Positions 1 to 64,000 of a stretch of 64,000 bases of DNA are shown here, in pieces. Source of the stretch: Dehalococcoidia bacterium (lineage in GTDB: Bacteria; Chloroflexota; Dehalococcoidia; Bin125); assembly GCA_963555985.3 (NCBI GenBank), contig OY820591.1, forward strand, positions 2,368,001-2,432,000, written 5' to 3'. The position numbers and the translations under genes were made by a program. The notes under the pieces are model-generated. The model made no database searches. It saw only the letters and a list, made by a program, of their open reading frames with translations, and was not told the origin of the DNA. Within the stretch, counting starts at the first letter, position 1. The number at the start of each line of letters is the position of its first letter.

Positions 1-103
1 TGCGCAACTCGTCTTCGTCGGCAGCGTCGTCGCTGCATCCCTGGATCACGATCAGGGCGAGCACGGCGAGCAGCAGGACGCCAACCAGCCGCAGGAGCTT
101 CAC
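1..103 (-). CDS. Putative lipoprotein, N-terminal part (runs off window start)
   Basis: GTG at 103 with GGAG upstream. Reads MKLLRLVGVLLLAVLALIVIQGCSDDAADEDELR: basic N-terminus, hydrophobic core, lipobox-like IQGC. Not in the ORF track. Confidence 0.6.
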   Translation of the reverse strand, partial: MKLLRLVGVLLLAVLALIVIQGCSDDAADEDELR

Positions 104-145
104 GCTTCGGGCTCCCGATCCGGACCGTTCGAATGCGAGCACACG

Positions 146-1165
146 TCAGTGCGGATCCAGCCGATACACCCGCAGCGCCGTGTCATGGAACATCTGATCC
201 TTCTCATCTTGCGGGTAATCCGCGACGAGCTTGAAGAACTGGTTGTACATGTTCGTGTAGCTGCAGGAGGCCTTGTCGACCGGGAAGTTGCTCTCGAACA
301 TGCAGCGGTCGGGACCGAAGGATTGAATCGTGTGCTCGTACCAGGGTCGGTTGACTTGGAGCAGCTCGTCCGAGGATGGCGCCCGTTCCCGCTCGTGCCA
401 GCCGAAGCCGTTGATCACCATCTGGATGCCGCCGACTTTGGCGACGACGTTCTCGCAGGTAGCGAGCTCGCTGATCGAATCGCGCCAGCCCGGGAAGATT
501 TCGTCGTGCTTGCCGGCATAGGGGCCGATGCCGAGCGGGCCTCCGAGGTGGTTGAGGATGATCGTGGTGTCGGGGAAGGCGCGGGCGAGCTCGGTCAGTT
601 CGGGGATTTGGGGATGGTAGAGCCAACCCTCGAAGCTGAGGTTGCGCTTGCCCAGCTCGGCGAAGCCGGCGCGATAGGTCTCGTTCAGATAGAGGTGCGG
701 CTGATCGACGATCCGCGAGTTGGGCACGTCGGGCGACGGGTCCCAGCTGGCGTGGTGGCGGATGCCTCGGAAGCGTGAGCTCATCTCCATGTGCGCATCC
801 AGCACCTCGCCGACGGCTGCGCCGAGTAGCAGGTCGGCATGGGAGACGATGCCGGTGCAGGCGCGCATCTCGCCGTAGATGCCGCTCGCGCTCTGGGCGG
901 AGACGCCGGCGACATACTCGGTCTCACCGACCGGGGCCATCGCGCGGTCGCCTTCGGCGCGATACATCGCTCCGCACTCGATGAACACGGTCTGGCGGAC
1001 GTTGAGGTCGGCGGTGTCTTCGAGCAGCTCGTCGAGGAAATAGCGCAGCAGACGGCCGTCCTCGCGGCCGTCCCAGAGGTGGTGGTGCGGATCGATGATC
1101 TTCTGATCGGGGTCGAAGGCCGGCTCCTGGTTGGTGGCGAGCCAGTCGAAGTTGTTGGTGACCAT
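146..1165 (-). CDS. Amidohydrolase family 2 (TIM-barrel metal-dependent hydrolase/lactonase)
   Basis: IIDPHHHLW metal motif, ILNHLGGP, FESNFPVD. Confidence 0.88.
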   Translation of the reverse strand: MVTNNFDWLATNQEPAFDPDQKIIDPHHHLWDGREDGRLLRYFLDELLEDTADLNVRQTVFIECGAMYRAEGDRAMAPVGETEYVAGVSAQSASGIYGEMRACTGIVSHADLLLGAAVGEVLDAHMEMSSRFRGIRHHASWDPSPDVPNSRIVDQPHLYLNETYRAGFAELGKRNLSFEGWLYHPQIPELTELARAFPDTTIILNHLGGPLGIGPYAGKHDEIFPGWRDSISELATCENVVAKVGGIQMVINGFGWHERERAPSSDELLQVNRPWYEHTIQSFGPDRCMFESNFPVDKASCSYTNMYNQFFKLVADYPQDEKDQMFHDTALRVYRLDPH

Positions 1166-1174
1166 GTTTGACTC

Positions 1175-1981
1175 CTAGACGCCGTCCGTGAGTTCGCGGA
1201 GGCCGCGGCCGAGCTCGGTGTAGCCCTGGTTGAGGAGGAAACGGTCCCAACCAATGCAGAAGTGGCGCACGCCCAGGTCGAGGTAGCGCTGGGCCTGCTC
1301 GACCGCGCCGATCTCGATTCGGGGCGCGACGCCCCACTCGATCGACTTGGCGATCACCTTCTCTTCGGCCTCGCGTACTTCCTCGGGATTCGGCCGTTCG
1401 TCGAAGGAGAAGCCGTAGTCGGCGGGACCCCACTGGGTCATGTCCACGCCGAGTTCGGCGGCGCGCTCGAGAATCGCATCGATGTCTTCGAGGGCGACGC
1501 GCTTCTCGATCATGATCACGGTGACGATGCCGTCGAGATCGGCGCCGTAGTCGTCGGCCGCGTATCCGGCGAGCGCCGGACGCCGCGTCTTGACGCCCAT
1601 ATGCCCTCCCAGTTCGCCGAGCGTGCTCGGCCTGTCGGGGCGGATCGCCTGGAGCGCCAGGTCAACGTCCTCGGGTGTGCGGATGTCTGTGTAGAGCATC
1701 GCCTTGAATCCGGCTCCGAGCGCCGCCTGCGCCCAGAAGGTCTGGTTGGCCTGATCGAGCTTGATCATCAGGGGGAGATTGCCGCACTGCGCGGCGCGTG
1801 CGAGATGGTAGAGGGTCTTCATGTCGAAGGTGGAGTACTCGGCCACGTACTCGGCGTAGTCGAACTGACCCGTGTCGCCGATCAGCTCGGCGATGTCCGG
1901 GTCGTTGAAGAGGAAATGGGTCCCGATCGTCGGTTTGCCGGCATTGAGCGTCTCGCGGAAGGTGTTGGGAAGTACGGCCAT
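1175..1981 (-). CDS. HpcH/HpaI aldolase-family protein (divergent)
   Basis: LNAGKPTIG start, ALGAGF, IMIEK, GPADY, overall layout and length. Confidence 0.8.
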   Translation of the reverse strand: MAVLPNTFRETLNAGKPTIGTHFLFNDPDIAELIGDTGQFDYAEYVAEYSTFDMKTLYHLARAAQCGNLPLMIKLDQANQTFWAQAALGAGFKAMLYTDIRTPEDVDLALQAIRPDRPSTLGELGGHMGVKTRRPALAGYAADDYGADLDGIVTVIMIEKRVALEDIDAILERAAELGVDMTQWGPADYGFSFDERPNPEEVREAEEKVIAKSIEWGVAPRIEIGAVEQAQRYLDLGVRHFCIGWDRFLLNQGYTELGRGLRELTDGV

Positions 1982-2094
1982 AAGTCGGGGCTCCTTGATG
2001 TTGTTCGAGAGTGGTTCGCGGAACAGGGTAGACGCGACGCCGTCCTCCGGGTATTAGCCTGCGCCGCAGCGGACTGAGGCAGAGAGGCAGAGCC

Positions 2095-2766
2095 ATGGAT
2101 CTCTACGAACACCGTGTGACGATGGTGGAGCCGAAGCGCTTCCCCGAGTACCGCGACCTGTTTCTGCAAGAGAGCTGGCCGCGACTGGTGGGGGCGGGCT
2201 TTCGTCCGCTGTGTCTGCTCAACCCGGCGATTGGCGGGACGCCAGAGGAGGTGCACAGCTTCACTGGGTTTCCGTCGTGGGACGACTGGCGGCGGGGTCA
2301 GGAGATCCTGGTTGGGATTGGCGACGGCGCCTATCGGAAGGTTCGCCGCGAGTTGATCGTGAATGAGACGGCGCGGCCGAAGATCCCGTATTCGGGGCGT
2401 CCGCTGGCGCTGACGCCCGATTCCGATCGGCGGGCGGTGTACGGGCTGCGTCGCTGGACGATTGATCCAGATACGTGGGGGCGGTTCTCGGAGCTGACCG
2501 AGTTTGGGGTCTGGCCAGCGATGGACGCGATGGGGCATCGGGTGCTGGGTAACTTCACCGACGCCGTGCTGAGCGACGATATGGAGGTGACCAACCTGGC
2601 CGGTTATACTTCGGTTGGCCATTGGCATGAGACTCGAACGCCAGAGGCGCCGGGGTCGGGAGTGTCGGAGGAGTTGCTGAAGCTGTTTCGGGAGAGTATT
2701 CGCGAGCGGCATTCGCTGACTCGTCATACGTGGGTGCAGGTGATGAACGCACACTGGCCTGAGTGA
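2095..2766 (+). CDS. NIPSNAP-family protein (two repeats)
   Basis: LYEHR... and VYGLRRWTI... repeats, each followed by W-P-x-x-x-x-G and a later W-x-x-x-R pattern. Confidence 0.65.
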   Translation: MDLYEHRVTMVEPKRFPEYRDLFLQESWPRLVGAGFRPLCLLNPAIGGTPEEVHSFTGFPSWDDWRRGQEILVGIGDGAYRKVRRELIVNETARPKIPYSGRPLALTPDSDRRAVYGLRRWTIDPDTWGRFSELTEFGVWPAMDAMGHRVLGNFTDAVLSDDMEVTNLAGYTSVGHWHETRTPEAPGSGVSEELLKLFRESIRERHSLTRHTWVQVMNAHWPE

Positions 2767-2788
2767 TCGATGGCGCGCTGCCGAATGT

Positions 2789-3559
2789 CTAGGACAACAA
2801 CTCGAAATGCTCGCTCCAAGCGGAACCGACCAGCGCTAGAACACGATCTGCAAGGATTTCAGCGTGAGTCGGAGTCGCCAGAACGAAATAGGCGCGCGCC
2901 GTTCCGCGACCGAATCTCAACGCGAAGATGTCGCCAGGCTGTATGCGCCCAATCAAACGTTCACACCACTCGGCGATTTGCTGCGAATGGCTGCCATTAC
3001 GGGCGAGGTGGTGATAAATCACGACCGATTGACCGCGATCGTATAGCTGTTGGACTTCTTCGAGGTAGGTGTATTTCGGTGCCTTGACCCGCGTGATCGG
3101 AGTTGACTTTGTCTCAAGTCCATTGTCGGGATCGAGAAAGACAAGATCGCATTTCGCAGTAGCGCGCCGTGACTCATCCGCCCAACGCCTGCGTGGGATA
3201 GCTCTCGCCTCGCCCGATGCGTCCGTTCGGGGTCCAGCAACGTAGTCGCGATAGAAGGCAGTATTCGCTCCCAGCAGGCCCGTTTCCTCGACGGCGGCAA
3301 CACGCCTGTCATTGCGAGCGACAATCTCCTGAAGCCGGTCATACAGGGGCGGGTCACAAGGCCGATACTCAGGCATTTTGTCGGGACGCAGATATCCGAT
3401 GTGCTTGCCGTCGTTGGCTGAGTCTGCCTCGACAATCGATTCGTCGGTTCGGTACCAGATCACGCCGAGTCGCAGCACCGGGTCGTCGTGACCGCACAGC
3501 GCTCGCAACAAGCCGTACTTGCCGAAGTCTCCTACGTCGCCCGTGTAGCGGTCTTGCAT
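2789..3559 (-). CDS. Conserved hypothetical protein, possible SAM-dependent methyltransferase-like fold
   Basis: MQDRYTGDVGDFGKYGLLRAL N-terminus, DLVFLDPDNG motif, SVVIYHH. Codon usage looks less GC-biased than neighbours. Confidence 0.7.
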   Translation of the reverse strand: MQDRYTGDVGDFGKYGLLRALCGHDDPVLRLGVIWYRTDESIVEADSANDGKHIGYLRPDKMPEYRPCDPPLYDRLQEIVARNDRRVAAVEETGLLGANTAFYRDYVAGPRTDASGEARAIPRRRWADESRRATAKCDLVFLDPDNGLETKSTPITRVKAPKYTYLEEVQQLYDRGQSVVIYHHLARNGSHSQQIAEWCERLIGRIQPGDIFALRFGRGTARAYFVLATPTHAEILADRVLALVGSAWSEHFELLS

Positions 3560-3600
3560 GTCGGCAGCGTACAAGCCATATCGGAGGGAGAACGAGACAG

Positions 3601-3671
3601 GAGCGGGTCCCCGCTCGGGGGCGGGGACAGGACCCCCTCAGCCTTCGGCAGCTCCCCCTTGCAGGGGGAGC
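3601..3671 (+). repeat. Palindromic elements: GTCCCCG hairpin followed by a two-hairpin CCCCCTC element
   Basis: GGGTCCCCGCTCGGGGGCGGGGAC then CCCCCTCAGCCTTCGGCAGCTCCCCCTTGCAGGGGGAG. Both recur elsewhere in the window. Confidence 0.75.
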
Positions 3672-3703
3672 GCGGAAGTGGGCGCGAGCAACTGGCGCCT
3701 TCG

Positions 3704-4720
3704 CTACGCGTTGAACTGCGGGACCAGGTAGTCGTGGTCCTTGTGGTAGACCTGCACGCGGCCTCGGCCTCCGTCGCTGATCGCGATCCGGTCCTGGCCG
3801 TCGATGGCGATGCCTCGGGGGCGGTCGAAGATGCCGAACTTGATCAGCTCGACCGGATTGACGCGGCGGAAGGCCTGCGCGTACTCCATGTTGACTTCCA
3901 TGACCTGTTGGGCGGTCTTGGAGAATTCGTGGGCGTCGCCCTGGAGGCTGCAAATGATGTCTCCGTCGGGGTAGTAGATCTGGACTCGGCGGTTGCCCCA
4001 GTCGCAGACGTAGACGTCGCCGACGCTGTCGACAGCGACATCGGCGGGGCGCTTGAGGCTGCCGCCGTCGTCGAAGTCTTCGTAGCGGGAGCCGAAGCGG
4101 ACCAGGAACTCACCGTCCGGCGCGAACTTCTGCACGCGGTCGTTGCCCCAGTCGGCGAGGTAGAGCGAGCCCTCATTGTCGAAGGAGATGCCCCAGGGGT
4201 GATTGAGCTGGCCTTCGCCGGATCCCTGCGTGCCCCAGGAACCGAGGAATTCGCCATCCTTGGTGAACTGCTGGACGCGGTGGTTGAGGCTGTCGACGAC
4301 GTGCAGGTTGTCGTCGGCGTCGAAGGCGATCCCGGAGGGTCGGTTGAACTGACCGTCGCCGTCGCCGAACTCGCCCCAGTCGCCGATCGGCGAGCCTTCG
4401 GGGTCGTAGCCGAAGATGCGGTGGTGGAAGGCGTCGGCGCACCAGACGGAGCCGTCGCGGGCGAGCGCGAGGCCCTCGGGCCACTTGAGGTCGCCGGCGC
4501 CCATCTCGCCGAGGAACTCGTCCTCGATCCGATGCTTGTAGATCTTCGAGCCGAGGCCGCCTGCGCCCGAGTACTCGGCCAGGCCGATATCGGCGACGTA
4601 GATCGTGCCGCTGGCGGTCGCTGCAATCGGGGTCGGGTAGGTGTAGCCCTGCGGGCCGACGAAGTGCCCGATCGAGTGGTCGAAATGCCAGGTGCGTCCG
4701 GCGACTGTTGTGGTCAGCAT
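3704..4720 (-). CDS. NHL-repeat beta-propeller protein
   Basis: Repeated GQFNRPSGIA / GQLNHPWGIS / VxDxxNxRVQ blades. Confidence 0.92.
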   Translation of the reverse strand: MLTTTVAGRTWHFDHSIGHFVGPQGYTYPTPIAATASGTIYVADIGLAEYSGAGGLGSKIYKHRIEDEFLGEMGAGDLKWPEGLALARDGSVWCADAFHHRIFGYDPEGSPIGDWGEFGDGDGQFNRPSGIAFDADDNLHVVDSLNHRVQQFTKDGEFLGSWGTQGSGEGQLNHPWGISFDNEGSLYLADWGNDRVQKFAPDGEFLVRFGSRYEDFDDGGSLKRPADVAVDSVGDVYVCDWGNRRVQIYYPDGDIICSLQGDAHEFSKTAQQVMEVNMEYAQAFRRVNPVELIKFGIFDRPRGIAIDGQDRIAISDGGRGRVQVYHKDHDYLVPQFNA

Positions 4721-4750
4721 GGCGGTTCCTCTTTGCTGTTCTTGCGGCTG

Positions 4751-4787
4751 GCCCTCACCCTGGCCCTCTCCCAGAGGGAGAGGGGAC
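4751..4787 (+). repeat. CCCTCACCC-type palindromic repeat
   Basis: GCCCTCACCCTGGCCCTCTCCCAGAGGGAGAGGGGAC. Related interrupted copy at 58648. Confidence 0.75.
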
Positions 4788-4832
4788 TTCAGCTTTCTGG
4801 CAGAGGGCTACGGTGAGAGCGCTCCCCAGTGC

Positions 4833-5990
4833 CTATGCGGTCGCCATGAGCGGGTCGACGAAGCGCAGCTTCTCGAACTCGCCGTCGACGATCGGCTTGG
4901 CGTCGAGACCCATCCAGTCTTCGAGCAGCGTTGAGTAGACGCCGCGGAAGTCGTGGTTGGGGACCAGGTCGCCCTGCTCGAGGTGCTTGGGGTTGATGCT
5001 GGGGAACTCGCCGTGCATGCCGCCCCTGACCTGCGGCCCGATCACGAAGCAGCCGCCGCCGGCGCCGTGGTCGGAGCCGGAGCCGTTATCGCGCACGCGG
5101 CGGCCGAACTCGGTGAACAGGAACATCGTCACGTTGTCGGCTGCGTCGTGCGCCTTGACGTCGTCCCAGAAGTCGGAGATCGCCCGCGAGAGGTCGGTCC
5201 AGAGCTTCTCGAAGACCGGCTTCTGGTTGGCGTGGGTGTCGAAGCCGATCAGCTGGGTGTAGAAGACGCGCGTGCCGAGGTCGGCGCAGTGGATCGTGGC
5301 GATGTCCTTGAGGCTGCGCGAGATCTGCTCGGTACCCCACTCGACCGCGGTTTCGTAGCGGCCGAGTCCCTCCTTGAGGATGTCGGCGCCCTTGAGCGCG
5401 TCGAGTCCGGTGCGGCCCAGGTATTCCTGGACGTAGCCGGTGCCGATCGCGCGGCCGTACATGTTGACGAAGCGTTCGAGCATCTTCTCGCGCTGTTGCT
5501 GCTGCTCGATGCCGGTCAGCAGACCGTAGGTCGAGAGGTCGGCGACTGAGGCAACGGTCACACCCGGCACGACCAGCGCGCGGGGCAGGCCCTGCCCGAT
5601 GTGGACGCCGGTGACCGGGTTCTCACCGGTCGGGTCGAGATCGCGGATGGCGCGGCCGACCCAACCCTCGGTGCCGACCTTGTTGGGCTCGCAGGTGTGC
5701 CAGATGTCCATCGAGCGGAAGTGCGAGCGGGGCGAGTTGGGATAGCCGACGCCGTGAATCAACGCCATCTCGCCCTGGTCGTAGAGCTCCTTCAGGGGCG
5801 CCATCGTCGGATGCAGGCCGAAATGGTCGTCGATCTTGAGGACCTGGTCCTCGCCGATGCAGAGGTCGCCGTTGCGGGCGTCGTTGTAGTACCCGTCGGC
5901 GTAGGGCACCACGCTGTTCATGTAGTCGTTGCCGCCGGTCAACTGGATGATGACGACGACGGGCTCTTTGCTTCTGGTCGCGGTGGTCAT
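4833..5990 (-). CDS. DUF1501 family protein
   Basis: LTGGND, GLHP, VGYPN..RSHFRSMDIW, GFDTHANQ, EFGRRV.DNGSGSDHG, DFRGVYSTLL. Confidence 0.92.
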   Translation of the reverse strand: MTTATRSKEPVVVIIQLTGGNDYMNSVVPYADGYYNDARNGDLCIGEDQVLKIDDHFGLHPTMAPLKELYDQGEMALIHGVGYPNSPRSHFRSMDIWHTCEPNKVGTEGWVGRAIRDLDPTGENPVTGVHIGQGLPRALVVPGVTVASVADLSTYGLLTGIEQQQQREKMLERFVNMYGRAIGTGYVQEYLGRTGLDALKGADILKEGLGRYETAVEWGTEQISRSLKDIATIHCADLGTRVFYTQLIGFDTHANQKPVFEKLWTDLSRAISDFWDDVKAHDAADNVTMFLFTEFGRRVRDNGSGSDHGAGGGCFVIGPQVRGGMHGEFPSINPKHLEQGDLVPNHDFRGVYSTLLEDWMGLDAKPIVDGEFEKLRFVDPLMATA

Positions 5991-6013
5991 GGCTGGGTGT
6001 CTCCTGGTGGTCG

Positions 6014-6127
6014 CCTGTTCGGTGCTGTTCGGGGTCGTTCGATGTTGTTCGGCCCGGTTCGAGGCTGTTCGGCTGTGTTCGAGGCTGTCCTGTTCGGTTC
6101 CGTTCGGATCTGTTCGATTCCGTTCGG
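6014..6127 (+). repeat. 10-bp-period GTTCG tandem array 1
   Basis: GTTC ends at 6020, 6030, 6040, 6050, 6060, 6070 and 6080, then at 6095, 6105, 6115 and 6125. Confidence 0.9.
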
Positions 6128-6129
6128 AT

Positions 6130-7539
6130 TTATCCGAACTGGTACTCCGTGGTCGCGACGATTAGCGCGAGCATTTCGCCGACGCGCTCCGAGGAACCGT
6201 CGTAGTCCTCGTTCCAGGAGAGGTCGCCTCCCTCTGAAGCGTGCTCGATCAGTTCGAGCCGGGTGGCCTCGCCCACATCGAGCGGCCCGAACAGGTCGAG
6301 GCACTGGTCGACCATCTCGTCCGGCGTCATGCTGGCCCCGTTCGAGGCGGCGATGCGCTGGCAGATCTTCTGCACGCCGGGGAGGTCGGTATTGCTGACC
6401 CGATCGGCGACGAAGTTGATCCGTCCGACCACGGCGCCGGAGTTGATCCAGTTGGGGCCCGTCGACCAGCCTTCGACCGAAGGCGGGTTGTGCAGGCTCT
6501 GGCCCATGTGCGCCGATTCCTGGCCGAGCTCGATCAGTGCGGGCTGCGGACCGACCATGTCTTCGGTCAGGCGCAGGGTCGAGACGACGGTCTCGACCGG
6601 ACTCTTGACTTTCTTGAAGGTCGCCTCCTTGAAGAAATCGGAGTTGAAGAGCGCTCGCAGGACCGGCTTGATCTCGAAGTTGGAGTCCTTGAACACGCCG
6701 GCGAGATAGTCGATCGCCTCCGGATCTCTGGGTGGCTCGATGTCCCAGGCCGGCACCTGCGGTTCGTCGGCGACGAAGAAGGTGTACAGATGGCGGGCGA
6801 TGAAGCGGGGGCAGGCTTCCTCTTCGAGGATGATGTCGATGATGTCGAGGCCGTCGAAGTTGCCCGTGCGGCCGAGGAACTCCTTCTCGCCGTAGTCGTG
6901 TTCTTCTGGGCGGAACTCGAACTGGAAGAAGAAGCGGTGGTTGGGCACGCGCGGGATCTTCGGGCCCAGGGTCCAGCCGGTGAAGGCGCGGGCGCACTCG
7001 AAGACGTCCTTCTCGGTGTAGTTGCCGACCCCCATCGAGAACAGCTCGAGCAACTCGCGGCCCCAGTTCTCGTTGGGCGAGCGCTTGTGGTTCTCGTGGT
7101 TGTCGAGCCAGTAAATCATGGCCGGGCTCTGGGCCAGCATGATCAGCAGATCGCGATAGTTGGCCGTGCCGTGATCGCGGAACATGTCGATCATCGCGGT
7201 CAGGTGATTGTCGTTGTCGACCTTGGAGTTGCCGACCGCGAAGATGCCGTGCCAGAAGAGGGCCATCTTCTCTTCCAGCGGGCGCTGCGTGTTGACCAGG
7301 TGGTAGAGCCAGTTGGCCGCGCCGGGAACGGTCACTGGACCGCCGGTTTCGAGCGACGGCATGTAGCGGAAGAGCAGGTGCAGGTCGGCGCGCGGGATAT
7401 GCGCCGGCGGATCGACCAACTGCTCAACGGTTTCCTCGTATCCCTGCGCGACGAGCCGTTCCAGCTCATCGCGTCCGGCGCCGAATCCGGCTCGGCGCAT
7501 CAGGTGGGCCATCAGGGCGATCTCTTGCGTGTCCGACAT
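6130..7539 (-). CDS. DUF1800 family protein
   Basis: HLMRRAGFG, EKMALFWH, YWLDN, PNENWGRELLELFSMG, ARAFTGW, PPSVEGW, EYQ. Start placed at MSDTQ. Confidence 0.92.
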   Translation of the reverse strand: MSDTQEIALMAHLMRRAGFGAGRDELERLVAQGYEETVEQLVDPPAHIPRADLHLLFRYMPSLETGGPVTVPGAANWLYHLVNTQRPLEEKMALFWHGIFAVGNSKVDNDNHLTAMIDMFRDHGTANYRDLLIMLAQSPAMIYWLDNHENHKRSPNENWGRELLELFSMGVGNYTEKDVFECARAFTGWTLGPKIPRVPNHRFFFQFEFRPEEHDYGEKEFLGRTGNFDGLDIIDIILEEEACPRFIARHLYTFFVADEPQVPAWDIEPPRDPEAIDYLAGVFKDSNFEIKPVLRALFNSDFFKEATFKKVKSPVETVVSTLRLTEDMVGPQPALIELGQESAHMGQSLHNPPSVEGWSTGPNWINSGAVVGRINFVADRVSNTDLPGVQKICQRIAASNGASMTPDEMVDQCLDLFGPLDVGEATRLELIEHASEGGDLSWNEDYDGSSERVGEMLALIVATTEYQFG

Positions 7540-7641
7540 TCCGTTCCTCAAATTCCGTACCCGTGGGCGCCGCCGCTCCGAGCGCGGCGCCTGGTAACAC
7601 AAGCTACACGTTTTGCCAAGCGATTGTCGAACGGATCGCGG

Positions 7642-8496
7642 TTAGCGCCCGGACAACTCGCGCCCTCGCTCCAGCGCCGCCGACTGCCGGACCGGGCCGG
7701 GCATGAGGAATGAGAATCCTTCAGCGATTCGCTGCTCCACGTTGGCCAGGTCAACCTGCGGCGAGCCGTAAGGCACGCCACGCTCCCGGCAGACGGCGCG
7801 AGCTCGCTGGACGGCTTCGTCGAGCAGCGGGCCGGGTTGGCCTCTCTGACCGAGGGAGACGGAGAGATCGCTTTCGCTGATCAGGATCAGACCCGGTTTG
7901 GGCACGGCGTCGAGAATGGCGGGCAGATTGTTCACGCCCTCGATCGTCTCGCATTGCAGTATGGGCAGGATTTCGCCGTTGGGATCGAGCGGCCAGACAT
8001 CGGCGCGGTCGAAGTATTCCGGCTGATCCAGTCCCCAGTAGCGCAGCGCATTGCCGGGCGCGTGACCGCGCCGCCCGATCGGCTCCTGATCGGGAGCATC
8101 CGTCGCCTGGATGTAGCGGGCGGCCTGCAACGCTGCGATCGCGTCAGCGGGCGTGTTGATCATGGGGAAGACGATCCCGTAGACGCCGATGTCGAGCACT
8201 TGCTTGACGATCCATTGGCTTTGTTCGCGCCCGTTGACGGGAATGCGTACAAACGGCGTCACGGCGGGCGCCAAGGATCCCGATTCGAGGATTTGGCGGC
8301 GGTTGAGCATGTATTGCAGGGAGAGGCTGAGGTCGCTGAGGTTGAAGGCGTTGTGTTCGAGCTCGTAGACGACGAAGTCATAGCTGGAGGAGGCGATCCA
8401 GGTCGCGTCGGGAATGGATCCGGCGGGCAGGAACGGCCCGAAGGCGGGCTTACCAGCCTCGATCAGCTCAATCACTTTGTTCAGTCGTTCAGCCAT
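7642..8496 (-). CDS. HpcH/HpaI aldolase-family protein
   Basis: ELEH, FVRIP, LDIGVYGIVFPMI, GRRG, QCET, DLSVSLG. Confidence 0.88.
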   Translation of the reverse strand: MAERLNKVIELIEAGKPAFGPFLPAGSIPDATWIASSSYDFVVYELEHNAFNLSDLSLSLQYMLNRRQILESGSLAPAVTPFVRIPVNGREQSQWIVKQVLDIGVYGIVFPMINTPADAIAALQAARYIQATDAPDQEPIGRRGHAPGNALRYWGLDQPEYFDRADVWPLDPNGEILPILQCETIEGVNNLPAILDAVPKPGLILISESDLSVSLGQRGQPGPLLDEAVQRARAVCRERGVPYGSPQVDLANVEQRIAEGFSFLMPGPVRQSAALERGRELSGR

Positions 8497-8602
8497 GACG
8501 CGATCTCCACTCATCTATTCGTCTGAGGGTCGTAGAGCGTGAAGGTATCAGCGACTTCGAGTTTCGTGATCTAGCCTGCACTCCGAGTACAGGAGACGAA
8601 CC

Positions 8603-9370
8603 ATGCACAGCGAACTCATCATCGAAGACGGACCCGTAACCCGTCTCACGATCAACCGCCCCGAGCGGCACAACGCGATCAACACGGAAGTCGGCGACGC
8701 GATGGTCGACGTGGTCAACCGCGTCGGGCGCGACCCGTCCGTGCAGGTGCTGGTCCTGGCCGGCCAGGGCCGCTCGTTCTGCTCCGGCGACGACGTGAGC
8801 GAGGGCGGCGACGGCAGCATTCCCGACTATCCCTGGAAGAACCCCTATCACGCGCCGCATATCGCGGCGTTCAACCTCGAACGCCACCCGTACTTCCGTC
8901 TGCAATCGCTGCTGCGGCGGATTCCGCAGATGGTGATTGCGCAGGTGCAGGGCTATTGCATGGGCTCCGGTTTCGATCTGATGCTGGCGTCGGACTACGC
9001 GATTGCGGATCCGGACGCGAAGCTCAGGATGGTGATCGGCGCGACCGCGTTCCTGCCGAAGTACGTCGGGCTCAAGCACGCGACGCGGTTGATCATGGAT
9101 GATCAGTTCATTTCCGCCGACGAAGCGGCTGAGTTGGGTCTCGTCACGAAGGTCGCCGCGCCCGGCTCGCTTGCCGACGAAGTGACCGAGCTCGCGGAGC
9201 GGCTCGCGCAGATCGGGCAGGAGCGTCACGGTTATCTCGGCGTGATCAAAGAGTCGATCAACCGCTCGCTCTGGCCGCAGCTCGACGACGACCTGCGAAT
9301 GCAGTTGATCGGTCATCGCATGAGCGATCTCTATCGACAGCACCCATACGAACTTGACGTGGACTCATGA
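8603..9370 (+). CDS. Enoyl-CoA hydratase/isomerase (crotonase) family protein
   Basis: TINRPERHNAIN, FCSGDDV, AQVQGYCMGSG. Confidence 0.88.
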   Translation: MHSELIIEDGPVTRLTINRPERHNAINTEVGDAMVDVVNRVGRDPSVQVLVLAGQGRSFCSGDDVSEGGDGSIPDYPWKNPYHAPHIAAFNLERHPYFRLQSLLRRIPQMVIAQVQGYCMGSGFDLMLASDYAIADPDAKLRMVIGATAFLPKYVGLKHATRLIMDDQFISADEAAELGLVTKVAAPGSLADEVTELAERLAQIGQERHGYLGVIKESINRSLWPQLDDDLRMQLIGHRMSDLYRQHPYELDVDS

Positions 9371-11910
9371 CGCTCTCTGATCTTCCGCTTACCGGTTCGG
9401 TCGTCATCGACCTGAGCGACGAGTGCCTTTGCCTGGGCGCACGCTGGCTCGCCGACTTTGGCGCGGATGTGATCCGGGTCGAGGCGTCGTCGGGCGACGC
9501 GCTGCGAATCAACGGGCCGCATCTGGACGGCCGAGAGGATGTCGAGAGCGGGCTGCGGCATCTGCTTTACAACGCGGGCAAGCGCAGCCTCGCGCTGAAC
9601 TTCGATGCGCCGGGCGCCTGGGATTTGATCGATCGGTTGCTCAGCCGGGCGGATGTCGTGTTTGCACCGCTCGAGAAGTCGGCGGCGCGGCGGTTCTTCG
9701 ATCGCGAGCGATTGTTGCGAGTGCATCCTCATCTCGGCGTGATCGACGTAGTCACCCGACGCGGTGGTGAGGCATTGCCTGCGTCCGACATCGTAGGTGT
9801 CGCAGCCGGCGGTCTCATGCAAGGCCTGGGATTCCCCGACGTCGCCCCCGACTATCCGGCAGGCAAGCTGGCCTACAAGCAGGCCAGCCAGGTGGGAGCA
9901 GCGACCGCCGTCGCAATGCTGTTCGATCGCCAGGCTGGCACCCGTGCCAGTCACGCTTACATCTCGCTCCAAGAAGCGATCCTCTCGACCACGATCCACT
10001 TCGCTAACGAGAACCTGTGGCGTCAGATGGGCGAGAAGGCGTTTCGTCCTGGCGGTGAGATCTCGTCTCTCGTGCAGGCCAAGGACGGCGAATGGCTGAC
10101 ATTTGGGATCACGCCCAACACGCACGATCGCTGGGCGGCGTTTGGGCAGTGGCTCTATGAGCGATCTGGATACGACGGTCTGATCGGGGCGGAGTATCCG
10201 GGCGATATCTACATCCCGGAGTGGGGCGGCGAGACGCATCGGGCGTTCCAACAAGCCTGTGCGTCGCTGGACAGAGAAGAACTGTGTTACGAGGGTCAGT
10301 CGCGGGGGTTCCTGGCGGTGCCGGTCAACTCGGCGCGGGACATTGTTGAGGATCCGCATCTGCATGAGCGGGGCGCGTTCCTGGCGGTGGAGCATCCGCA
10401 GTTTGAGCGGAGCATTGATTTGCCGCGTCTGCCGATTCACTCGACGGAGTATGAGCCGGTCGGCCGGCCGGCGCCGGCCCTCGGTGCGGATTCGGCGGAT
10501 GTGTTGGCTGAACTCCTACACATCGATGCCGAGGGGTATGGTCGTCTACTCGCGAACGGTCTGGTCGCAGGGCCACCCGTCCCCGCCTCCGAGCGGGGAC
10601 CCGTTCCCCCTCCGCGCGAGGTACCTCAGCAGATAGCGAGCGAGGCGTCGAACGGGTCCCCGATTGAATCGGGGACGGGAACCTCGGGACAGCGCGACGC
10701 CATCGACCGAGACGACTTACCGCTCAAGGGCATCCGCGTGATTGATTTCTGCTGGCAGGCGGCGGGGCCGTTGACCACGGAGTTGATGGCCAATCTGGGC
10801 GCGGATGTGATCAAGATCGAGTCGGACGCTCGGATCGACACGCTGCGGGTGGCGCTGCCGGCGCATGATCCGCCGACGATTGAGACCGGCGCGTTCTTCC
10901 AGGACTGCAACACCGACAAGCGCAGCATCAACCTGAATCTTGGAGCTCCCGACGGGTTGCGCGTGGCCTACGACCTGATCCGCGAGGCGGATGTGGTGAC
11001 CGACAACTTCACCGGCGGCGTGATGAAGCGACTCGGTTTGGGCTACGACGACCTGAAACAGATCAACCCGCGCATCGTCGTTTGCAGCTTGCCGGTGATG
11101 GGTACCTGGGGTCCGAAGGCGTCGTGGAAGGGGATTGGTAACAGCGTGGTCGCGCTCTGCGGGTTGGCGGCCCACACCGGCGCGGCCGATCGCAAGCCGA
11201 CCGGCGTGCTGCTGCATACGGACTTCACGCTCGGACCGTTGGCGGCGGCGGCGATCGTCTCCGCGCTGATCCAACGCGAGCGCACCGGCGTTGGCCAGGA
11301 GATTGAGATTCCGCAGTATGAGGCGGGGATTCATCTGCTCGACACCGAGCTCATCGAGCAATTGGCAAATGGCGTCACACCGAAGCGGCGCGGCAACCGC
11401 TCGCCGGAGATGGCGCCGCACGGTCTCTTCCGCTGCGCCGGCGACGATCGCTGGCTCGCGCTGGCCGTCCGCAACACGGTCGATTGGCTCGAGCTGTGCC
11501 GGGTGATCGGTCGTGACGATCTGGCTGCGCGCGACGATCTACGCACACTGGAGGGTCGCAAGACGGCAGAAGACGAGCTCGAGGCGGCGATCAGCGCTTG
11601 GACGTGTGGTCAGGATGTCTGGGAGGCAACCGACTTACTGCAACAGGCAGGCATCCCGGCGGGGCCGAACGAGGACATTGAGGATCTGGTCGAAACCGAT
11701 CTCTCGATACGCGGGTTCTTCCACGAGTTCGATCATCCGGTAGGGATCAAGTTCATGGCGCAGAACCAACCGTTCCTCTGGAACGGCAAACGGCTCCCGA
11801 TCCGGCGAGCGCCCTTCTTCGGCGAGCACAACGAGCAGGTCTACCGCAACGAGTTGGGCTTGAGTGAGGAAGAAGTCACGCAACTAATCATCAATGAAGT
11901 GATCCGCTAG
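9367..11910 (+). CDS. Fused two-domain family III (CaiB/BaiF) CoA-transferase
   Basis: Two LADFGADVIRVE / MANLGADVIKIE modules, NAGKRS and NTDKRS, AP.LG..(S/N) termini. Confidence 0.92.
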   Translation: MTLSDLPLTGSVVIDLSDECLCLGARWLADFGADVIRVEASSGDALRINGPHLDGREDVESGLRHLLYNAGKRSLALNFDAPGAWDLIDRLLSRADVVFAPLEKSAARRFFDRERLLRVHPHLGVIDVVTRRGGEALPASDIVGVAAGGLMQGLGFPDVAPDYPAGKLAYKQASQVGAATAVAMLFDRQAGTRASHAYISLQEAILSTTIHFANENLWRQMGEKAFRPGGEISSLVQAKDGEWLTFGITPNTHDRWAAFGQWLYERSGYDGLIGAEYPGDIYIPEWGGETHRAFQQACASLDREELCYEGQSRGFLAVPVNSARDIVEDPHLHERGAFLAVEHPQFERSIDLPRLPIHSTEYEPVGRPAPALGADSADVLAELLHIDAEGYGRLLANGLVAGPPVPASERGPVPPPREVPQQIASEASNGSPIESGTGTSGQRDAIDRDDLPLKGIRVIDFCWQAAGPLTTELMANLGADVIKIESDARIDTLRVALPAHDPPTIETGAFFQDCNTDKRSINLNLGAPDGLRVAYDLIREADVVTDNFTGGVMKRLGLGYDDLKQINPRIVVCSLPVMGTWGPKASWKGIGNSVVALCGLAAHTGAADRKPTGVLLHTDFTLGPLAAAAIVSALIQRERTGVGQEIEIPQYEAGIHLLDTELIEQLANGVTPKRRGNRSPEMAPHGLFRCAGDDRWLALAVRNTVDWLELCRVIGRDDLAARDDLRTLEGRKTAEDELEAAISAWTCGQDVWEATDLLQQAGIPAGPNEDIEDLVETDLSIRGFFHEFDHPVGIKFMAQNQPFLWNGKRLPIRRAPFFGEHNEQVYRNELGLSEEEVTQLIINEVIR
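10576..10679. repeat. Inverted pair of GTCCCCG hairpins inside the CoA-transferase linker
   Basis: CCCGTCCCCGCCTCCGAGCGGGGACCCGTTC ... GAACGGGTCCCCGATTGAATCGGGGACGGG. Left arm is the reverse complement of 3601-3631 with 3 mismatches. Confidence 0.8.
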
Positions 11911-11977
11911 CGCGCCTTCAAATTGACGGTCGCCAGGCCAATCTTTGATCGTCACTCTCGCCATTGTCGCACCGACA

Positions 11978-12110
11978 CCGTCATACCCGCGCTTGCCGCG
12001 GGTATGACGGTGAGTCGAGCACGGAGGTCGTCGCCAACACTGCGAGATTGCCGCGACGGAGCGCGGCAATGACGGAACTATCGACTCGCGCGCAAGTCTC
12101 CAGAGAGGGA
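11978..12110. repeat. REP-doublet-like element (GTCATACCCGCG / CGCGGCAATGAC family)
   Basis: CCGTCATACCCGCGCTTGCCGCGGGTATGACGG ... GAGATTGCCGCGACGGAGCGCGGCAATGACGG ... GCAAGTCTC, between convergent genes. Confidence 0.85.
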
Positions 12111-12137
12111 AGTGGGTATACCCGCAGCTCCCTTGAG

Positions 12138-13253
12138 CTACGGATTGAAGAGACCTTCCGCCTCAGCGTCGTTGCCGATCTCCCGAATCAGGCCCAGAAA
12201 GTCGGCCAGAGAACCAGCCCGATCGCGCAGCGCAAACAGCCGCTCGCCCCAGGGCGTGGTTGAGGCGGGATTCGCGCCGTAGGCGCCGCTAAACGCAAAA
12301 TAGGCCTGGTTGATACGGCGAATGTTCCTGCCCATCTCTACCAGCCGGAGGCGTGTTTCCTCCATCAGCGCCTCAGCCGCTGCGATCTCTCCCTGCTCGA
12401 GCAACGCATCCACTTCGAGTCTCAGTGTCCGCAGGATCGGATCGGTCGCGGAGCGAATGGCCTCCCGCGCGGCTGCCTCCGCGCGCGCCGCTGCGGACAG
12501 CGGCTGCGGATATCGCGCAGTCGTGAGTTCAGCCAGTTCGTCGCCCACGATGTCGCTCGCCGTTTCGTTGATCGTGCGCATCGTGCCGCTCCGCGCGTAG
12601 GCCTGTCCGAGCGGATAGAAGGCGAGATAATGGTGCGACCATTCATGCGCGATCAGTTGCAGCGCAGACCGATAGTCCCGTGTGCTCACGACCAGCGCTG
12701 GATACAAGGCGACCCCGCCCACAGTTGTCACCAGCGCCGAGCGTTGGCGATCAGCTTCGATCGCCGACTCGATCGCCGCGAAATCGCCGCGCGGAAGTTC
12801 GGCTTCGAGTAGCACGGACGCCGTCAACCGAATTTCCTCGCGGGGCGAGACCGCGAGTACCCGCAAGGGAGGCTTGAACTCAATGTCGACCGGAGGCCAG
12901 ACGACGTGCTGATGCTTGAACAGCGGCAGCGGCGTCGCAAGCCCGGCGGCGCGAATCGCTTCGCTCAGACGCCGTTCGAGGATGCGCTCGACGCGATTGG
13001 CGTCGTTGGCCGGCCGCGACTCGAACCAGCGCGCCAGGATCGCCTCTTCGTCTTCTTCGCTCCCGTCAAACCACTCTGCAACCTGCGTCAACCAGTGATT
13101 GGGCAGGTGCGAGAGCTCGTATTCGAGCAAGCTGAAGCGGTGTTCACGTGTCGCGTCCGCGATCGACGTATTGGCCGCGACCCGGATCGTGACGACCGCG
13201 ATCACGGCGGCGCTGAGCGCAACCAGCGCCCCGGCGGTGAGCGTGCGCCTCAT
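12138..13253 (-). CDS. Membrane-anchored/secreted putative gluzincin Zn metallopeptidase
   Basis: N-terminal hydrophobic helix, IAHEWSHH (HExxH) with downstream INET glutamate. Confidence 0.6.
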   Translation of the reverse strand: MRRTLTAGALVALSAAVIAVVTIRVAANTSIADATREHRFSLLEYELSHLPNHWLTQVAEWFDGSEEDEEAILARWFESRPANDANRVERILERRLSEAIRAAGLATPLPLFKHQHVVWPPVDIEFKPPLRVLAVSPREEIRLTASVLLEAELPRGDFAAIESAIEADRQRSALVTTVGGVALYPALVVSTRDYRSALQLIAHEWSHHYLAFYPLGQAYARSGTMRTINETASDIVGDELAELTTARYPQPLSAAARAEAAAREAIRSATDPILRTLRLEVDALLEQGEIAAAEALMEETRLRLVEMGRNIRRINQAYFAFSGAYGANPASTTPWGERLFALRDRAGSLADFLGLIREIGNDAEAEGLFNP

Positions 13254-13302
13254 CGTTCGATGGTACGCTCGTGGCCGGATGGCGGTGCGACGAGGCGGCG
13301 CG

Positions 13303-13728
13303 ATGGCGGACACGGACTGGCGACCCGCCCGGCGTGAAGCGAAGGCGGTCGCAGGCGCGATTGATCTAGTCGTCGTGGCGCTGCTCGGAGCAGTCTTCGC
13401 CATGCTGGGCTTCCTGATCATGCTGATTCAGGTCAATCCGCTGGAGCGCGACCCCACCGGCGGTGAGTGGGCGCTGGGCTATGCGATCTGGCTGCTCTGG
13501 ATCCCGGCCGCGGCGATCTATGCCGCGCTCGGAGACTGGACGCTCGGCGCGCGCATGATCGGTCTGCGCCTAGAGCGGCGACGCTGGGACGCGCTCGCTC
13601 TGCGCGGACTGCTCTGGTGGCCGTCCCTGATTGCACTCGGCGTGGGCCTGTGGTGGAGCTGGGTCGACCGCGAGGGACGCAGCCCGGCGGATATCGTCAG
13701 CGGCGCGGGGATGCTCGAGCGGCGGTGA
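13303..13728 (+). CDS. RDD-family membrane protein
   Basis: AGAID, TLGARMIGLR, DREGRSPADIVSG, TM segments. Confidence 0.72.
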   Translation: MADTDWRPARREAKAVAGAIDLVVVALLGAVFAMLGFLIMLIQVNPLERDPTGGEWALGYAIWLLWIPAAAIYAALGDWTLGARMIGLRLERRRWDALALRGLLWWPSLIALGVGLWWSWVDREGRSPADIVSGAGMLERR

Positions 13729-14576
13729 GTACCCTCCAGCTGCCGCCGCAGCCCGCGCGCCGCTTGACGGCGCGATCACGGGAGACCGTACGCGAGCGGC
13801 GTTGGCGCTGGTGGCTGCTCGGCCTGCTTGCCGCCCTCACCGCCGTCGTAACCGCAGCGGCAGTGGTCTGTTTCTCCGCGATGCAGCTCAGCGAACGCGG
13901 CAACGCTGAGACGCTCATGACCCGAGTCGTGCGTGCCCTGCTGGAGCCGGACCGCTACGTCGCCAATGCATGGCCACGCTTCACGGAAGAGGCGAGCAGC
14001 GGCGCGCCGATCCCGCTGAGCGGCTGGCCGCTCGAACTCACGCTCGCGCCGGGGGCGCTGGAGCAAGGGCAGCAGGCTGTCTCGGATGCCCTCACCGCGA
14101 CAACTGCTCGCACGCTCTATGAGCACGGCTTCGACGCCCTCCAAGATCAACCCCAGGCGAGTCGCCTGTTCTCGCAGGCATCCGCCTTCAGTTCCACCGT
14201 TGGCCGGCTGACCAGCGGCGGACACGCCGTTGCGACCGTTGCGCTAGTGGTGTCCGTTGCTCTCTTGGTCGGGCTCGCCCTCGCCACCGCCGCGCAGGCG
14301 CGCGGAATGGGGCGGCTCGCCGCGCCGGGCATCGCCGTCGCTGTAGGCGCAGCGGTGTTGTTGCTCGGAGCGGAGATCGCAGAATCGGCTTTCGGAGATC
14401 GCGCGAACGCAAGTCTCGATCCGTTTATGACCGACATGTGGATGATCGCTGCCGACGCGACCGCCGTCGTCAGCCGCAACGCGCGGATTGCCGCTCTCTT
14501 CGGCGGCGCGCTCAGCCTGATTGCCCTCTTCGGCTGGATGGCGTTGCTCTGGCTTGACGACCGGCGCGCACGTTGA
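13725..14576 (+). CDS. Hypothetical membrane protein
   Basis: GTG overlaps the upstream stop (GTGA). One N-terminal and about three C-terminal TM helices. Confidence 0.65.
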   Translation: MSTLQLPPQPARRLTARSRETVRERRWRWWLLGLLAALTAVVTAAAVVCFSAMQLSERGNAETLMTRVVRALLEPDRYVANAWPRFTEEASSGAPIPLSGWPLELTLAPGALEQGQQAVSDALTATTARTLYEHGFDALQDQPQASRLFSQASAFSSTVGRLTSGGHAVATVALVVSVALLVGLALATAAQARGMGRLAAPGIAVAVGAAVLLLGAEIAESAFGDRANASLDPFMTDMWMIAADATAVVSRNARIAALFGGALSLIALFGWMALLWLDDRRAR

Positions 14577-14616
14577 GCCGTGTCCGCTCCGCAACTCTCC
14601 CGCGAGCGGGACTGCC

Positions 14617-14626
14617 TGTGTACGAT
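14617..14626 (+). promoter_or_regulatory. Extended -10 promoter element for tRNA-Gly
   Basis: TGTG-TACGAT about 15 nt upstream of the tRNA. Confidence 0.4.
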
Positions 14627-14641
14627 GCAGAGAGCATGAGT

Positions 14642-14716
14642 GCGGGAGTAGCTCAGTGGTAGAGCATCTGCTTCCCAAGCAGAGGGTCGCGGGTTCGAAT
14701 CCCGTCTCCCGCTCCA
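14642..14716 (+). tRNA. tRNA-Gly(CCC)
   Basis: GCGGGAG/CTCCCGC acceptor stem, AGCTCAGTGGTAGAGC D-arm, TCTGC-TTCCCAA-GCAGA anticodon arm, GGTTCGAATCCC T-arm, encoded CCA. Confidence 0.97.
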
Positions 14717-14758
14717 GCACGTGAGCTGTCGAACAGACTGAATCAGTGAGGTAGACCG

Positions 14759-15940
14759 ATGGAACTGCGATTTTCCGAGGCCGAGGAAACCCTGCGCGGC
14801 GAGGTCCGACAATTCCTGCTCGACCACATCCCCGAACCCGCTTCCAGCGAAGGTCCCGGCGGCGCCCGCGAGAACGATGAGGACTTCGAGAACGCCAAGG
14901 CCTTCAACACCAAGCTCGCCGAGCGCGGCTGGATTGCTCCCGCCTGGCCCAAGGAATACGGCGGTCTGGGCGCCTCGATCTACGAGCAGATCGTCTTCAA
15001 CGAGGAGTTCGGCTACCACGGCGCGCCCGACACCGGCACCCGCGGCTTCGGCGTCGGCATGATCGGCCCGACTCTGATCATCCACGGCTCCGACGAGCAG
15101 AAGGAGCAGTACCTGCCCAAGATCACCTCCGGCGAGCACATCTGGTGCCAGGGCTACTCCGAGCCCGGCTCCGGCTCCGACCTCGCCTCGCTCCAGACTC
15201 GCGCCGTCCGCGACGGCGACGACTACATCATCAACGGCCAGAAAATCTGGACCTCCGGCGGTCACCGCGCCAATCAGATGTTCTGCCTCGTCCGCACTGA
15301 CCCCGACGCGCCCAAGCACCGCGGCATCTCCTTCCTCTTGATCGACGACATCAAGAACACCCCCGGCCTCTCCGTCCGACCGCTGATCAACATGGCCGGC
15401 CGCCACCACTTCAACGAGGTCTTCTTCGAGGACGTCCGCGTCCCCGCCAAGAACCGCATCGGCGAAGAGAACCGCGGCTGGTACGTCGGCATGACCCTGC
15501 TCGACTTCGAGCGCTCCGGCATCGGCACCACCGCCGGCCAGCGCCGCACCCTCGAAGGCATGACCGAAGAGCTCCAGAACGACGCCGCCGAGAGCCGCAA
15601 CCGCTACCGCCTCGGTCTCGCCGATCTCGTCGTCGCCAACAACGTGGCCAAGTACCTCGGCTACCGGATCGGCCACATCCAGGCCTCCGGCGAGGTACCG
15701 AACTACGAGGCCTCCGTGATCAAGATCTTCCAGTCCGAGCTGGGCCAGAAGATCTACAACTACGGCATCAGCATGTTCGGCCTCAGCGGCCAACTCATCC
15801 CCGAAGAGCCGACCGCCCCTTGGGCCGGAGACATGCCCGAGCAATACCTCCTGGCCGTCCCCAGCACGATCTACTCCGGCACCAACGAGATCCAGAGAAA
15901 CATCATCGCGACTCGTGGTCTGGGATTGCCGCGCAGCTAG
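14759..15940 (+). CDS. Acyl-CoA dehydrogenase (FadE26/FadE29-like)
   Basis: WCQGYSEPGSGSDLASL, NGQKIWTS, FNEVFFEDVRVP, IYSGTNEIQRNII. Confidence 0.95.
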   Translation: MELRFSEAEETLRGEVRQFLLDHIPEPASSEGPGGARENDEDFENAKAFNTKLAERGWIAPAWPKEYGGLGASIYEQIVFNEEFGYHGAPDTGTRGFGVGMIGPTLIIHGSDEQKEQYLPKITSGEHIWCQGYSEPGSGSDLASLQTRAVRDGDDYIINGQKIWTSGGHRANQMFCLVRTDPDAPKHRGISFLLIDDIKNTPGLSVRPLINMAGRHHFNEVFFEDVRVPAKNRIGEENRGWYVGMTLLDFERSGIGTTAGQRRTLEGMTEELQNDAAESRNRYRLGLADLVVANNVAKYLGYRIGHIQASGEVPNYEASVIKIFQSELGQKIYNYGISMFGLSGQLIPEEPTAPWAGDMPEQYLLAVPSTIYSGTNEIQRNIIATRGLGLPRS

Positions 15941-15968
15941 CCCCGCAAGCGTCGCAGAGGAGCGCGAG

Positions 15969-16364
15969 GTGGAGATCACCTACGCCGTCCTCTGCGACGC
16001 CGCCAACCTCAGCGACGACGGCCGACTCAACGTGCTGGGCGCGTTCAATGTGCTGTACGCGGAGGACTTTCCTCACGTTCATCCGGCGATGTCTCTGGCG
16101 CTGCAGTTCGAGGTGGAGCCCGATGACGCCGATCAAGTGCATGAATTCACGTTGCAACTGGTGGATCCCGACGGCGACCTGACCCACGAAAGCTCCGTCT
16201 TTGTCGAGACCATCGGGTCAGTGAATGAGGGCCGGGCGTATCGGGTGCCATCCTTCGAGAAGATTGGGAATGCCTGGCATCCGACACCTGGGGACTATGA
16301 ACTGCGTATCCTCTACCAAGGTGGCCTCATGGCGATTGTCCCATACGAGGTCCTGCGCCTGTGA
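15969..16364 (+). CDS. DUF6941-like small beta-rich protein
   Basis: LCDAA...GRLNVLGAF...P, LVDPDG, PGDY pattern. GAGGAG RBS. Confidence 0.7.
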   Translation: MEITYAVLCDAANLSDDGRLNVLGAFNVLYAEDFPHVHPAMSLALQFEVEPDDADQVHEFTLQLVDPDGDLTHESSVFVETIGSVNEGRAYRVPSFEKIGNAWHPTPGDYELRILYQGGLMAIVPYEVLRL

Positions 16365-16615
16365 CGTCTTGGGAGGAGAGTCAAGTGCCAGAGGAACGTT
16401 GGCCGCCAACGCCGATCCGCATGAAGTCGACCCGTCGCCGCGTGAACTTCAAGCGAGGATATGGCTATGTCGGCACGCACTCGCCAGAACGCGATGATCA
16501 CGTGAAGATGTTGTTCAAGAACGCCAGCGAGTACGAGCACTTCATCCTCTCGGAAGCAGAGCGTATTCGCGGGCGGGATCGTCAAGGCGATTCTAGTGGG
16601 GAGGCTGCCGGCTGA
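16361..16615 (+). CDS. Small hypothetical protein
   Basis: GTGA overlap with the upstream gene, 84 aa, no recognisable motif. Confidence 0.4.
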   Translation: MTSWEESQVPEERWPPTPIRMKSTRRRVNFKRGYGYVGTHSPERDDHVKMLFKNASEYEHFILSEAERIRGRDRQGDSSGEAAG

Positions 16616-16627
16616 GATCCTGTGTTG

Positions 16628-17590
16628 CTAGGCGGACGTGTCGTCAACGCCGCAGAGCGAACCAAACACGGGCGGATTCCGCTCCGCCTGGTCATCGCCA
16701 ACCTCAATGCGATACTCGCTCAGTTCGGAGTCCCGGCTGGCGTAGATCACTTGCATGGTCCCGTCGGCCTCGGCGGCGATTGGGGCGTTGAGCGAGAACG
16801 CGATGCTCCCCTTGCTGGCGCTCGGCACGGCTTCGTCGTCCAAGACCCAGATGGCTGCTATTGAGCGGTCACCTGCTGATCCCGCGTCCGGCCACACCAG
16901 GATCGCCCCGTCGCCGAGCGCCCGATCGACCAACGTCAACACCCAGGGATGCACCACCGCCTCTTCCCAAAGCCGGCCGCAACCCTCGACCTCTCGCAAC
17001 TCATCAGCCATCTCGCCTGTGAACGCGCTCTCGAGAACTGTGTAGCCCTTGCTCTCTAATTCCTCAACATTCGAGCGCAGCCCATAGTGCTCAATCCGAT
17101 GCTCGACATCCGGATTGTTGATCGTCCGCCGCGCCATGTGATCGTGCAAACCGCCCAGAAACGGCAGCAGCGGCGCATGAGACGGAAACGATCCCTTCAT
17201 CTGCACCGGCTTGTCCCGCGACAAGAATCCGTACTCCCGCTGCGCCCGCGCCTGAATCGCCGCGTCGCCCCCATAGATCGTCCAGCCGATCGGCAGGATC
17301 GCGTTGTAGTCTCCGTCGATCTCAGTGTCCGCTTCGGCGGCAGGTCCGGGACCGACCTCGATCTGCCCCCCGGAGATCGTGAACCAAAAGCCTGCCACGT
17401 TGTCCTGGAATCCGAGGTGCGGCGGCGCGTGCTGCCAGCGTTCGGTCACCGACCACTCAACTCCATCTAGGGCTTCGGGATGTTTGGCGGCCTGCTCCTG
17501 CAAGTAGCGTTCCGCCTCCGCGCACCATTCGCGCGAGGCAAACTCCACCTGCTCGCTCGGGGGCACGGTCGGCTTCGTCCAAGCGGTCAT
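16628..17590 (-). CDS. SCP2-like domain fused to a degenerate PhyH-like domain
   Basis: EFASREW...ADTEIDGDY (SCP2-like), then VEELESKGYTVLE...EEAVVHPWVL (PhyH N-terminus). Confidence 0.55.
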   Translation of the reverse strand: MTAWTKPTVPPSEQVEFASREWCAEAERYLQEQAAKHPEALDGVEWSVTERWQHAPPHLGFQDNVAGFWFTISGGQIEVGPGPAAEADTEIDGDYNAILPIGWTIYGGDAAIQARAQREYGFLSRDKPVQMKGSFPSHAPLLPFLGGLHDHMARRTINNPDVEHRIEHYGLRSNVEELESKGYTVLESAFTGEMADELREVEGCGRLWEEAVVHPWVLTLVDRALGDGAILVWPDAGSAGDRSIAAIWVLDDEAVPSASKGSIAFSLNAPIAAEADGTMQVIYASRDSELSEYRIEVGDDQAERNPPVFGSLCGVDDTSA

Positions 17591-17693
17591 CTTGATCTCC
17601 CGTCCATCTTCCCGCGAACATAGCGAACTCCAGGCAGACTGCGCTTATCTTCCCCCATGAGCGGGTGATCAGCCCCCGCCGAGGGAGACTCAT

Positions 17694-18482
17694 ATGCCCG
17701 AGCCGCCACTGCTCTTTGAGAAAGACCCGGCCAAACGCCGCGCCCTGATGACCTTCAACCGCCCCGAGCGGATGAACGCCATGTCGCCCGACCTCCAGGT
17801 GCTCATGCGTGAGGCAATCGAGGAGTTCAAGAACGATCCCGACCTCTGGGTCCTGATCGTCACCGGCGCCGGCGAGCGCGCCTTCTGCGCCGGCGCCGAC
17901 TTGGGCAGCACCATCCCCAACGCCACCGAGGCCGCGCGCGACGAGCCGCTCAAGGTCAACGAGACCCGCAACCTGCACGACGTGCACAAGCCGGTCATCG
18001 CCGCCGTCAACGGCTACTGCATCGCCGGCGGACTCGAATTCATGCTCGGCACCGACATTCGCGTCGCCGCCGAGCACGCCGAGTTCGGCCTCCAGGAAGT
18101 GCGCTGGGGCATCATCCCGATCGGCGGCTCGCACATCCGCCTGCCGCGACAGATTCCCTGGTGCTGGGCGATGGAAATCCTCCTCACCGGACGCCGCCTG
18201 TCGGCGCGGGAAGCGTTGCAGTGCGGGCTGATCAACCGCGTCGTCCCCGCCGATCAGCTGATGGAGACCGCTAACGGCATCGCCGATCTGATCTGTCGCA
18301 ACGGCCCCCTCGCCGTGCGCACGGCAAAGGAGATCGCCGTGCGCGGCGCGATGGGTATGTCCTGGGAGCAAGCCTGGAGCCTGGAATCCCTGCTCGGCGC
18401 TCGCGCCTTCGGCAGCGAAGACGCAATCGAGGGACCCAGAGCGTTCATGGAGAAGCGCGATCCAGTCTTCAAGGGCCGCTAG
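17694..18482 (+). CDS. Enoyl-CoA hydratase, copy 1
   Basis: FCAGADL, AGGLE, FGLQE, EGPRAFMEKR.P.FKGR. Confidence 0.93.
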   Translation: MPEPPLLFEKDPAKRRALMTFNRPERMNAMSPDLQVLMREAIEEFKNDPDLWVLIVTGAGERAFCAGADLGSTIPNATEAARDEPLKVNETRNLHDVHKPVIAAVNGYCIAGGLEFMLGTDIRVAAEHAEFGLQEVRWGIIPIGGSHIRLPRQIPWCWAMEILLTGRRLSAREALQCGLINRVVPADQLMETANGIADLICRNGPLAVRTAKEIAVRGAMGMSWEQAWSLESLLGARAFGSEDAIEGPRAFMEKRDPVFKGR

Positions 18483-18518
18483 GCCGATCCGCTCAAATCC
18501 GAAGTGAGGAGATTATCG

Positions 18519-19307
18519 ATGTCCGACCTACCACTGATCTACGAGAAAGACCCAGCCAACCGGCGCTGTGTGATCACGTTCAATCGACCCGAGCGAATGA
18601 ACGCGATGTCGGTGGAGCTGCTTCGGCTGCTGCGCGACGCGACTGAAGACTTCAACAACGACCCGGATATTTGGGTGGCAATCCTCACCGGTGCCGGCGA
18701 ACGCGCCTTCTGCGCCGGCGCCGACCTCGGCAGCACCATCCCGGCCAAGTCGGCCGGCGCGCGCGACAACCCGCTCCGCGTGCAGGAGACGCGCAACCTG
18801 CACCACGTCTACAAGCCGATCATTTCCGCCGTGAATGGCTACTGCATCGCCGGCGGACTCGAGTACATGCTGGGCACCGACATTCGCGTCGCCGCCGAGC
18901 ACGCCGAATTCGGACTGCAAGAAGTGCGCTGGGGCATCGTCCCCGATCAGGGCGCGCACATTCGCCTCCCCCGCCAAATCCCCTGGGCCTGGGCGATGGA
19001 ACTCATCCTCACCGGCCGCCGCTTGAGCGCCCAAGAAGCGCTCCACTGTGGGCTCATCAACCGAGTCGTCCCGCTGGACCAACTCATGCCCACCGCCCAC
19101 GCCATCGCCGACCTGATCTGCGCCAACGGCCCGCTCGCTGTCCGCACCGCCAAAGAAATCGCCGTCCGAGGCGCAATGGGCATGTCCTGGGAACAAGCCT
19201 GGAGCCTCGAATCCCTCCTAGGCGCAAGAGCCTTCGGCAGCGAAGACGCCATCGAAGGCCCCAAAGCCTTCATGGAAAAACGCACCCCCCAATTCAAAGG
19301 CAGATAA
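18519..19307 (+). CDS. Enoyl-CoA hydratase, copy 2 (tandem paralog)
   Basis: Same motifs, with long stretches identical to copy 1. Confidence 0.93.
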   Translation: MSDLPLIYEKDPANRRCVITFNRPERMNAMSVELLRLLRDATEDFNNDPDIWVAILTGAGERAFCAGADLGSTIPAKSAGARDNPLRVQETRNLHHVYKPIISAVNGYCIAGGLEYMLGTDIRVAAEHAEFGLQEVRWGIVPDQGAHIRLPRQIPWAWAMELILTGRRLSAQEALHCGLINRVVPLDQLMPTAHAIADLICANGPLAVRTAKEIAVRGAMGMSWEQAWSLESLLGARAFGSEDAIEGPKAFMEKRTPQFKGR

Positions 19308-19319
19308 CCCCACCTCCCC

Positions 19320-19530
19320 ATCTCCCCCTTGAGGGGGAGATGCCCCAGAGGGGCAGAGAGAGTGAAAACGCCGCGACCAGCACAGACAACCCAACCCCAG
19401 CTCCCCTCTCCCCCCCTTTGCGGGGGGAGATGTCGCGCAGCGACAGAGGGGGTCCGCCTCTCCCTGGCATCCCCGCCCCAAACAAGTTCCGTCATACCCG
19501 CGCCCCGTCGCGGGTATCTCGCCGTGACCA
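19320..19530 (-). repeat. Cluster of palindromic elements (two CCCCCTCTG elements plus a GTCATACCCGCG hairpin) in reverse orientation
   Basis: Reverse complements of the elements at 40666, 44858/45765 and 45977/58785. Confidence 0.85.
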
Positions 19531-19636
19531 GCACCCAACCCTCTGCCAACCACGACACACCCCCAAATTACCCACCCGAACACCCATCCATATAAGATCA
19601 AGTGTCCTTCATTGAGCAAGAGAGGAACCCCGACCC

Positions 19637-19987
19637 ATGCCCTTCAACTACACCTACCAGTCCGCTATGGCCGGCGTCGGCGAGCTCGCCTTCTGCAAGC
19701 GCCAACCCGGCTACGTCCGCGCCCAGGCCTTCGCCATCCTGCGCCGCGAACTCTCCCCGGCCAACCCCAAGAGCCGCGAGATCCACCACGCGCTCGGCAT
19801 CGCGCCCCACCCCGAACCCGCGCCCCGGCCCAACCATTCCCCCCACCTGCCCGGAGCGCCGCTCACCGCCGAGCAGAAGAAGGCGCTCCACTTGCACCCG
19901 CACGCGATCGCCGTCGCTCTGATGCGCGGCGAAGACGTACCCCTGATGGACGACGACAGTCTCGAAGAAGAGGAGGAACCGCAGTAA
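19637..19987 (+). CDS. Hypothetical protein (His/Pro-rich, acidic tail)
   Basis: GAGG RBS, strong C-ending codon bias, hairpin and T-run downstream. Confidence 0.65.
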   Translation: MPFNYTYQSAMAGVGELAFCKRQPGYVRAQAFAILRRELSPANPKSREIHHALGIAPHPEPAPRPNHSPHLPGAPLTAEQKKALHLHPHAIAVALMRGEDVPLMDDDSLEEEEEPQ

Positions 19988-20192
19988 TCCCCCGACCGGA
20001 GGGCTGTGCCCAGCCCTCAAGCGGCCGCTCGCCCCTCGTTTTTTTCTCACCGGATCGCGCGGATCACCACTGCGAGTCCCTACCGTGCCGCTTCATCTCA
20101 CCCCGCAAGGAGAGCTGCTGGAGCTGAAACGGACTCACGCGCTCGTATCCTGTCCCTAGCTGCGCGACTGGAAAGCGACGGAGGCACGCAGG

Positions 20193-21359
20193 ATGAGCGA
20201 CCTCACCAGATACGGCGCTGACACCTTGGACGCGAGCCTGCGCTCGCGCTTCATCGAAGGCGTCAACGGCCTCACGATGCACATCCTCGAAGCCGGCTGG
20301 GACGGCGAAGATCGACCCCGCCTGCTGATGCTGCACGGCTTCCCTGAGATCGCCTACAGCTGGCGCAAAGTGCTGCCGCTGCTCGCTGACGCCGGCTTCC
20401 ACGTCGTCGCGCCCGACCAGCGCGGCTACGGCCGCACCACCGGCTGGACGGCCAACTACGACGACAGCCTGATCCCATACGGGATGCTCAACCTCACTCG
20501 AGACGCAGTCGGGCTGGCCAACGCGCTCGGTTGGGACAGCGTCGATGGAGTGATCGGGCACGACTTCGGCTCGCCGGTCGCCGCCTACTGCGCCCTGATC
20601 CGTCCCGACATCTTCCGCTCCGTCGTGACCATGAGCGGGCCCTGGCAGGGGCCGCCCGCCTTGGCGGCGGGCGAAGCACGCGGCTCCGGCGCAGCCGGCT
20701 CCGCCTCCATCGCCGACGACTTGGCCACGCTGGATCGCCCACGCAAGCACTATCAGCTCTACTACTGCACCCGCCCCGCCGACGACGACATGACCAACGC
20801 CCCTCAGGGCGTCCACGACTTCCTCCGCGCCTACTACCACCACAAAAGCGCCGACTGGACACAGAACCAGCCGCACCCTTTGGACGCCTGGACGGCGACT
20901 GAACTGGCCAAATTGCCCACCTACTACGTCATGGATCTCGACGAGGACATGCCCACGACCGTGGCGCACGAGATGCCGTCGGCGGAAGCGATCGCCAATT
21001 GCTCGTGGCTGACCGAGGACGAACTCGCCGTCTACGCAGGCGAATACGCCCGCAACGGCTTCCAGGGCGGCCTCAACTGGTACCGCGCAACCCGAGATCC
21101 GGCCTGCATCGCCCAACTCCAACTCTTCCACGGACGCACGATCGACGTGCCGACGGCATTCATCGGCGGCGCCTCCGATTGGGGCGTCTACCAGTCCCCG
21201 GGAGCATGGGATCGGATGCCAGCCGCCTGCACGAAGCTGCTGGGTCAACACTTGGTTGAGGGCGCGGGCCACTGGGTCCAGCAGGAGCAGCCCGAAGCCG
21301 TGGCTGACCTGCTGCTCAACTTCCTCGATGCCGCAGCGATCGAGGCCAGCGGCGCATGA
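20193..21359 (+). CDS. Epoxide hydrolase-like alpha/beta hydrolase
   Basis: HGFPE, PDQRGYG, GHDFG nucleophile, GGLNWYR, GHWVQQE. Confidence 0.92.
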   Translation: MSDLTRYGADTLDASLRSRFIEGVNGLTMHILEAGWDGEDRPRLLMLHGFPEIAYSWRKVLPLLADAGFHVVAPDQRGYGRTTGWTANYDDSLIPYGMLNLTRDAVGLANALGWDSVDGVIGHDFGSPVAAYCALIRPDIFRSVVTMSGPWQGPPALAAGEARGSGAAGSASIADDLATLDRPRKHYQLYYCTRPADDDMTNAPQGVHDFLRAYYHHKSADWTQNQPHPLDAWTATELAKLPTYYVMDLDEDMPTTVAHEMPSAEAIANCSWLTEDELAVYAGEYARNGFQGGLNWYRATRDPACIAQLQLFHGRTIDVPTAFIGGASDWGVYQSPGAWDRMPAACTKLLGQHLVEGAGHWVQQEQPEAVADLLLNFLDAAAIEASGA

Positions 21360-22321
21360 AAGCCGTCGTCTACGACCGCTACGGCACAGCCGACCAACTG
21401 CGAGTCGAGGAAGTCGAACAGCCTGCGCCGGGCCAAGGCGAGGTATTGGTGCGCGTCGTCGCCAGCTCAGTCAACTCCTGGGACTGGCACCTGCTCACCG
21501 GCGGCTTCTTCGAACGCCTGATATTCGGCGCGTTTCGGCCTCGATTTCGCGTACTCGGTTCGGAAATCGCAGGAGTGGTCGAAGCCGTCGGAACCGGCGT
21601 GACCGAGTTCAGCCCCGGAGATGAGGTCTTCGGCGACCTGAGCACGAGCGGTTGGGGCGGCTTCGCCGAGTACGCCGTCGGCCGCGCCGACTCGATGGCG
21701 CGCAAACCGGGCGATGTCAGCTTTGAGCACGCTGCCACATTGCCGCAGAGCGGTCGGCTGGCATTGCATTGCCTGCGCGAGCGCTGGCCAATTCGCTCCG
21801 GCGATCGCGTGCTGATCAACGGCGGAGGCGGCGCGGCCGGGACGATGGCGCTACAGATCGCCAAGCACTTCGGCGCGCATGTGACCTGCGTCGACCAGGA
21901 CAGCAAGCTGGAGCTGCTCCGATCGCTCGGCGCCGACGCCACAATCGACTACCGCCGCGAGGACTACACCCGCAGCGGAGAGCGCTACGACTTGATCTTC
22001 GATGTCGCCGCACATCGAGGCTTCTTCGACGTTCGCCGCGCGCTCGCGTCTGTCGGTGTCTACGTGATGACCGGTGGTCCGGTGCTGCGAATCGTTCAGT
22101 GGGGTCTGGTTGCGCCGATCGCGAGCCGAATCGGGCAGCGCTCGTACACAATCCGCACGCACGAGTTCAATCGCGACGACCTCGCCTGGCTCACCGACCG
22201 CATCGCCGCCGGCGACATCACTCCGGCGATCGACCGCACCTACTCGCTTGAGGAGGTGCCTGACGCGCTGCGCTACTTCGACTCGGGCGAGGTCAAGGGC
22301 AAGCTGGTCATCCTGCACTAA
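21356..22321 (+). CDS. NAD(P)-dependent MDR oxidoreductase (quinone reductase-like, Zn-independent)
   Basis: MKAVVYDRYG, SVNSWD, INGGGGAAG, IDRTY, GKLVI. Confidence 0.9.
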   Translation: MKAVVYDRYGTADQLRVEEVEQPAPGQGEVLVRVVASSVNSWDWHLLTGGFFERLIFGAFRPRFRVLGSEIAGVVEAVGTGVTEFSPGDEVFGDLSTSGWGGFAEYAVGRADSMARKPGDVSFEHAATLPQSGRLALHCLRERWPIRSGDRVLINGGGGAAGTMALQIAKHFGAHVTCVDQDSKLELLRSLGADATIDYRREDYTRSGERYDLIFDVAAHRGFFDVRRALASVGVYVMTGGPVLRIVQWGLVAPIASRIGQRSYTIRTHEFNRDDLAWLTDRIAAGDITPAIDRTYSLEEVPDALRYFDSGEVKGKLVILH

Positions 22322-23385
22322 CGCCTGAGTTGCAGGATCACATCGGCCACGAAACGCTCGCTGCACTCCGAGTAGGGGTGACTCGGATCGAGGGTCGTCC
22401 CCGCAATAAAGAATCGCGTGACGCCCAACTCGATCAGCTCGCCCAGGCGTTGCGCGCAATAGTCGGAAGGACCAAAAATGCCGAAGCTGCTGGCGAACTT
22501 CTGCGTCACTTGCGCCGACTGCGCGCTCCCAGCCTGCGCGTGATGATGCATGTCGTAGCTGTCGTGAATCTTGGTCAGCACTTCGCGCTGGTAGTCGCTG
22601 ACCGGACCCACGATCTCTCCGTACATATTCGAGAAGCGCGCGAACAGCGACAGTCCCGCCGAGCCAATCGAGAGCGCGACTTCGGGATCGTCATGCACGA
22701 CCGCGGGGATGTACGCCCCGAACGCGATCGCCGGGTCCAGGCCGGCCTCCGATCGCGCCTCACGCGCCACCTCCATGCCCCACCGAATCCGTTCCGGGTC
22801 GCCCCCGACCGCGAGGCTGACCTGATCGGCATGACGCGCCGCCGCCGCGATCACCCGAGGCCCGGTCGCAGCCACATCAACCGGCACCTTCGCGTACGAC
22901 GATCCGATCCAGCGAATCCGGCTGGCCTCCGGCGTATCCGCCAGCCCCAGCGCCTCGACGTTGGTCTCCCCAAAAGCCACATCCTCGCCGCGCAGGTAGC
23001 CTTGCAGCTGTTCGAGATATCGCTCGAACGCCGGAACCGCGTGCGGCGCGAGCCCGAGATGCGCCAGCGCAGAGTCGCCGCGCCCGATCCCGAGATAGGC
23101 CCGCCCCCCGCTCTCTGCCTGAATCGTGGCGATCGCAGAGGCCGTCACCGCCGGATGGCGCGTGTACGAGTTCGTCACGCCCGTGCCCAGCTTGAGCCGC
23201 GTCGTCGCATGCGCCGCCACCGTCAGAGCCACATAACAGTCGCCCGCGAGATTCTGGCTGTCGACAAAGGTGATCCCGTCGTAACCCAACTCCTCCGCTC
23301 GCTTGGCCTGTTTGGCGGAGTCGAACACCGCCGGATCAGGACTGCTCGCACGGCCCCGACCGGATGTCCAGAACTCGACGCTCAT
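22318..23385 (-). CDS. LLM-class (luciferase-like) flavin/F420-dependent oxidoreductase, copy 2
   Basis: DSQNL, GTGVTN..TRH, SGGRA.LGIGRGDSA, AATGPR. Confidence 0.92.
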   Translation of the reverse strand: MSVEFWTSGRGRASSPDPAVFDSAKQAKRAEELGYDGITFVDSQNLAGDCYVALTVAAHATTRLKLGTGVTNSYTRHPAVTASAIATIQAESGGRAYLGIGRGDSALAHLGLAPHAVPAFERYLEQLQGYLRGEDVAFGETNVEALGLADTPEASRIRWIGSSYAKVPVDVAATGPRVIAAAARHADQVSLAVGGDPERIRWGMEVAREARSEAGLDPAIAFGAYIPAVVHDDPEVALSIGSAGLSLFARFSNMYGEIVGPVSDYQREVLTKIHDSYDMHHHAQAGSAQSAQVTQKFASSFGIFGPSDYCAQRLGELIELGVTRFFIAGTTLDPSHPYSECSERFVADVILQLRR

Positions 23386-23400
23386 GTCAGCCTCCATTCG

Positions 23401-24465
23401 TCACTTGAGCTGCGGAACGACTTCCGACACGAAGCGTTCGCTGGACTTCGTGTCGGGATCGTTCGGATCCAGCGGCGAACCGCGGAAGATGAAGCGGTCA
23501 ATGCCGATCTCAATCAACTCGCCGAGGCGCTGGACGGCGTAGTCGGGCGGGCCGAAGACGCCGAAGGCGCGCTCAAACTCGGTCGGAATCACGCCCGCCT
23601 GCGCACTCCCCGGACGGCCGTGGCCATGCATGTCGTAGGCGTCATGGATGTCGGTCAGCACTTTGGCCTGCTCTGCCGTGGCAGGGCCGACGATCGTCCC
23701 GTACATGTTCGAGAAGCGCGCGAACAGCGAGACCTGCCCGGCCCCAATCCGCATCGCCTGCTCGGGATCGTCGTGAACGGCGAGCGGGATGTAGGCGGCG
23801 AAGGGAATCTCCGGGTCAAGTCCCGCCTCTGCGCGCGCCGTCCGTGCGACCTCCATACCCCACAGCGTCCGCTCAACATCCGCGCCGACATTGAAGCTGA
23901 CCCGATCGGCGTGTCTGGCGGCGGCCTGGATCACGCGCGGTCCGGTCGCTGCGACATCGACCGGCACCTTCGGTCCCATGCGGTTCATGTAGCGGATGTG
24001 ACTCGCTTGCGGCGTGTCGGCCAGGCCGAGCGCATCGACATCGCTCTCCTCAAAGCCCACGCTTTCACCGCGCAGGTAGGCCTGAAGCTCCTCCAGGTAG
24101 CGCTCAAACGGGCCGACCGCGTGCGGCGCAAGACCAAGATGCGCCAGCGCCGAGTCGCCGCGACCGATCCCCATGTGCGCCCGTCCCCGGCTCTCCGCCT
24201 GCACCGTAGCGATGCACGACGCCGTGATCGCCGCGTGCCGCGTATAGGAGTTGGTCACGCCCGTGCCAAGCTGAATGCGCGAGGTCGCGTGGGCGGCCAG
24301 GGCCATCGAGATGTAGCAGTCGGGGGCCAGATTCTGGCTGTCGACCCAGACGATGCCGTCGTAGCCCAGCTGCTCAGCCTGGACGGCCATCTGCACGCCG
24401 TCGAAGACGGCTGGATCGGCGCTGGTCGGAACACCGGCGCCCATGGTCCAGAATTCGACTGTCAT
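23401..24465 (-). CDS. LLM-class oxidoreductase, copy 1 (tandem paralog)
   Basis: Same motifs as the adjacent gene. Confidence 0.92.
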   Translation of the reverse strand: MTVEFWTMGAGVPTSADPAVFDGVQMAVQAEQLGYDGIVWVDSQNLAPDCYISMALAAHATSRIQLGTGVTNSYTRHAAITASCIATVQAESRGRAHMGIGRGDSALAHLGLAPHAVGPFERYLEELQAYLRGESVGFEESDVDALGLADTPQASHIRYMNRMGPKVPVDVAATGPRVIQAAARHADRVSFNVGADVERTLWGMEVARTARAEAGLDPEIPFAAYIPLAVHDDPEQAMRIGAGQVSLFARFSNMYGTIVGPATAEQAKVLTDIHDAYDMHGHGRPGSAQAGVIPTEFERAFGVFGPPDYAVQRLGELIEIGIDRFIFRGSPLDPNDPDTKSSERFVSEVVPQLK

Positions 24466-24621
24466 GGTCTGATCTCCTTCGCTGTGCGTTGGAGGGTAGT
24501 CCCTGCCTGTGAGCGTCGGTTATGGGGCATGGCGCTGCTGACGCCTACCGATCAAATTCGCTAGCTTGCGTTGACTGACCACAGCAGCCGCGTGCGTGCG
24601 GCTCGGAGAAGGAGAGCGAGC

Positions 24622-26532
24622 ATGTCGAACTATTGGAGCAGGATGCGCCGGCAGCAATTGAGCCGAAGAGCGTTGCTGCGCGCATCGGCGCGAGCGGGTG
24701 TCGGCGCGGCTGGTCTGGCCTTGGTGGGATGCGGCGATGACGATGACGACGACGCTCAGCCGGCGGCGGCGCAGGCTCAGCAGCAGCAAGAGCAGCAGGA
24801 TCAACCAGCTGCCCAGCAACAGCAAGACCAGCAGCAGCAACAGCGGGCCGCACAGCAACAGCAGCAGGCGGCGCAACAGCAGCAGCAAGCTGAGCAACAG
24901 GCGCAGCAGGCCGAACAGCAGGAACAGACTGCGGCTGAGGCGCAGGCTCAGCAGGAAGAACAGCAAGCTGCTGCGGACGACAACATCGACTACAACGCCA
25001 CGGCGATCGGTGCCTACGGGTCGTTCCCGCAGATGCTCGACCAGGGCAGCGCGCTGGCGCGCGGCGGGCAGTCGGCCTCGAACAGCTACCACTACGCCTC
25101 GGTCTTCCCGCTGGAAGCGCAGGGCACTGCCGTTCCGGGCGGTCTGGCCGAGTGGGAATTCGTCGGTGCCGAGTCGCTGATTGTTCGGATGAACCCGGGC
25201 CGCGTGTTCCACAACGGCGACCCCGTCACGGCTGAGGACGTCAAGTTCACGATCGATCGGCTCTCGAACAAAGCCGAATACAACCCCGAGTACAACTCCG
25301 CCTGGACCGGCGAGTTGATCTGGACCGCGGACAACGAACTGATCGACCAAAACACGCTGAGAATCGACCAGAACTCCGAGAGCGCAAGCGTCGACGCAGC
25401 CAACAGCTTGGCCACCGGCGGTTTTCCCGTGTTCCCCAAGAATCACCTGGAGTCGGTGGGCGACGAGGCCTACGCGCAGTTCCCGATCGCAACCGGTCCG
25501 TTCAAGTTCGTGGAATGGTCGCCGGATGAGCGAATCGTCAGTATGCGCAACGAGGACTTCTACAACGGACGCGACTTCGCCGGAGCGCCGCGAACCCCGT
25601 ACCTGGCCGGATTCGAAGCACGCCTGATTCCCGAAATCGGCGCCCGGGTCTCGGCCCTGGAGGCCGGCGAGATTGACCTGGCCAACTCGATTCCGCCGGA
25701 TCTCGCGGTCCCGCTCGGCGAAACCGGTGACTTCAACGTCTACTACCACCCGGCGCAGCGCGGACTGCACATCAAGCTGCCGATGACGATCGAGGAAGAT
25801 CCGTACAACCCCGGTCAGCCCAACCCTTGGCGCGACAAGCGCGTACGGATCGCGGCCAACCTCGCGGTCGACGTCGACGCGATCACGCAGAACATCATGA
25901 CCGGGCGCGAGAACTACACCTACTCGCTCTCGTCGGGTCAGTTCGGTTTCCCGAAGGACATCCTGGAGCAGCGCTGGGCCTACGACCCGGAGCGGGCCAA
26001 GGAGCTGCTGGTCGAGGCCGGATTCGGCGACGGCCTGGAGACCGACTTGATCTATCTGAGCGGCCTCTACACGAACGACCAACTGTTCATGGAGGCGATC
26101 GCGGAGATGCTGCGCGAGGTTGGCTTCATCGTCAACCTGATCCCCGACGACATCTCCAAGTTCCTCGGCGAGGCCCGCAACAAGGAACTCACGGCCCCAT
26201 ATCTGTTCCCGCAGCCGGCCGGCTTCACCTCGCTGGGCTCGTTCGCGATCGGCGTCGACAGCGCTGCCACCTACGCCCACAAGGTGGAGGTCCTCCCCGA
26301 CGAGCGCGCCGAGGTCGACCGCCTGATCGCTGAAGCGCGAGCGGAGTTCGACACTGAGAAGCGGCGTGTGCTGCTTGAAGATGCGGTGCGCATCCACTAC
26401 CTGGAAGCGTCCTGGCTCTTCCTCTTCGAGCTGACCCAGACCCACGTCGGCACCTCGCGGCTGGAGTGGGACCCGTTCTTCCTGCAGCCGGCCTCGGTCG
26501 AGCTCTGGAACCTGAAGTCGATGAAGACCTAG
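24622..26532 (+). CDS. ABC transporter family 5 substrate-binding lipoprotein (TAT signal, Gln-rich linker)
   Basis: SRRALL TAT motif, LVGC lipobox, FHNGDPVTAEDVKFT, TGPFK, YDPERAKELL. Confidence 0.93.
   Translation: MSNYWSRMRRQQLSRRALLRASARAGVGAAGLALVGCGDDDDDDAQPAAAQAQQQQEQQDQPAAQQQQDQQQQQRAAQQQQQAAQQQQQAEQQAQQAEQQEQTAAEAQAQQEEQQAAADDNIDYNATAIGAYGSFPQMLDQGSALARGGQSASNSYHYASVFPLEAQGTAVPGGLAEWEFVGAESLIVRMNPGRVFHNGDPVTAEDVKFTIDRLSNKAEYNPEYNSAWTGELIWTADNELIDQNTLRIDQNSESASVDAANSLATGGFPVFPKNHLESVGDEAYAQFPIATGPFKFVEWSPDERIVSMRNEDFYNGRDFAGAPRTPYLAGFEARLIPEIGARVSALEAGEIDLANSIPPDLAVPLGETGDFNVYYHPAQRGLHIKLPMTIEEDPYNPGQPNPWRDKRVRIAANLAVDVDAITQNIMTGRENYTYSLSSGQFGFPKDILEQRWAYDPERAKELLVEAGFGDGLETDLIYLSGLYTNDQLFMEAIAEMLREVGFIVNLIPDDISKFLGEARNKELTAPYLFPQPAGFTSLGSFAIGVDSAATYAHKVEVLPDERAEVDRLIAEARAEFDTEKRRVLLEDAVRIHYLEASWLFLFELTQTHVGTSRLEWDPFFLQPASVELWNLKSMKT
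24760..24975 (+). repeat. CAG/CAA-rich low-complexity tract encoding a Gln/Ala/Glu linker
   Basis: QQQQEQQDQPAAQQQQDQQQQQ... Confidence 0.85.
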
Positions 26533-26577
26533 ACCGCCGGGGCATCACCTGCACGGCAGGCAGCGGGGGAGCACGCG

Positions 26578-27501
26578 ATGGCCGGGCATCTGATTCCGCG
26601 CCTGCTCCAGTCGATCATGGTCGTCTTTGTCGTTGTGTCCCTGGTGTTCGTCGGCAGCCGCCTGATCGGCGATCCGATCGAGGCTTACTCGGCCCAGAAC
26701 GCGACCCAGGAGGCGATCGACGCGGCGCGCGAGCGCTTGGGTCTGCTCGACCCGCTGATCGTGCAGTACGGCAACTTCCTCTGGGGCGTAGTTCGGCTCG
26801 ATTTTGGCGAATCGATCTTCACCAACCAACCAGCTTGGGACGAAGTCTCCGCGCGGCTCTGGGCCACAGTCCAACTGAGCCTGGCTGCCTTCGTGCTGAT
26901 CCTTGTAGTCGGAGTACCTATCGGTGTGTTAGCCGCGGTGCGCCGAGGCTCAGTCCCGGACTTGTTGGCCCGCTTAATCGCGCTCGTCGGTCAGGCGATG
27001 CCCAACTTCTGGCTCGGGCTGCTGCTGATCTTCATCTTCTCGGTCCGGCTCGGCTGGTTGCCAACCAGCGGACGCGGAGGCTTCGAGAACCTGATCTTGC
27101 CCGCGATCACGCTGGCCGGATTCGGCGCCGCCGCCGCGATGCGGCTGACCCGTTCCGGCATGTTGGAGGTCCTGAGTAACGACTACATCCGCACCGCGCA
27201 GGCGAAGGGCCTCGCCAATCGCACGGTGATCGTGCGTCACGCCCTCCGCAACGCGCTGCTCGGACTGGTGACGGTCCTAGGCATTATGTTGGCTCAGCTC
27301 CTTGCGGGCTCGATCATCGTCGAGGTCGTCTTCGCCTGGCCCGGAGTCGGCAGGTTGATCTTCCGCTCGATCAGCCTGCGCGACTTCCCTGTGATCCAGG
27401 TGGGTGTGCTGGTGATCGCGGTCTGGTTCGTAGTGATCAACATCCTGGTCGACATCTCCTACAACTTCCTCGATCCGCGCATTCGCGTAGGGACCAACTG
27501 A
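26578..27501 (+). CDS. ABC permease, DppB/OppB-like
   Basis: GDP, LDFGES, PNFWLG, DYIRTAQAKGL, DPRIR. Confidence 0.93.
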   Translation: MAGHLIPRLLQSIMVVFVVVSLVFVGSRLIGDPIEAYSAQNATQEAIDAARERLGLLDPLIVQYGNFLWGVVRLDFGESIFTNQPAWDEVSARLWATVQLSLAAFVLILVVGVPIGVLAAVRRGSVPDLLARLIALVGQAMPNFWLGLLLIFIFSVRLGWLPTSGRGGFENLILPAITLAGFGAAAAMRLTRSGMLEVLSNDYIRTAQAKGLANRTVIVRHALRNALLGLVTVLGIMLAQLLAGSIIVEVVFAWPGVGRLIFRSISLRDFPVIQVGVLVIAVWFVVINILVDISYNFLDPRIRVGTN

Positions 27502-28412
27502 TGAGCGCGCAAAGCGCCCAAGCGGGGACGTTGCTCGACACGCTTGGCGAGCGCCGTCGCGTCTGGCTGCGGCGACTCCCGCGCGGCTGGCCCCTGCTCT
27601 CGCTCTATCTGGCGATCATCGGAGTGTTCATTGTTGCCGGCATCTTCGCCGACTGGATCGCCCCGCACGATCCGACCGATCAGAACCTGATCAGCCGTTT
27701 GCAGGACCCCTGGTGGCAGGCTGAGGGCACCTCTGAGCACATCTTTGGTACCGACGGCTTAGGCCGCGACACGTTCAGCCGCCTGATCAAAGGCAGTCAG
27801 ACATCGCTGCTGGTGATCGCGACCGTGATTCCCGGATCGCTCGTGCTTGGTACAGCGATCGGTCTCTTCGCGGGTTGGCGGCGCGGCCCCTTCGACTCGT
27901 TCGCAATGCGTCTGGTCGAAGTGCAGCTCGCGTTTCCGGCGTTGCTGTTCGCCCTACTGATTGCGGCGATGCTGGGGCCCTCACTCCGAAACGTGGTGAT
28001 CATCCTGATCGTCTTCCTCTGGGCGCCGTACGCACGATTAGTGCGCGCAGAGGTGCTGAGCCTACGCGAGCGGGAGTTCATCCTGGCGGCGCGGACGATC
28101 GGCGCATCCGACTTTCGCTTGATGACGCGGCATCTCTTGCCGAGCGTCGTCAATTCGGTCGTCATCCTGGCCACGCTCAACGTCTCCACCGTGATCATCG
28201 CCGAGGCCTCGCTCTCCTTCCTCGGCGCGGGCGTCGGCCCCGAGACGATCTCCTGGGGCAAGATGGTGGCTGAGGGCCGCGACCTGCTCAAGATCCGCTT
28301 CTGGCTAACAGGCGTGCCCGGCATCACGATCATGATCATCGCCCTGGTCGGCAATCTGCTCGGCGACTGGCTGCGCGATGCGCTCGATCCGCAGTTACGC
28401 CGCCGCGCCTAG
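27501..28412 (+). CDS. ABC permease, DppC/OppC-like
   Basis: GTDGLGRD, EFILAARTIG, LSFLG, GDWLRDALDP. Confidence 0.93.
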   Translation: MSAQSAQAGTLLDTLGERRRVWLRRLPRGWPLLSLYLAIIGVFIVAGIFADWIAPHDPTDQNLISRLQDPWWQAEGTSEHIFGTDGLGRDTFSRLIKGSQTSLLVIATVIPGSLVLGTAIGLFAGWRRGPFDSFAMRLVEVQLAFPALLFALLIAAMLGPSLRNVVIILIVFLWAPYARLVRAEVLSLREREFILAARTIGASDFRLMTRHLLPSVVNSVVILATLNVSTVIIAEASLSFLGAGVGPETISWGKMVAEGRDLLKIRFWLTGVPGITIMIIALVGNLLGDWLRDALDPQLRRRA

Positions 28413-28544
28413 TTCGCTGCCAGATCGAAAGCGAGCGGAGATGGTCTGGACGAAAGAACCGGCTGAACTCACGCGCGTAATGGGCGTCCGATCGACGACG
28501 CCACTTAGGCTCAAGGTCAAGAAGACACGCAAGGAATTCTGGCC

Positions 28545-30935
28545 GTGAGCGATCCGCTGCCACTTGAGGGCGTCCGAGTACTGGAGCTTGCCCATCAGCG
28601 GGTGGCGCTCGGTGGACGATTGCTCGCCGACCTCGGTGCCGATGTGCTCCTGATCGAGCCGCCGGATGGCTGCAACACTCGCTGGGCGGGCCCGTTCGTC
28701 GACGATGAGCCTGGGGCTGAACGCTCGTTTCAACACCTCTATTTCAACGCGAACAAGCGCTCCACGGTGCTTGACTGGCGTTCGGGCGACGGTTGGGAGC
28801 GGCTGCGCGCGTTGACAGCTGAGGCGGACATCCTGATCGAGAGCGATCCACCGGACGACCTTGACGTCGCGGCGCTGATGACTGTGAACCCGCACCTGAT
28901 CGTGGTCTCGGCGACGCCTTACGGACAGACCGGCTCCAAGCGGCATTGGCGTGCGACCGACCTCACCGCGTCGGCGGCTGGCGGTCTGTTGCAGGTCGCC
29001 GGAGACCCCGCCGATCCGCCAACCCACAGCACCGCCAACCCGGCCTACATGATGACCGGTCTGACCGTCGCGTCATCAGCCATGACTGCGTTGCACGGGC
29101 GTGATCGGACTCCAGGACAGCCGGGGATCCGGATCGATATCTCGATGCAAAAGGCCACCTCGTTCCAGTTGGTGCAGACCTCGAACCCGTGCGTCTGGCG
29201 CTGGCGCGGCGAGATTCCAGCCCGGCCCGCGCTTTCGCAGGCGTTTCAGTGCGCGGACGGCAAATGGATGGCTTGCAACGTCGGCCCGAACAAGCTGGTC
29301 GAGTTCATCAAGATGCTTGACGACGCAGGGGTTGAGCACGACCTCGATCCTGACAACTGGGAGATCATTCACAGCGGCGACCGCGCTGCCTGGCAGTACC
29401 TCGAAAATCCGCTGCAAGACCTGGCCGGCGAGCTTGCCGCTGTGATCCCGCGTCAGCACTTCCTCGATCAGATGTGGGCTGCGCCAATGCCGGCTATGCC
29501 GACCCTGCGCTTCAGCGAGTTCGCGGATTCTGAGCACTACCCGAACTCGGGTCAGTTCCAGGACGTTGAGATTCCGGCGTTGAACACATCGCTCAGCTTC
29601 TCGCGGAGTGCGCTCGATCCCGTGCAATCCCCGTTGGAGATCCGACCCGCGCCGACGCTGGGACGAGATGATTCAGCGCCAGCGCCGCGGCAGTGGGGTG
29701 ACGAGCCAACCGATCCGTACCCGTCAATGCCGCTTGCGGGGATTCGGGTGCTCGATCTCACCTGGGTTGCGGCGGGGCCGTTCTCGGCTCGGTTGTTGGC
29801 CAACTTTGGCGCTGAGGTGATCAAGGTGGAGTCCGGCGGTCTGCGCATGGACCCGCTGCGCGTCCAGCCAATCGCGGGCGGGAAGTTCCAGCCCGATCTG
29901 CCCGATCTCTTCAACGACGCCAACACCGGTAAGAAGTCGGTCACGCTCGATCTGTCCACCGAAGCGGGCAAGGAGCTCTTGCGCCGGCTCGCAGCCAAAT
30001 GCGACGTCCTGACCGAAAACTACTCCGGTGGTTCGCTCGCACGGATGGGCTTCCCCTACCAAGAGCTACGTGAGATCAATCCCCGCCTGATCGTCGTCCA
30101 CCTGCCGGGCGTCGGCGGCGACAGCCCTTGGCGACCGCTGCGCTCGCTCGGCAATCTGCTGATGGCCGCCTCGGGCATGAACTTCCTGATCGGATTCCCC
30201 GGCCGAGCGCCGCGCGGGATCGGTACCGCCTATCCCGATTTCACGACCCCGCACGTGGCCGTCACTGCGATCCTCAGCGCGCTGCGCGCACGCGAACGAA
30301 CCGGTCTTGGTCGAGAGATCGAACTCTCCCAACTCAGCTCAACGGTGGCGCTGATCGGCGCGGCCTGGATGGAGTTCGCCAGGCGCGGAACCGATCCTGA
30401 ACCGCTGGGGAATGCCGACCCGAACATGTCGCCGCATGGCGTCTTCCCGTCCACGGGCGACGATCAGTGGGTCGCGCTAGCACTGGAAGGCGACGCCCAG
30501 TGGCCGGCCTTTGCGGAATTGATTGGCCGGCCCGAATGGGCTGAGGTGGACGAGTTGCAATCACTAGAGAGTCGCCGCGAACGGAGCGACGCGATTGAGC
30601 AGGCGATTTGCGCCTGGTCGTCCAGCTTGAGCAAGTGGGATGCCGCCGAGCAACTACAGGCGCTCGGGATCGCCGCCAGCGCGGTTGAAGACCTGCGCGA
30701 CATGATGGATATCGACAAAGAGTTCCGCGACCACTATCAACGTGTCGAGCAGCCGTCGGAGCCTGGCTTCGGAATCTGGATCGACGGCGCGCCCTGGGAG
30801 TTCGCCCATCTGGAACCGCGCACTCTGGAGCGCGCACCGATGTTGGGCGAGCATAACGACTACGTGCTTGGCGAACTGCTCGGACTCTCGGGCGAAGAGA
30901 TCGCAGAGTTGGTCGCTTCCGGGGCCGTCGGCTGA
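28545..30935 (+). CDS. Fused two-domain family III CoA-transferase
   Basis: LADLGADV / LANFGAEVIKVE modules, NANKRS and NTGKKS. Confidence 0.92.
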   Translation: MSDPLPLEGVRVLELAHQRVALGGRLLADLGADVLLIEPPDGCNTRWAGPFVDDEPGAERSFQHLYFNANKRSTVLDWRSGDGWERLRALTAEADILIESDPPDDLDVAALMTVNPHLIVVSATPYGQTGSKRHWRATDLTASAAGGLLQVAGDPADPPTHSTANPAYMMTGLTVASSAMTALHGRDRTPGQPGIRIDISMQKATSFQLVQTSNPCVWRWRGEIPARPALSQAFQCADGKWMACNVGPNKLVEFIKMLDDAGVEHDLDPDNWEIIHSGDRAAWQYLENPLQDLAGELAAVIPRQHFLDQMWAAPMPAMPTLRFSEFADSEHYPNSGQFQDVEIPALNTSLSFSRSALDPVQSPLEIRPAPTLGRDDSAPAPRQWGDEPTDPYPSMPLAGIRVLDLTWVAAGPFSARLLANFGAEVIKVESGGLRMDPLRVQPIAGGKFQPDLPDLFNDANTGKKSVTLDLSTEAGKELLRRLAAKCDVLTENYSGGSLARMGFPYQELREINPRLIVVHLPGVGGDSPWRPLRSLGNLLMAASGMNFLIGFPGRAPRGIGTAYPDFTTPHVAVTAILSALRARERTGLGREIELSQLSSTVALIGAAWMEFARRGTDPEPLGNADPNMSPHGVFPSTGDDQWVALALEGDAQWPAFAELIGRPEWAEVDELQSLESRRERSDAIEQAICAWSSSLSKWDAAEQLQALGIAASAVEDLRDMMDIDKEFRDHYQRVEQPSEPGFGIWIDGAPWEFAHLEPRTLERAPMLGEHNDYVLGELLGLSGEEIAELVASGAVG

Positions 30936-30971
30936 GCCAGGAGTACCGTAGTCGGCGATTGAGGAGCTGAG

Positions 30972-31934
30972 ATGCCGAAGTACCTGATGCTGCCGCCAAT
31001 CGACGACGACATCCGCGAGTGGGCCGGGCGACTCCGCGCCGAGTTGCCCGAGCTTGAGGTTGTGATCGTGGAGGACGAAGCCGACGCGCCGGAGGCGCTG
31101 ATTGACGCCGATGGCGCCTACGGCTGGGTCGCGCCGGACGTGTTGCCTAACGTTGAACGATTGCGGCTGCTCCAGAATCCGATGGCCGGACCACCGGTGG
31201 GTTGGTATTACCCGGAGTTGGCCGAGCATTCGGTGGTGGTCAGCAATCCGCGCGGGATCTACTCCGACCACATCGCGCAGCACATCATGATGTACATGCT
31301 CGCGCTGGCGCGAGGTTTGCCGTACTGGAATGCCGCGCAAGCAGAGGGACGCTGGGATGTCAAGGCGCGTCGTCGCGGATACATCGAGCTCTCCCAGGCG
31401 ACCGTGCTGATCAACGGCATCGGCGGCATCGGCGCAGAGGCAGCGCGTCTATGTACTGCATTCGGCTCCCAAGTGATCGGCGTTGATCCGAGTCCGTATG
31501 GTGACTTTGACGATGAGATTATCTCGCCTGCCGAGCTTGACGTTCGCCTGCCCGAAGCCGACTTCGTGGTCACGACTGTGCCGCACACGCCCGAGACCGA
31601 GTTCATGTGGAACGCCGAGCGCTTCGCCGCGATGCGGAACTCCGCCTACTTCATCAACATCGGCCGCGGCATGACCTGCAAGCTTGATGATCTGGTGAAC
31701 GCGCTGGATCGCGGAGAGATTGCGGGCGCCGGGCTCGATGTGTTCGAGATCGAGCCGTTGCCCGAGGGCCACCCGCTCTGGCAGATGGAGAACGTGATCA
31801 TTACGCCGCACATCGCGGTCGCGGATGCGGAGAACATTCCGGAGCGGCGGTTTGAGTTGATCCTGGAGAATGCGCGCCGTCTCGTTGACGGGCGTGAATT
31901 TGTCAACGTGGTTGACAAGGAGAAGTGGTACTGA
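30972..31934 (+). CDS. D-2-hydroxyacid dehydrogenase
   Basis: GIGGIG, INIGRG, LDVFEIEPLP, ITPH. Confidence 0.92.
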   Translation: MPKYLMLPPIDDDIREWAGRLRAELPELEVVIVEDEADAPEALIDADGAYGWVAPDVLPNVERLRLLQNPMAGPPVGWYYPELAEHSVVVSNPRGIYSDHIAQHIMMYMLALARGLPYWNAAQAEGRWDVKARRRGYIELSQATVLINGIGGIGAEAARLCTAFGSQVIGVDPSPYGDFDDEIISPAELDVRLPEADFVVTTVPHTPETEFMWNAERFAAMRNSAYFINIGRGMTCKLDDLVNALDRGEIAGAGLDVFEIEPLPEGHPLWQMENVIITPHIAVADAENIPERRFELILENARRLVDGREFVNVVDKEKWY

Positions 31935-31961
31935 CGCCACTTCCAGGAATCGAGGTCCGAC

Positions 31962-33017
31962 ATGAAGATCGTGGAGATGTACGGCGACTCCCGCGTCGGG
32001 GTGATCGAGGTCCCCGAGCCCGAGCCGCGCGACAACTGGGTCGTGGTCAAGGTGATCGCCAGCACGATCTGCGGCACCGAGGCGCGGACCTATCAGTACG
32101 GCGGCTCATCTTTCAACTCCAGTTACACCAACTCGGGACACGAGGCGGCCGGCACTGTCGTGAAGACGGGACCGACGGCCCGGATCGCGGAGGGCACGCG
32201 GGTTGCGGTGATCGCGCACATGGGCGAGCAATGCGGCCAGTGCTGGTTCTGTCACCAGGGTCTCTGGCTGCTCTGCACGAATCTGACGGACGGCGGCGCG
32301 GAGTACGACGGCACCCACGCCCAGTACATCCTGCGCCCCGACACGCACTGCCTCCCGATGCCCGACGATGTGCCCTTCGAGATCGGCTCAATCCTGGTCG
32401 ATGCGGTAGGAACGCCGTATCGAGCCATCCGGCGGCTGGGCGTCAACGGATTCGACACCGTGCTGATCACGGGTCTGGGTCCGCTGGGGGCATCCGCGGC
32501 AATCATCTGCGAACGGCTCGGCGCGCGGGTGATCGCCAGCGAGCCGGCCGAGTTTCGGCGCAGCTTGGCCCGCGAGTACGGCGTCGATGTGGCGATTGAC
32601 CCCGTTTCGGAGGATGCGTTGGAGCGGGTCATGGAACTGACCGACGGTCGCGGCCCCGATGTTGCGCTCGACTTCACCGGCTACACCGAGCCGCAAATGC
32701 TCTGCGTCGACGCGGTCAAGGTGGGCGGCCGCGTTGGCTTCATCGGCCTCAAGTTCGACGAGACGCCCGACGGCCCTGTCCCCCGACCGACGCCAATCAC
32801 CGTGGCCGGTCATCTGCTGCCGAAGGAACTCACCCTGATCGGCAGCTGGAGCGTGGCTCCGCACGAGATGCTGGAACTGTTCGAGCTCGTCCAGAAGGGC
32901 CTGCCGGTCGAGAAGCTGATCACCCACCGCTTCAGCATCGACGAGGCGCAGGAGGCGTACGAGACGGCGTTCAACCAGCGCGGCTGCAAGGTGATTATCG
33001 ATCCGTGGCTGGAGTAG
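31962..33017 (+). CDS. Zn-dependent alcohol/polyol dehydrogenase
   Basis: ICGTE, GHE, CxxCxxC...C structural Zn, GLGPLG. Confidence 0.9.
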   Translation: MKIVEMYGDSRVGVIEVPEPEPRDNWVVVKVIASTICGTEARTYQYGGSSFNSSYTNSGHEAAGTVVKTGPTARIAEGTRVAVIAHMGEQCGQCWFCHQGLWLLCTNLTDGGAEYDGTHAQYILRPDTHCLPMPDDVPFEIGSILVDAVGTPYRAIRRLGVNGFDTVLITGLGPLGASAAIICERLGARVIASEPAEFRRSLAREYGVDVAIDPVSEDALERVMELTDGRGPDVALDFTGYTEPQMLCVDAVKVGGRVGFIGLKFDETPDGPVPRPTPITVAGHLLPKELTLIGSWSVAPHEMLELFELVQKGLPVEKLITHRFSIDEAQEAYETAFNQRGCKVIIDPWLE

Positions 33018-33040
33018 CGAACTCCTCCGCCCTTCCCAGG

Positions 33041-33188
33041 GAGACCGATGCGTAACCCCCTATCTCTGTCATTGCCGCACGCCGCCGCGGCAATCTCGTC
33101 GTGTGCGGCCCCGACGTCCGTGCTCGACTCAGCGAGATACCCACGGCAAGCGCGGGTATGACTGAGTTCGAATCATGCGCAGGTCTTC
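33041..33188. mobile_element. Putative MITE with GAGACC...GGTCTT/C ends carrying a REP doublet
   Basis: Left end GAGACCGATGCGTAA, right end TCATGCGCAGGTCTTC. Internal GTCATTGCCGC..GCGGCAATCTC and GAGATACCC..CGCGGGTATGAC. Same layout as 58695-58838. Confidence 0.65.
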
Positions 33189-36077
33189 TCAGGGGGTTGC
33201 GTCGGCTTGATCGTCCGTGAGCTCCAGCTCGACTTCCATTGCCGCCTCGTCCTCGGCTAGCTCCAAGTCTGGTTGGGTGTCGGGCAGGCGCACGAAGATC
33301 TCGTGCTCGACCAGACCGAGCCAAGCATCCACGAGCTCGAGTCTCAGCGCATAGACTCCGCCGGACACGTTCGATGTGTCCCAGCGCGCGAGCACGCCTC
33401 CGGACGCCGGATCGTCGCTCTCGGCGAGGACGATTGGCTCGGCAGCGTCGGGATGCGAGGCGGTCAAGCGCCAGCGAATCAGATCTCCGCTGTGCGCCCG
33501 TCCGGTGATCAGCATCTCGCCGCGCTGCACGGTCGCGCCGTCGAGCGGAGCGTCAATCCTCAGTGGCGTCTGCGCTTCACTCGCAGCGCCCGGCCGCAGG
33601 AAGATCACTCGCTGCTCCTCCAGCCAATGCACTACGGCCGGATGAAGCACGTGCGCATCGTTGCGTTCGATCGTGGGCGGTTCGAGCCAGACGCCTCGCT
33701 CTACAAACGTCCTCGGCGTCTGCGCTGTCGCCCGTTGGTGGGTGCGGCGATCGATGCCAAGCTCATAACAGACGCCGTTGTCTTTCGTCGGCGCGACGCG
33801 GGCTGACACGAACAGCTCGGTCACGACGCGAGCGCATGGGTCGCGCAACGGGGGTACCGAGCCGGGCTGCATCCGCAGCGGCTCGATCTGGGGGGCGTAG
33901 ACGCGGCGTTGCTCCATTCCATGGGGCTGAACGAACTCTTGCAGGGCGACTCCGCGATGCGCGGCGAGCATCACGTCGCGCCAGATCAGGCCGGCGGTCG
34001 CGGCGGAGGAACCGCCCCGCATCGGCGCTTCGTCGGCGTTGCCGACCCAGACGCCAACCGCCAGTTGCGGCGTGTAGCCCATCGTCCAGTAGTCGCGGCG
34101 GACGTCGTCGATGCCCGGATCGCCGGCTGTCCCGGTCTTGGCGGCCGCGGGACGATCCAGCACGAGGTTGCTGTCCGTGCCGTAGAGCAAGGCGCGAGCA
34201 TCGTTGTCGCTGAGGATGTCGGTGATTTGGTAGACCTGTCCCGGTCGCGCGACGGCGCGCCGCGCCGGTTCGGTCCACTCGTAGAGCAGGTCGCCGTCGG
34301 AGTCGTGGATGGCGAGGACGGCGATCGGATCGAGGGCGCGATAGCCGTCGGGCAGATCGAGCAGCGTTGGCTGGCCCGCCATCACGCCGCCCGCAGCCAG
34401 GGTCGAGTAGGCGTAGGTCATGTCCAGAAGCGAGACTTCGCCGCCGCCCAGCGTGATCGAGGGGCCGTAGTTGGCTACGTCGTGCATGGTCGAAATGCCG
34501 AGGCGGTGCAGCGCATCAAGCAGATAGGTAGTGCCCAGCGCGGCAGCGGTCTCGAAAGCGGGGACGTTCATCGAGTTCGCCAGGGCGCTGCGGATCGTCA
34601 CCGGGCCGCGAAAGCGGCCGTCGTAGTTGGTCGGTTCAAAAGCAGCGCCGTCGGACTCGATCCAGACAGTCGGCACGTCCCAGAGGATCGTGGCCGGATG
34701 CCAGACACGCGGATCGAGCTCGAACGCGGCGAGATAGGTGAGCGGTTTGATTGACGAACCCGGCGAATGCAGCGCGGTCGCCAGATTCACCTGTCCAGCG
34801 ATCGTTTCGTCGAAGAAGTCGCGGCTGCCGACCATCACGCGAAGCTGGCCGGTCTGCGGCTCGATCACGACGATGGCGCCGTTGTGGGCGTCGGTCTTTT
34901 GCTCGAAGTCGGCGATTGCGGCGCGCAGGATGCGCTCCGCCTCGGCTTGCAGCCCGAAATCAAGCGTGGTCGTGATTCGCAGGCCGCCGTTCTCCATCAG
35001 GGCCGCGCAGCCGCCGGAACCTGCGGGCGGCTCGAAGCGTTCCGCCTCGCATAAGGCTTCCACCTGCGCCTGCACGTAGAGGACGAAATGGGGGGCCTCG
35101 ATCTCGAATGCAGCCGTATCGAACTCAAGCGATTCCACTTTGGCGGTTTCGGCTTCATCACTACTGATGTAGCCGTGCCGCAGCATCAGGTCGAGCACGA
35201 GTGCCTGGCGCTGTTTCGCGGCCCAGTAATTCTCCAGCGGGTTGTACTCCGAGGGAGCCTGCGGCAGGCCGGCGAGCAACGCGGCCTCGGCCAGGGTCAG
35301 ATCTGCGGGCGGCTTGCCGAAGTAGCGTTGGCTGGCGGCGCCGATGCCGTAGGAGAGATTGCCGTAGTAGATCGTGTTGAGATACCACTCCAGAATCTGC
35401 TCTTTGCCGTATTCCTGGGTTAGCTCGACGGCGAGGATGGTCTCCTTGATTTTGCCCTGCACCCGTTCCCAAGTGCGGCCGCTGCGCTCCTCAAGCGGGA
35501 TGAGCACGTTTTTGACCAACTGCTGAGTGATCGAGGAGCCGCCCGAGCCGCCGAGGAACTCCGAGCTGCCGACGCCGAAGTTCTCCCAGGCTGCGCGCAG
35601 CAGGCCGCGTTCGTTGATTCCGCGATTCGTCCAGAACGAGGCGTCCTCAACCGCGACAGTGGCGTCGATCATGTATTGCGAGACGCGGTGCAAGCGGACC
35701 GGATCGCGCAAGCCGAGCAACGGATGCGCGAACTCGAAGAGCAGTGTGCCCTCCGCGCCGTCGCGGTCGTAGATGCGGCTCGATCCGAGCAGGCGCTGGG
35801 ACGGTTCGATCGCCTCCGGCGGTTCCAGGTCTTCGGCGTAGCTGGTGTAGACGAGGTAGAGCGAGAGCGCGGCTGCGCCGAGCAGGAGCGCGCTCACGAC
35901 CGCGCTCACGGTCAGCGCCAGTCTCCAGCCGCGCCAGCCGCTGGTCTGGGCGGCGCTGCGATTCGCTCGGCGTCGTCTCCGCAGCGCGGCGCGCGCAGCC
36001 GGACTCACGCCACGCCGCTGCGACGGCGTTCGGCGTTCGTGCTGACCATCCGGCTGATCGGCATTCGAGACCACCAT
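33189..36077 (-). CDS. Class A penicillin-binding protein (transglycosylase/transpeptidase) with C-terminal Ig-like extension
   Basis: EDASF, GGSSITQQLVKN, YLNTIYYG, SSIK (SxxK), SMN, KTGT. Confidence 0.92.
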   Translation of the reverse strand: MVVSNADQPDGQHERRTPSQRRGVSPAARAALRRRRRANRSAAQTSGWRGWRLALTVSAVVSALLLGAAALSLYLVYTSYAEDLEPPEAIEPSQRLLGSSRIYDRDGAEGTLLFEFAHPLLGLRDPVRLHRVSQYMIDATVAVEDASFWTNRGINERGLLRAAWENFGVGSSEFLGGSGGSSITQQLVKNVLIPLEERSGRTWERVQGKIKETILAVELTQEYGKEQILEWYLNTIYYGNLSYGIGAASQRYFGKPPADLTLAEAALLAGLPQAPSEYNPLENYWAAKQRQALVLDLMLRHGYISSDEAETAKVESLEFDTAAFEIEAPHFVLYVQAQVEALCEAERFEPPAGSGGCAALMENGGLRITTTLDFGLQAEAERILRAAIADFEQKTDAHNGAIVVIEPQTGQLRVMVGSRDFFDETIAGQVNLATALHSPGSSIKPLTYLAAFELDPRVWHPATILWDVPTVWIESDGAAFEPTNYDGRFRGPVTIRSALANSMNVPAFETAAALGTTYLLDALHRLGISTMHDVANYGPSITLGGGEVSLLDMTYAYSTLAAGGVMAGQPTLLDLPDGYRALDPIAVLAIHDSDGDLLYEWTEPARRAVARPGQVYQITDILSDNDARALLYGTDSNLVLDRPAAAKTGTAGDPGIDDVRRDYWTMGYTPQLAVGVWVGNADEAPMRGGSSAATAGLIWRDVMLAAHRGVALQEFVQPHGMEQRRVYAPQIEPLRMQPGSVPPLRDPCARVVTELFVSARVAPTKDNGVCYELGIDRRTHQRATAQTPRTFVERGVWLEPPTIERNDAHVLHPAVVHWLEEQRVIFLRPGAASEAQTPLRIDAPLDGATVQRGEMLITGRAHSGDLIRWRLTASHPDAAEPIVLAESDDPASGGVLARWDTSNVSGGVYALRLELVDAWLGLVEHEIFVRLPDTQPDLELAEDEAAMEVELELTDDQADATP

Positions 36078-36156
36078 TTCACATTAGGCCGTCTCCCCCG
36101 CAAGGCGGGCGGGCGATAGGCTGAAACGCACGGCCGCGCGGTAGAGATGTGAGCCC

Positions 36157-36468
36157 ATGTCCGACGCTCCCTACACACAGTTCAGCGCCGAGCAGGTGCG
36201 TCAGCTCGCGTCGCTGGTGCGCATTGGTATGACGGATGAGGAGGTCGAAGAGTTCCGTGCGGAGTTGGGCGGCATCCTCTCGCATATCCAGGCGCTCGCC
36301 GAAATCGATACCGAGGGTGTGCCTCCGACCAACAACGGCGCGGATCTGCTCAACGTGCAGGACGAGGATGAGCCTCGTCCAGCGATGCCGACCGAGCAGA
36401 TTCTGGCCAACGCTCCCCAACGCGAAGCCGATTATTTCCGCGTGCACGCGGTACTCGACCAATCCTGA
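36157..36468 (+). CDS. gatC: Asp/Glu-tRNA amidotransferase subunit C
   Basis: L.EIDTEGVPPT, ILANAP, directly upstream of gatA. Confidence 0.9.
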   Translation: MSDAPYTQFSAEQVRQLASLVRIGMTDEEVEEFRAELGGILSHIQALAEIDTEGVPPTNNGADLLNVQDEDEPRPAMPTEQILANAPQREADYFRVHAVLDQS

Positions 36469-36488
36469 GCAAGGCTCCAAGCGACACG

Positions 36489-37970
36489 ATGTCCAGCGAT
36501 ACGCCGGCGGCCGACCGCCAACTGACACTCGCCGAAGCCGCGCGCGCCCTGCGAGCGGGGGAGACGACCTCGACCACGCTGACCCAGCTTTTTCTGGATC
36601 GAATCCGCGACACCGAAGAGCGAGTGCGGGCGTTCGTGACGGTCACGCCCGAAGCGGCGCTCGAACAGGCTGCGGCTGCCGATGAACTCTTTGCGCGGGG
36701 CGATGCGCAGCACCCGCTGACCGGTCTGCCGCTTGCGATCAAAGACGTGTTGATGACCAAGGGCATTCGCACAACCGCGGGCTCGAAGATGCTGGACAGT
36801 CTGCGTCCGCCGTATGACGCGACTACGGTTGCGCGGCTCAACGCCGCCGGGGCAGTCTCGCTGGGCAAGACCAACATGGACGAGTTCGCGATGGGGTCTT
36901 CGACGGAGCACTCCGCTTGGTATCCAACGGCGAATCCCTGGGATCTGGAGCGCGTGCCCGGCGGCTCGTCGGGGGGATCGGCTGCCGCCGTCGTGGCGGG
37001 TCAGTGTCTGGCATCGCTCGGCTCCGACACGGGCGGGTCGATTCGGCAGCCGGCCGCATTCTGCGGCGTGGTGGGACTCAAGCCCACCTACGGCCGCGTC
37101 AGCCGCTACGGGCTGATCGCCTTTGCCAGTTCGCTCGATCAGATCGGCCCCTTCACCCGCACGGTCGAAGACGCGGCGCTGTTGATGCAGGCCATCGCCG
37201 GGCCCGATCCGCTCGATTCGACCTGCTCGGAGCAGGAACCTCCGGACTTCAGCGCGCAGCTCGGTGAGGGGCTGGACGGCCTGCGGATTGCGGCGCCGGC
37301 CGAGTTCTTCGGGGGCGGCGTGGACGACGGTGTCGCGGCGGCGGTTGGGTCGGCGATGGAGCTGCTCAGCGCCAATGGCGCGAGGCTGGATCGTTCGCCG
37401 ACGATGCCGAACGTGCCGCACGCGCTGCCCGTCTACTACGTGCTTGCGCCCTCGGAGTGTTCCGCGAATCTCGCCCGCTTCGATGGGGTCAAGTACGGCT
37501 ACGGGGCTCGGGGCGGCGAATCGATGTGGACGGATATGGAGACAACGCGCCAACACGGGTTCGGACGCGAAGTGAAGCGACGGATTTTACTTGGCGCATA
37601 CGCGCTCTCAGCGGGTTACTACGACGCCTACTACCTTCAGGCGCAGAAGGTGCGGACGTTGATCCGGCGCGAATTCGATCGAGTTTTCGCGGAGCACGAC
37701 CTGATCGTTGCTCCGACCGCGCCGACGGTGGCATTCCGGCAGGGCGAGATCACCGATCCGTACCAGATGTATCTCAACGACATCTATACGATTCCGGCGA
37801 ACATCGCTGGTTTGCCCGCGATCTCCGTCCCCTGCGGGCTCGGGGAGGACGGTATGCCGGTCGGTCTGCAACTGATCGCGCAGCGCTGGGACGAACCGCT
37901 GCTGCTGCGTGCGGCGGCGGCGTACGAAGCCCTCGCCGGCTGGTCGACGCAGCCGACTGCGCTGGCCTAA
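36489..37970 (+). CDS. gatA: Asp/Glu-tRNA amidotransferase subunit A
   Basis: GKTNMDEFAMGSSTE, PGGSSGGSAAAV, GSDTGGSIRQPA, EVKRRILLG. Confidence 0.96.
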   Translation: MSSDTPAADRQLTLAEAARALRAGETTSTTLTQLFLDRIRDTEERVRAFVTVTPEAALEQAAAADELFARGDAQHPLTGLPLAIKDVLMTKGIRTTAGSKMLDSLRPPYDATTVARLNAAGAVSLGKTNMDEFAMGSSTEHSAWYPTANPWDLERVPGGSSGGSAAAVVAGQCLASLGSDTGGSIRQPAAFCGVVGLKPTYGRVSRYGLIAFASSLDQIGPFTRTVEDAALLMQAIAGPDPLDSTCSEQEPPDFSAQLGEGLDGLRIAAPAEFFGGGVDDGVAAAVGSAMELLSANGARLDRSPTMPNVPHALPVYYVLAPSECSANLARFDGVKYGYGARGGESMWTDMETTRQHGFGREVKRRILLGAYALSAGYYDAYYLQAQKVRTLIRREFDRVFAEHDLIVAPTAPTVAFRQGEITDPYQMYLNDIYTIPANIAGLPAISVPCGLGEDGMPVGLQLIAQRWDEPLLLRAAAAYEALAGWSTQPTALA

Positions 37971-38007
37971 TGTGGTGACAGAATCTCCGGTAATGGAGCC
38001 TTTTGTC

Positions 38008-38487
38008 ATGGAAGCGATTCTGCGAGAACTCGCGCGCGACGCTCGTCAAACACCCGCAGAGATCGCGGCTTCCACCGGCATGACCGAGAGCGAAGTGACG
38101 ACGCTGATCACGGAAGCGGAGGCGCGCGGGATCATCCTCAGTTGGGGCGCACGGATCAACTGGGAGGCGCTGGGGCAGGCGATCGTCTTTGCCGTGATTG
38201 AGGTCACGGTCGAGCCGCAGGAGAACGTCGGTTACAACGCGGTTGCGCGGCGGATCGCACGCTTCGACGAAGTCAGCACGGTCTATTTCGTCTCCGGCGC
38301 ATACGATCTGCTGGTGATGGTCGAAGCATCGAATATGGCCAGCATCTCCGATTTCGTCGGCGACAAACTGGCGACGATGCCAGGGGTCAAGGGCACGACG
38401 ACGCGCGTGCTGATGCGGCGCTACAAGGAAGGCGGAGTGATGCTCGAACGCGAAGACGGAGGCAGCCGCCAGAAGGTGGTCTTTTAG
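38008..38487 (+). CDS. Lrp/AsnC family transcriptional regulator
   Basis: N-terminal HTH, VSGAYDL, paired with the aminotransferase. Confidence 0.9.
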   Translation: MEAILRELARDARQTPAEIAASTGMTESEVTTLITEAEARGIILSWGARINWEALGQAIVFAVIEVTVEPQENVGYNAVARRIARFDEVSTVYFVSGAYDLLVMVEASNMASISDFVGDKLATMPGVKGTTTRVLMRRYKEGGVMLEREDGGSRQKVVF

Positions 38488-38531
38488 CCCGCTTGCCAGG
38501 CAAGCGGCGTAACCGGAGCGAGATTCCGCCC

Positions 38532-39779
38532 ATGCCGATCGCACCCAACGAGCACCCGAAGTCTGAACTCACGGGCGATACCGGGAATGAGGCCAACGAT
38601 CACCATCGCCGGCAGCGGATTGCCGAACGAGTTCAGGCGGTACCCGCCTCCGGCATTCGCCGCTTTTTCGACATCATCGCCTCGATGGAGGACGTGATTT
38701 CGCTGGGCGTGGGCGAACCGGATTTCGTCACACCCTGGCCAATCCGCGAGGCGGCGATTCGCGCGATTGAGCACGGACACACACACTACACCTCGAATCT
38801 CGGACTGCTCGAACTGCGCGAAGCGATCTGCCGCGATCTCGAACGCCGCTACCAACTCAGCTATGACCCGCAGGACCAACTGCTGATCACGACCGGGGTT
38901 TCCGAAGGTCTGGATCTGGCGGCGCGCGCGATCATCAATCCGGGTGACGAGGTGATCGTGGCTGATCCCTCGTATGCGGCCCACGCGCCGGCGATTGTGC
39001 TCGCGGGCGGGACCCCGGTACCGGTCGTGACTCGCGCCGTGCAGGGCTTTGCGCTCGATCCTGCGGCTGTGGAGGCGGCGATCACGCCGCGTACCAAGGC
39101 GCTGCTGCTTGGTTATCCGTCCAACCCCACGGGGGCGGTGCTCCCGCGCGACACCCTGCACGCGCTCGCTCGGCTCGCTCGGCGGCATGATCTGACGGTG
39201 ATCTCGGACGAGATCTACGACCGGCTCGTCTACGGCGGAGCGAAGCACACGCCGATCGCGTCGCTGCCGGGGATGATCGAGCGCACGATCACGCTCGGCG
39301 GATTCTCGAAGTCGCACGCGATGACCGGCTGGCGGGTGGGCTGGGCGGCGGCTCCGACTGATCTGTTCGCGGGGATGCTGAAGATTCATCAGTACGCGAT
39401 GATGTCTGCGCCGACGGTGGCGCAGTACGCCGCGCTTGAAGCGGTACGCGCCGGCGAAGAGCATGTCGTCGCCATGCGCGAGGAGTACGACCGACGGCGA
39501 CGGTTGATGTGGCAGGGGTTCAACGCGCTCGGGCTGCCCTGTGCGGAACCGCTGGGGGCGTTCTACGCCTTCCCCTCGGTGGCTGCGACGGGGTATGACG
39601 ATGAGCGCTTTGCGGAGCAACTCTTGCTCGAAGAGCAGGTGGCGGTGGTGCCCGGCTCGGCGTTCGGGGAGGCTGGGGCTGGACACGTGCGTGCCTGCTA
39701 CGCGACCAGCTACGACGAGATCGAGCAGGCGCTCGAGCGGATCGGGCGCTTCTTACGGCGCGTTCCGCTTGCCAAGTAG
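38532..39779 (+). CDS. Class I/II PLP aminotransferase
   Basis: SGIRRFFD, GEPDF, PSNPTG, SDEIY, FSKSHAMTGWRVG. Confidence 0.93.
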   Translation: MPIAPNEHPKSELTGDTGNEANDHHRRQRIAERVQAVPASGIRRFFDIIASMEDVISLGVGEPDFVTPWPIREAAIRAIEHGHTHYTSNLGLLELREAICRDLERRYQLSYDPQDQLLITTGVSEGLDLAARAIINPGDEVIVADPSYAAHAPAIVLAGGTPVPVVTRAVQGFALDPAAVEAAITPRTKALLLGYPSNPTGAVLPRDTLHALARLARRHDLTVISDEIYDRLVYGGAKHTPIASLPGMIERTITLGGFSKSHAMTGWRVGWAAAPTDLFAGMLKIHQYAMMSAPTVAQYAALEAVRAGEEHVVAMREEYDRRRRLMWQGFNALGLPCAEPLGAFYAFPSVAATGYDDERFAEQLLLEEQVAVVPGSAFGEAGAGHVRACYATSYDEIEQALERIGRFLRRVPLAK

Positions 39780-39858
39780 GGCTTGTCAGCGCGTTGGCGG
39801 CGGGAGTTCGATAGCCTGCGCAGGCCGTGCGGCGCGGCGCTGTGAGCAGGGACATTCG

Positions 39859-40578
39859 ATGACAACGCCTGGTGATCCCGAAGATCTGACCCTGCGGATC
39901 ACGCAGGTGCAGGCGCGGCCGCGTCCGACTGCGGACGGGTCTGCTCCCGACCCGTCGCGGCTCGAGGTGCGGCTAGGGACGACGCGGGGCGAGATTCGCG
40001 GTCTGCTTGATGTTTGTGAGGGCGAGACCGGGGCGCTGGTGACGTGTTCGGGGGCGATGGGCGGCGAGCATGAGGTGCGTGGCCCTGCCGACAGCGTGTA
40101 TCAGCGCCTGGCCGAGCGTTTGCCCGGCGAGGGCATTTCTACGCTACGGATTCATTACCGGATGGCGGGGGAGTTTGAGGAATGCGTGCTTGATCTGCTG
40201 GGGGCGTGCTCGTTCTTGCAGGGGGTGGGCGCGGAGCGGCTGATTCTGGCAGGGCACTCGTTCGGGGGCGCGGTGGTGATTAAGACGGGGCAGATTCTGG
40301 AGACGGTGAAAGGCGTGATCTCGTTGTCGCCGCAGTTGTTCGGGACGCGCCAGGTGGAACAGTTGGGGAAGCCGTTGCTGCTGATTCATGGGACGGCGGA
40401 CGCGATTCTGCATCACATGGCGTCGGAGGACATCTACGAGCGGGCGCTGGAGCCGAAGAAGTTGGTGCTGATCCCGGATGGGGGTCACGGTCTGGCAGAG
40501 GATCCGGCGACGGTGATGGAGGAGATGCACGCTTTTACGACGGCGTTGGCCGGGCCTGCGCGCGGGCTTGGCGGCTGA
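39859..40578 (+). CDS. Alpha/beta hydrolase
   Basis: GHSFG, HGTAD, GH catalytic triad. Confidence 0.85.
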   Translation: MTTPGDPEDLTLRITQVQARPRPTADGSAPDPSRLEVRLGTTRGEIRGLLDVCEGETGALVTCSGAMGGEHEVRGPADSVYQRLAERLPGEGISTLRIHYRMAGEFEECVLDLLGACSFLQGVGAERLILAGHSFGGAVVIKTGQILETVKGVISLSPQLFGTRQVEQLGKPLLLIHGTADAILHHMASEDIYERALEPKKLVLIPDGGHGLAEDPATVMEEMHAFTTALAGPARGLGG

Positions 40579-40665
40579 CTGGGGTTTGTTGTCCGTTTGG
40601 ACCGCCTCTGTGCCTATGTCTCTTCACCAGGATCGGTTGATTCTGCCGTCCGGCTGTCCGTTCGG

Positions 40666-40710
40666 ACCCCCTCTGCCCCTTTGGGGCATCTCCCCCTCAA
40701 GGGGGAGATT
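40666..40710 (+). repeat. CCCCCTCTG two-hairpin element
   Basis: ACCCCCTCTGCCCCTTTGGGGCATCTCCCCCTCAAGGGGGAGAT, near-exact inverse of 19320-19360. Confidence 0.85.
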
Positions 40711-40751
40711 GGATTTGAGGTGCGAGGGGGAGAGGCTTGGCTCGCGGGTTG

Positions 40752-41630
40752 TTACTGCTGGTCGTTGCCGTTGGCACCGTTGTTGGCGGCTGTGTTGGCT
40801 TGGATGCCGAGGCGCTCGCCGATGGAGCGGGCGACGTTGGTGAGCTCCATGGGGATGATCCACTTGGTGCTGGTGCCGTCGGCGAGGTTGCGCATCATGT
40901 CGAGGTATTGGAGGCCCATGGTGTTGCCGTGGGCGCCTTCGGCGGCCATGTTGATCCGTTCGAGAGCGGTGGCGTAGCCCTCCGCCTCTTGGATTTGCGC
41001 CTCGCGGTGACCCTCGGCGCGGAGAATCTGCGACTGTTTCTCACCTTCGGCCTGGAGAATGGCTGCTTGGCGTTCGCCTTGGGCGACGTTGATCTGAGCG
41101 TCGCGTGAGCCTTCGGATTCGGTGATTTGGGCACGGCGGGTGCGTTCCGCCGACATCTGGCGGGTCATAGCTTCGGCGATTGCGGGGGGAGGCTCGATCT
41201 CTCGAATCTCGACCGCGGTGACTTTCACGCCCCAGCGATTGGTGACTTCATCGAGTTTGATCTGCATCTGATCGTTGATGTCGTCACGGCGGGAGAGGAC
41301 CTCATCGAGATTCATTTCGCCAACCACGGCGCGGAGGGTGGTGGTGGCGAGTTGCCGGGCGGCGCCGAGGTAGTCGCGGACTTCGAGCACGGTGCGTTCG
41401 GGGTCCATGACGCGGAGGTAGACGACGAAGTCAACGTCGACGCCAGCGTTGTCGCGGGTGATGTTGCGCTGCGGGGGGACGTCGAAGTATTGCTCGCGCA
41501 TGTCGACCTTGGTGCCGGCCTGGATGATGGGGATGATCCAGACCAGACCGGGGCCTTTCATGCCGACGTAGCGTCCCAGCTGGAACTTGGCGATCTTCTC
41601 GTAGTCGCGGACCATGTTGAGGATGGCCAT
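40752..41630 (-). CDS. SPFH/Band 7 (stomatin/QmcA-like) protein
   Basis: GPGL, ITRDN, TTLRAVVG, WGVKV..VEI, QMSAERTRRA. Confidence 0.92.
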   Translation of the reverse strand: MAILNMVRDYEKIAKFQLGRYVGMKGPGLVWIIPIIQAGTKVDMREQYFDVPPQRNITRDNAGVDVDFVVYLRVMDPERTVLEVRDYLGAARQLATTTLRAVVGEMNLDEVLSRRDDINDQMQIKLDEVTNRWGVKVTAVEIREIEPPPAIAEAMTRQMSAERTRRAQITESEGSRDAQINVAQGERQAAILQAEGEKQSQILRAEGHREAQIQEAEGYATALERINMAAEGAHGNTMGLQYLDMMRNLADGTSTKWIIPMELTNVARSIGERLGIQANTAANNGANGNDQQ

Positions 41631-41766
41631 CTTGTGCTCCCATTCAGGGTTGGGTCTAGTGAACGTCCCGTGTTACGACGGGCTGTCTGGGCGAGTATAG
41701 GCAGATCGCGGCGAGATTCCCGTTGATCGATCCACAGATATCCGGGGCGTGCGATGATCGTCGGCG

Positions 41767-42654
41767 ATGACTGAGCGATCGCCTTCGCCTGCTCCGCGCC
41801 CGCCGTTCCGCCGCAGTACGGCGGCGGCCTGGTTGCGGTTGCTGCGCCCGGTGACCGTGCTCGGGCTGGTGCTGACCGTGGTCGGCGCGACTCTGACCGC
41901 ATCGGGCGGGGAGGCGGCCTGGCATCAGGTATTGCGCTACGCGGTGGCGGTCGGGGCGCTGAGCGCGGCGGCGGCGATTTTCAACGATCTTGCCGACCGC
42001 GAGCGGGATCGGAACACGCGGCTCTGGCGTCCGCTGCCCGCCGGGCGGGTCAGCGCGCGGCAGGCGACGCTGGCGACGGCTGCGCTCTTGCCGTTTGCGG
42101 TTGGATTTAGCGCTTCCCTGGGTTGGCGCGCGCTGGTGATCGTGATTGCGATGGGTGCGGCGGCGGGGCTGTACAGCAGCGCGCTGCGGGGATCGTTCTT
42201 CGGTTGGGCGGCGTTTGCGCTGATTGGGGCGCTGCTTCCGGTCGGGGCGGCGGAGGCGGTTGGGGCGCAGATCGACCAGTTGTGGTGGGCGGTACCGGTT
42301 GGGGCGGCGAGCGGGATTGCGGCGTTTCTGATCTACAAGCTGCCGGACTATGAACGGGACGACTTTGCGGGAATGCGCTCGATTTTGCACTGGATGGGAA
42401 TTGACGCGGCCTTGCCGCTGAGTTGGGCGGCACTGGCGGCGGCGTTGACGCTGGCGGCGGCTTCGGTGAACGTCTCCGACGGCAACCTGGCTTGGGTGAT
42501 CGCTCCGCTGGTCTATCTGCTGGCGGCGGGGCTGGGCTGCATCGGGATGCTCTGGATGCAGGTGAGCGAGCGGCGGTTGATGTGGCAGCGCTGGCTGTTG
42601 GTACCGGGGCTGGCGGTGCTGCTGGTCTGTTGGTTGGGGGGGATGGGTGGATAG
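41767..42654 (+). CDS. UbiA-family prenyltransferase
   Basis: LRLLRP, NDLADRERD, RPLPAGRV, DYERD, multiple TM helices. Confidence 0.85.
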   Translation: MTERSPSPAPRPPFRRSTAAAWLRLLRPVTVLGLVLTVVGATLTASGGEAAWHQVLRYAVAVGALSAAAAIFNDLADRERDRNTRLWRPLPAGRVSARQATLATAALLPFAVGFSASLGWRALVIVIAMGAAAGLYSSALRGSFFGWAAFALIGALLPVGAAEAVGAQIDQLWWAVPVGAASGIAAFLIYKLPDYERDDFAGMRSILHWMGIDAALPLSWAALAAALTLAAASVNVSDGNLAWVIAPLVYLLAAGLGCIGMLWMQVSERRLMWQRWLLVPGLAVLLVCWLGGMGG

Positions 42655-42720
42655 CGGAAAATTATTTTCGGGCGCGCGGGTAAGAACATCCAGTGTTTTA
42701 CGGGCGATCGTGCGATTCGG

Positions 42721-42850
42721 GTGGAAGGCGGTGGAAAGTCCTGGAAAGCCGGACTGTTTCGATTCTGATCGAATTTGTTTCATTTTGTTTCACTCTGTTT
42801 CATTTTGTTTCAGCTCGTTCGAGTCTGTTCGGGGCCGTTCGGGTCTGGTT
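42721..42850 (+). repeat. 10-bp-period tandem array 2 (TGGAA to GTTTCA to GTTCG)
   Basis: About 13 consecutive decamers in register, with a drifting core motif. Confidence 0.85.
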
Positions 42851-43036
42851 TGTTGGTGTCGGGAGCGGTCGTTGAGGAATGGCTGGGAAGGGTGTGCGGG
42901 CATCGGAGGATCCGGGGCGGGCGACAGATACGCACAAATATACTGCGTTGATTGGTCGAGGGTAAGAGCGGGCCGGGGTGCGGCTCGGGGTTGAGTTGCG
43001 ATTGGGATTTGGGTGGTTCTGAGATTCCTGCCTGCG

Positions 43037-43169
43037 GAGGGCTTTGCGAAATTCCCGATCTGCGCGTTTCGTCGTTCTTGCGAAAGCGGGAATTTACGTC
43101 CCACTCGATACGCCGCATGGATTCCCGCGTTCGCGGGAATGACGGAAATGGGGATTTTGCACAAGCCTG
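43037..43169. mobile_element. 133-bp MITE, copy 1, inserted in a GATTCCTGCCTGCGCAGGAATGAC hairpin
   Basis: Imperfect TIRs GAGGGCTTTGCGAAATTCCC / GGGATTTTGCACAAGCCTG, flanking duplication CCTGCG (43031-36 and 43170-75). Confidence 0.8.
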
Positions 43170-43272
43170 CCTGCGCAGGAATGACGGAGATGGAGGCGGG
43201 AGTGAGGGAAGTGGCGGTTCTGGGAACTTGGTATCGGTTAGGTTGCGCTTGATGAGCGCTTGGAGGGGACTG

Positions 43273-44841
43273 ATGGCTGAGCGTGGAGACTGGCAAGCTG
43301 AGGTTGACGAGCTGAACTTGCGGCGCAAGCTGGCGCTGAAGATGGGTGGGGAGGAGCGGGTTGCGAAACAGCGTGAGCTGGGGAAGTTCAACATTCGAGA
43401 GCGGATTGATGCGCTCGTTGATCCGGGCAGTTTCCATGAGATCGGCGGGTTGGCCGGGTATGGGCAGTATGAGGATCGGCGTTTTGTCGATTTCAAGCCG
43501 CTGCCCTACATCGGGGGTTTGGCCAAGGTGGACGGTCGGCGGGTGGTGGTGGGGGGTGAGGACTTCACGGTGGGGGGCGGGGCGGCGGATATCAGCACGC
43601 AGGAACGGTTCAAGAGCCTGTTCCTGGCGGATATGGCGCGTGAGTACCGGATTCCGCTGTTCGTGTTCCACGAGGGCGCGGGCGCGAATGTGGCAGCCGA
43701 GGGCGACGGTCACGGACACCTGCCGAGCAGCTTCGACGTGTTCGGGCCGGACATTCGCGCGGGTCAGGAAGTACCGCTGATCTTCGGCGTGGGCGGGGCG
43801 ACGGCTGGAGGCGTGGCGGCGCGGGTGATGCTTGGGCACTTCACGGTGATGACGCCGCAGGGGTCGCTGTTTGCGGGCGGGCCGCCGCTGGTTGAGCGGG
43901 CGCTGGGGCAGAAGGTGACCAAGGATCAGCTGGGCGGGCCGGACATTCACATCTCGCAGTCGGGGGCGATTGACAACCGGGCGGTGGATGAGCTCGACGC
44001 GATCGAGCAGATGAAGCGGTTCCTGAGCTACATGCCGCAGAACGTGTATGAGCAGCCGCCGTTCCGCTCGACTGGTGATCCGCCGGATCGGGAAGAGGAG
44101 GAGTTGCTGCGGATCGTGCCGCGCAAGCGGACTAGGCCGTACAACATGCGCAAGCTGATCAGGCTGTTGGTGGACGACGGCGAGTTCTTTGAGATCAAGC
44201 CGGAGTTCGGCGTGTCGGTGCATACGATCTTGGCGCGGGTGGGCGGTTATGTAGTGGGAATTGTGGCGAACAACCCGAACATGCTGGCCGGAGCGATGAC
44301 GGCCGAATCGGCGGACAAGCAGGGGCATTTTGTGGAGCTTTGCGACCATTTCCACATTCCGCTCGTGTTCGTGGCGGACGTGCCCGGGTTCATGCTCGGG
44401 CCACAAGCGGAGGCGACGGGGACGCTGCGGCACGGGATGCGAGCGTATTGGGCGACGTATCTGGCGACGGTGCCGGTGTTCACGGTGATCACGCGGAAGA
44501 ATTACGGGATGGCGGGCCAGGCGACGGCGAATGTGGGGACGATGAACTACCGCGTGGGCTGGCCGTCGGGGGACTGGGGATCGATCCCGATTGAGGGGGG
44601 CGTGGCGGCGGCGTACCGGCGCGAGATCGAGAGTGCGCCGGATCCGGAGAAACGTCGGCGAGAGATCGAGGATCATCTGCTCCAGTTCCGCAATCCGTTC
44701 CGCACGGCGGAGGCGTTCGGGATTGAGGACATCATTGATCCGCGCCAGACGCGGGCGTACATCCACCGTTTTCTCGAACACGCTTACGAGTCTATCTCGG
44801 CGAACGTAGGTGTCAAGGCGAAGGCCGGGGTTCGGCCATAG
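43273..44841 (+). CDS. Acyl-CoA carboxylase carboxyltransferase (PccB/MccB-like)
   Basis: MGGEERV..Q...GK...RERI, DFTVGGG, GGPPLV, DVPGFMLG..AE, IIDPRQTR. Confidence 0.9.
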   Translation: MAERGDWQAEVDELNLRRKLALKMGGEERVAKQRELGKFNIRERIDALVDPGSFHEIGGLAGYGQYEDRRFVDFKPLPYIGGLAKVDGRRVVVGGEDFTVGGGAADISTQERFKSLFLADMAREYRIPLFVFHEGAGANVAAEGDGHGHLPSSFDVFGPDIRAGQEVPLIFGVGGATAGGVAARVMLGHFTVMTPQGSLFAGGPPLVERALGQKVTKDQLGGPDIHISQSGAIDNRAVDELDAIEQMKRFLSYMPQNVYEQPPFRSTGDPPDREEEELLRIVPRKRTRPYNMRKLIRLLVDDGEFFEIKPEFGVSVHTILARVGGYVVGIVANNPNMLAGAMTAESADKQGHFVELCDHFHIPLVFVADVPGFMLGPQAEATGTLRHGMRAYWATYLATVPVFTVITRKNYGMAGQATANVGTMNYRVGWPSGDWGSIPIEGGVAAAYRREIESAPDPEKRRREIEDHLLQFRNPFRTAEAFGIEDIIDPRQTRAYIHRFLEHAYESISANVGVKAKAGVRP

Positions 44842-44857
44842 GGGTTGTGGTGGGACT

Positions 44858-45131
44858 CCCCCTCTGTCGCTGCGCGACATCTCCCTCCCCGCCTACGGAG
44901 GGCTTTGCAACATCCCCGAGCTGAGCGTTTCGTCATTCTTGCGAACGCGAGAATCTACGTCCCACTCGATACGCCGCATGGATTCCCGCCTGCGCGAGAA
45001 TGACGGAAATGGGGGTTTTGCAAAGGCCTCTCTACGCGGGGACAGGCTCCGCAAGGGGGGAGAGAGGATCGCGACTTTGCAAAGGCCTCCGAAAGCGGAA
45101 ATGACGGAATTTGGGATTATGCGCAGGTCTC
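44858..45131 (+). repeat. Multi-layer nested composite of palindromic elements
   Basis: CCCCCTCTG element > CCCCGC..GCGGGGACAGGCT hairpin > 133-bp MITE, followed by stacked orphan right ends. Confidence 0.85.
44898..45030. mobile_element. 133-bp MITE, copy 2
   Basis: GAGGGCTTTGCAA...TTGCAAAGGCCTC, flanks CCTACG/TCTACG, internal TACGTCCCACTCGATACGCCGCATGGATTCCCGC identical to copy 1. Confidence 0.85.
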
Positions 45132-45189
45132 CTTAGAGGTTGTGGGGGATTGAGGGGAAAGTGAGCGTTTGTATCCGAGCAACGGCCTG

Positions 45190-45232
45190 ACCCCCTCCGT
45201 CACTACGTGACACCTCCCCCTGAAAGGGGGAG
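45190..45232 (+). repeat. CCCCCTC two-hairpin element
   Basis: ACCCCCTCCGTCACTACGTGACACCTCCCCCTGAAAGGGGGAG. Confidence 0.8.
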
Positions 45233-45295
45233 GAGAGACTAGGGGGAAGGGCTTAGACTCTTTGCAAACTCGTGTAGGCAGAAGGAGCTACTTCC

Positions 45296-45757
45296 ATGTC
45301 CGACATCTTCACGGTCGACCCGAATCTTCCCGACTGGATTCGCACGCATACGGAGCAGTACTTGCACTCCGGGGGCGCAGAGGGGCATATGTGGGATCGG
45401 CCCGACGGGTCGGGGGCGATTCCGTGTCTGCTGCTGGTGACGCAGGGGCGGCGTTCGGGCGAATGGCGGACGCTGCCGCTGATTTACGGGGAGTCGGACG
45501 GGGCCTACGTGATTGTGGCGAGCAAGGGCGGTCACAGGAGCCACCCGGCCTGGTACCTCAACCTCGACGCCAACCCGGACGTGCATCTGATGGTGGGGAC
45601 GGAGCAGTTTGAGGCGACGGCTCGGACTGCGGAGGGAGCGGAGCGGGACAAGCTGTTCTCGCTGATGGCGAAGGATTTTTCGCCGTATCTGGATTATGCG
45701 ATTCGGGCCGGGGGTGCGGGTCGGCAGATTCCGATTGTGGTGTTGGAGCGGAAGTAG
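45296..45757 (+). CDS. Deazaflavin (F420)-dependent nitroreductase family protein
   Basis: LLLVTQGRRSG, VASKGG...HPAWYLNL.ANP, RQIPIVVL. Confidence 0.92.
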   Translation: MSDIFTVDPNLPDWIRTHTEQYLHSGGAEGHMWDRPDGSGAIPCLLLVTQGRRSGEWRTLPLIYGESDGAYVIVASKGGHRSHPAWYLNLDANPDVHLMVGTEQFEATARTAEGAERDKLFSLMAKDFSPYLDYAIRAGGAGRQIPIVVLERK

Positions 45758-45764
45758 GCGGGGG

Positions 45765-46054
45765 ACCCCCTCTGTCCCCCCGCCTTCGCAGGGGCAGGCT
45801 CTACGGGACATCTCCCCCCGCAATGCGGGGGGAGAGGGGAGCTTGGGTTGGGATGATCGGGGTACGTCGGTGATTCTGCGCCGCGAGCGGGAATTGGGTG
45901 GTTCGGGATTCCTGCCTCCGCAGGAATGACGGAATGGGAATTTCGCGGCACCGGGGACGACGGTGCAGATCACGGCGAGATACCCGCGACAAGCGCGGGT
46001 ATGACGGAGTTTTGGGCGCGGGTATGAGGGAGTTTTGGGCGCGGGTATGACGGG
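45765..46054 (+). repeat. Cluster of palindromic elements ending in a 23-bp tandem repeat
   Basis: Interrupted CCCCCTCTG element, GATTCCTGCCTCCGCAGGAATGAC, GAGATACCCGCG..CGCGGGTATGAC. GCGCGGGTATGA starts at 45993, 46016 and 46039. Confidence 0.85.
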
Positions 46055-46067
46055 GTTGCAGGAGGGG

Positions 46068-47066
46068 TTAGACGTTGGCGACCTCTGGGAGGGAGGCTGG
46101 GAGGCCGATGTTGGCTTTGACTTCGGCTAGGACTTCGGCGGCGATGATTCGGGCTCGGCGTGCTCCGTCGAGGAGGATTTCGTCTACGGCGTTGAGGTCG
46201 GCGGCGAGTTCGGCTCGTCGTTCTCTCATTGGGGCGAAGTAGTCGTTGACGGACTCGGTGAGTTGCTTCTTGCAGTCGACGCAGCCGATGGCGGCTGTGC
46301 GGCAGGCGTCGGCGATTTCGGGTTGTTTTTCGGGGCCGAAGAAGCCGTGGAGGGTGAAGACGTTGCAGATTTCGGGGCGGCCGGGGTCGTTGCGGCGGAC
46401 GCGCTGGGGGTCGGTGATGGCGGTGCGGATGGCCTGGAAGGTCTCATCGGGGGTGGCGGCGATGTCGACGGCGTTGCCGTAGGACTTGGACATTTTGCGG
46501 TTGTCGAAACCGAGCACCATGGGCGCACTGGTGAGTTCGGCTTCGGGTTCGGGGAAGGTGTCGCCGAAGATGTTGTTGAAGCGGCGGACGATCTCGCGGG
46601 CGAGTTCGAGGTGGGGGAGTTGGTCTTCGCCGACGGGGACTTTGTTGGCGCGGTAGAGGACGATGTCGGCGGTTTGGAGGACGGGGTAGCCGACCAGTCC
46701 GTAGTTGACGTTTTCGGGCTGGGACTTGGCTTTCTCTTTGAAGGTAGGGACGTTCATCAGGCGGCCGATGGGGGTGACCATGGAGAGGAGGAGGTGGAGT
46801 TCGGAGATTTCGGGAACGTGGCTCTGGGCGTAGAGGATGGTCTCTTCGGGGCGGATGCCGGCGGCGAGCAGGTCGAGCGCGGTTTCGCGGACGTTCTGCT
46901 GCAACTCTTCGGTTTCGGTCAGCGTGGTGAGGGAGTGCAGGTCGACGATCGAGTAGATGCACTCGTACTTGTCCTGGAGGGCGACGAAGTTCTGGATGGC
47001 GCCGAGGTAGTTGCCGATGTGCTGGCGTCCGGTGGCGCGGATGCCGGCGAAGACTCGGTCCTGCAT
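46068..47066 (-). CDS. trpS: Tryptophan-tRNA ligase
   Basis: HIGN, YPVLQTADI, VPVGEDQ, KMSKS. Confidence 0.96.
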   Translation of the reverse strand: MQDRVFAGIRATGRQHIGNYLGAIQNFVALQDKYECIYSIVDLHSLTTLTETEELQQNVRETALDLLAAGIRPEETILYAQSHVPEISELHLLLSMVTPIGRLMNVPTFKEKAKSQPENVNYGLVGYPVLQTADIVLYRANKVPVGEDQLPHLELAREIVRRFNNIFGDTFPEPEAELTSAPMVLGFDNRKMSKSYGNAVDIAATPDETFQAIRTAITDPQRVRRNDPGRPEICNVFTLHGFFGPEKQPEIADACRTAAIGCVDCKKQLTESVNDYFAPMRERRAELAADLNAVDEILLDGARRARIIAAEVLAEVKANIGLPASLPEVANV

Positions 47067-47084
47067 GGCGATTTCCTCCGTTGG

Positions 47085-48785
47085 TTACATCTCGTCGGGC
47101 GCGTCGACGCCGATCAGGGAGAGTGCGGCGGCGAGCGCGGATTGGGCGGCGTGGGTGAGGGTGAGGCGGGCGGCGGATTGGCCGGGTTGTTGAGGGTCGA
47201 CGACGCGGCAGTGGTCGTAGAACTGGGTGAAGGCCTGGGCAAGTTCGAGGGCGTAGGTGGTGAGGTGATGGGGTTCGCGGCGGGCGGCCATGTCGGCGAC
47301 GAGCTCGGGCAGGCGGAGGATGGCGGCGATCAGGGCGTCTTCGCGCTCGTCGGTGAGTAGGGAGAGGTCGGCGTTGTCGCTGGCGACGTTCTGTTCGGCG
47401 GCGGTGCGGACGATGCTGGCGCAGCGGGCGTGAGCGTACTGGACGTAGGAGACGGGGTTCTGGCGGGGGTCTTGCGAAGTGGCGGCTTCGAGATCGAAGT
47501 CCATCTGGGCGTCGGCGGAGCGCTGGAGGAGAAAGAAGCGAGTGGCGTCGGCGCCGACTTCTTCGACCAGTTCGCGCAAAGTGACAAGTTCGCCGGTGCG
47601 CTTGGACATGCGGACGCGCTCCTGGCCTCGGCGCAGGTGGACGAGTTGGTAGAGGAGGACTTCGAGGTTGTCGCCGTCGCCGCCGACGGCGGTGACGGCA
47701 GCCTTGGTGCGGGCGACGTGGCCCTGGTGGTCAGCGCCCCAGACGTCGATCACGGTGTCGAAGCCGCGCTCGATGAACTTGTTGTAGTGGTAGGCGACAT
47801 CGCTGGCGAAGTAGGTGGGTTCGCCGCTGGAGCGGATGAGGACGTTGTCCTTGTCTTCGCCGAGGGCGTCGGAGCGGAACCAGACTGCGCCCTCTTTCTC
47901 GATCACGCAGCCGCCTTCGCGGAGGCGGGACATGGAGACGGCGTAGGGAGTTTCGTGGTCGGAGTGTTCGGTTGCGTGTCCGTAGAGGGCGCGTTCGGAC
48001 TGCCAGTGGTCGAATTCGACTCGGAGTTGGCGCAGGTCTTCGCGGATTTGGTCGACCATCAGCTCGAGGCCGAGGTCGGTGAGGGATTGGGGTGGATCGT
48101 CGCTGCTTTGCAGCCAGCGTTGGCCGTGATCGGCGGCGATCTGCTGGGCTAGTTCGACGACGTAGGCACCCTGGTAGCCGCCTTCGGGCAGGGGCGCTTC
48201 GTGTCCGAAGTGCTGGCGGTAGCGGGCGAAGAGGGTGCGACCGAAGAGGCGGATTTGAGCGCCGGCGTCGTTGACATAGTACTCGCGCTGGACGTCGTAG
48301 CCGGCGGCGTCGAGGACGGTGGCGAGCGCGTCGCCCAGCACCGCGCCGCGGCCGTTGCCGACCTGGAGGGGTCCGGTGGGGTTGGCGGAGACGAACTCGA
48401 CTTGGACACGTTGTCCGGCGCCGGCGTTGATGCGTCCCCAGTTTGCTCCGGCGGCGACGACGCTGCGGAGTTGGTCGCGTTTCCAGGCGGGATCGAGGCG
48501 GAGGTTGAGGAATCCGGGGCGGGCGACTTCGACGGCGGCGATAGGTTCGCTGCGGCTGATGCGGGCGGCGATGCGTTCGGCGACCTGCATGGGGGGCATC
48601 CGCACGGCTGAGGCGAGTCTGAGGGCGACGTTGCAGGCGTAGTCGCCGTGCTCGCGCTTCTGGGGGCGCTCGATTCGCAGTTCGGGCGGCGGGATCGGAG
48701 GGAGCGCGCCGTCGCGCTGGGCGTGTTCGAGCGCGAGTCGGATCGCGTCGGCGATCAAGTCGCGGGTGTCGGCGGTGTTGGTCAT
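47085..48785 (-). CDS. argS: Arginine-tRNA ligase
   Basis: GDYACN, EFVSANPTGPL, EYYVNDAGAQ, GADHQG, MSKRTG, YVQYAHAR. Confidence 0.96.
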   Translation of the reverse strand: MTNTADTRDLIADAIRLALEHAQRDGALPPIPPPELRIERPQKREHGDYACNVALRLASAVRMPPMQVAERIAARISRSEPIAAVEVARPGFLNLRLDPAWKRDQLRSVVAAGANWGRINAGAGQRVQVEFVSANPTGPLQVGNGRGAVLGDALATVLDAAGYDVQREYYVNDAGAQIRLFGRTLFARYRQHFGHEAPLPEGGYQGAYVVELAQQIAADHGQRWLQSSDDPPQSLTDLGLELMVDQIREDLRQLRVEFDHWQSERALYGHATEHSDHETPYAVSMSRLREGGCVIEKEGAVWFRSDALGEDKDNVLIRSSGEPTYFASDVAYHYNKFIERGFDTVIDVWGADHQGHVARTKAAVTAVGGDGDNLEVLLYQLVHLRRGQERVRMSKRTGELVTLRELVEEVGADATRFFLLQRSADAQMDFDLEAATSQDPRQNPVSYVQYAHARCASIVRTAAEQNVASDNADLSLLTDEREDALIAAILRLPELVADMAARREPHHLTTYALELAQAFTQFYDHCRVVDPQQPGQSAARLTLTHAAQSALAAALSLIGVDAPDEM

Positions 48786-48907
48786 GTCGTTACTCAGCGT
48801 AAGGCCGCGCAGTGTCTGCGCAGAGGGTCAGGATAATCGGAAGGCGGCGGGGGCGCTGTTGCGTTGGTGTCGTGCGCCTGCGTAGGAATGGCGGCAAGGG
48901 GAGGGTG

Positions 48908-51460
48908 TTAGTGGACGGCGGCGGCTCCGGCTACGTTGAAGTTGGCGGCTCTTTGGGCCAAGAGTTGGTGTTGGGGGGAGCGGAGGTTGGGGTCTTGGTC
49001 GAGGATGCGGTTGGCCCATTGGCGGGCTTGTTGGATGAGGTTGTGGTCGGTGAGTTTGGCGACTCGGAGATCGGGGAGTCCGGCTTGACGGGTTCCGAAG
49101 TATTCGCCCGGGCCTCGCATTTCGAGGTCGACTTCGGCGAGTTCGAAGCCGTCGGCGGTTTGTTCCATGATCTTGAGGCGGCGTTGGGCTTCTTCGCCGT
49201 CGGTGTCGGAGATGAGGTAGCAGACGGAGGGGAGATTGCTGCGGCCGACGCGGCCGCGGAGTTGGTGGAGTTGGGCGAGCCCGAAGCGGTCGGCGGCTTC
49301 GATGGCCATGACGGTGGCGTTGGGGAGATCGACGCCGACTTCGACGACGATGGTAGAGACGAGGACATGGGCGCGTCCGGTGGTGAGATCGGCCATGACG
49401 GACTGTTTCTCGTCTGAGGCCATGCGTCCGTGCAGGAGTCTCATGCGGGGGGCGAGATCGGCGAGGGGGCCGTCCCTGAGGCGTTCGAATTCGGCGGTTG
49501 CGGCGGCTGCGTCGATCTCTTCGGACTCTTCGACCAGGGGGCAGATGATGAAGGACTGCCGGCCCGCCTGGGCTTCCTCGCGGATGCGTTGGTAGACCTC
49601 GGCTCGTCGATCCTGGGTGACGACCTGCGTGGCGACGCGCTGCCGACCCGGGGGAAGCTCGTTGATGACGGAGTTGTCGAGTTCGCCATAGATGGTGAGC
49701 GAGAGTGTGCGGGGGATGGGGGTGGCGGTCATTACGAGCAGGTGGGGGCTTGCGCCTTTGCCGCGCAGGGCGTCGCGCTGGAGCACGCCGAAGCGGTGCT
49801 GTTCGTCAACGATGGCGAGTCCGAGTTGTTTGAAGCCGGCGTCTTCCTGGATCAGGGCGTGGGTGCCGACGACAAGATCGAGGCTGCCCGACTCCATGCC
49901 CTCGCGGATCTCGTGCTTGCGGGAGGTTTTGACGCTGCCGGTGAGCAGGGCCATGCGGAGGGGACGGCCTAGGGCGGAGACGATCGAATAGTCGTAGAAG
50001 ACGGAATCGCCGGTACCGGTGAAGAGTCGGTGGAAGGTCTGGAAGTGCTGATTGGCGAGCACCTCGGTCGGGGCCATGAGGGCGGTCTGGTAGCCGGCCT
50101 TGACGGCGGCGAGCATGGCGGCGGCGGCGACGACGGTTTTGCCGGAACCGACGTCGCCTTGCAGGAGTCTCGCCATCGGTTCGCGGCGGGCGATGTCGTT
50201 GCGGATGTCAGTGAGGGCGCGGCTCTGGGCGGCGGTAAGTTCGAAGGGGAGGGCGGCGAGATATTGATCGAGGAAGTCGCCGCTCATGACGATGGGCGGG
50301 GCGTCGGCGCGGCGGCGGGCCTCGCGGCGGCGGGAGAGGACAGCGAGCTGGATGGCGAGCAGTTCCTGGAAGGCGATGCGTTCGCGGGCGCGTTCGCGCT
50401 GTTCGAGGTCGTCGGGGAAGTGCATGGCGCGGATGGCGTCGGGTTCGGAGGGGAAGTTGAGCTCGCGCAGCAGCGGTTGGGGCAGCGATTCGGCCAGCAG
50501 ATTGGCGTAGTCGCGGACGGCGGCGTGTGCGAGGCGGCGAATGGTGCGGTTGGTCAATCCCTGAGTGCGGGGATAGACGGGTGCGAGACGGCCGACATGG
50601 GCGGTGTCGTCGCTGGGATCGTCGAGGCGTTCCCATTCGGGAGATTCCATCACCAAGCGGCGACCGCGGTGACCGATTTTGCCTGAGAGTCCGACCCGCG
50701 TGCCGGGCTTGAGCGTGTTGGAGATCCAGCGTTGCCCCCACCACTGGACCTGGAGCGCGCCGGAGGCGTCGGCGACGACAGCTTCGGTGAGGACACGCTT
50801 GTTGCGCAGGTACTTGGTGTCGCAGGAACGGACTTCGGCGACGACGGTGACGGTCTCGCCGACGCTGAGGGCGGCGATGGAGCGCACGTCGCTCCAGTCC
50901 TGGTGTCTGATGGGCATGTGCCAGAGGAGGTCGTAGATGGTTTCGACGCCGATGCGGGCGAAGCCTCTGCGAGCGTCGGCGCGGATTGGGCCGAGCGTGG
51001 TGATGGGTTGCGCGAGCGGGTTGGTCGGATCTGTGGCGGAGGGAGCTTTTGCTCTCGAGCGCTGGCGCGGGGACCCCCCTCTGTCCCTGCGGGACATCTC
51101 CCCCCGCGATGCTGGGGGAGAGTTGGTTGGGTCACTGGGCAATGATTTTCGACGCGGGTTGGCGGATTTGGCGGGCGGCGCGCCCGGTTGGAGGGCCTCC
51201 AAGACACGCTCGGCCCACTCGGAGCGCTGCTTCGGGCTGAGCTTGGCGAACCCGCCTCCGCCCGGGGGCAGATCGGCGACGAAGCGTTTCAGGACTCGGG
51301 GTTGGCTCGGGGAGTTGAGGGCGCGTTGGAGGAACTGATCGACGGCGCGGGCGGTGGCGTCGTTGTCCCAGCCGGTTCGTCGCTGAGTGTCCAGAATTCT
51401 CAGCAACGCCTCGGCGGTCGCCGGGGCTGAGGGGGCTTGCGGCCGTCCCGATTCGGACAT
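48908..51460 (-). CDS. recG: ATP-dependent DNA helicase RecG with N-terminal extension
   Basis: QGDVGSGKT, DEQHRFG, TATPIPR, LHQLRGRVGR, RGPGE. Confidence 0.96.
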   Translation of the reverse strand: MSESGRPQAPSAPATAEALLRILDTQRRTGWDNDATARAVDQFLQRALNSPSQPRVLKRFVADLPPGGGGFAKLSPKQRSEWAERVLEALQPGAPPAKSANPRRKSLPSDPTNSPPASRGEMSRRDRGGSPRQRSRAKAPSATDPTNPLAQPITTLGPIRADARRGFARIGVETIYDLLWHMPIRHQDWSDVRSIAALSVGETVTVVAEVRSCDTKYLRNKRVLTEAVVADASGALQVQWWGQRWISNTLKPGTRVGLSGKIGHRGRRLVMESPEWERLDDPSDDTAHVGRLAPVYPRTQGLTNRTIRRLAHAAVRDYANLLAESLPQPLLRELNFPSEPDAIRAMHFPDDLEQRERARERIAFQELLAIQLAVLSRRREARRRADAPPIVMSGDFLDQYLAALPFELTAAQSRALTDIRNDIARREPMARLLQGDVGSGKTVVAAAAMLAAVKAGYQTALMAPTEVLANQHFQTFHRLFTGTGDSVFYDYSIVSALGRPLRMALLTGSVKTSRKHEIREGMESGSLDLVVGTHALIQEDAGFKQLGLAIVDEQHRFGVLQRDALRGKGASPHLLVMTATPIPRTLSLTIYGELDNSVINELPPGRQRVATQVVTQDRRAEVYQRIREEAQAGRQSFIICPLVEESEEIDAAAATAEFERLRDGPLADLAPRMRLLHGRMASDEKQSVMADLTTGRAHVLVSTIVVEVGVDLPNATVMAIEAADRFGLAQLHQLRGRVGRSNLPSVCYLISDTDGEEAQRRLKIMEQTADGFELAEVDLEMRGPGEYFGTRQAGLPDLRVAKLTDHNLIQQARQWANRILDQDPNLRSPQHQLLAQRAANFNVAGAAAVH
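51073..51122 (+). repeat. CCCCCTCTG element inside the recG coding sequence
   Basis: Near-identical to intergenic 52451-52500, translated as SPPASRGEMSRRDRGG. Confidence 0.88.
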
Positions 51461-52311
51461 CAGGCGGGCCGCATCACCGCGACGCCGACGGTGCCGGGTC
51501 CAACGTGTGCGCCGATCGCGGGGCTGGTGAGAACGGTCTCGACGGGCATTCCGTCGCAGGCCTGGGAGATTCGTTGGGCGAGGGCGTCAGCGTCGTTCGG
51601 GGTGGCGCCGTGGAGGATGCCGACGCGCTGGGGCTGTCCTTCGGCCATGATGTGTGTGAAGAGGCGGTCGAGGGCTTTCTTGCGGGTGCGGGGGCGTTCG
51701 ATGTCGATGATTTCGCCGTCAACGAGTTCGAGCAGTGGTCTCATGCGGAGGAGGCGTCCGGCGAGGTGCCGGGCGCGCCCGATGCGTCCGCCGCGGAGGA
51801 GATAGTCGAGGGTTTCGACGAAGACGAGGATGCGAACCTGAGCGGCGGTGTCGCGCGCGGCCTGGGCAGCTTCGGCGGCGGTCGCTCCGGCTTGGGCGGC
51901 TGCGAGCGCGGCTTCGGCGGCCCAGCCAACGCCCAATGATGCGGAGAGGGTATCAACAACCTCGACCTTGACTCCGTTTTCGAGCAGTCCTGCGCCCTGG
52001 CGGGCGGAATTGACGGTGCCCGAGAGCTTGCCGCTGACGTGAACGGAGACAATTTCGTCCACATCCTCGCTGGCGGCAAGTCCGGCGTAAGCGTCGCGGA
52101 AAGCGCCGGGGGCGGGCTGGGAGGTGGTGGGGAGTTCACCTCCGGCGGAAAGGGTGCGTTGCATTCGTTGCCAGAATTCGTCTTTGCCGAGGTTGACACC
52201 GTCTTCAAAGACTTCGTCGCCGAATTGCAAGTGGATGGGGACGACGTGGATGTCCGGGATCTGGCCTTGTTCGAGGTCGGAGGTGGAGTCGGTGACGATG
52301 GCGACGGACAT
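51460..52311 (-). CDS. DegV family fatty-acid-binding protein (FakB)
   Basis: IVTDSTSDL, TSQP, SGKLSGT, LDYLLRGGRIG, HVGPG. Confidence 0.93.
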   Translation of the reverse strand: MSVAIVTDSTSDLEQGQIPDIHVVPIHLQFGDEVFEDGVNLGKDEFWQRMQRTLSAGGELPTTSQPAPGAFRDAYAGLAASEDVDEIVSVHVSGKLSGTVNSARQGAGLLENGVKVEVVDTLSASLGVGWAAEAALAAAQAGATAAEAAQAARDTAAQVRILVFVETLDYLLRGGRIGRARHLAGRLLRMRPLLELVDGEIIDIERPRTRKKALDRLFTHIMAEGQPQRVGILHGATPNDADALAQRISQACDGMPVETVLTSPAIGAHVGPGTVGVAVMRPA

Positions 52312-52450
52312 GTGCTTTGTGTCTCTTTCGCGGCCGGGCCCAGCGGGTGTCGCTATGGGCGCGGGGATGGCTTGGCCTGCACGATTACCGTAGCGAACGG
52401 GGTTGGTCTTGCGGGTGTTGGGGATGGCGCGGCGACGGCGATCCGGGCGG

Positions 52451-52500
52451 ACCCCCCTCTGTCACTTCGTGACATCTCCCCCCGCGATGCGGGGGGAGAG
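52451..52500 (+). repeat. CCCCCTCTG two-hairpin element
   Basis: ACCCCCCTCTGTCACTTCGTGACATCTCCCCCCGCGATGCGGGGGGAGAG. Confidence 0.88.
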
Positions 52501-52521
52501 TGGCTGTGGTTGCTTACTGCT

Positions 52522-54141
52522 CTATTCGAGGGCCAGGAGCCAAGGGTAGTGGGGTTGTCCGCCGGGGATGAGTTCGACTTCGAGGTCGGTGGCGTTGGCG
52601 ATGGCTTGGGCGAGTTCTTCGGCTTGGTCTTCGGTGATGTTGTCGCCCCAGTAGAGGGTGAGCAGGGAACCGTCTCCGGATTGGGCCATGCGCGCGGCTA
52701 GGGAGAGTGCGACTTCGGTCGAGGTTTGGCCGGATTCGACGATTTGTCCGTTGAGCATGGCGAAGGGTTGGCCTTGCCGGAGAGGGGTGTCGCCTTCGAG
52801 GGTGCGGGCGGCGTAGGTGACCTGGCCGACGCTGACGGCGTCGAGGCCTTCGGTCATTTCGGAGACCACATCTTCGACGGGGACACCGCCGATGACCGAG
52901 GCGAGAGCGGCGACGCCTTCGGCCTGGCTGTCGGTGTCGATGATGTGGAAGCGCTGGGCGTCGTCGGCTGCGGCGGCGAGTTCTCCGGCTCGCTGGGCGG
53001 CGGGGGTGACGTTGTGGTGGTTGGGGAGGACGATGACGTCTACTCCCTTCACCGACTCGGCGGCTGAGAGGAGCATTTCGACGGAGGGATTGTCGGAGGC
53101 GCCGCCGCTGACCAGGGCGGCTGCGCCGAGCTCGCGGAAGACTTCGACGAAGCCAGCGCCCTGGACGACAGCGACGACGGCTGGGTCGGTATCGGCCTCG
53201 TGGGTGCGCGCGGCTTGCTGGCGCATATCGACGGCGCGGAAGGCTCGGAGCGCGCCCGCTTCTGAGGCGGCGGTGTAGGCGAGTTCGGGTTCGGTGGTGT
53301 GGAGGTGGATGCGGAGATCGTCGCCGTCGGGGGCGAGCATGACGGTCTCGTCTTCGCCTTCGAGGGCGGCTTTGAGATCGTCGGGGGCGGCGACGCCGCT
53401 GACGACCAGCTCGGTACAGAAGCCGTCGAATTCGCCTTCGACATCAAGGCGACGGGCGAGCCAGCCCGGATCGATTGAGCCGAGTTCCTGGGGCAGCTCG
53501 GGAATTTCTTCACCGGCCAATGCGCCGGTCATGCCTCGGAGCATGAACTCAAGGCCTCTTGCACCGGCGTCCACGACACCGGCGTCGGCAAGGACGGGAT
53601 TTTGCTCGGGGGTGCGTTCGACCGATTCAGCGGCGGCTTGGGCGGCGATCTGCATGAGCGCGAGGGGGTTGGCGGCGCTCGCCTCGGCGACGTGTTGGGC
53701 GGTGTCGCGGGCGACGGAGATCATGGTGCCGTCGCGGGGTTCGGAGACGGCGTGCAAGGCTGCGTCGGCGGCTGCGGTCAGCGCATGGGCGAGCGTGCCT
53801 GCATCGGGAGCATCGGTGTTAGCGAGTCCGTTGGAGAATCCGCGCAGCCATTGCGCGCCGATCACGCCGGAGCTGCCGCGCCCGCCGAGCAAGGCGGCGG
53901 AGGCGGCGGTGGAAGCGACGGTGTAGGCGCTCGCGCCGGGTTCGAGTGCGTCGGCGGCCTGGAGGGCGGCGGCGAGGGTGCGTCCGAGGTTTGCGCCGGT
54001 GTCGCCATCGGGGACGGGGAAGACGTTGATCTGGTTGAGCGCCTCACGATGGAGGGCGACCCAGCCGGCGGCGCCGGCGATCATGCGGCGCATCGCCTCG
54101 CCGTCCAGCGCGTGTTCGCTTGCGCTCTGTGGTTGGGTCAT
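52522..54141 (-). CDS. DAK2-domain fatty acid kinase subunit A (FakA)
   Basis: INVFPVPDGDTG, GVVDAGARG, FCTE, NPS, GGQPHY. Confidence 0.92.
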   Translation of the reverse strand: MTQPQSASEHALDGEAMRRMIAGAAGWVALHREALNQINVFPVPDGDTGANLGRTLAAALQAADALEPGASAYTVASTAASAALLGGRGSSGVIGAQWLRGFSNGLANTDAPDAGTLAHALTAAADAALHAVSEPRDGTMISVARDTAQHVAEASAANPLALMQIAAQAAAESVERTPEQNPVLADAGVVDAGARGLEFMLRGMTGALAGEEIPELPQELGSIDPGWLARRLDVEGEFDGFCTELVVSGVAAPDDLKAALEGEDETVMLAPDGDDLRIHLHTTEPELAYTAASEAGALRAFRAVDMRQQAARTHEADTDPAVVAVVQGAGFVEVFRELGAAALVSGGASDNPSVEMLLSAAESVKGVDVIVLPNHHNVTPAAQRAGELAAAADDAQRFHIIDTDSQAEGVAALASVIGGVPVEDVVSEMTEGLDAVSVGQVTYAARTLEGDTPLRQGQPFAMLNGQIVESGQTSTEVALSLAARMAQSGDGSLLTLYWGDNITEDQAEELAQAIANATDLEVELIPGGQPHYPWLLALE

Positions 54142-54185
54142 CGTTTCATCCTCAAGGGCGCGGCGCGGTTGTGGCGTGGGTATCG

Positions 54186-54213
54186 TTGCCCGCGCGGGGG
54201 GTACTGGTATGAT
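54186..54213 (+). promoter_or_regulatory. Putative sigma70 promoter of rpmB
   Basis: TTGCCC-N16-TATGAT with extended TG. Confidence 0.45.
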
Positions 54214-54269
54214 ACGGCGCAGACGCGCTCGGAGAGCAGGGCGCGCAAGCGCGTACAAGGGCAGTGGCG

Positions 54270-54485
54270 ATGGCCGGCAAGTGCGATCTCTGCGAGAAGC
54301 GGACGAGTTTCGGACGCAACATCCGGCACAAGCACTCCGGTCGCTGGAAGCGGAAGGCGCCGCGCACGTCGCGGACCTTCAAGCCGAACGTGCACCGCCA
54401 CAAGCTGACGATTGACGGTAAGACGGTACGTCTGAACGTCTGCACTGGCTGCCTGCGCACCATGATGAAGCGGCTCGCGGCGTAA
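54270..54485 (+). CDS. rpmB: 50S ribosomal protein L28 (Zn-binding form)
   Basis: CDLC...RTFKPN...VCTGCLR, divergent from the DAK2 gene as commonly seen. Confidence 0.93.
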   Translation: MAGKCDLCEKRTSFGRNIRHKHSGRWKRKAPRTSRTFKPNVHRHKLTIDGKTVRLNVCTGCLRTMMKRLAA

Positions 54486-54661
54486 GCGCCACGGGAATTG
54501 CCGCAGATCGGATCGGACCGCTCCCTCACTGACCCAGACCGGCGGACGAAGCGTCCGCGCATCCCTTAACGACTTGTGCCCAACGGCGTGAGGGCATTTG
54601 TCCGAAGCGCCGAACTATTTTCGAGACCGCACTGCAGACCACGGAACCGAGACTGAACGAG

Positions 54662-55138
54662 ATGCGAATTTACGTCGGAAACCTGCCGTTCCGAACCACC
54701 ACGGACGAGTTGCGCGATTTGTTCGCCGAGCACGGCGTCGTGCAAGATTGCGTGATCCCGGTTGATCGCGACACCGGTCGCTCGCGCGGCTTTGGCTTTG
54801 TCGACATGGATGACGAAGAGGCCCAAGGCGCGATCACCGCGCTGGACGGCGCCGACCTAGACGGTCGCCAACTGCGGGTGAACGAAGCGCGACCGCGCGG
54901 CGGCGGTGGTGGCGGTGGCGGCGGCTACCGCGACGATCGCGGCGGTGGCGGCGGTGGCGGCGGTGGCTACCGTGAGGATCGCGGGGGCGGCTACCGCGAC
55001 GATCGCGGCGGCTATCGAGAGGATCGCGGGAGCGGCCAGCGCGGCGGTGGCGGCTACCGTGACGACCGCGAACCGCGCTACACCGATCGCGGGCGTCGGG
55101 ACAGTTACGGCGGCGGCGGACGAGAGCGCCGCTGGTAG
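54662..55138 (+). CDS. RRM RNA-binding protein with Gly/Arg/Tyr-rich tail
   Basis: RNP2 IYVGNL, RNP1 RGFGFVDM, VNEARPR. Confidence 0.95.
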   Translation: MRIYVGNLPFRTTTDELRDLFAEHGVVQDCVIPVDRDTGRSRGFGFVDMDDEEAQGAITALDGADLDGRQLRVNEARPRGGGGGGGGGYRDDRGGGGGGGGGYREDRGGGYRDDRGGYREDRGSGQRGGGGYRDDREPRYTDRGRRDSYGGGGRERRW

Positions 55139-55152
55139 ACGCTGCCGGGTCT

Positions 55153-56292
55153 TTGTCGGGCCCCGACCAGGTCCAGGTGCACGAACTTGGCTTCGGCCGT
55201 GAGGCCGAGCCGTTCATTGATGTGCTCTGGACGGTCTACGCGGACGATCCGAACTGGATTCCGACACTGCGCCGCGCTCAACGCGAGCGGCTGGATCCGG
55301 GCAAGACGCCGTTCCTGCGATACGGCCAGGCGCAGTTGTTCCTGGCCGAGCGAGGCGGGCGCGCGGTTGGCCGGATCTCGGCGCAGATCAATCCGCTGCA
55401 CGATGAGAAGTGGGGCGAACGGGCGGGGTTCTTCGGGCACTTCGACTGCCTCAACGATCCTGAAGCGGCGCGGGCGCTGTTCGAGGCTGCCGAACGCTGG
55501 CTTCGGGAGCGGGGCGCGAGTTTCGCGCGCGGGCCGTTCAGCTTCACGATCAACGATGAGTCGGGCTGTCTGGTGGAGGGCTTCGAGACGCCGCCGATGG
55601 TGGCGATGCCGCACGGACGGCGCTGGTTTCCCGAGCTGATTGAGGCGAACGGCTACGGCAAAGTCAAAGACCTGTGGGCGTATCGGTACCCGGTCGACTC
55701 AGAGTTGGAGGAGCGGCGGCAGCGGGCGTGGGAACGAATTCACGCGCATCCGCGTGTGCGGGTGCGGTCGTTCGAGAAACGAGCGCTGCGGCGTGACGTG
55801 CGGATCGCGGCGGAGATTTACAACGAGTCCTGGGCGGAGAACTGGGGCTCGGTGCCGATCACGCCGGAGGAGGCGGATCGGCTGGCGGACGATCTGGTGC
55901 AGTTCGCGGATCCGGAGCTGACAGCGATCATCGAGATCGACGGCGATCCGGCGGCGATGGTGATCGCGATTCCGAATCTGAATGAGTGCGCGCGGGATAT
56001 TGACGGGCGGCTGTTCCCGTTCGGTTGGGCGAAGCTGCTCTGGCGGTTGCGTCGGAGCCCGACAAGCGGGCGGGTGATGCTGCTAGGGGTGCGTCCGAAG
56101 TGGCGGATTCGGGAGTTCGCGCAGATTGGGGTGATGCTGACGGCGGAAGTACATGTGCGCGGTCGGGCGCACGGATATGAGTGGGCGGAGTTGGGCTGGG
56201 TGTTGGAGGACAACCGGTTGCTGAATCATCAGTTGGCGCGGACTCGGGCGGAGGTGAACAAGGTGTATCGAGTGTATGAGAAGGCGCTGTGA
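55153..56292 (+). CDS. GNAT-fold N-acyltransferase-like protein (YghO-like)
   Basis: YADDPNW.P, VGRISA, GFFG.F, ENWG..P, GVRPKWR, WVLEDN. Confidence 0.8.
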   Translation: MSGPDQVQVHELGFGREAEPFIDVLWTVYADDPNWIPTLRRAQRERLDPGKTPFLRYGQAQLFLAERGGRAVGRISAQINPLHDEKWGERAGFFGHFDCLNDPEAARALFEAAERWLRERGASFARGPFSFTINDESGCLVEGFETPPMVAMPHGRRWFPELIEANGYGKVKDLWAYRYPVDSELEERRQRAWERIHAHPRVRVRSFEKRALRRDVRIAAEIYNESWAENWGSVPITPEEADRLADDLVQFADPELTAIIEIDGDPAAMVIAIPNLNECARDIDGRLFPFGWAKLLWRLRRSPTSGRVMLLGVRPKWRIREFAQIGVMLTAEVHVRGRAHGYEWAELGWVLEDNRLLNHQLARTRAEVNKVYRVYEKAL

Positions 56293-56369
56293 GTGTGAGG
56301 GCGCGGATCGCACGATGTGAGGTCGGTGGTACGACCAGATAAGGAAGCAGCTTCGGACTTAGGAGGTTC

Positions 56370-56457
56370 GAGATTCCCGCCTGCGCGGGAATGACGGATT
56401 TTGGGGTTACGCGCAGGTCTCCTTGAGGGAGAGAGTTTCCTTCGACGCGCTCAGGCG
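56370..56457 (+). repeat. Palindromic cluster between convergent genes
   Basis: GAGATTCCCGCCTGCGCGGGAATGACGG, TTACGCGCAGGTCTC end, CTTCGACGCGCTCAGG. Confidence 0.8.
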
Positions 56458-57125
56458 GATAGGGCTTGGCGGAGGCGGGTAACGGCTTCGGTGACTGATT
56501 CGCGGTTGTTGTAGATGGCGGAGCCGGCTACTAGCCAGGTTGCGCCTGCATTGACGATCTGGTTGATGGTGGACTCGTTGACTCCGCCGTCTACGGCGAC
56601 CAGGGCTTCGGGGCGTCCGGCTTGAGCGAGCATTGCGCGGGCTTGGCGGATGCGGTTGAGGGATTCGGGGATGAAGGCTTGGCCTCCCCAGCCGGGGTTG
56701 ACGCTCATGATCTGGATGCGGTCGCAGACGGGGAGGACGGCTTCGAGTTCGGTGAGAGGGGTACCGGGGTTGAGGGTGACGCCGGCTTCTCGTCCGGCGG
56801 CGCGGATCTGTTGCAGGAGGCGGTGGGGGTGGCGGGTGGATTCGATGTGGATGGTGACGCAATCGACGCCGGCGTTGATGAAGTCGTCGAGGTGGCGTTC
56901 GGGTTCGGCGACCATGAGGTGGGCTTCGATGGGCAGTGCGGTGAGACCGCGCACGGCCTGGGCCATTTGAGCGCCAAAGGTGATGGGGGGGACGAAGTTT
57001 CCGTCCATTACGTCGAGCGAGATCCAGTCCACGCCGGCGGCTTCTGCGTCGTGGATCTGTTCGCCGAGGCGAGTCCAGTCGGCGCTGAGGATGGAGGGGG
57101 CGAGTTGGATGTTGGGGCGGCTCAC
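56451..57125 (-). CDS. rpe: Ribulose-phosphate 3-epimerase
   Basis: APSILSAD, DVMDG.FVP, MSVNPG.GGQ, VDGG. Confidence 0.95.
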   Translation of the reverse strand: MSRPNIQLAPSILSADWTRLGEQIHDAEAAGVDWISLDVMDGNFVPPITFGAQMAQAVRGLTALPIEAHLMVAEPERHLDDFINAGVDCVTIHIESTRHPHRLLQQIRAAGREAGVTLNPGTPLTELEAVLPVCDRIQIMSVNPGWGGQAFIPESLNRIRQARAMLAQAGRPEALVAVDGGVNESTINQIVNAGATWLVAGSAIYNNRESVTEAVTRLRQALSA

Positions 57126-58639
57126 TTGCGGCCTTTTCGGCGCTTCTCGTCTTTGGCTGCGGCGCGCGCGGCGGCGCGGCGGGCGGCGCGGCTGGGGCCG
57201 GTCTCCGGCTCCGGCGGATCGGCGGGCGGCGGCGGTGGAGCTTCCTGTAAGCCCAGATGCTCTTTCATTTCCTCCAGGGCGATGCGGACCTGATTGGGGG
57301 CGGTACCGCCGGGGAGATCGCGGGCGGCCAAGGCAGCTTCCGCGGTCATGCCTACGGCGTCGGCTGCGAAGGCTTGATGGCCGTCTTGGAGTTCGGAGAG
57401 GGTGAGTTGGGAGAGGCTGATTCCGCGCTGCTCGCAGAGTCGGACGAGTCCGCCGATGATGCCGTGGGCTTCGCGGAAGGGGACGCCCTTGCGGGTGAGG
57501 TGGTCGGCGTAGTCGGTGGCGAGGATGAAGGGATCGTCGTCGACCATGGCGCGGGCGCGGTCGCCGTCGACGCGGGCGGTGAGCATGGCGCGGGTGAGCA
57601 CGTGGAGGGTGCCGATCAGGGTTTCGGCGGTGTCGAAGAGGCCGGATTTGTCTTCCTGGAGGTCGCGGTTGTAGGCGAGCGGCAGGCCTTTGAGGGTGGT
57701 GAGCAGTGCGGTCAGGTGTCCGATGACCTTGCCGGTGCGTCCACGGGCCAGTTCGGCGACGTCGGGATTGCGCTTCTGAGGCATGATCGAGGAGCCGGTG
57801 GTGAAGGCGTCGGCGAATTGGAGCAGGCCGAACTCGGCTGAGCTCCAGAGGATCACGTCCTCGCAGAGGCGGGAGACGTTGACCATGCAGATCGCGGCGT
57901 TGGAGATGAATTCGAGGATGTAATCACGGGAGGAGACGGCGTCCATGCTGTTGCGGGAGATCAGCTCAAAGCCGAGATCGTCGGCGACGCCCTCGCGATC
58001 GAGCGGGTAGGCGGCGCCGGCCAGGGCAGCGCTGCCGAGCGGCATGATGTCGGCGCGGGCGAAGGAGTCGACCAGGCGCTCGGCGTCGCGGTCGAACATT
58101 TCGACGTAGGCGAGGAGATGATGAGCGAAGAGCACCGGTTGGGCGCGCTGGAGGTGGGTGTAGCCGGGGAGGTAGACATCGAAGTTGCGCTCGGCCAGTT
58201 CGATCAGGGCAGTTTGCAGGCCGCGGAGCGCGCCGGCTGCCTGGATGATGACATCGCGCACGAACATGCGGGTGTCGAGCGCGACTTGGTCGTTGCGGGA
58301 GCGGGCAGTGTGGAGGCGACCGGCGGTGTCTGCGCCGATGATCTGGGCCAGGCGGGCCTCGACGTGGGTGTGGATGTCTTCGAGTTCGTGGTTGAGCTCG
58401 AAGCCGCCCTCTTCGATCTCGGTTTCGATTTGATCGAGGCCGCCGAGGATGCGAGTGGCTTCGCGGTTGTCGATGATGTGCTGCCTGGCGAGCATCTGCA
58501 CGTGGGCGCGAGAGCCATCGATGTCGTGGCGGAAGAGGAGCAGGTCGGTAGTGATCGAGGCGGTGTAGGCCTGGACGAGTTCGTCGGGCGCTTCGTCGAA
58601 GCGTCCGCCCCAGAGCCGTTGGGTATCTGTATCAGCCAT
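57122..58639 (-). CDS. argH: Argininosuccinate lyase
   Basis: LWGGRF, RSRNDQ, GYTHLQ, GSSIMPQKRNPD, YNRDLQEDK. Confidence 0.97.
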   Translation of the reverse strand: MADTDTQRLWGGRFDEAPDELVQAYTASITTDLLLFRHDIDGSRAHVQMLARQHIIDNREATRILGGLDQIETEIEEGGFELNHELEDIHTHVEARLAQIIGADTAGRLHTARSRNDQVALDTRMFVRDVIIQAAGALRGLQTALIELAERNFDVYLPGYTHLQRAQPVLFAHHLLAYVEMFDRDAERLVDSFARADIMPLGSAALAGAAYPLDREGVADDLGFELISRNSMDAVSSRDYILEFISNAAICMVNVSRLCEDVILWSSAEFGLLQFADAFTTGSSIMPQKRNPDVAELARGRTGKVIGHLTALLTTLKGLPLAYNRDLQEDKSGLFDTAETLIGTLHVLTRAMLTARVDGDRARAMVDDDPFILATDYADHLTRKGVPFREAHGIIGGLVRLCEQRGISLSQLTLSELQDGHQAFAADAVGMTAEAALAARDLPGGTAPNQVRIALEEMKEHLGLQEAPPPPPADPPEPETGPSRAARRAAARAAAKDEKRRKGRK

Positions 58640-58647
58640 GCTTACTC

Positions 58648-58850
58648 CTCACCCTAGCCCCCGCATCAAGTGCGGGGCAGGCTCTCTCCCAGAGGAGACC
58701 TGCACGTAAGTCGATTTTTCCGCCATTGCCGCGCTCCGCCGCGGCAATCTCGCGGTGCTTGCGACGACGGCGCAGATCACGGCGAGATACCCGCGGCAAG
58801 CGCGGGTATGACGGAGCTTTGATTTACGCACAGGTCTCTTCCGGGAGAGC
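58648..58850 (+). repeat. CCTCACCC element interrupted by a CAGGCT hairpin and a 144-bp GAGACC...GGTCTC MITE (58695-58838)
   Basis: CTCACCCTAG[CCCCCGCATCAAGTGCGGGGCAGGCT]CTCTCCCAGAG[GAGACCTGCACGTAA...TTACGCACAGGTCTC]TTCCGGGAGAG. Confidence 0.82.
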
Positions 58851-58866
58851 GTTGGGGTACGGGTCG

Positions 58867-59223
58867 CTAGTCGCCGGCATCCAGCTTTGACAACCCTGCT
58901 GCGGTGATCGTGTATTCGAACTGTTCGTCGTCGAAATCGGTTGCACGCATGGTGATGATTGCGGGCGGCTCTACGCCGTCGGCGATCAAGGCCGGATAGA
59001 GTCCGCCGGCGATTGCTCGCAGCAGCGCTTGGGTCTGCGCTTCCGAGAGCGGCCCGCAGGCCGCCTCAAAGCGCTGCTTGGCGTCCAGAGCCAGATAGAG
59101 GGCGCACTCCAGGCTGCCGCGCCCTTCGCGCCGAATGTGGAAGTCGGCGGCGTCCGGGCCGCCGGCCGTCGGTGCCGGGCCTTCGTATTCGACTACTACC
59201 GTCGCCGACGCATCCGTCGTCAT
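58867..59223 (-). CDS. Hypothetical protein between argG and argH
   Basis: GGGAG RBS, co-oriented in the arg cluster, 118 aa. Confidence 0.6.
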   Translation of the reverse strand: MTTDASATVVVEYEGPAPTAGGPDAADFHIRREGRGSLECALYLALDAKQRFEAACGPLSEAQTQALLRAIAGGLYPALIADGVEPPAIITMRATDFDDEQFEYTITAAGLSKLDAGD

Positions 59224-59241
59224 ACGAGTCTCCCGCTCCAC

Positions 59242-60495
59242 TCAGTCGATGCGGCCAGAGCTGACATCAAGCGGACCGCCCGGCTGCTTGAGCAGCTGTT
59301 GCTGCGCCTGCACTCGCGTCGGCAGACCCCAGATGTCGATGAAACCGACGGCGGAAGTCTGGTCGAACACGTCGCCCTCATCGTAGGTGGCAAGCGAATA
59401 CTGGTACAGACTCCAGTCGCTCTCGACGCCGACAGCGACGGCCTGGCCTTTGTAGAGCTTGATCCGAGTGCGGCCGCTGACGTGGCGCTGCATGGAGGCG
59501 GTGAAGGCGGCGAGATCCTGGTGGGTGGCGGTGAACCAGAGGCCCTCGTAGATCAGGTCGGCGTAATCCTGCATCAGGCGGTGCTTGAGACGGAGCTGAC
59601 TTTTGCTGAGGGTGAGGGTTTCGAGGGCTTGATGGGCGACTCGCAGGGTGGTTGCGGCGGGCGCTTCGTAGACCTCGCGGGACTTAATCCCCACGAGGCG
59701 GTCTTCGACCATATCGATCCGTCCGACACCGTGGGCAGCGGCGCGCTCGTGGATGCGGGTAATCAGGGTGACCGGCTCGATTTCTTCGCCGTCAAGGGAG
59801 ACGGGGCGTCCGCGCTCGAAGCCGATTTCGAGGTATTCGGGTTCGTCGGGGGCGTCTTGGGGATTGATCGTCCAATCCCAGACGTCGTCCGGAGGTTCGA
59901 CCCAGGGGTCTTCGAGCGGACCGGCTTCGATTGAGCGGCCCCAGAGATTTTCGTCGGTCGAGTACTGCTTGTCGACGCTGACCGTGATCGGGATGTCGTG
60001 GGCCTGGGCGTAGACAATCTCCGACTCGCGGGTCGTCAACTCCCATTCGCGGACGGGTGCGAGGATGCGCAGATCGGGGGCGAGGGCCTGGACGGAGACA
60101 TCGAAGCGGACCTGGTCGTTGCCTTTGCCGGTGCAGCCGTGGGCGACGGCGGTGGCGTTGTAGCGGCGGGCGACATCGACCAGGGTCTTGGCGATTAATG
60201 GTCGGGCGAGCGCTGTGGCAAGCGGGTAGCGGCCTTCGTACAGCGCCCCGGCCATGAGCGCGGGAAAGCAGAAGGCGCGGGCGAAATCGTCGCGCAGATC
60301 GTGCATCTCAAAGGCGATTGCGCCAGCCGCCTTGGCTCGGGTTTCGAGGTCTTCGTCGGCTTCAAGGAAGCCCATGTCTGCGGTCATGCAGACGACTTGC
60401 CAACCGCGTTCGGTCAGCCAGCGCGTGACCACCGAGGTATCGAGGCCGCCGCTGTACGCGAGTACTACCCGCCGATCCTGTGTGCGTGTCGCCAC
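59242..60495 (-). CDS. argG: Argininosuccinate synthase
   Basis: AYSGGLDTS, HGCTGKGNDQVRF, SREVYEAP. Confidence 0.97.
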   Translation of the reverse strand: MATRTQDRRVVLAYSGGLDTSVVTRWLTERGWQVVCMTADMGFLEADEDLETRAKAAGAIAFEMHDLRDDFARAFCFPALMAGALYEGRYPLATALARPLIAKTLVDVARRYNATAVAHGCTGKGNDQVRFDVSVQALAPDLRILAPVREWELTTRESEIVYAQAHDIPITVSVDKQYSTDENLWGRSIEAGPLEDPWVEPPDDVWDWTINPQDAPDEPEYLEIGFERGRPVSLDGEEIEPVTLITRIHERAAAHGVGRIDMVEDRLVGIKSREVYEAPAATTLRVAHQALETLTLSKSQLRLKHRLMQDYADLIYEGLWFTATHQDLAAFTASMQRHVSGRTRIKLYKGQAVAVGVESDWSLYQYSLATYDEGDVFDQTSAVGFIDIWGLPTRVQAQQQLLKQPGGPLDVSSGRID

Positions 60496-60515
60496 CCGTG
60501 CTCTCCCCTATGTGT

Positions 60516-60620
60516 GTGTTCGGCCGTACGGTCCTGTTCGGGTCTGTTCGGCCTTGTTCGATTCTGTGCGGGTTCGTTTGATCCTGTGCGAGCGCGTTCG
60601 GCCCGGTTCGGTCTGTTCGG
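60516..60620 (+). repeat. 10-bp-period GTTCG tandem array 3
   Basis: GTNCG/GTTTG cores end at every 10th base from 60530 to 60610, plus flanking GTTCG at 60518 and 60615. Confidence 0.88.
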
Positions 60621-61805
60621 CTACTCGGCGATTGCGCCGAGTGCGTCGTCGATGATGGCGAGCGCCTGGTCGATCTCAGCCTCGGAGATCGTGAGCGGCG
60701 GCACTAGGCGGAGGACGTTTGGCTTGACCACGTTGCAGATCAGGCCGCGCTCGCGGATTGCGGTGACCAGCGCGGGGCCAACATCGGCGGTCAGTTCGAC
60801 AGCGATCAGCAGGCCCTTGCCGCGCACGTGGTCGATCAGCGGATGGCGGTCTTCGAGCGCGCGGAGTCCGGTTGTGAGCTGCTCGCCGCGGGCGGCAGCC
60901 TGGGCGGGGATGTCCTCTTCGATGATGACTCGGAGCGTTTCCAGGGCGACGGCGGTGGTGAAGGGTTGTCCGCCGAAGGTGGTGCCGTGGTCGCCGGGTT
61001 CGAGGATGTCGCCGCGTTCGTTGGCGACGATTGCGCCGATGGGGACACCGCTGCCGAGGCCTTTGGCGAGAGCCATGACGTCGGGCTGGACGTCTTCGTG
61101 CTGCCAGGCGAAGAGCTTGCCGGTTCTGCCGATGCCGGTCTGGACTTCGTCCAGCATCAGGAGCAGGTTGTGCTCGTCGCAGATGTCGCGGAGGGCGGCG
61201 AGATAGCCGTCGCCGGCGACATTGACGCCGCCCTCACCCTGCAAGGGTTCAACGAGGATGGCGGCTGTCTGCGGGCCAACCGCTTCACGCACTGCTTCAA
61301 CATCGTTGAAGGGAACGTGGACGAAACCGTCGAGCGGGCCGAAGGGTTCGCGGTAGCGGGGATTGCCGGAGGCGTTGACGGAGGCGAGCGTGCGTCCGTG
61401 GAAGGCTTCGTCCATGACGATGATGTCGGAGGCGCCGTCGCGGCGGGTTTGGCCCCACTTGCGTCCGATCTTGATCGCGCCCTCAGTCGCTTCGGCGCCG
61501 CTGTTGCAGAAGAAGATGCGGGTCATGCCGGACTGTTCGAGGATGACGTCGGCGAGATCGAGTTGAGGGATGGTGTAGAAGTAGTTGGAGACGTGGAGCA
61601 GGGTCTCGGATTGGTTGCGGATCGCTTCGACGATGCGTGGGTGGCAGTGGCCGAGGTTGTCGGCGGCGATGCCGGCGACGAAGTCGAGGTACTCGTTGCC
61701 CTCGTCGTCCCAGACTTTGGAGCCTTCGCCGCGCACCAGCGTGACGGGCAAACGGCCCGCGGACATCATGAAGACAGCGGACTCGCGCTCAGCGGTGGTG
61801 GGCAT
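60621..61805 (-). CDS. argD: Acetylornithine aminotransferase
   Basis: NSGAEATE, FHGRT, EPLQGEGG, DEVQTG.GRTG, AKGLG, HGTTFGG, arg context. Confidence 0.93.
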   Translation of the reverse strand: MPTTAERESAVFMMSAGRLPVTLVRGEGSKVWDDEGNEYLDFVAGIAADNLGHCHPRIVEAIRNQSETLLHVSNYFYTIPQLDLADVILEQSGMTRIFFCNSGAEATEGAIKIGRKWGQTRRDGASDIIVMDEAFHGRTLASVNASGNPRYREPFGPLDGFVHVPFNDVEAVREAVGPQTAAILVEPLQGEGGVNVAGDGYLAALRDICDEHNLLLMLDEVQTGIGRTGKLFAWQHEDVQPDVMALAKGLGSGVPIGAIVANERGDILEPGDHGTTFGGQPFTTAVALETLRVIIEEDIPAQAAARGEQLTTGLRALEDRHPLIDHVRGKGLLIAVELTADVGPALVTAIRERGLICNVVKPNVLRLVPPLTISEAEIDQALAIIDDALGAIAE

Positions 61806-62034
61806 GATTCAGACTCCATCGGCGGTCGGGAAGCAGCGCTCCAAGTAGGGCAAGGCTAGGTTAGGCGCTGCGGAGCGTCTATCGGGTTGGGGGCGGTGCG
61901 ATCCGCGTGCGACGCGGGGAGCGTCGTGAGGTCAACAGTAGCGCTCGTGTCCGGGCAGGGATCGGGGCGTGGGCAGGCTGCTGCGCGACCTCTTCCGCTG
62001 CACCACGGGAGTGAGGGGGATGGTTCAGGCGCGA

Positions 62035-64000
62035 TTACTCGGTGGCTTGGTTGAGGCGTTCGAGGATTTGGCCGAGGCGCTCGATTGTCTGGCCGTAGCC
62101 GGCCCAGTCGCCTTCGCGTTGGCGTTCGAGAGCTTCTTCGAAGACGTCTTGGGCTTGCTGGGCAAGCTCGGCGGCATCGCCGCTGAGTTCGATTGGGGCG
62201 GCCTGCTCCTCCTCGGTCTGCGGTTCCTCCGGTTCGCGTTCGCGTTCGACCGGCTGGGCGATGTCCGCCGATTCTTCATTGGGCGCGTCGCTCAGGGTCA
62301 GGCCGGTGGGGGAACGGTTGCCGAGCGCGACCGCGACCGCGTCCCTAAACGTCTCCTCGAAGGCGATCGTGTCGCCGTTGACGACGATCACGCCTTTGAG
62401 CTGAGGGAAGCGTCCGTTTTCGGCTTGCAGATAGATCGGTTCGACGTAGACGTAGGAGTTGCCAACCGGAATGAAGAGCAGGTTGCCCCGGATCACCTCG
62501 CTTCCCTGCTGGCCTAACAGCGTGAATTGGCGGGAGACGGCGACATCCTGATCGATCCGGTTTTCGATCTGGGCGGGTCCGTCCACGTTCTTGTTGGCGG
62601 GGAAGCGGAAGGCGAAGAGTTTGCCGTAGTTCTCGCCGTCGGAGCGTCCGGCCATCCAGGCGATCGAGTTGAGCCGGTTGCGCGGGGTGAAGGGCAAGAT
62701 CAGGAGGAACTCGGGCTTAGGCTGCTCAGGCAGGCGCAGGGTGACGTAGTAGGGCTCGACCGGGATTTGCTGTTGGCGCAGGAGTTCCTGCGGGATCGCC
62801 CAGAGGTCTTCGCGGTTGAAGAGGCCGCGGGCCGATTCGATGTGGTAGGTCAGGTACTGGTCGGCCTGGACCTGGAAATAGTCCTGCGGGTAGCGCCAGT
62901 GCGCCTGAAGATCGGCCGGGAACTCATCGGCCGGCTTGAACAGTTCGGGGAAGATATCGGCCCAGACCTGGATGATCGGGTCGCTGTCGTCAACGATGTA
63001 GAGGTCGACCGTGCCGTGGTAGGCGTCAATCACGGCTTTGACCGAGTTGCGCTGGTAGTTGTTGCCGTTGCCATGCGGCTGCGAGTAGGGGTAACGGTCG
63101 GTGACGGTGTAGGCGTCCTGGATCCAGTAGAGGCGGCCATCACGTCCAACGACGATGTAGGGGTCGGCGTCGAGCTGGAGGAAGGGCGCGAGGGTGTGGA
63201 CGCGCTCCTGGATCAGGCGTCGGAAGAGGATGCGGCTGTTGCCGTCAACCGAACCCGAGATCAGGATGTTGGCGTCGCCAAACGACCAGGAGAAGGCCAG
63301 ACGGCGGAAGAAGCCGCCGAGTTCGATCCCGCCCTGCCCCGCATAGCGGTTCGTGACGCTCTCGGTGCTGCCTGTGGCGCTGTCGCCGCCGCTGAGCGGG
63401 TAGTCGAACTCCTCGGTGTCGGTGTCGGCGATCACGTAGGCGTCGGTGACTTCGCCGTAGTAGATACGCGGCTCGGTGATTTCCAGGTCAAGCATGCCGC
63501 TGTCGGTCGTCGCAGTCACTTCGGGCGGGATGTTCGAGACCCAGAAGACGGGTTCGCCGGCGACGGTGACCTCATCGACGGGGGTCATCACGATCCCGAA
63601 GCCGTGGGTGAACTGGAGCCGCTTGTTGACCCAGCCCTGCTGGTTGGCCTGCAAGTTGGCCTGCGACAGCTCACGCGCGGCGAGGAAGACCTGACGTTCT
63701 TCATCCCCGATGCGATAGCGATCGACATCGACGTCGGGATAGAAGTAGAGCGGGCGGATGGTCTGGATCGTGTTCAAGGTGTCGTTGAGCGGCCGATGGT
63801 CCCAGAGGCGCACGTTTCTCAGCGCCTCGGGGTTGAGCGCGAGATCATCGCCGATCACCGCATCGTTGGCGGGGAACTCGCGCTCCTCGATTCGATCGAG
63901 TGCAAAGGCGGCGCGGGTGGCGGCGATGTTGCGCTCGATGTAGGGGGTTTCGCGTTCGAGTTCGTTCGGCTCGACCGTGAAGCGCTGGACGGCGGCGGGC
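62035..64000 (-). CDS. UPF0182 family membrane protein, C-terminal part (starts beyond window)
   Basis: NVRLWD, DVDRY, THGFG, PRIYYGE, NSVKAVIDAY.G, GNLL. Frame stays open to the window end. Confidence 0.92.
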   Translation of the reverse strand, partial: PAAVQRFTVEPNELERETPYIERNIAATRAAFALDRIEEREFPANDAVIGDDLALNPEALRNVRLWDHRPLNDTLNTIQTIRPLYFYPDVDVDRYRIGDEERQVFLAARELSQANLQANQQGWVNKRLQFTHGFGIVMTPVDEVTVAGEPVFWVSNIPPEVTATTDSGMLDLEITEPRIYYGEVTDAYVIADTDTEEFDYPLSGGDSATGSTESVTNRYAGQGGIELGGFFRRLAFSWSFGDANILISGSVDGNSRILFRRLIQERVHTLAPFLQLDADPYIVVGRDGRLYWIQDAYTVTDRYPYSQPHGNGNNYQRNSVKAVIDAYHGTVDLYIVDDSDPIIQVWADIFPELFKPADEFPADLQAHWRYPQDYFQVQADQYLTYHIESARGLFNREDLWAIPQELLRQQQIPVEPYYVTLRLPEQPKPEFLLILPFTPRNRLNSIAWMAGRSDGENYGKLFAFRFPANKNVDGPAQIENRIDQDVAVSRQFTLLGQQGSEVIRGNLLFIPVGNSYVYVEPIYLQAENGRFPQLKGVIVVNGDTIAFEETFRDAVAVALGNRSPTGLTLSDAPNEESADIAQPVEREREPEEPQTEEEQAAPIELSGDAAELAQQAQDVFEEALERQREGDWAGYGQTIERLGQILERLNQATE

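Follow-up and report, generated by a model that had tools for sequence, protein, structure and literature searches.

Organization of the locus

The window, by which we mean the whole 64,000-nt stretch of Dehalococcoidia DNA analyzed here, carries single-copy housekeeping genes (trpS, argS, recG, rpe, and argH), a tandem pair of crotonase genes, ech1 and ech2, short intergenic hairpins of two families, A and B, and a copy of a longer repeat, R550. An Rfam search returned a tRNA at 14642-14713 as the only match. The features on which the analysis rests are as follows.

11975-12101, - strand: left inversion end, composite with two A-type hairpins, of which the first (11978-12010) is a double-tailed palindrome
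12102-33039, no strand: 21-kb block inverted relative to three fetched genomes of genus g7 (gene order)
14700-23400, no strand: C/A-rich patch of the + strand within the inverted block (fourfold skew -0.20 to -0.72)
17694-18482, + strand: ech1, enoyl-CoA hydratase copy 1 (ECH_1), 3' end without an abutting repeat
18504-19307, + strand: ech2, enoyl-CoA hydratase copy 2, 3' end abutting the repeat cluster
19319-19530, - strand: repeat cluster of two B-type double hairpins and one A-type hairpin (sequence, motif matches, repeat cover 54-68)
19547-19998, + strand: R550 copy, made up of a small gene and its upstream and terminator parts (C1:2387547-2387998)
33040-33167, + strand: right inversion end, the two-hairpin composite of the left end turned around, in direct orientation to 45936-46014 and 58743-58821
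40600-64000, no strand: G/T-rich patch of the + strand, genes of both strands (fourfold skew +0.46 to +0.89)
40666-40710, + strand: B-type hairpin behind the Band7 gene (motif match, repeat cover)
43027-43211, + strand: array of A-type hairpins upstream of the carboxyl transferase gene (repeat pairs, motif matches)
44858-45220, + strand: hairpins of the B and A types following the carboxyl transferase gene (repeat pairs, motif matches, repeat cover)
45765-46070, + strand: array of B- and A-type hairpins separating the F420H2 reductase gene from trpS (repeat pairs, motif matches, repeat cover)
48876-48894, + strand: decayed A-type hairpin half behind recG (2 mismatches to the A-type arm)
51075-51108, + strand: B-type hairpin at the recG/DegV junction (repeat pair, motif match)
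52447-52501, + strand: B-type hairpin behind FakA (motif match, repeat cover)
56303-56423, + strand: A-type hairpin between orf55153 and rpe (repeat pairs, motif match, repeat cover)
58718-58838, + strand: A-type composite between argH and orf58867 (repeat pairs, motif match, repeat cover)

All 11 matches to the A and B motifs at 40 to 59 kb lie on the + strand and both matches at 19.4 to 19.5 kb (B at 19425-19449, A at 19489-19514) on the - strand, bearing out the initial annotation, which had the same element families reversed between ~12 to 24 kb and ~40 to 61 kb. The composite that includes the copy at 11978-12010, which bears both tails, is likewise in inverted orientation when compared with the copies at 33.1, 46.0, and 58.8 kb. 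The decayed hairpin half that had been noticed beside recG is one of 6 such matches to the A-type arm in the window, all on the + strand, where 0.04 would be expected by chance. The open reading frame of the R550 copy (19637-19987, 116 aa) has no Pfam match.

Strand-asymmetric composition of the window

On the + strand, bulk GC skew in 2-kb windows is -0.07 to -0.20 at 14 to 24 kb and +0.13 to +0.32 at 39 to 61 kb. AT skew is opposite in sign to GC skew, and the asymmetry is therefore one of keto (G+T) against amino (C+A) bases; at 40 to 53 kb, a GC skew of +0.18 to +0.32 is accompanied in most windows by an AT skew of -0.12 to -0.27, which shrinks to only -0.01 to -0.06 at 43 to 46 kb. At fourfold-degenerate sites, + strand skew at 40 to 58 kb is positive in genes of the + strand (UbiA-family +0.58, carboxyl transferase +0.57, F420H2 reductase +0.60, orf55153 +0.58) as well as in genes of the - strand (trpS +0.88, argS +0.81, recG +0.70, DegV +0.79, FakA +0.74, rpe +0.89, argH +0.70), consistent with the earlier observation that the + strand is G/T-rich at ~40 to 61 kb whatever the direction of the genes. 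The RRM gene (-0.48) and orf58867 (0.00) are exceptions within this patch. The companion claim of a C/A-rich + strand at ~12 to 24 kb holds from ~14.7 to 23.4 kb, with one 149-aa gene as an exception (-0.03), and at 12 to 13.4 kb fourfold skew is only -0.15; the C/A-rich zone therefore begins at ~14.7 kb. From 23.4 to 33 kb, fourfold skew is ~0.

A 21-kb inversion reverses the skew within the window

The genes between 12.1 and 33.0 kb are reversed in order and orientation in G018, G013, and G006, the complete set of genomes fetched from the related genus with the greatest similarity in these genes, and the flanks at 2 to 12 kb and 33 to 65 kb are collinear with the same genomes. The two ends of the block, 11975-12101 and 33040-33167, form an inverted repeat of ~125 nt (matches of 61 nt at 85% and 65 nt at 72%), and the junction in G018 that is equivalent to the left end also bears a hairpin. 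Turning the block back reduces the number of skew bins below -0.15 from 6 as assembled to 0. As one of the two alternatives in the initial annotation had it, an inverted block underlies the change of sign in the window. A single G/T-rich patch was split by a 21-kb inversion that arose between inverted copies of the two-hairpin repeat, and skew and element orientation flip together here because the inverted piece kept both its skew and its hairpins. With its reversed block, collinear flanks, inverted repeats at both ends, and skew flip inside, the arrangement resembles other inversions between inverted repeats, except that the recombining repeats are hairpin composites of ~125 nt rather than insertion sequence or rRNA copies. 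The inversion accounts for the sign of the skew, but not for its size or for the patchiness found across the family.

Skew is patchy across the genome

Keto-type strand asymmetry at silent sites is carried by this genome (G000) and by two widely sampled related genera (G007 and G018), and is very strong in G000 and G007 and weaker in G018. There are ~101 runs of one skew sign genome-wide, with a median of 20 kb, and patches are on the scale of ~10 to 30 kb with a correlation length of ~10 kb. The asymmetry is strand based, as adjacent genes on opposite strands are correlated in skew (r = +0.51), and its regional component (sd 0.325) can be set against a coding-strand effect with a mean of -0.10 and an sd of 0.155. 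As in replication skew, G exceeds C and T exceeds A on one strand irrespective of gene direction, and skew is negative to the left and positive to the right of dnaA. The best two-replichore fit, however, reached only 0.030 (permutation p = 0.90), and fixing the origin at dnaA gave -0.007 (bin rms 0.21). No clear excess of genes was found on the G-rich strand, which holds 44 to 53% of genes after correction for the coding-strand effect; at low thresholds there is a slight excess on the C-rich strand, and an initial 57 to 60% on that strand mostly vanished once the coding-strand effect was removed. The description of the elements as replication oriented thus finds no support in either respect.

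Several other readings of the patches were considered and discarded. A model of many fixed origins and diffuse termini (N-domains) is at odds with the symmetry of upward and downward jumps (25 up and 20 down among jumps >0.5 in 4-kb windows; skewness 0.01). Transcription is an unsuitable cause, since the regional component is independent of gene strand; ribosomal-protein and rpoBC genes have weak skew. Repeats do not act as patch boundaries, as the skew step is 0.18 across repeat-bearing and repeat-free intergenic regions alike.

Patches also differ between genomes. In one collinear region, skew is 0.7 to 0.9 in G000 and G007, ~0 in G018, and 0.0 to 0.4 in G006 and G013, and its sign can differ between G000 and G007 in collinear blocks (L022, L028). 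Synteny between G000 and G007 breaks every ~10 to 20 kb. Literature searches on patchy bacterial skew returned nothing relevant, which does not establish the pattern as unpublished.

Polarity of the repeat families

Repeated intergenic DNA amounts to ~50 kb, with 280 A and 128 B matches that are short, high-copy palindromes, often paired or arrayed. Family A is concordant with local skew in 231 of 280 copies genome-wide (160 of 172 where |skew| > 0.3) and family B in 118 of 128 (95 of 95), counts that are not independent, many copies lying in arrays. Together with the fourfold skew in the window, this concordance confirms that strand-asymmetric composition tracks element orientation. Polarity extends to other repeats: among 12 de novo 14-mer families, 9 have a polarity of 70% or more, including a C-rich word with 85 of its 92 copies on the G-rich strand; all but one of the 25 longest R550 copies are on the locally C-rich strand; and the A motif, present also in G007, is concordant there in 66 of 84 copies. 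Repeats are enriched where |skew| is high, and perfect-stem hairpins have both the highest concordance (165 of 203) and the strongest oriented skew around them. Where strains differ in repeat copies, the DNA is already strongly skewed, and the differences at C1:1857114 and C1:421442, which we read as recent insertions, follow local skew.

The likeness to REP/RAYT systems (REPtron, REPIN) lies in short intergenic palindromes, high copy number, and frequent pairing or arraying. Those systems have a Y1 (HUH) transposase gene flanked by repeats, whereas PF01797 has no match in G000 (96.4% complete); nor was an IS110 transposase found in it (96% complete), and there is one TnpB-like gene. The REP of Escherichia coli carries a 5' GTAG guide, whereas the conserved tail of these hairpins lies 3' of the hairpin. 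As in REP/BIME (RAYT) and IS200/IS605 elements, the elements are oriented with respect to a strand-polar feature of the chromosome, but here polarity follows patches of ~10 to 30 kb and not replichores; the orientation bias is strong relative to local skew, and there is no replichore structure for comparison with replication direction. IS200/IS605 elements, according to the available parts of two papers, insert into the lagging-strand template (PMC5027513, PMC3333891), a published precedent for strand-polar insertion.

Skew sharpens beside repeats

At gene 3' ends that abut a repeat, skew rises over the last 300 to 450 nt from 0.21-0.30 to 0.62 and from 0.46-0.53 to 0.67-0.71, whereas it is flat at ends with no repeat within 1 kb (398 against 1779 genes). 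Oriented skew declines with distance on both sides of a copy, from 0.45 within 200 nt to 0.25 at 2 to 3 kb and 0.05 at 10 kb, and rms skew falls from 0.39 at up to 1.5 kb from a repeat to 0.20 beyond 12 kb. The impression that the bias is strongest next to elements is therefore correct, and the rise at 3' ends stands against the repeat-free control ends. Strand-based skew remains >8 kb from any detected repeat (r = 0.4 to 0.6, sd(R) 0.22 to 0.25 against 0.39); repeat-free stretches thus keep ~60% of the amplitude, and repeats therefore cannot be the sole source of skew.

Within the window, + strand skew in the last 300 nt exceeds that in the rest of the gene in trpS (+1.00 against +0.83), recG (+0.96 against +0.67), rpe (+0.96 against +0.83), and orf55153 (+0.87 against +0.48), with no such rise at ends without an abutting repeat (argS, +0.83 against +0.81; argH, +0.64 against +0.71). 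All four genes for which a 3' effect had been suggested do show the rise, although the assignment of one of them, orf55153, as a GNAT gene rests on a weak, below-cutoff match. Of the tandem crotonases, the proposed internal control, only ech2 sharpens toward its 3' end (-0.76 in the last 300 nt against -0.27 in the rest), ech1 having -0.37 against -0.53. Over the final third of their alignment, copy 2 differs from copy 1 mostly by losses of G (16 G>C and 4 C>G; 12 G>A and 0 A>G), and polarized changes specific to the ech2 lineage in its last 270 nt comprise 15 losses of G (G>A 8, G>C 7) and 1 gain (C>G). These extra changes fall in codons homologous to ech1 and four orthologues.

Comparison with orthologues gives the same direction. 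The contrast at gene ends is +0.128 ± 0.034 (n = 67, p = 0.0004), and pairs with a repeat only in G000 shift by -0.165 ± 0.048 (36 pairs) or +0.199 ± 0.055 (13 pairs), with whole-gene differences of -0.33 or +0.51 in the direction predicted by the repeat. Across the three genera, repeat loads of 5.8, 15.2, and 21 motif matches per 100 kb accompany rms skews of 0.24, 0.38, and 0.40, a correlation that is phylogenetically non-independent.

Origin of the patchy asymmetry

The explanation that we favor, and to which as a whole we assign a probability of about one half, combines the family's patchy asymmetry and the inversion in the window with a strand-polar process that drives both skew and insertion and a local boost from the hairpins. 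Such a process, whether fork passage, repair synthesis, or something else, may expose one strand as single-stranded DNA and deplete C there (C>T, C>G), and may also direct the insertion of several hairpin families that move through single-stranded DNA, so that repeats and skew would agree in polarity. The patches would then be shuffled through recombination between inverted repeats, and hairpins would locally boost the same damage over ~0.3 to 0.5 kb, perhaps by fork stalling or gaps. Some results run against this explanation, among them the missing replichore pattern and gene-strand preference of G000, the unequal skew of collinear regions in different genomes, the failure to find a Y1 or IS110 transposase, and the non-independence of arrayed copies. 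Skew signs in G007 and G018 alternate between samples 165 to 190 kb apart; per-site transition differences between the assembly's two strains are symmetric even where |skew| > 0.45 (0.0285 against 0.0305); and private changes in R550, on the C-rich strand, number 48 C>T and 6 G>A, the opposite of expectation, although these counts are confounded by coding constraint and the elements' own polarity.

The second alternative in the initial annotation, that the elements cause polar local mutagenesis, is favored at short range by the 3'-end rise, the orthologue contrast, and the 15-to-1 imbalance in ech2, and disfavored as the sole cause by the skew far from repeats and the intact hairpins already in skewed DNA. 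If the hairpins themselves caused the skew, by strand-specific nicking or exposure of single-stranded DNA, each would be surrounded by a field of C loss fading over several kilobases, and patches would be the summed fields. The decay on both sides of copies, the higher rms skew near them, the gradient limited to repeat-abutting ends, the shifted orthologues, and the repeat loads of the three genera all fit, and the missing replichores and gene-strand bias would be accounted for. We nevertheless consider this unlikely in view of the repeat-distant skew, the concordance of perfect-stem copies in the strongest skew, the strain-variable copies in DNA already skewed, the failure to find a nuclease candidate, and the shared ancestry behind the three-genus correlation. 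It is less probable that skew came first, with repeats inserting at or surviving on a short asymmetric target commoner on the G/T-rich strand, or with one palindrome arm decaying faster and giving copies an oriented look. By our own estimate, a target of 4 to 5 G at the observed composition would give 80 to 95% concordance; repeats are enriched at high |skew|, and in the G-rich-strand frame left-arm C positions have changed 23 times against 3 for right-arm G positions, a count subject to the same confounding as that for R550. Such a target, however, sits poorly with family B, a C-rich word on the G-rich strand, with R550, a polar, gene-bearing unit of 550 nt, and with asymmetric flanks conserved among copies; orthologous ends without the repeat show no 3' gradient, and the gradient is therefore not a pre-existing property of the target.

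Ordinary replication skew scrambled by very frequent rearrangement, with the local gradient due to miscalled gene ends or decayed repeat DNA in reading frames, would draw on the inversion in the window, the synteny breaks with G007, the classical polarity, and the sign change at dnaA. We judge it quite improbable, given the failed two-replichore fit and the expectation of sharp junctions, as only 20 of 1667 intergenic regions flip abruptly; miscalled ends are contradicted by the homologous codons of ech2, the unambiguous stop codons, and the flat control ends. Strand-biased heteroduplex correction guided by hairpins, through gene conversion or polar single-strand uptake and akin to what is discussed for GRINS, seems highly unlikely. 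Of 1451 fourfold differences separating the two strains, G/C transversions do make up 389 (with symmetric direction, as any model would give), and they are the commonest ech1/ech2 difference; community variants relative to the reference, which are unpolarized, run G>C 22, 15, 29, and 7 against C>G 1, 0, 4, and 2. GRINS (PMC8256042) are duplicated stretches of >500 bp and >80% identity inside one gene cluster, linked to gene conversion, in high-GC bacteria; their GC and TA skews are intense, correlated with each other, positive or negative, and left unexplained by replichores. Mean absolute GC and TA skews at 40 to 53 kb likewise exceed 0.15 and are correlated, but no duplicates of that length and identity were found at 46 to 59 kb; the skew here spans single-copy housekeeping genes over tens of kilobases and is accompanied by hairpin repeats.

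Implications

Skew is commonly used to locate origins and to detect misassemblies, yet in this high-GC family local fourfold skew reaches 0.8 to 0.9 and is uninformative on replichores. Hairpin composites of only ~125 nt also seem to serve as substrates for large inversions. A tentative and rather unlikely extension is that the hairpins are active, orientation-dependent sources of C loss (C>T, C>G), strongest within 0.3 to 0.5 kb, whose turnover rewrites the silent sites of their neighbors and so builds the patchy skew of the family; the rise beside them is controlled, lineage specific, and of the sign predicted from repeat orientation. If local mutagenesis of this kind takes place, small mobile hairpins would influence which codons neighboring housekeeping genes use, and this would offer a mechanism for replication-independent skews such as those of GRINS and possibly a new role for hairpin repeats.

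Strand-Owned Skew in Patches

Within the window, bulk GC skew ranges from -0.07 to -0.20 between 14 and 24 kb and from +0.13 to +0.32 between 39 and 61 kb, with AT skew of the opposite sign, and the effect is much larger at fourfold-degenerate sites. At 40-58 kb, the fourfold skew of the + strand is +0.57 to +0.60 in + strand genes and +0.70 to +0.89 in - strand genes, with a glycine-rich RRM gene (-0.48) and a 124-aa ORF (0.00) as the sole exceptions. It is -0.20 to -0.72 at 14.7-23.4 kb, save for one 149-aa gene at -0.03, and about 0 at 23.4-33 kb. Because genes on both strands share the sign of the + strand skew, the asymmetry is real, belongs to the DNA strand, and is independent of gene direction; the observation in the initial annotation that composition is strand-asymmetric regardless of gene direction is thus confirmed at fourfold sites with strong statistical support. 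The exceptional RRM gene (54662-55138, + strand) lies within a patch of +0.7, its orthologue in the relative G018 is at -0.75, and selection in favor of codons ending in C seems to outweigh the regional bias there. The window also holds two tandem paralogue pairs, 70-87% identical, encoding enoyl-CoA hydratases (17694-19307) and luciferase-like monooxygenases (22318-24465); G018 carries three hydratase copies at the place of these two.

Genes were called with a home-made codon-position model that is blind to the choice of G or C at third positions, yielding 2344 genes on the main contig, C1, with 80% of the contig covered. These calls are less certain at gene starts, and where overlapping frames competed in the window, the model always chose the frame with a Pfam match.

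Genome-wide, the + strand skew of opposite-strand neighbor genes is correlated (r = 0.51, 659 pairs), and the regional strand component has an sd of 0.325, with a coding-strand effect of mean -0.10 and sd 0.155. Gene-to-gene autocorrelation is 0.68 at lag 1, 0.30 at lag 8, and 0.04 at lag 30, and there are about 101 sign runs with a median of 20 kb. A replichore pattern was not found, as the best symmetric two-replichore fit was 0.030 (permutation p = 0.90) and the fit with the origin set at dnaA was -0.007, versus a bin rms of 0.21. Upward and downward skew jumps are equally frequent, and the G-rich strand carries 44-53% of genes once the coding effect is removed. Samples of two closed genomes from other genera of the family, G007 and G018, are also patchy, with gene-level rms skews of 0.40 and 0.24, respectively, and 0.38 for a sample of the assembly under study (G000). 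Coding-oriented skew in G000 and G007 is correlated at only r = 0.20 (160 orthologue pairs), and some blocks collinear between them have opposite signs. In the ribosomal-protein operon at C1:2946858-2962550, all on one strand, fourfold skew begins near 0 and drifts to -0.5 in the course of 15 kb.

Hairpin Repeats Oriented with Local Skew

The two main hairpin families in the window are A, a 9-bp stem followed by the tail ATGACGG, and B, a double hairpin of the form CCTCTG...CATCTCCC. When orientation is compared genome-wide with the fourfold skew of genes up to 3 kb away, 231 of 280 A copies and 118 of 128 B copies are concordant, that is, oriented as the local skew predicts, rising to 160/172 and 95/95 where |skew| exceeds 0.3, although copies often stand in arrays and these counts therefore overstate the number of independent events. 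The proposal that local skew and element orientation go together is borne out by these figures, and since B places a C-rich word on the G-rich strand, the bias is not a composition artifact. Nine of 12 non-overlapping 14-mer families, each present in 25 copies or more, are polar at 70% or more, and one is without any polarity (25/58). G007 has the A motif too, with 66 of its 84 copies concordant. Perfect-stem hairpins are the most concordant (165/203), and those with two or three mismatches, a class that probably includes chance matches, are concordant in 38 of 76 cases.

A longer repeat, R550, spans 550-750 nt and comprises a promoter-like leader, a C- and A-rich ORF of 116 aa without a Pfam match, and a terminator hairpin. 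The window contains the following copy:

19547-19998 (ORF 19637-19987), + strand, R550 copy, of which there are about 25 long copies on C1

The locally C-rich strand carries 24 of the 25 longest R550 copies, and private changes in R550 are mostly C>T (48, versus 6 G>A). Y1 and IS110 transposases were looked for in G000 and not found; one TnpB-like gene is present. Intergenic arrays of a GTTCG-containing 10-nt periodic unit occur at 6012-6150, 42802-42865, and 60521-60604, all in one strand sense on the + strand. In G007 (G007:C1:2970001-2990000), a tandem array at locus positions 13896-15354 has a period of about 279 nt with one A hairpin per unit, and these hairpins are discordant with the weak local skew.

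Inversion of a 21-kb Block in the Window

Genomes of genus g7 (G018, G013, and G006) are collinear with nearly the whole window, mostly at 62-96% protein identity in the region with a few paralogue-like matches lower, and in the four genes compared, their similarity to G000 equals or exceeds that of genus g8. The genes of 12.1-33.0 kb stand in reversed order and orientation in these genomes, with orientation unchanged in the flanks at 2-12 kb and 33-65 kb. At its ends (11975-12101 and 33040-33167), the block carries a two-hairpin composite in inverted copies, hairpins occur in G018 at both corresponding junctions, and turning the block back by coordinates leaves 0 bins below -0.15, versus 6 as assembled. 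The window's sign reversal is therefore an inversion between inverted hairpin composites, and the first of the two alternatives initially offered, an inverted block with replication-oriented elements, is right for the window as regards the block; its replication-oriented part finds no support, there being no two-replichore pattern. The inversion accounts for the sign of the skew, not its amplitude. A double-tailed, fully palindromic A hairpin occurs at the same junction behind a CoA-transferase gene in G000 (11978-12010) and in G018 (L038:14931). The hairpins at 19.3-19.5 kb were either carried along when the block inverted or gained later; the relatives' genes for the second hydratase copy have no A or B copy behind them.

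Sharpening of Skew Next to Repeats

On either side of the nearest A or B copy, oriented skew declines with increasing distance: it is 0.45 at 100-200 nt, has dropped to 0.25 by 2-3 kb, and is 0.05 at 10 kb. As a gene-end control, all repeated intergenic DNA was catalogued and orientation was taken only from neighboring genes. The initial claim that the bias sharpens toward elements survives this control: in 398 genes whose stop codon adjoins a repeat, skew climbs toward the stop, from 0.21-0.30 beyond 450 nt to 0.62 in the last 60 nt for those coding on the G-rich strand and from 0.46-0.53 to 0.67-0.71 for those on the C-rich strand, and the profile is flat (0.27-0.33 and 0.38-0.44) in 1779 genes without a repeat within 1 kb. 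No rise was seen at 5' ends, where these calls are less certain. Classed by the repeat's own orientation, the shifts are +0.110 ± 0.033 (47 genes) and -0.073 ± 0.022 (135 genes), with a comparison value of +0.023 ± 0.006 (1400 genes).

Orthologue pairs with relatives point the same way. Where the repeat is present only in G000, whole genes are shifted by -0.33 or +0.51 in the predicted direction, with an extra shift in the last 300 nt of -0.165 ± 0.048 (36 pairs) or +0.199 ± 0.055 (13 pairs); the effect is weak in the reverse case, where the relative alone carries a repeat (14 and 3 pairs). Pooling all 67 informative pairs yields +0.128 ± 0.034, with 43 of them positive (p = 0.0004). For the second hydratase copy, which adjoins the repeat cluster, changes were scored where four orthologues agree and G000 alone differs: the last 270 nt contain 8 G>A and 7 G>C versus 1 C>G, and the other 534 nt contain 15 G losses versus 6 gains. 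The G006 lineage, without a repeat behind this gene, shows 6 gains and 0 losses.

Strain Variation and Close Relatives

The assembly totals 3.33 Mb at 65% G+C, in one 3.15-Mb contig and ten small contigs (C2-C11), with 96% completeness and 7.5% contamination; the window corresponds to C1:2368001-2432000. The small contigs are haplotigs, 95-99% identical to C1 regions and hence from a second strain, which explains the apparent contamination; aligned blocks of 1 kb or more are collinear with C1, and consecutive blocks show no strand change. Per site, transitions that distinguish the two strains show no asymmetry, including where the DNA is strongly skewed, and G/C transversions make up 27% of fourfold differences. 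Hairpin repeats turned over between the strains at C1:1857114, C1:421442, and C1:2787263, and at the first of these sites one strain has an A copy where the other has a B copy.

In the collinear recG region, G000 has a skew of 0.7-0.9 and 13 A/B-type copies, including a decayed half-hairpin and an unscored copy at 45.8 kb; G007 has 0.54-0.84, with 7 A-motif matches in that 20-kb locus; G006 and G013 have 0.0-0.4 and 2 copies each; and G018 has about 0 and no copies. Relative to the reference, community contigs carry predominantly + strand G>C differences (22, 15, 29, and 7, versus 1, 0, 4, and 2 for C>G), which shows that close relatives have weaker skew here, these changes being unpolarized.

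Discussion

The second alternative initially offered, that elements cause polar local mutagenesis, has in its favor, at short range, the sharpening of skew next to repeats after controls and has against it, as the sole cause, that skew persists more than 8 kb from any detected repeat. At that distance, opposite-strand neighbors are still correlated (r = 0.4-0.6), with a regional sd of 0.22-0.25, versus 0.39 next to repeats. Repeat-bearing intergenic regions do not mark patch boundaries, and repeat differences between strains follow, and sit in, already strongly skewed DNA (two informative sites). That the hairpins themselves generate the skew is, on this evidence, unlikely, though far from negligible.

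We prefer a reading in which a strand-polar process linked to single-stranded DNA would be the common cause of skew and repeat orientation, with hairpins giving that process a local boost. The closest precedents are polar single-strand transposition (PMC5027513, PMC3333891) and GRINS (PMC8256042), and the consulted passages of these papers do not describe such skew patches in association with hairpin repeats. Repeats and skew are co-oriented both genome-wide and family-wide.
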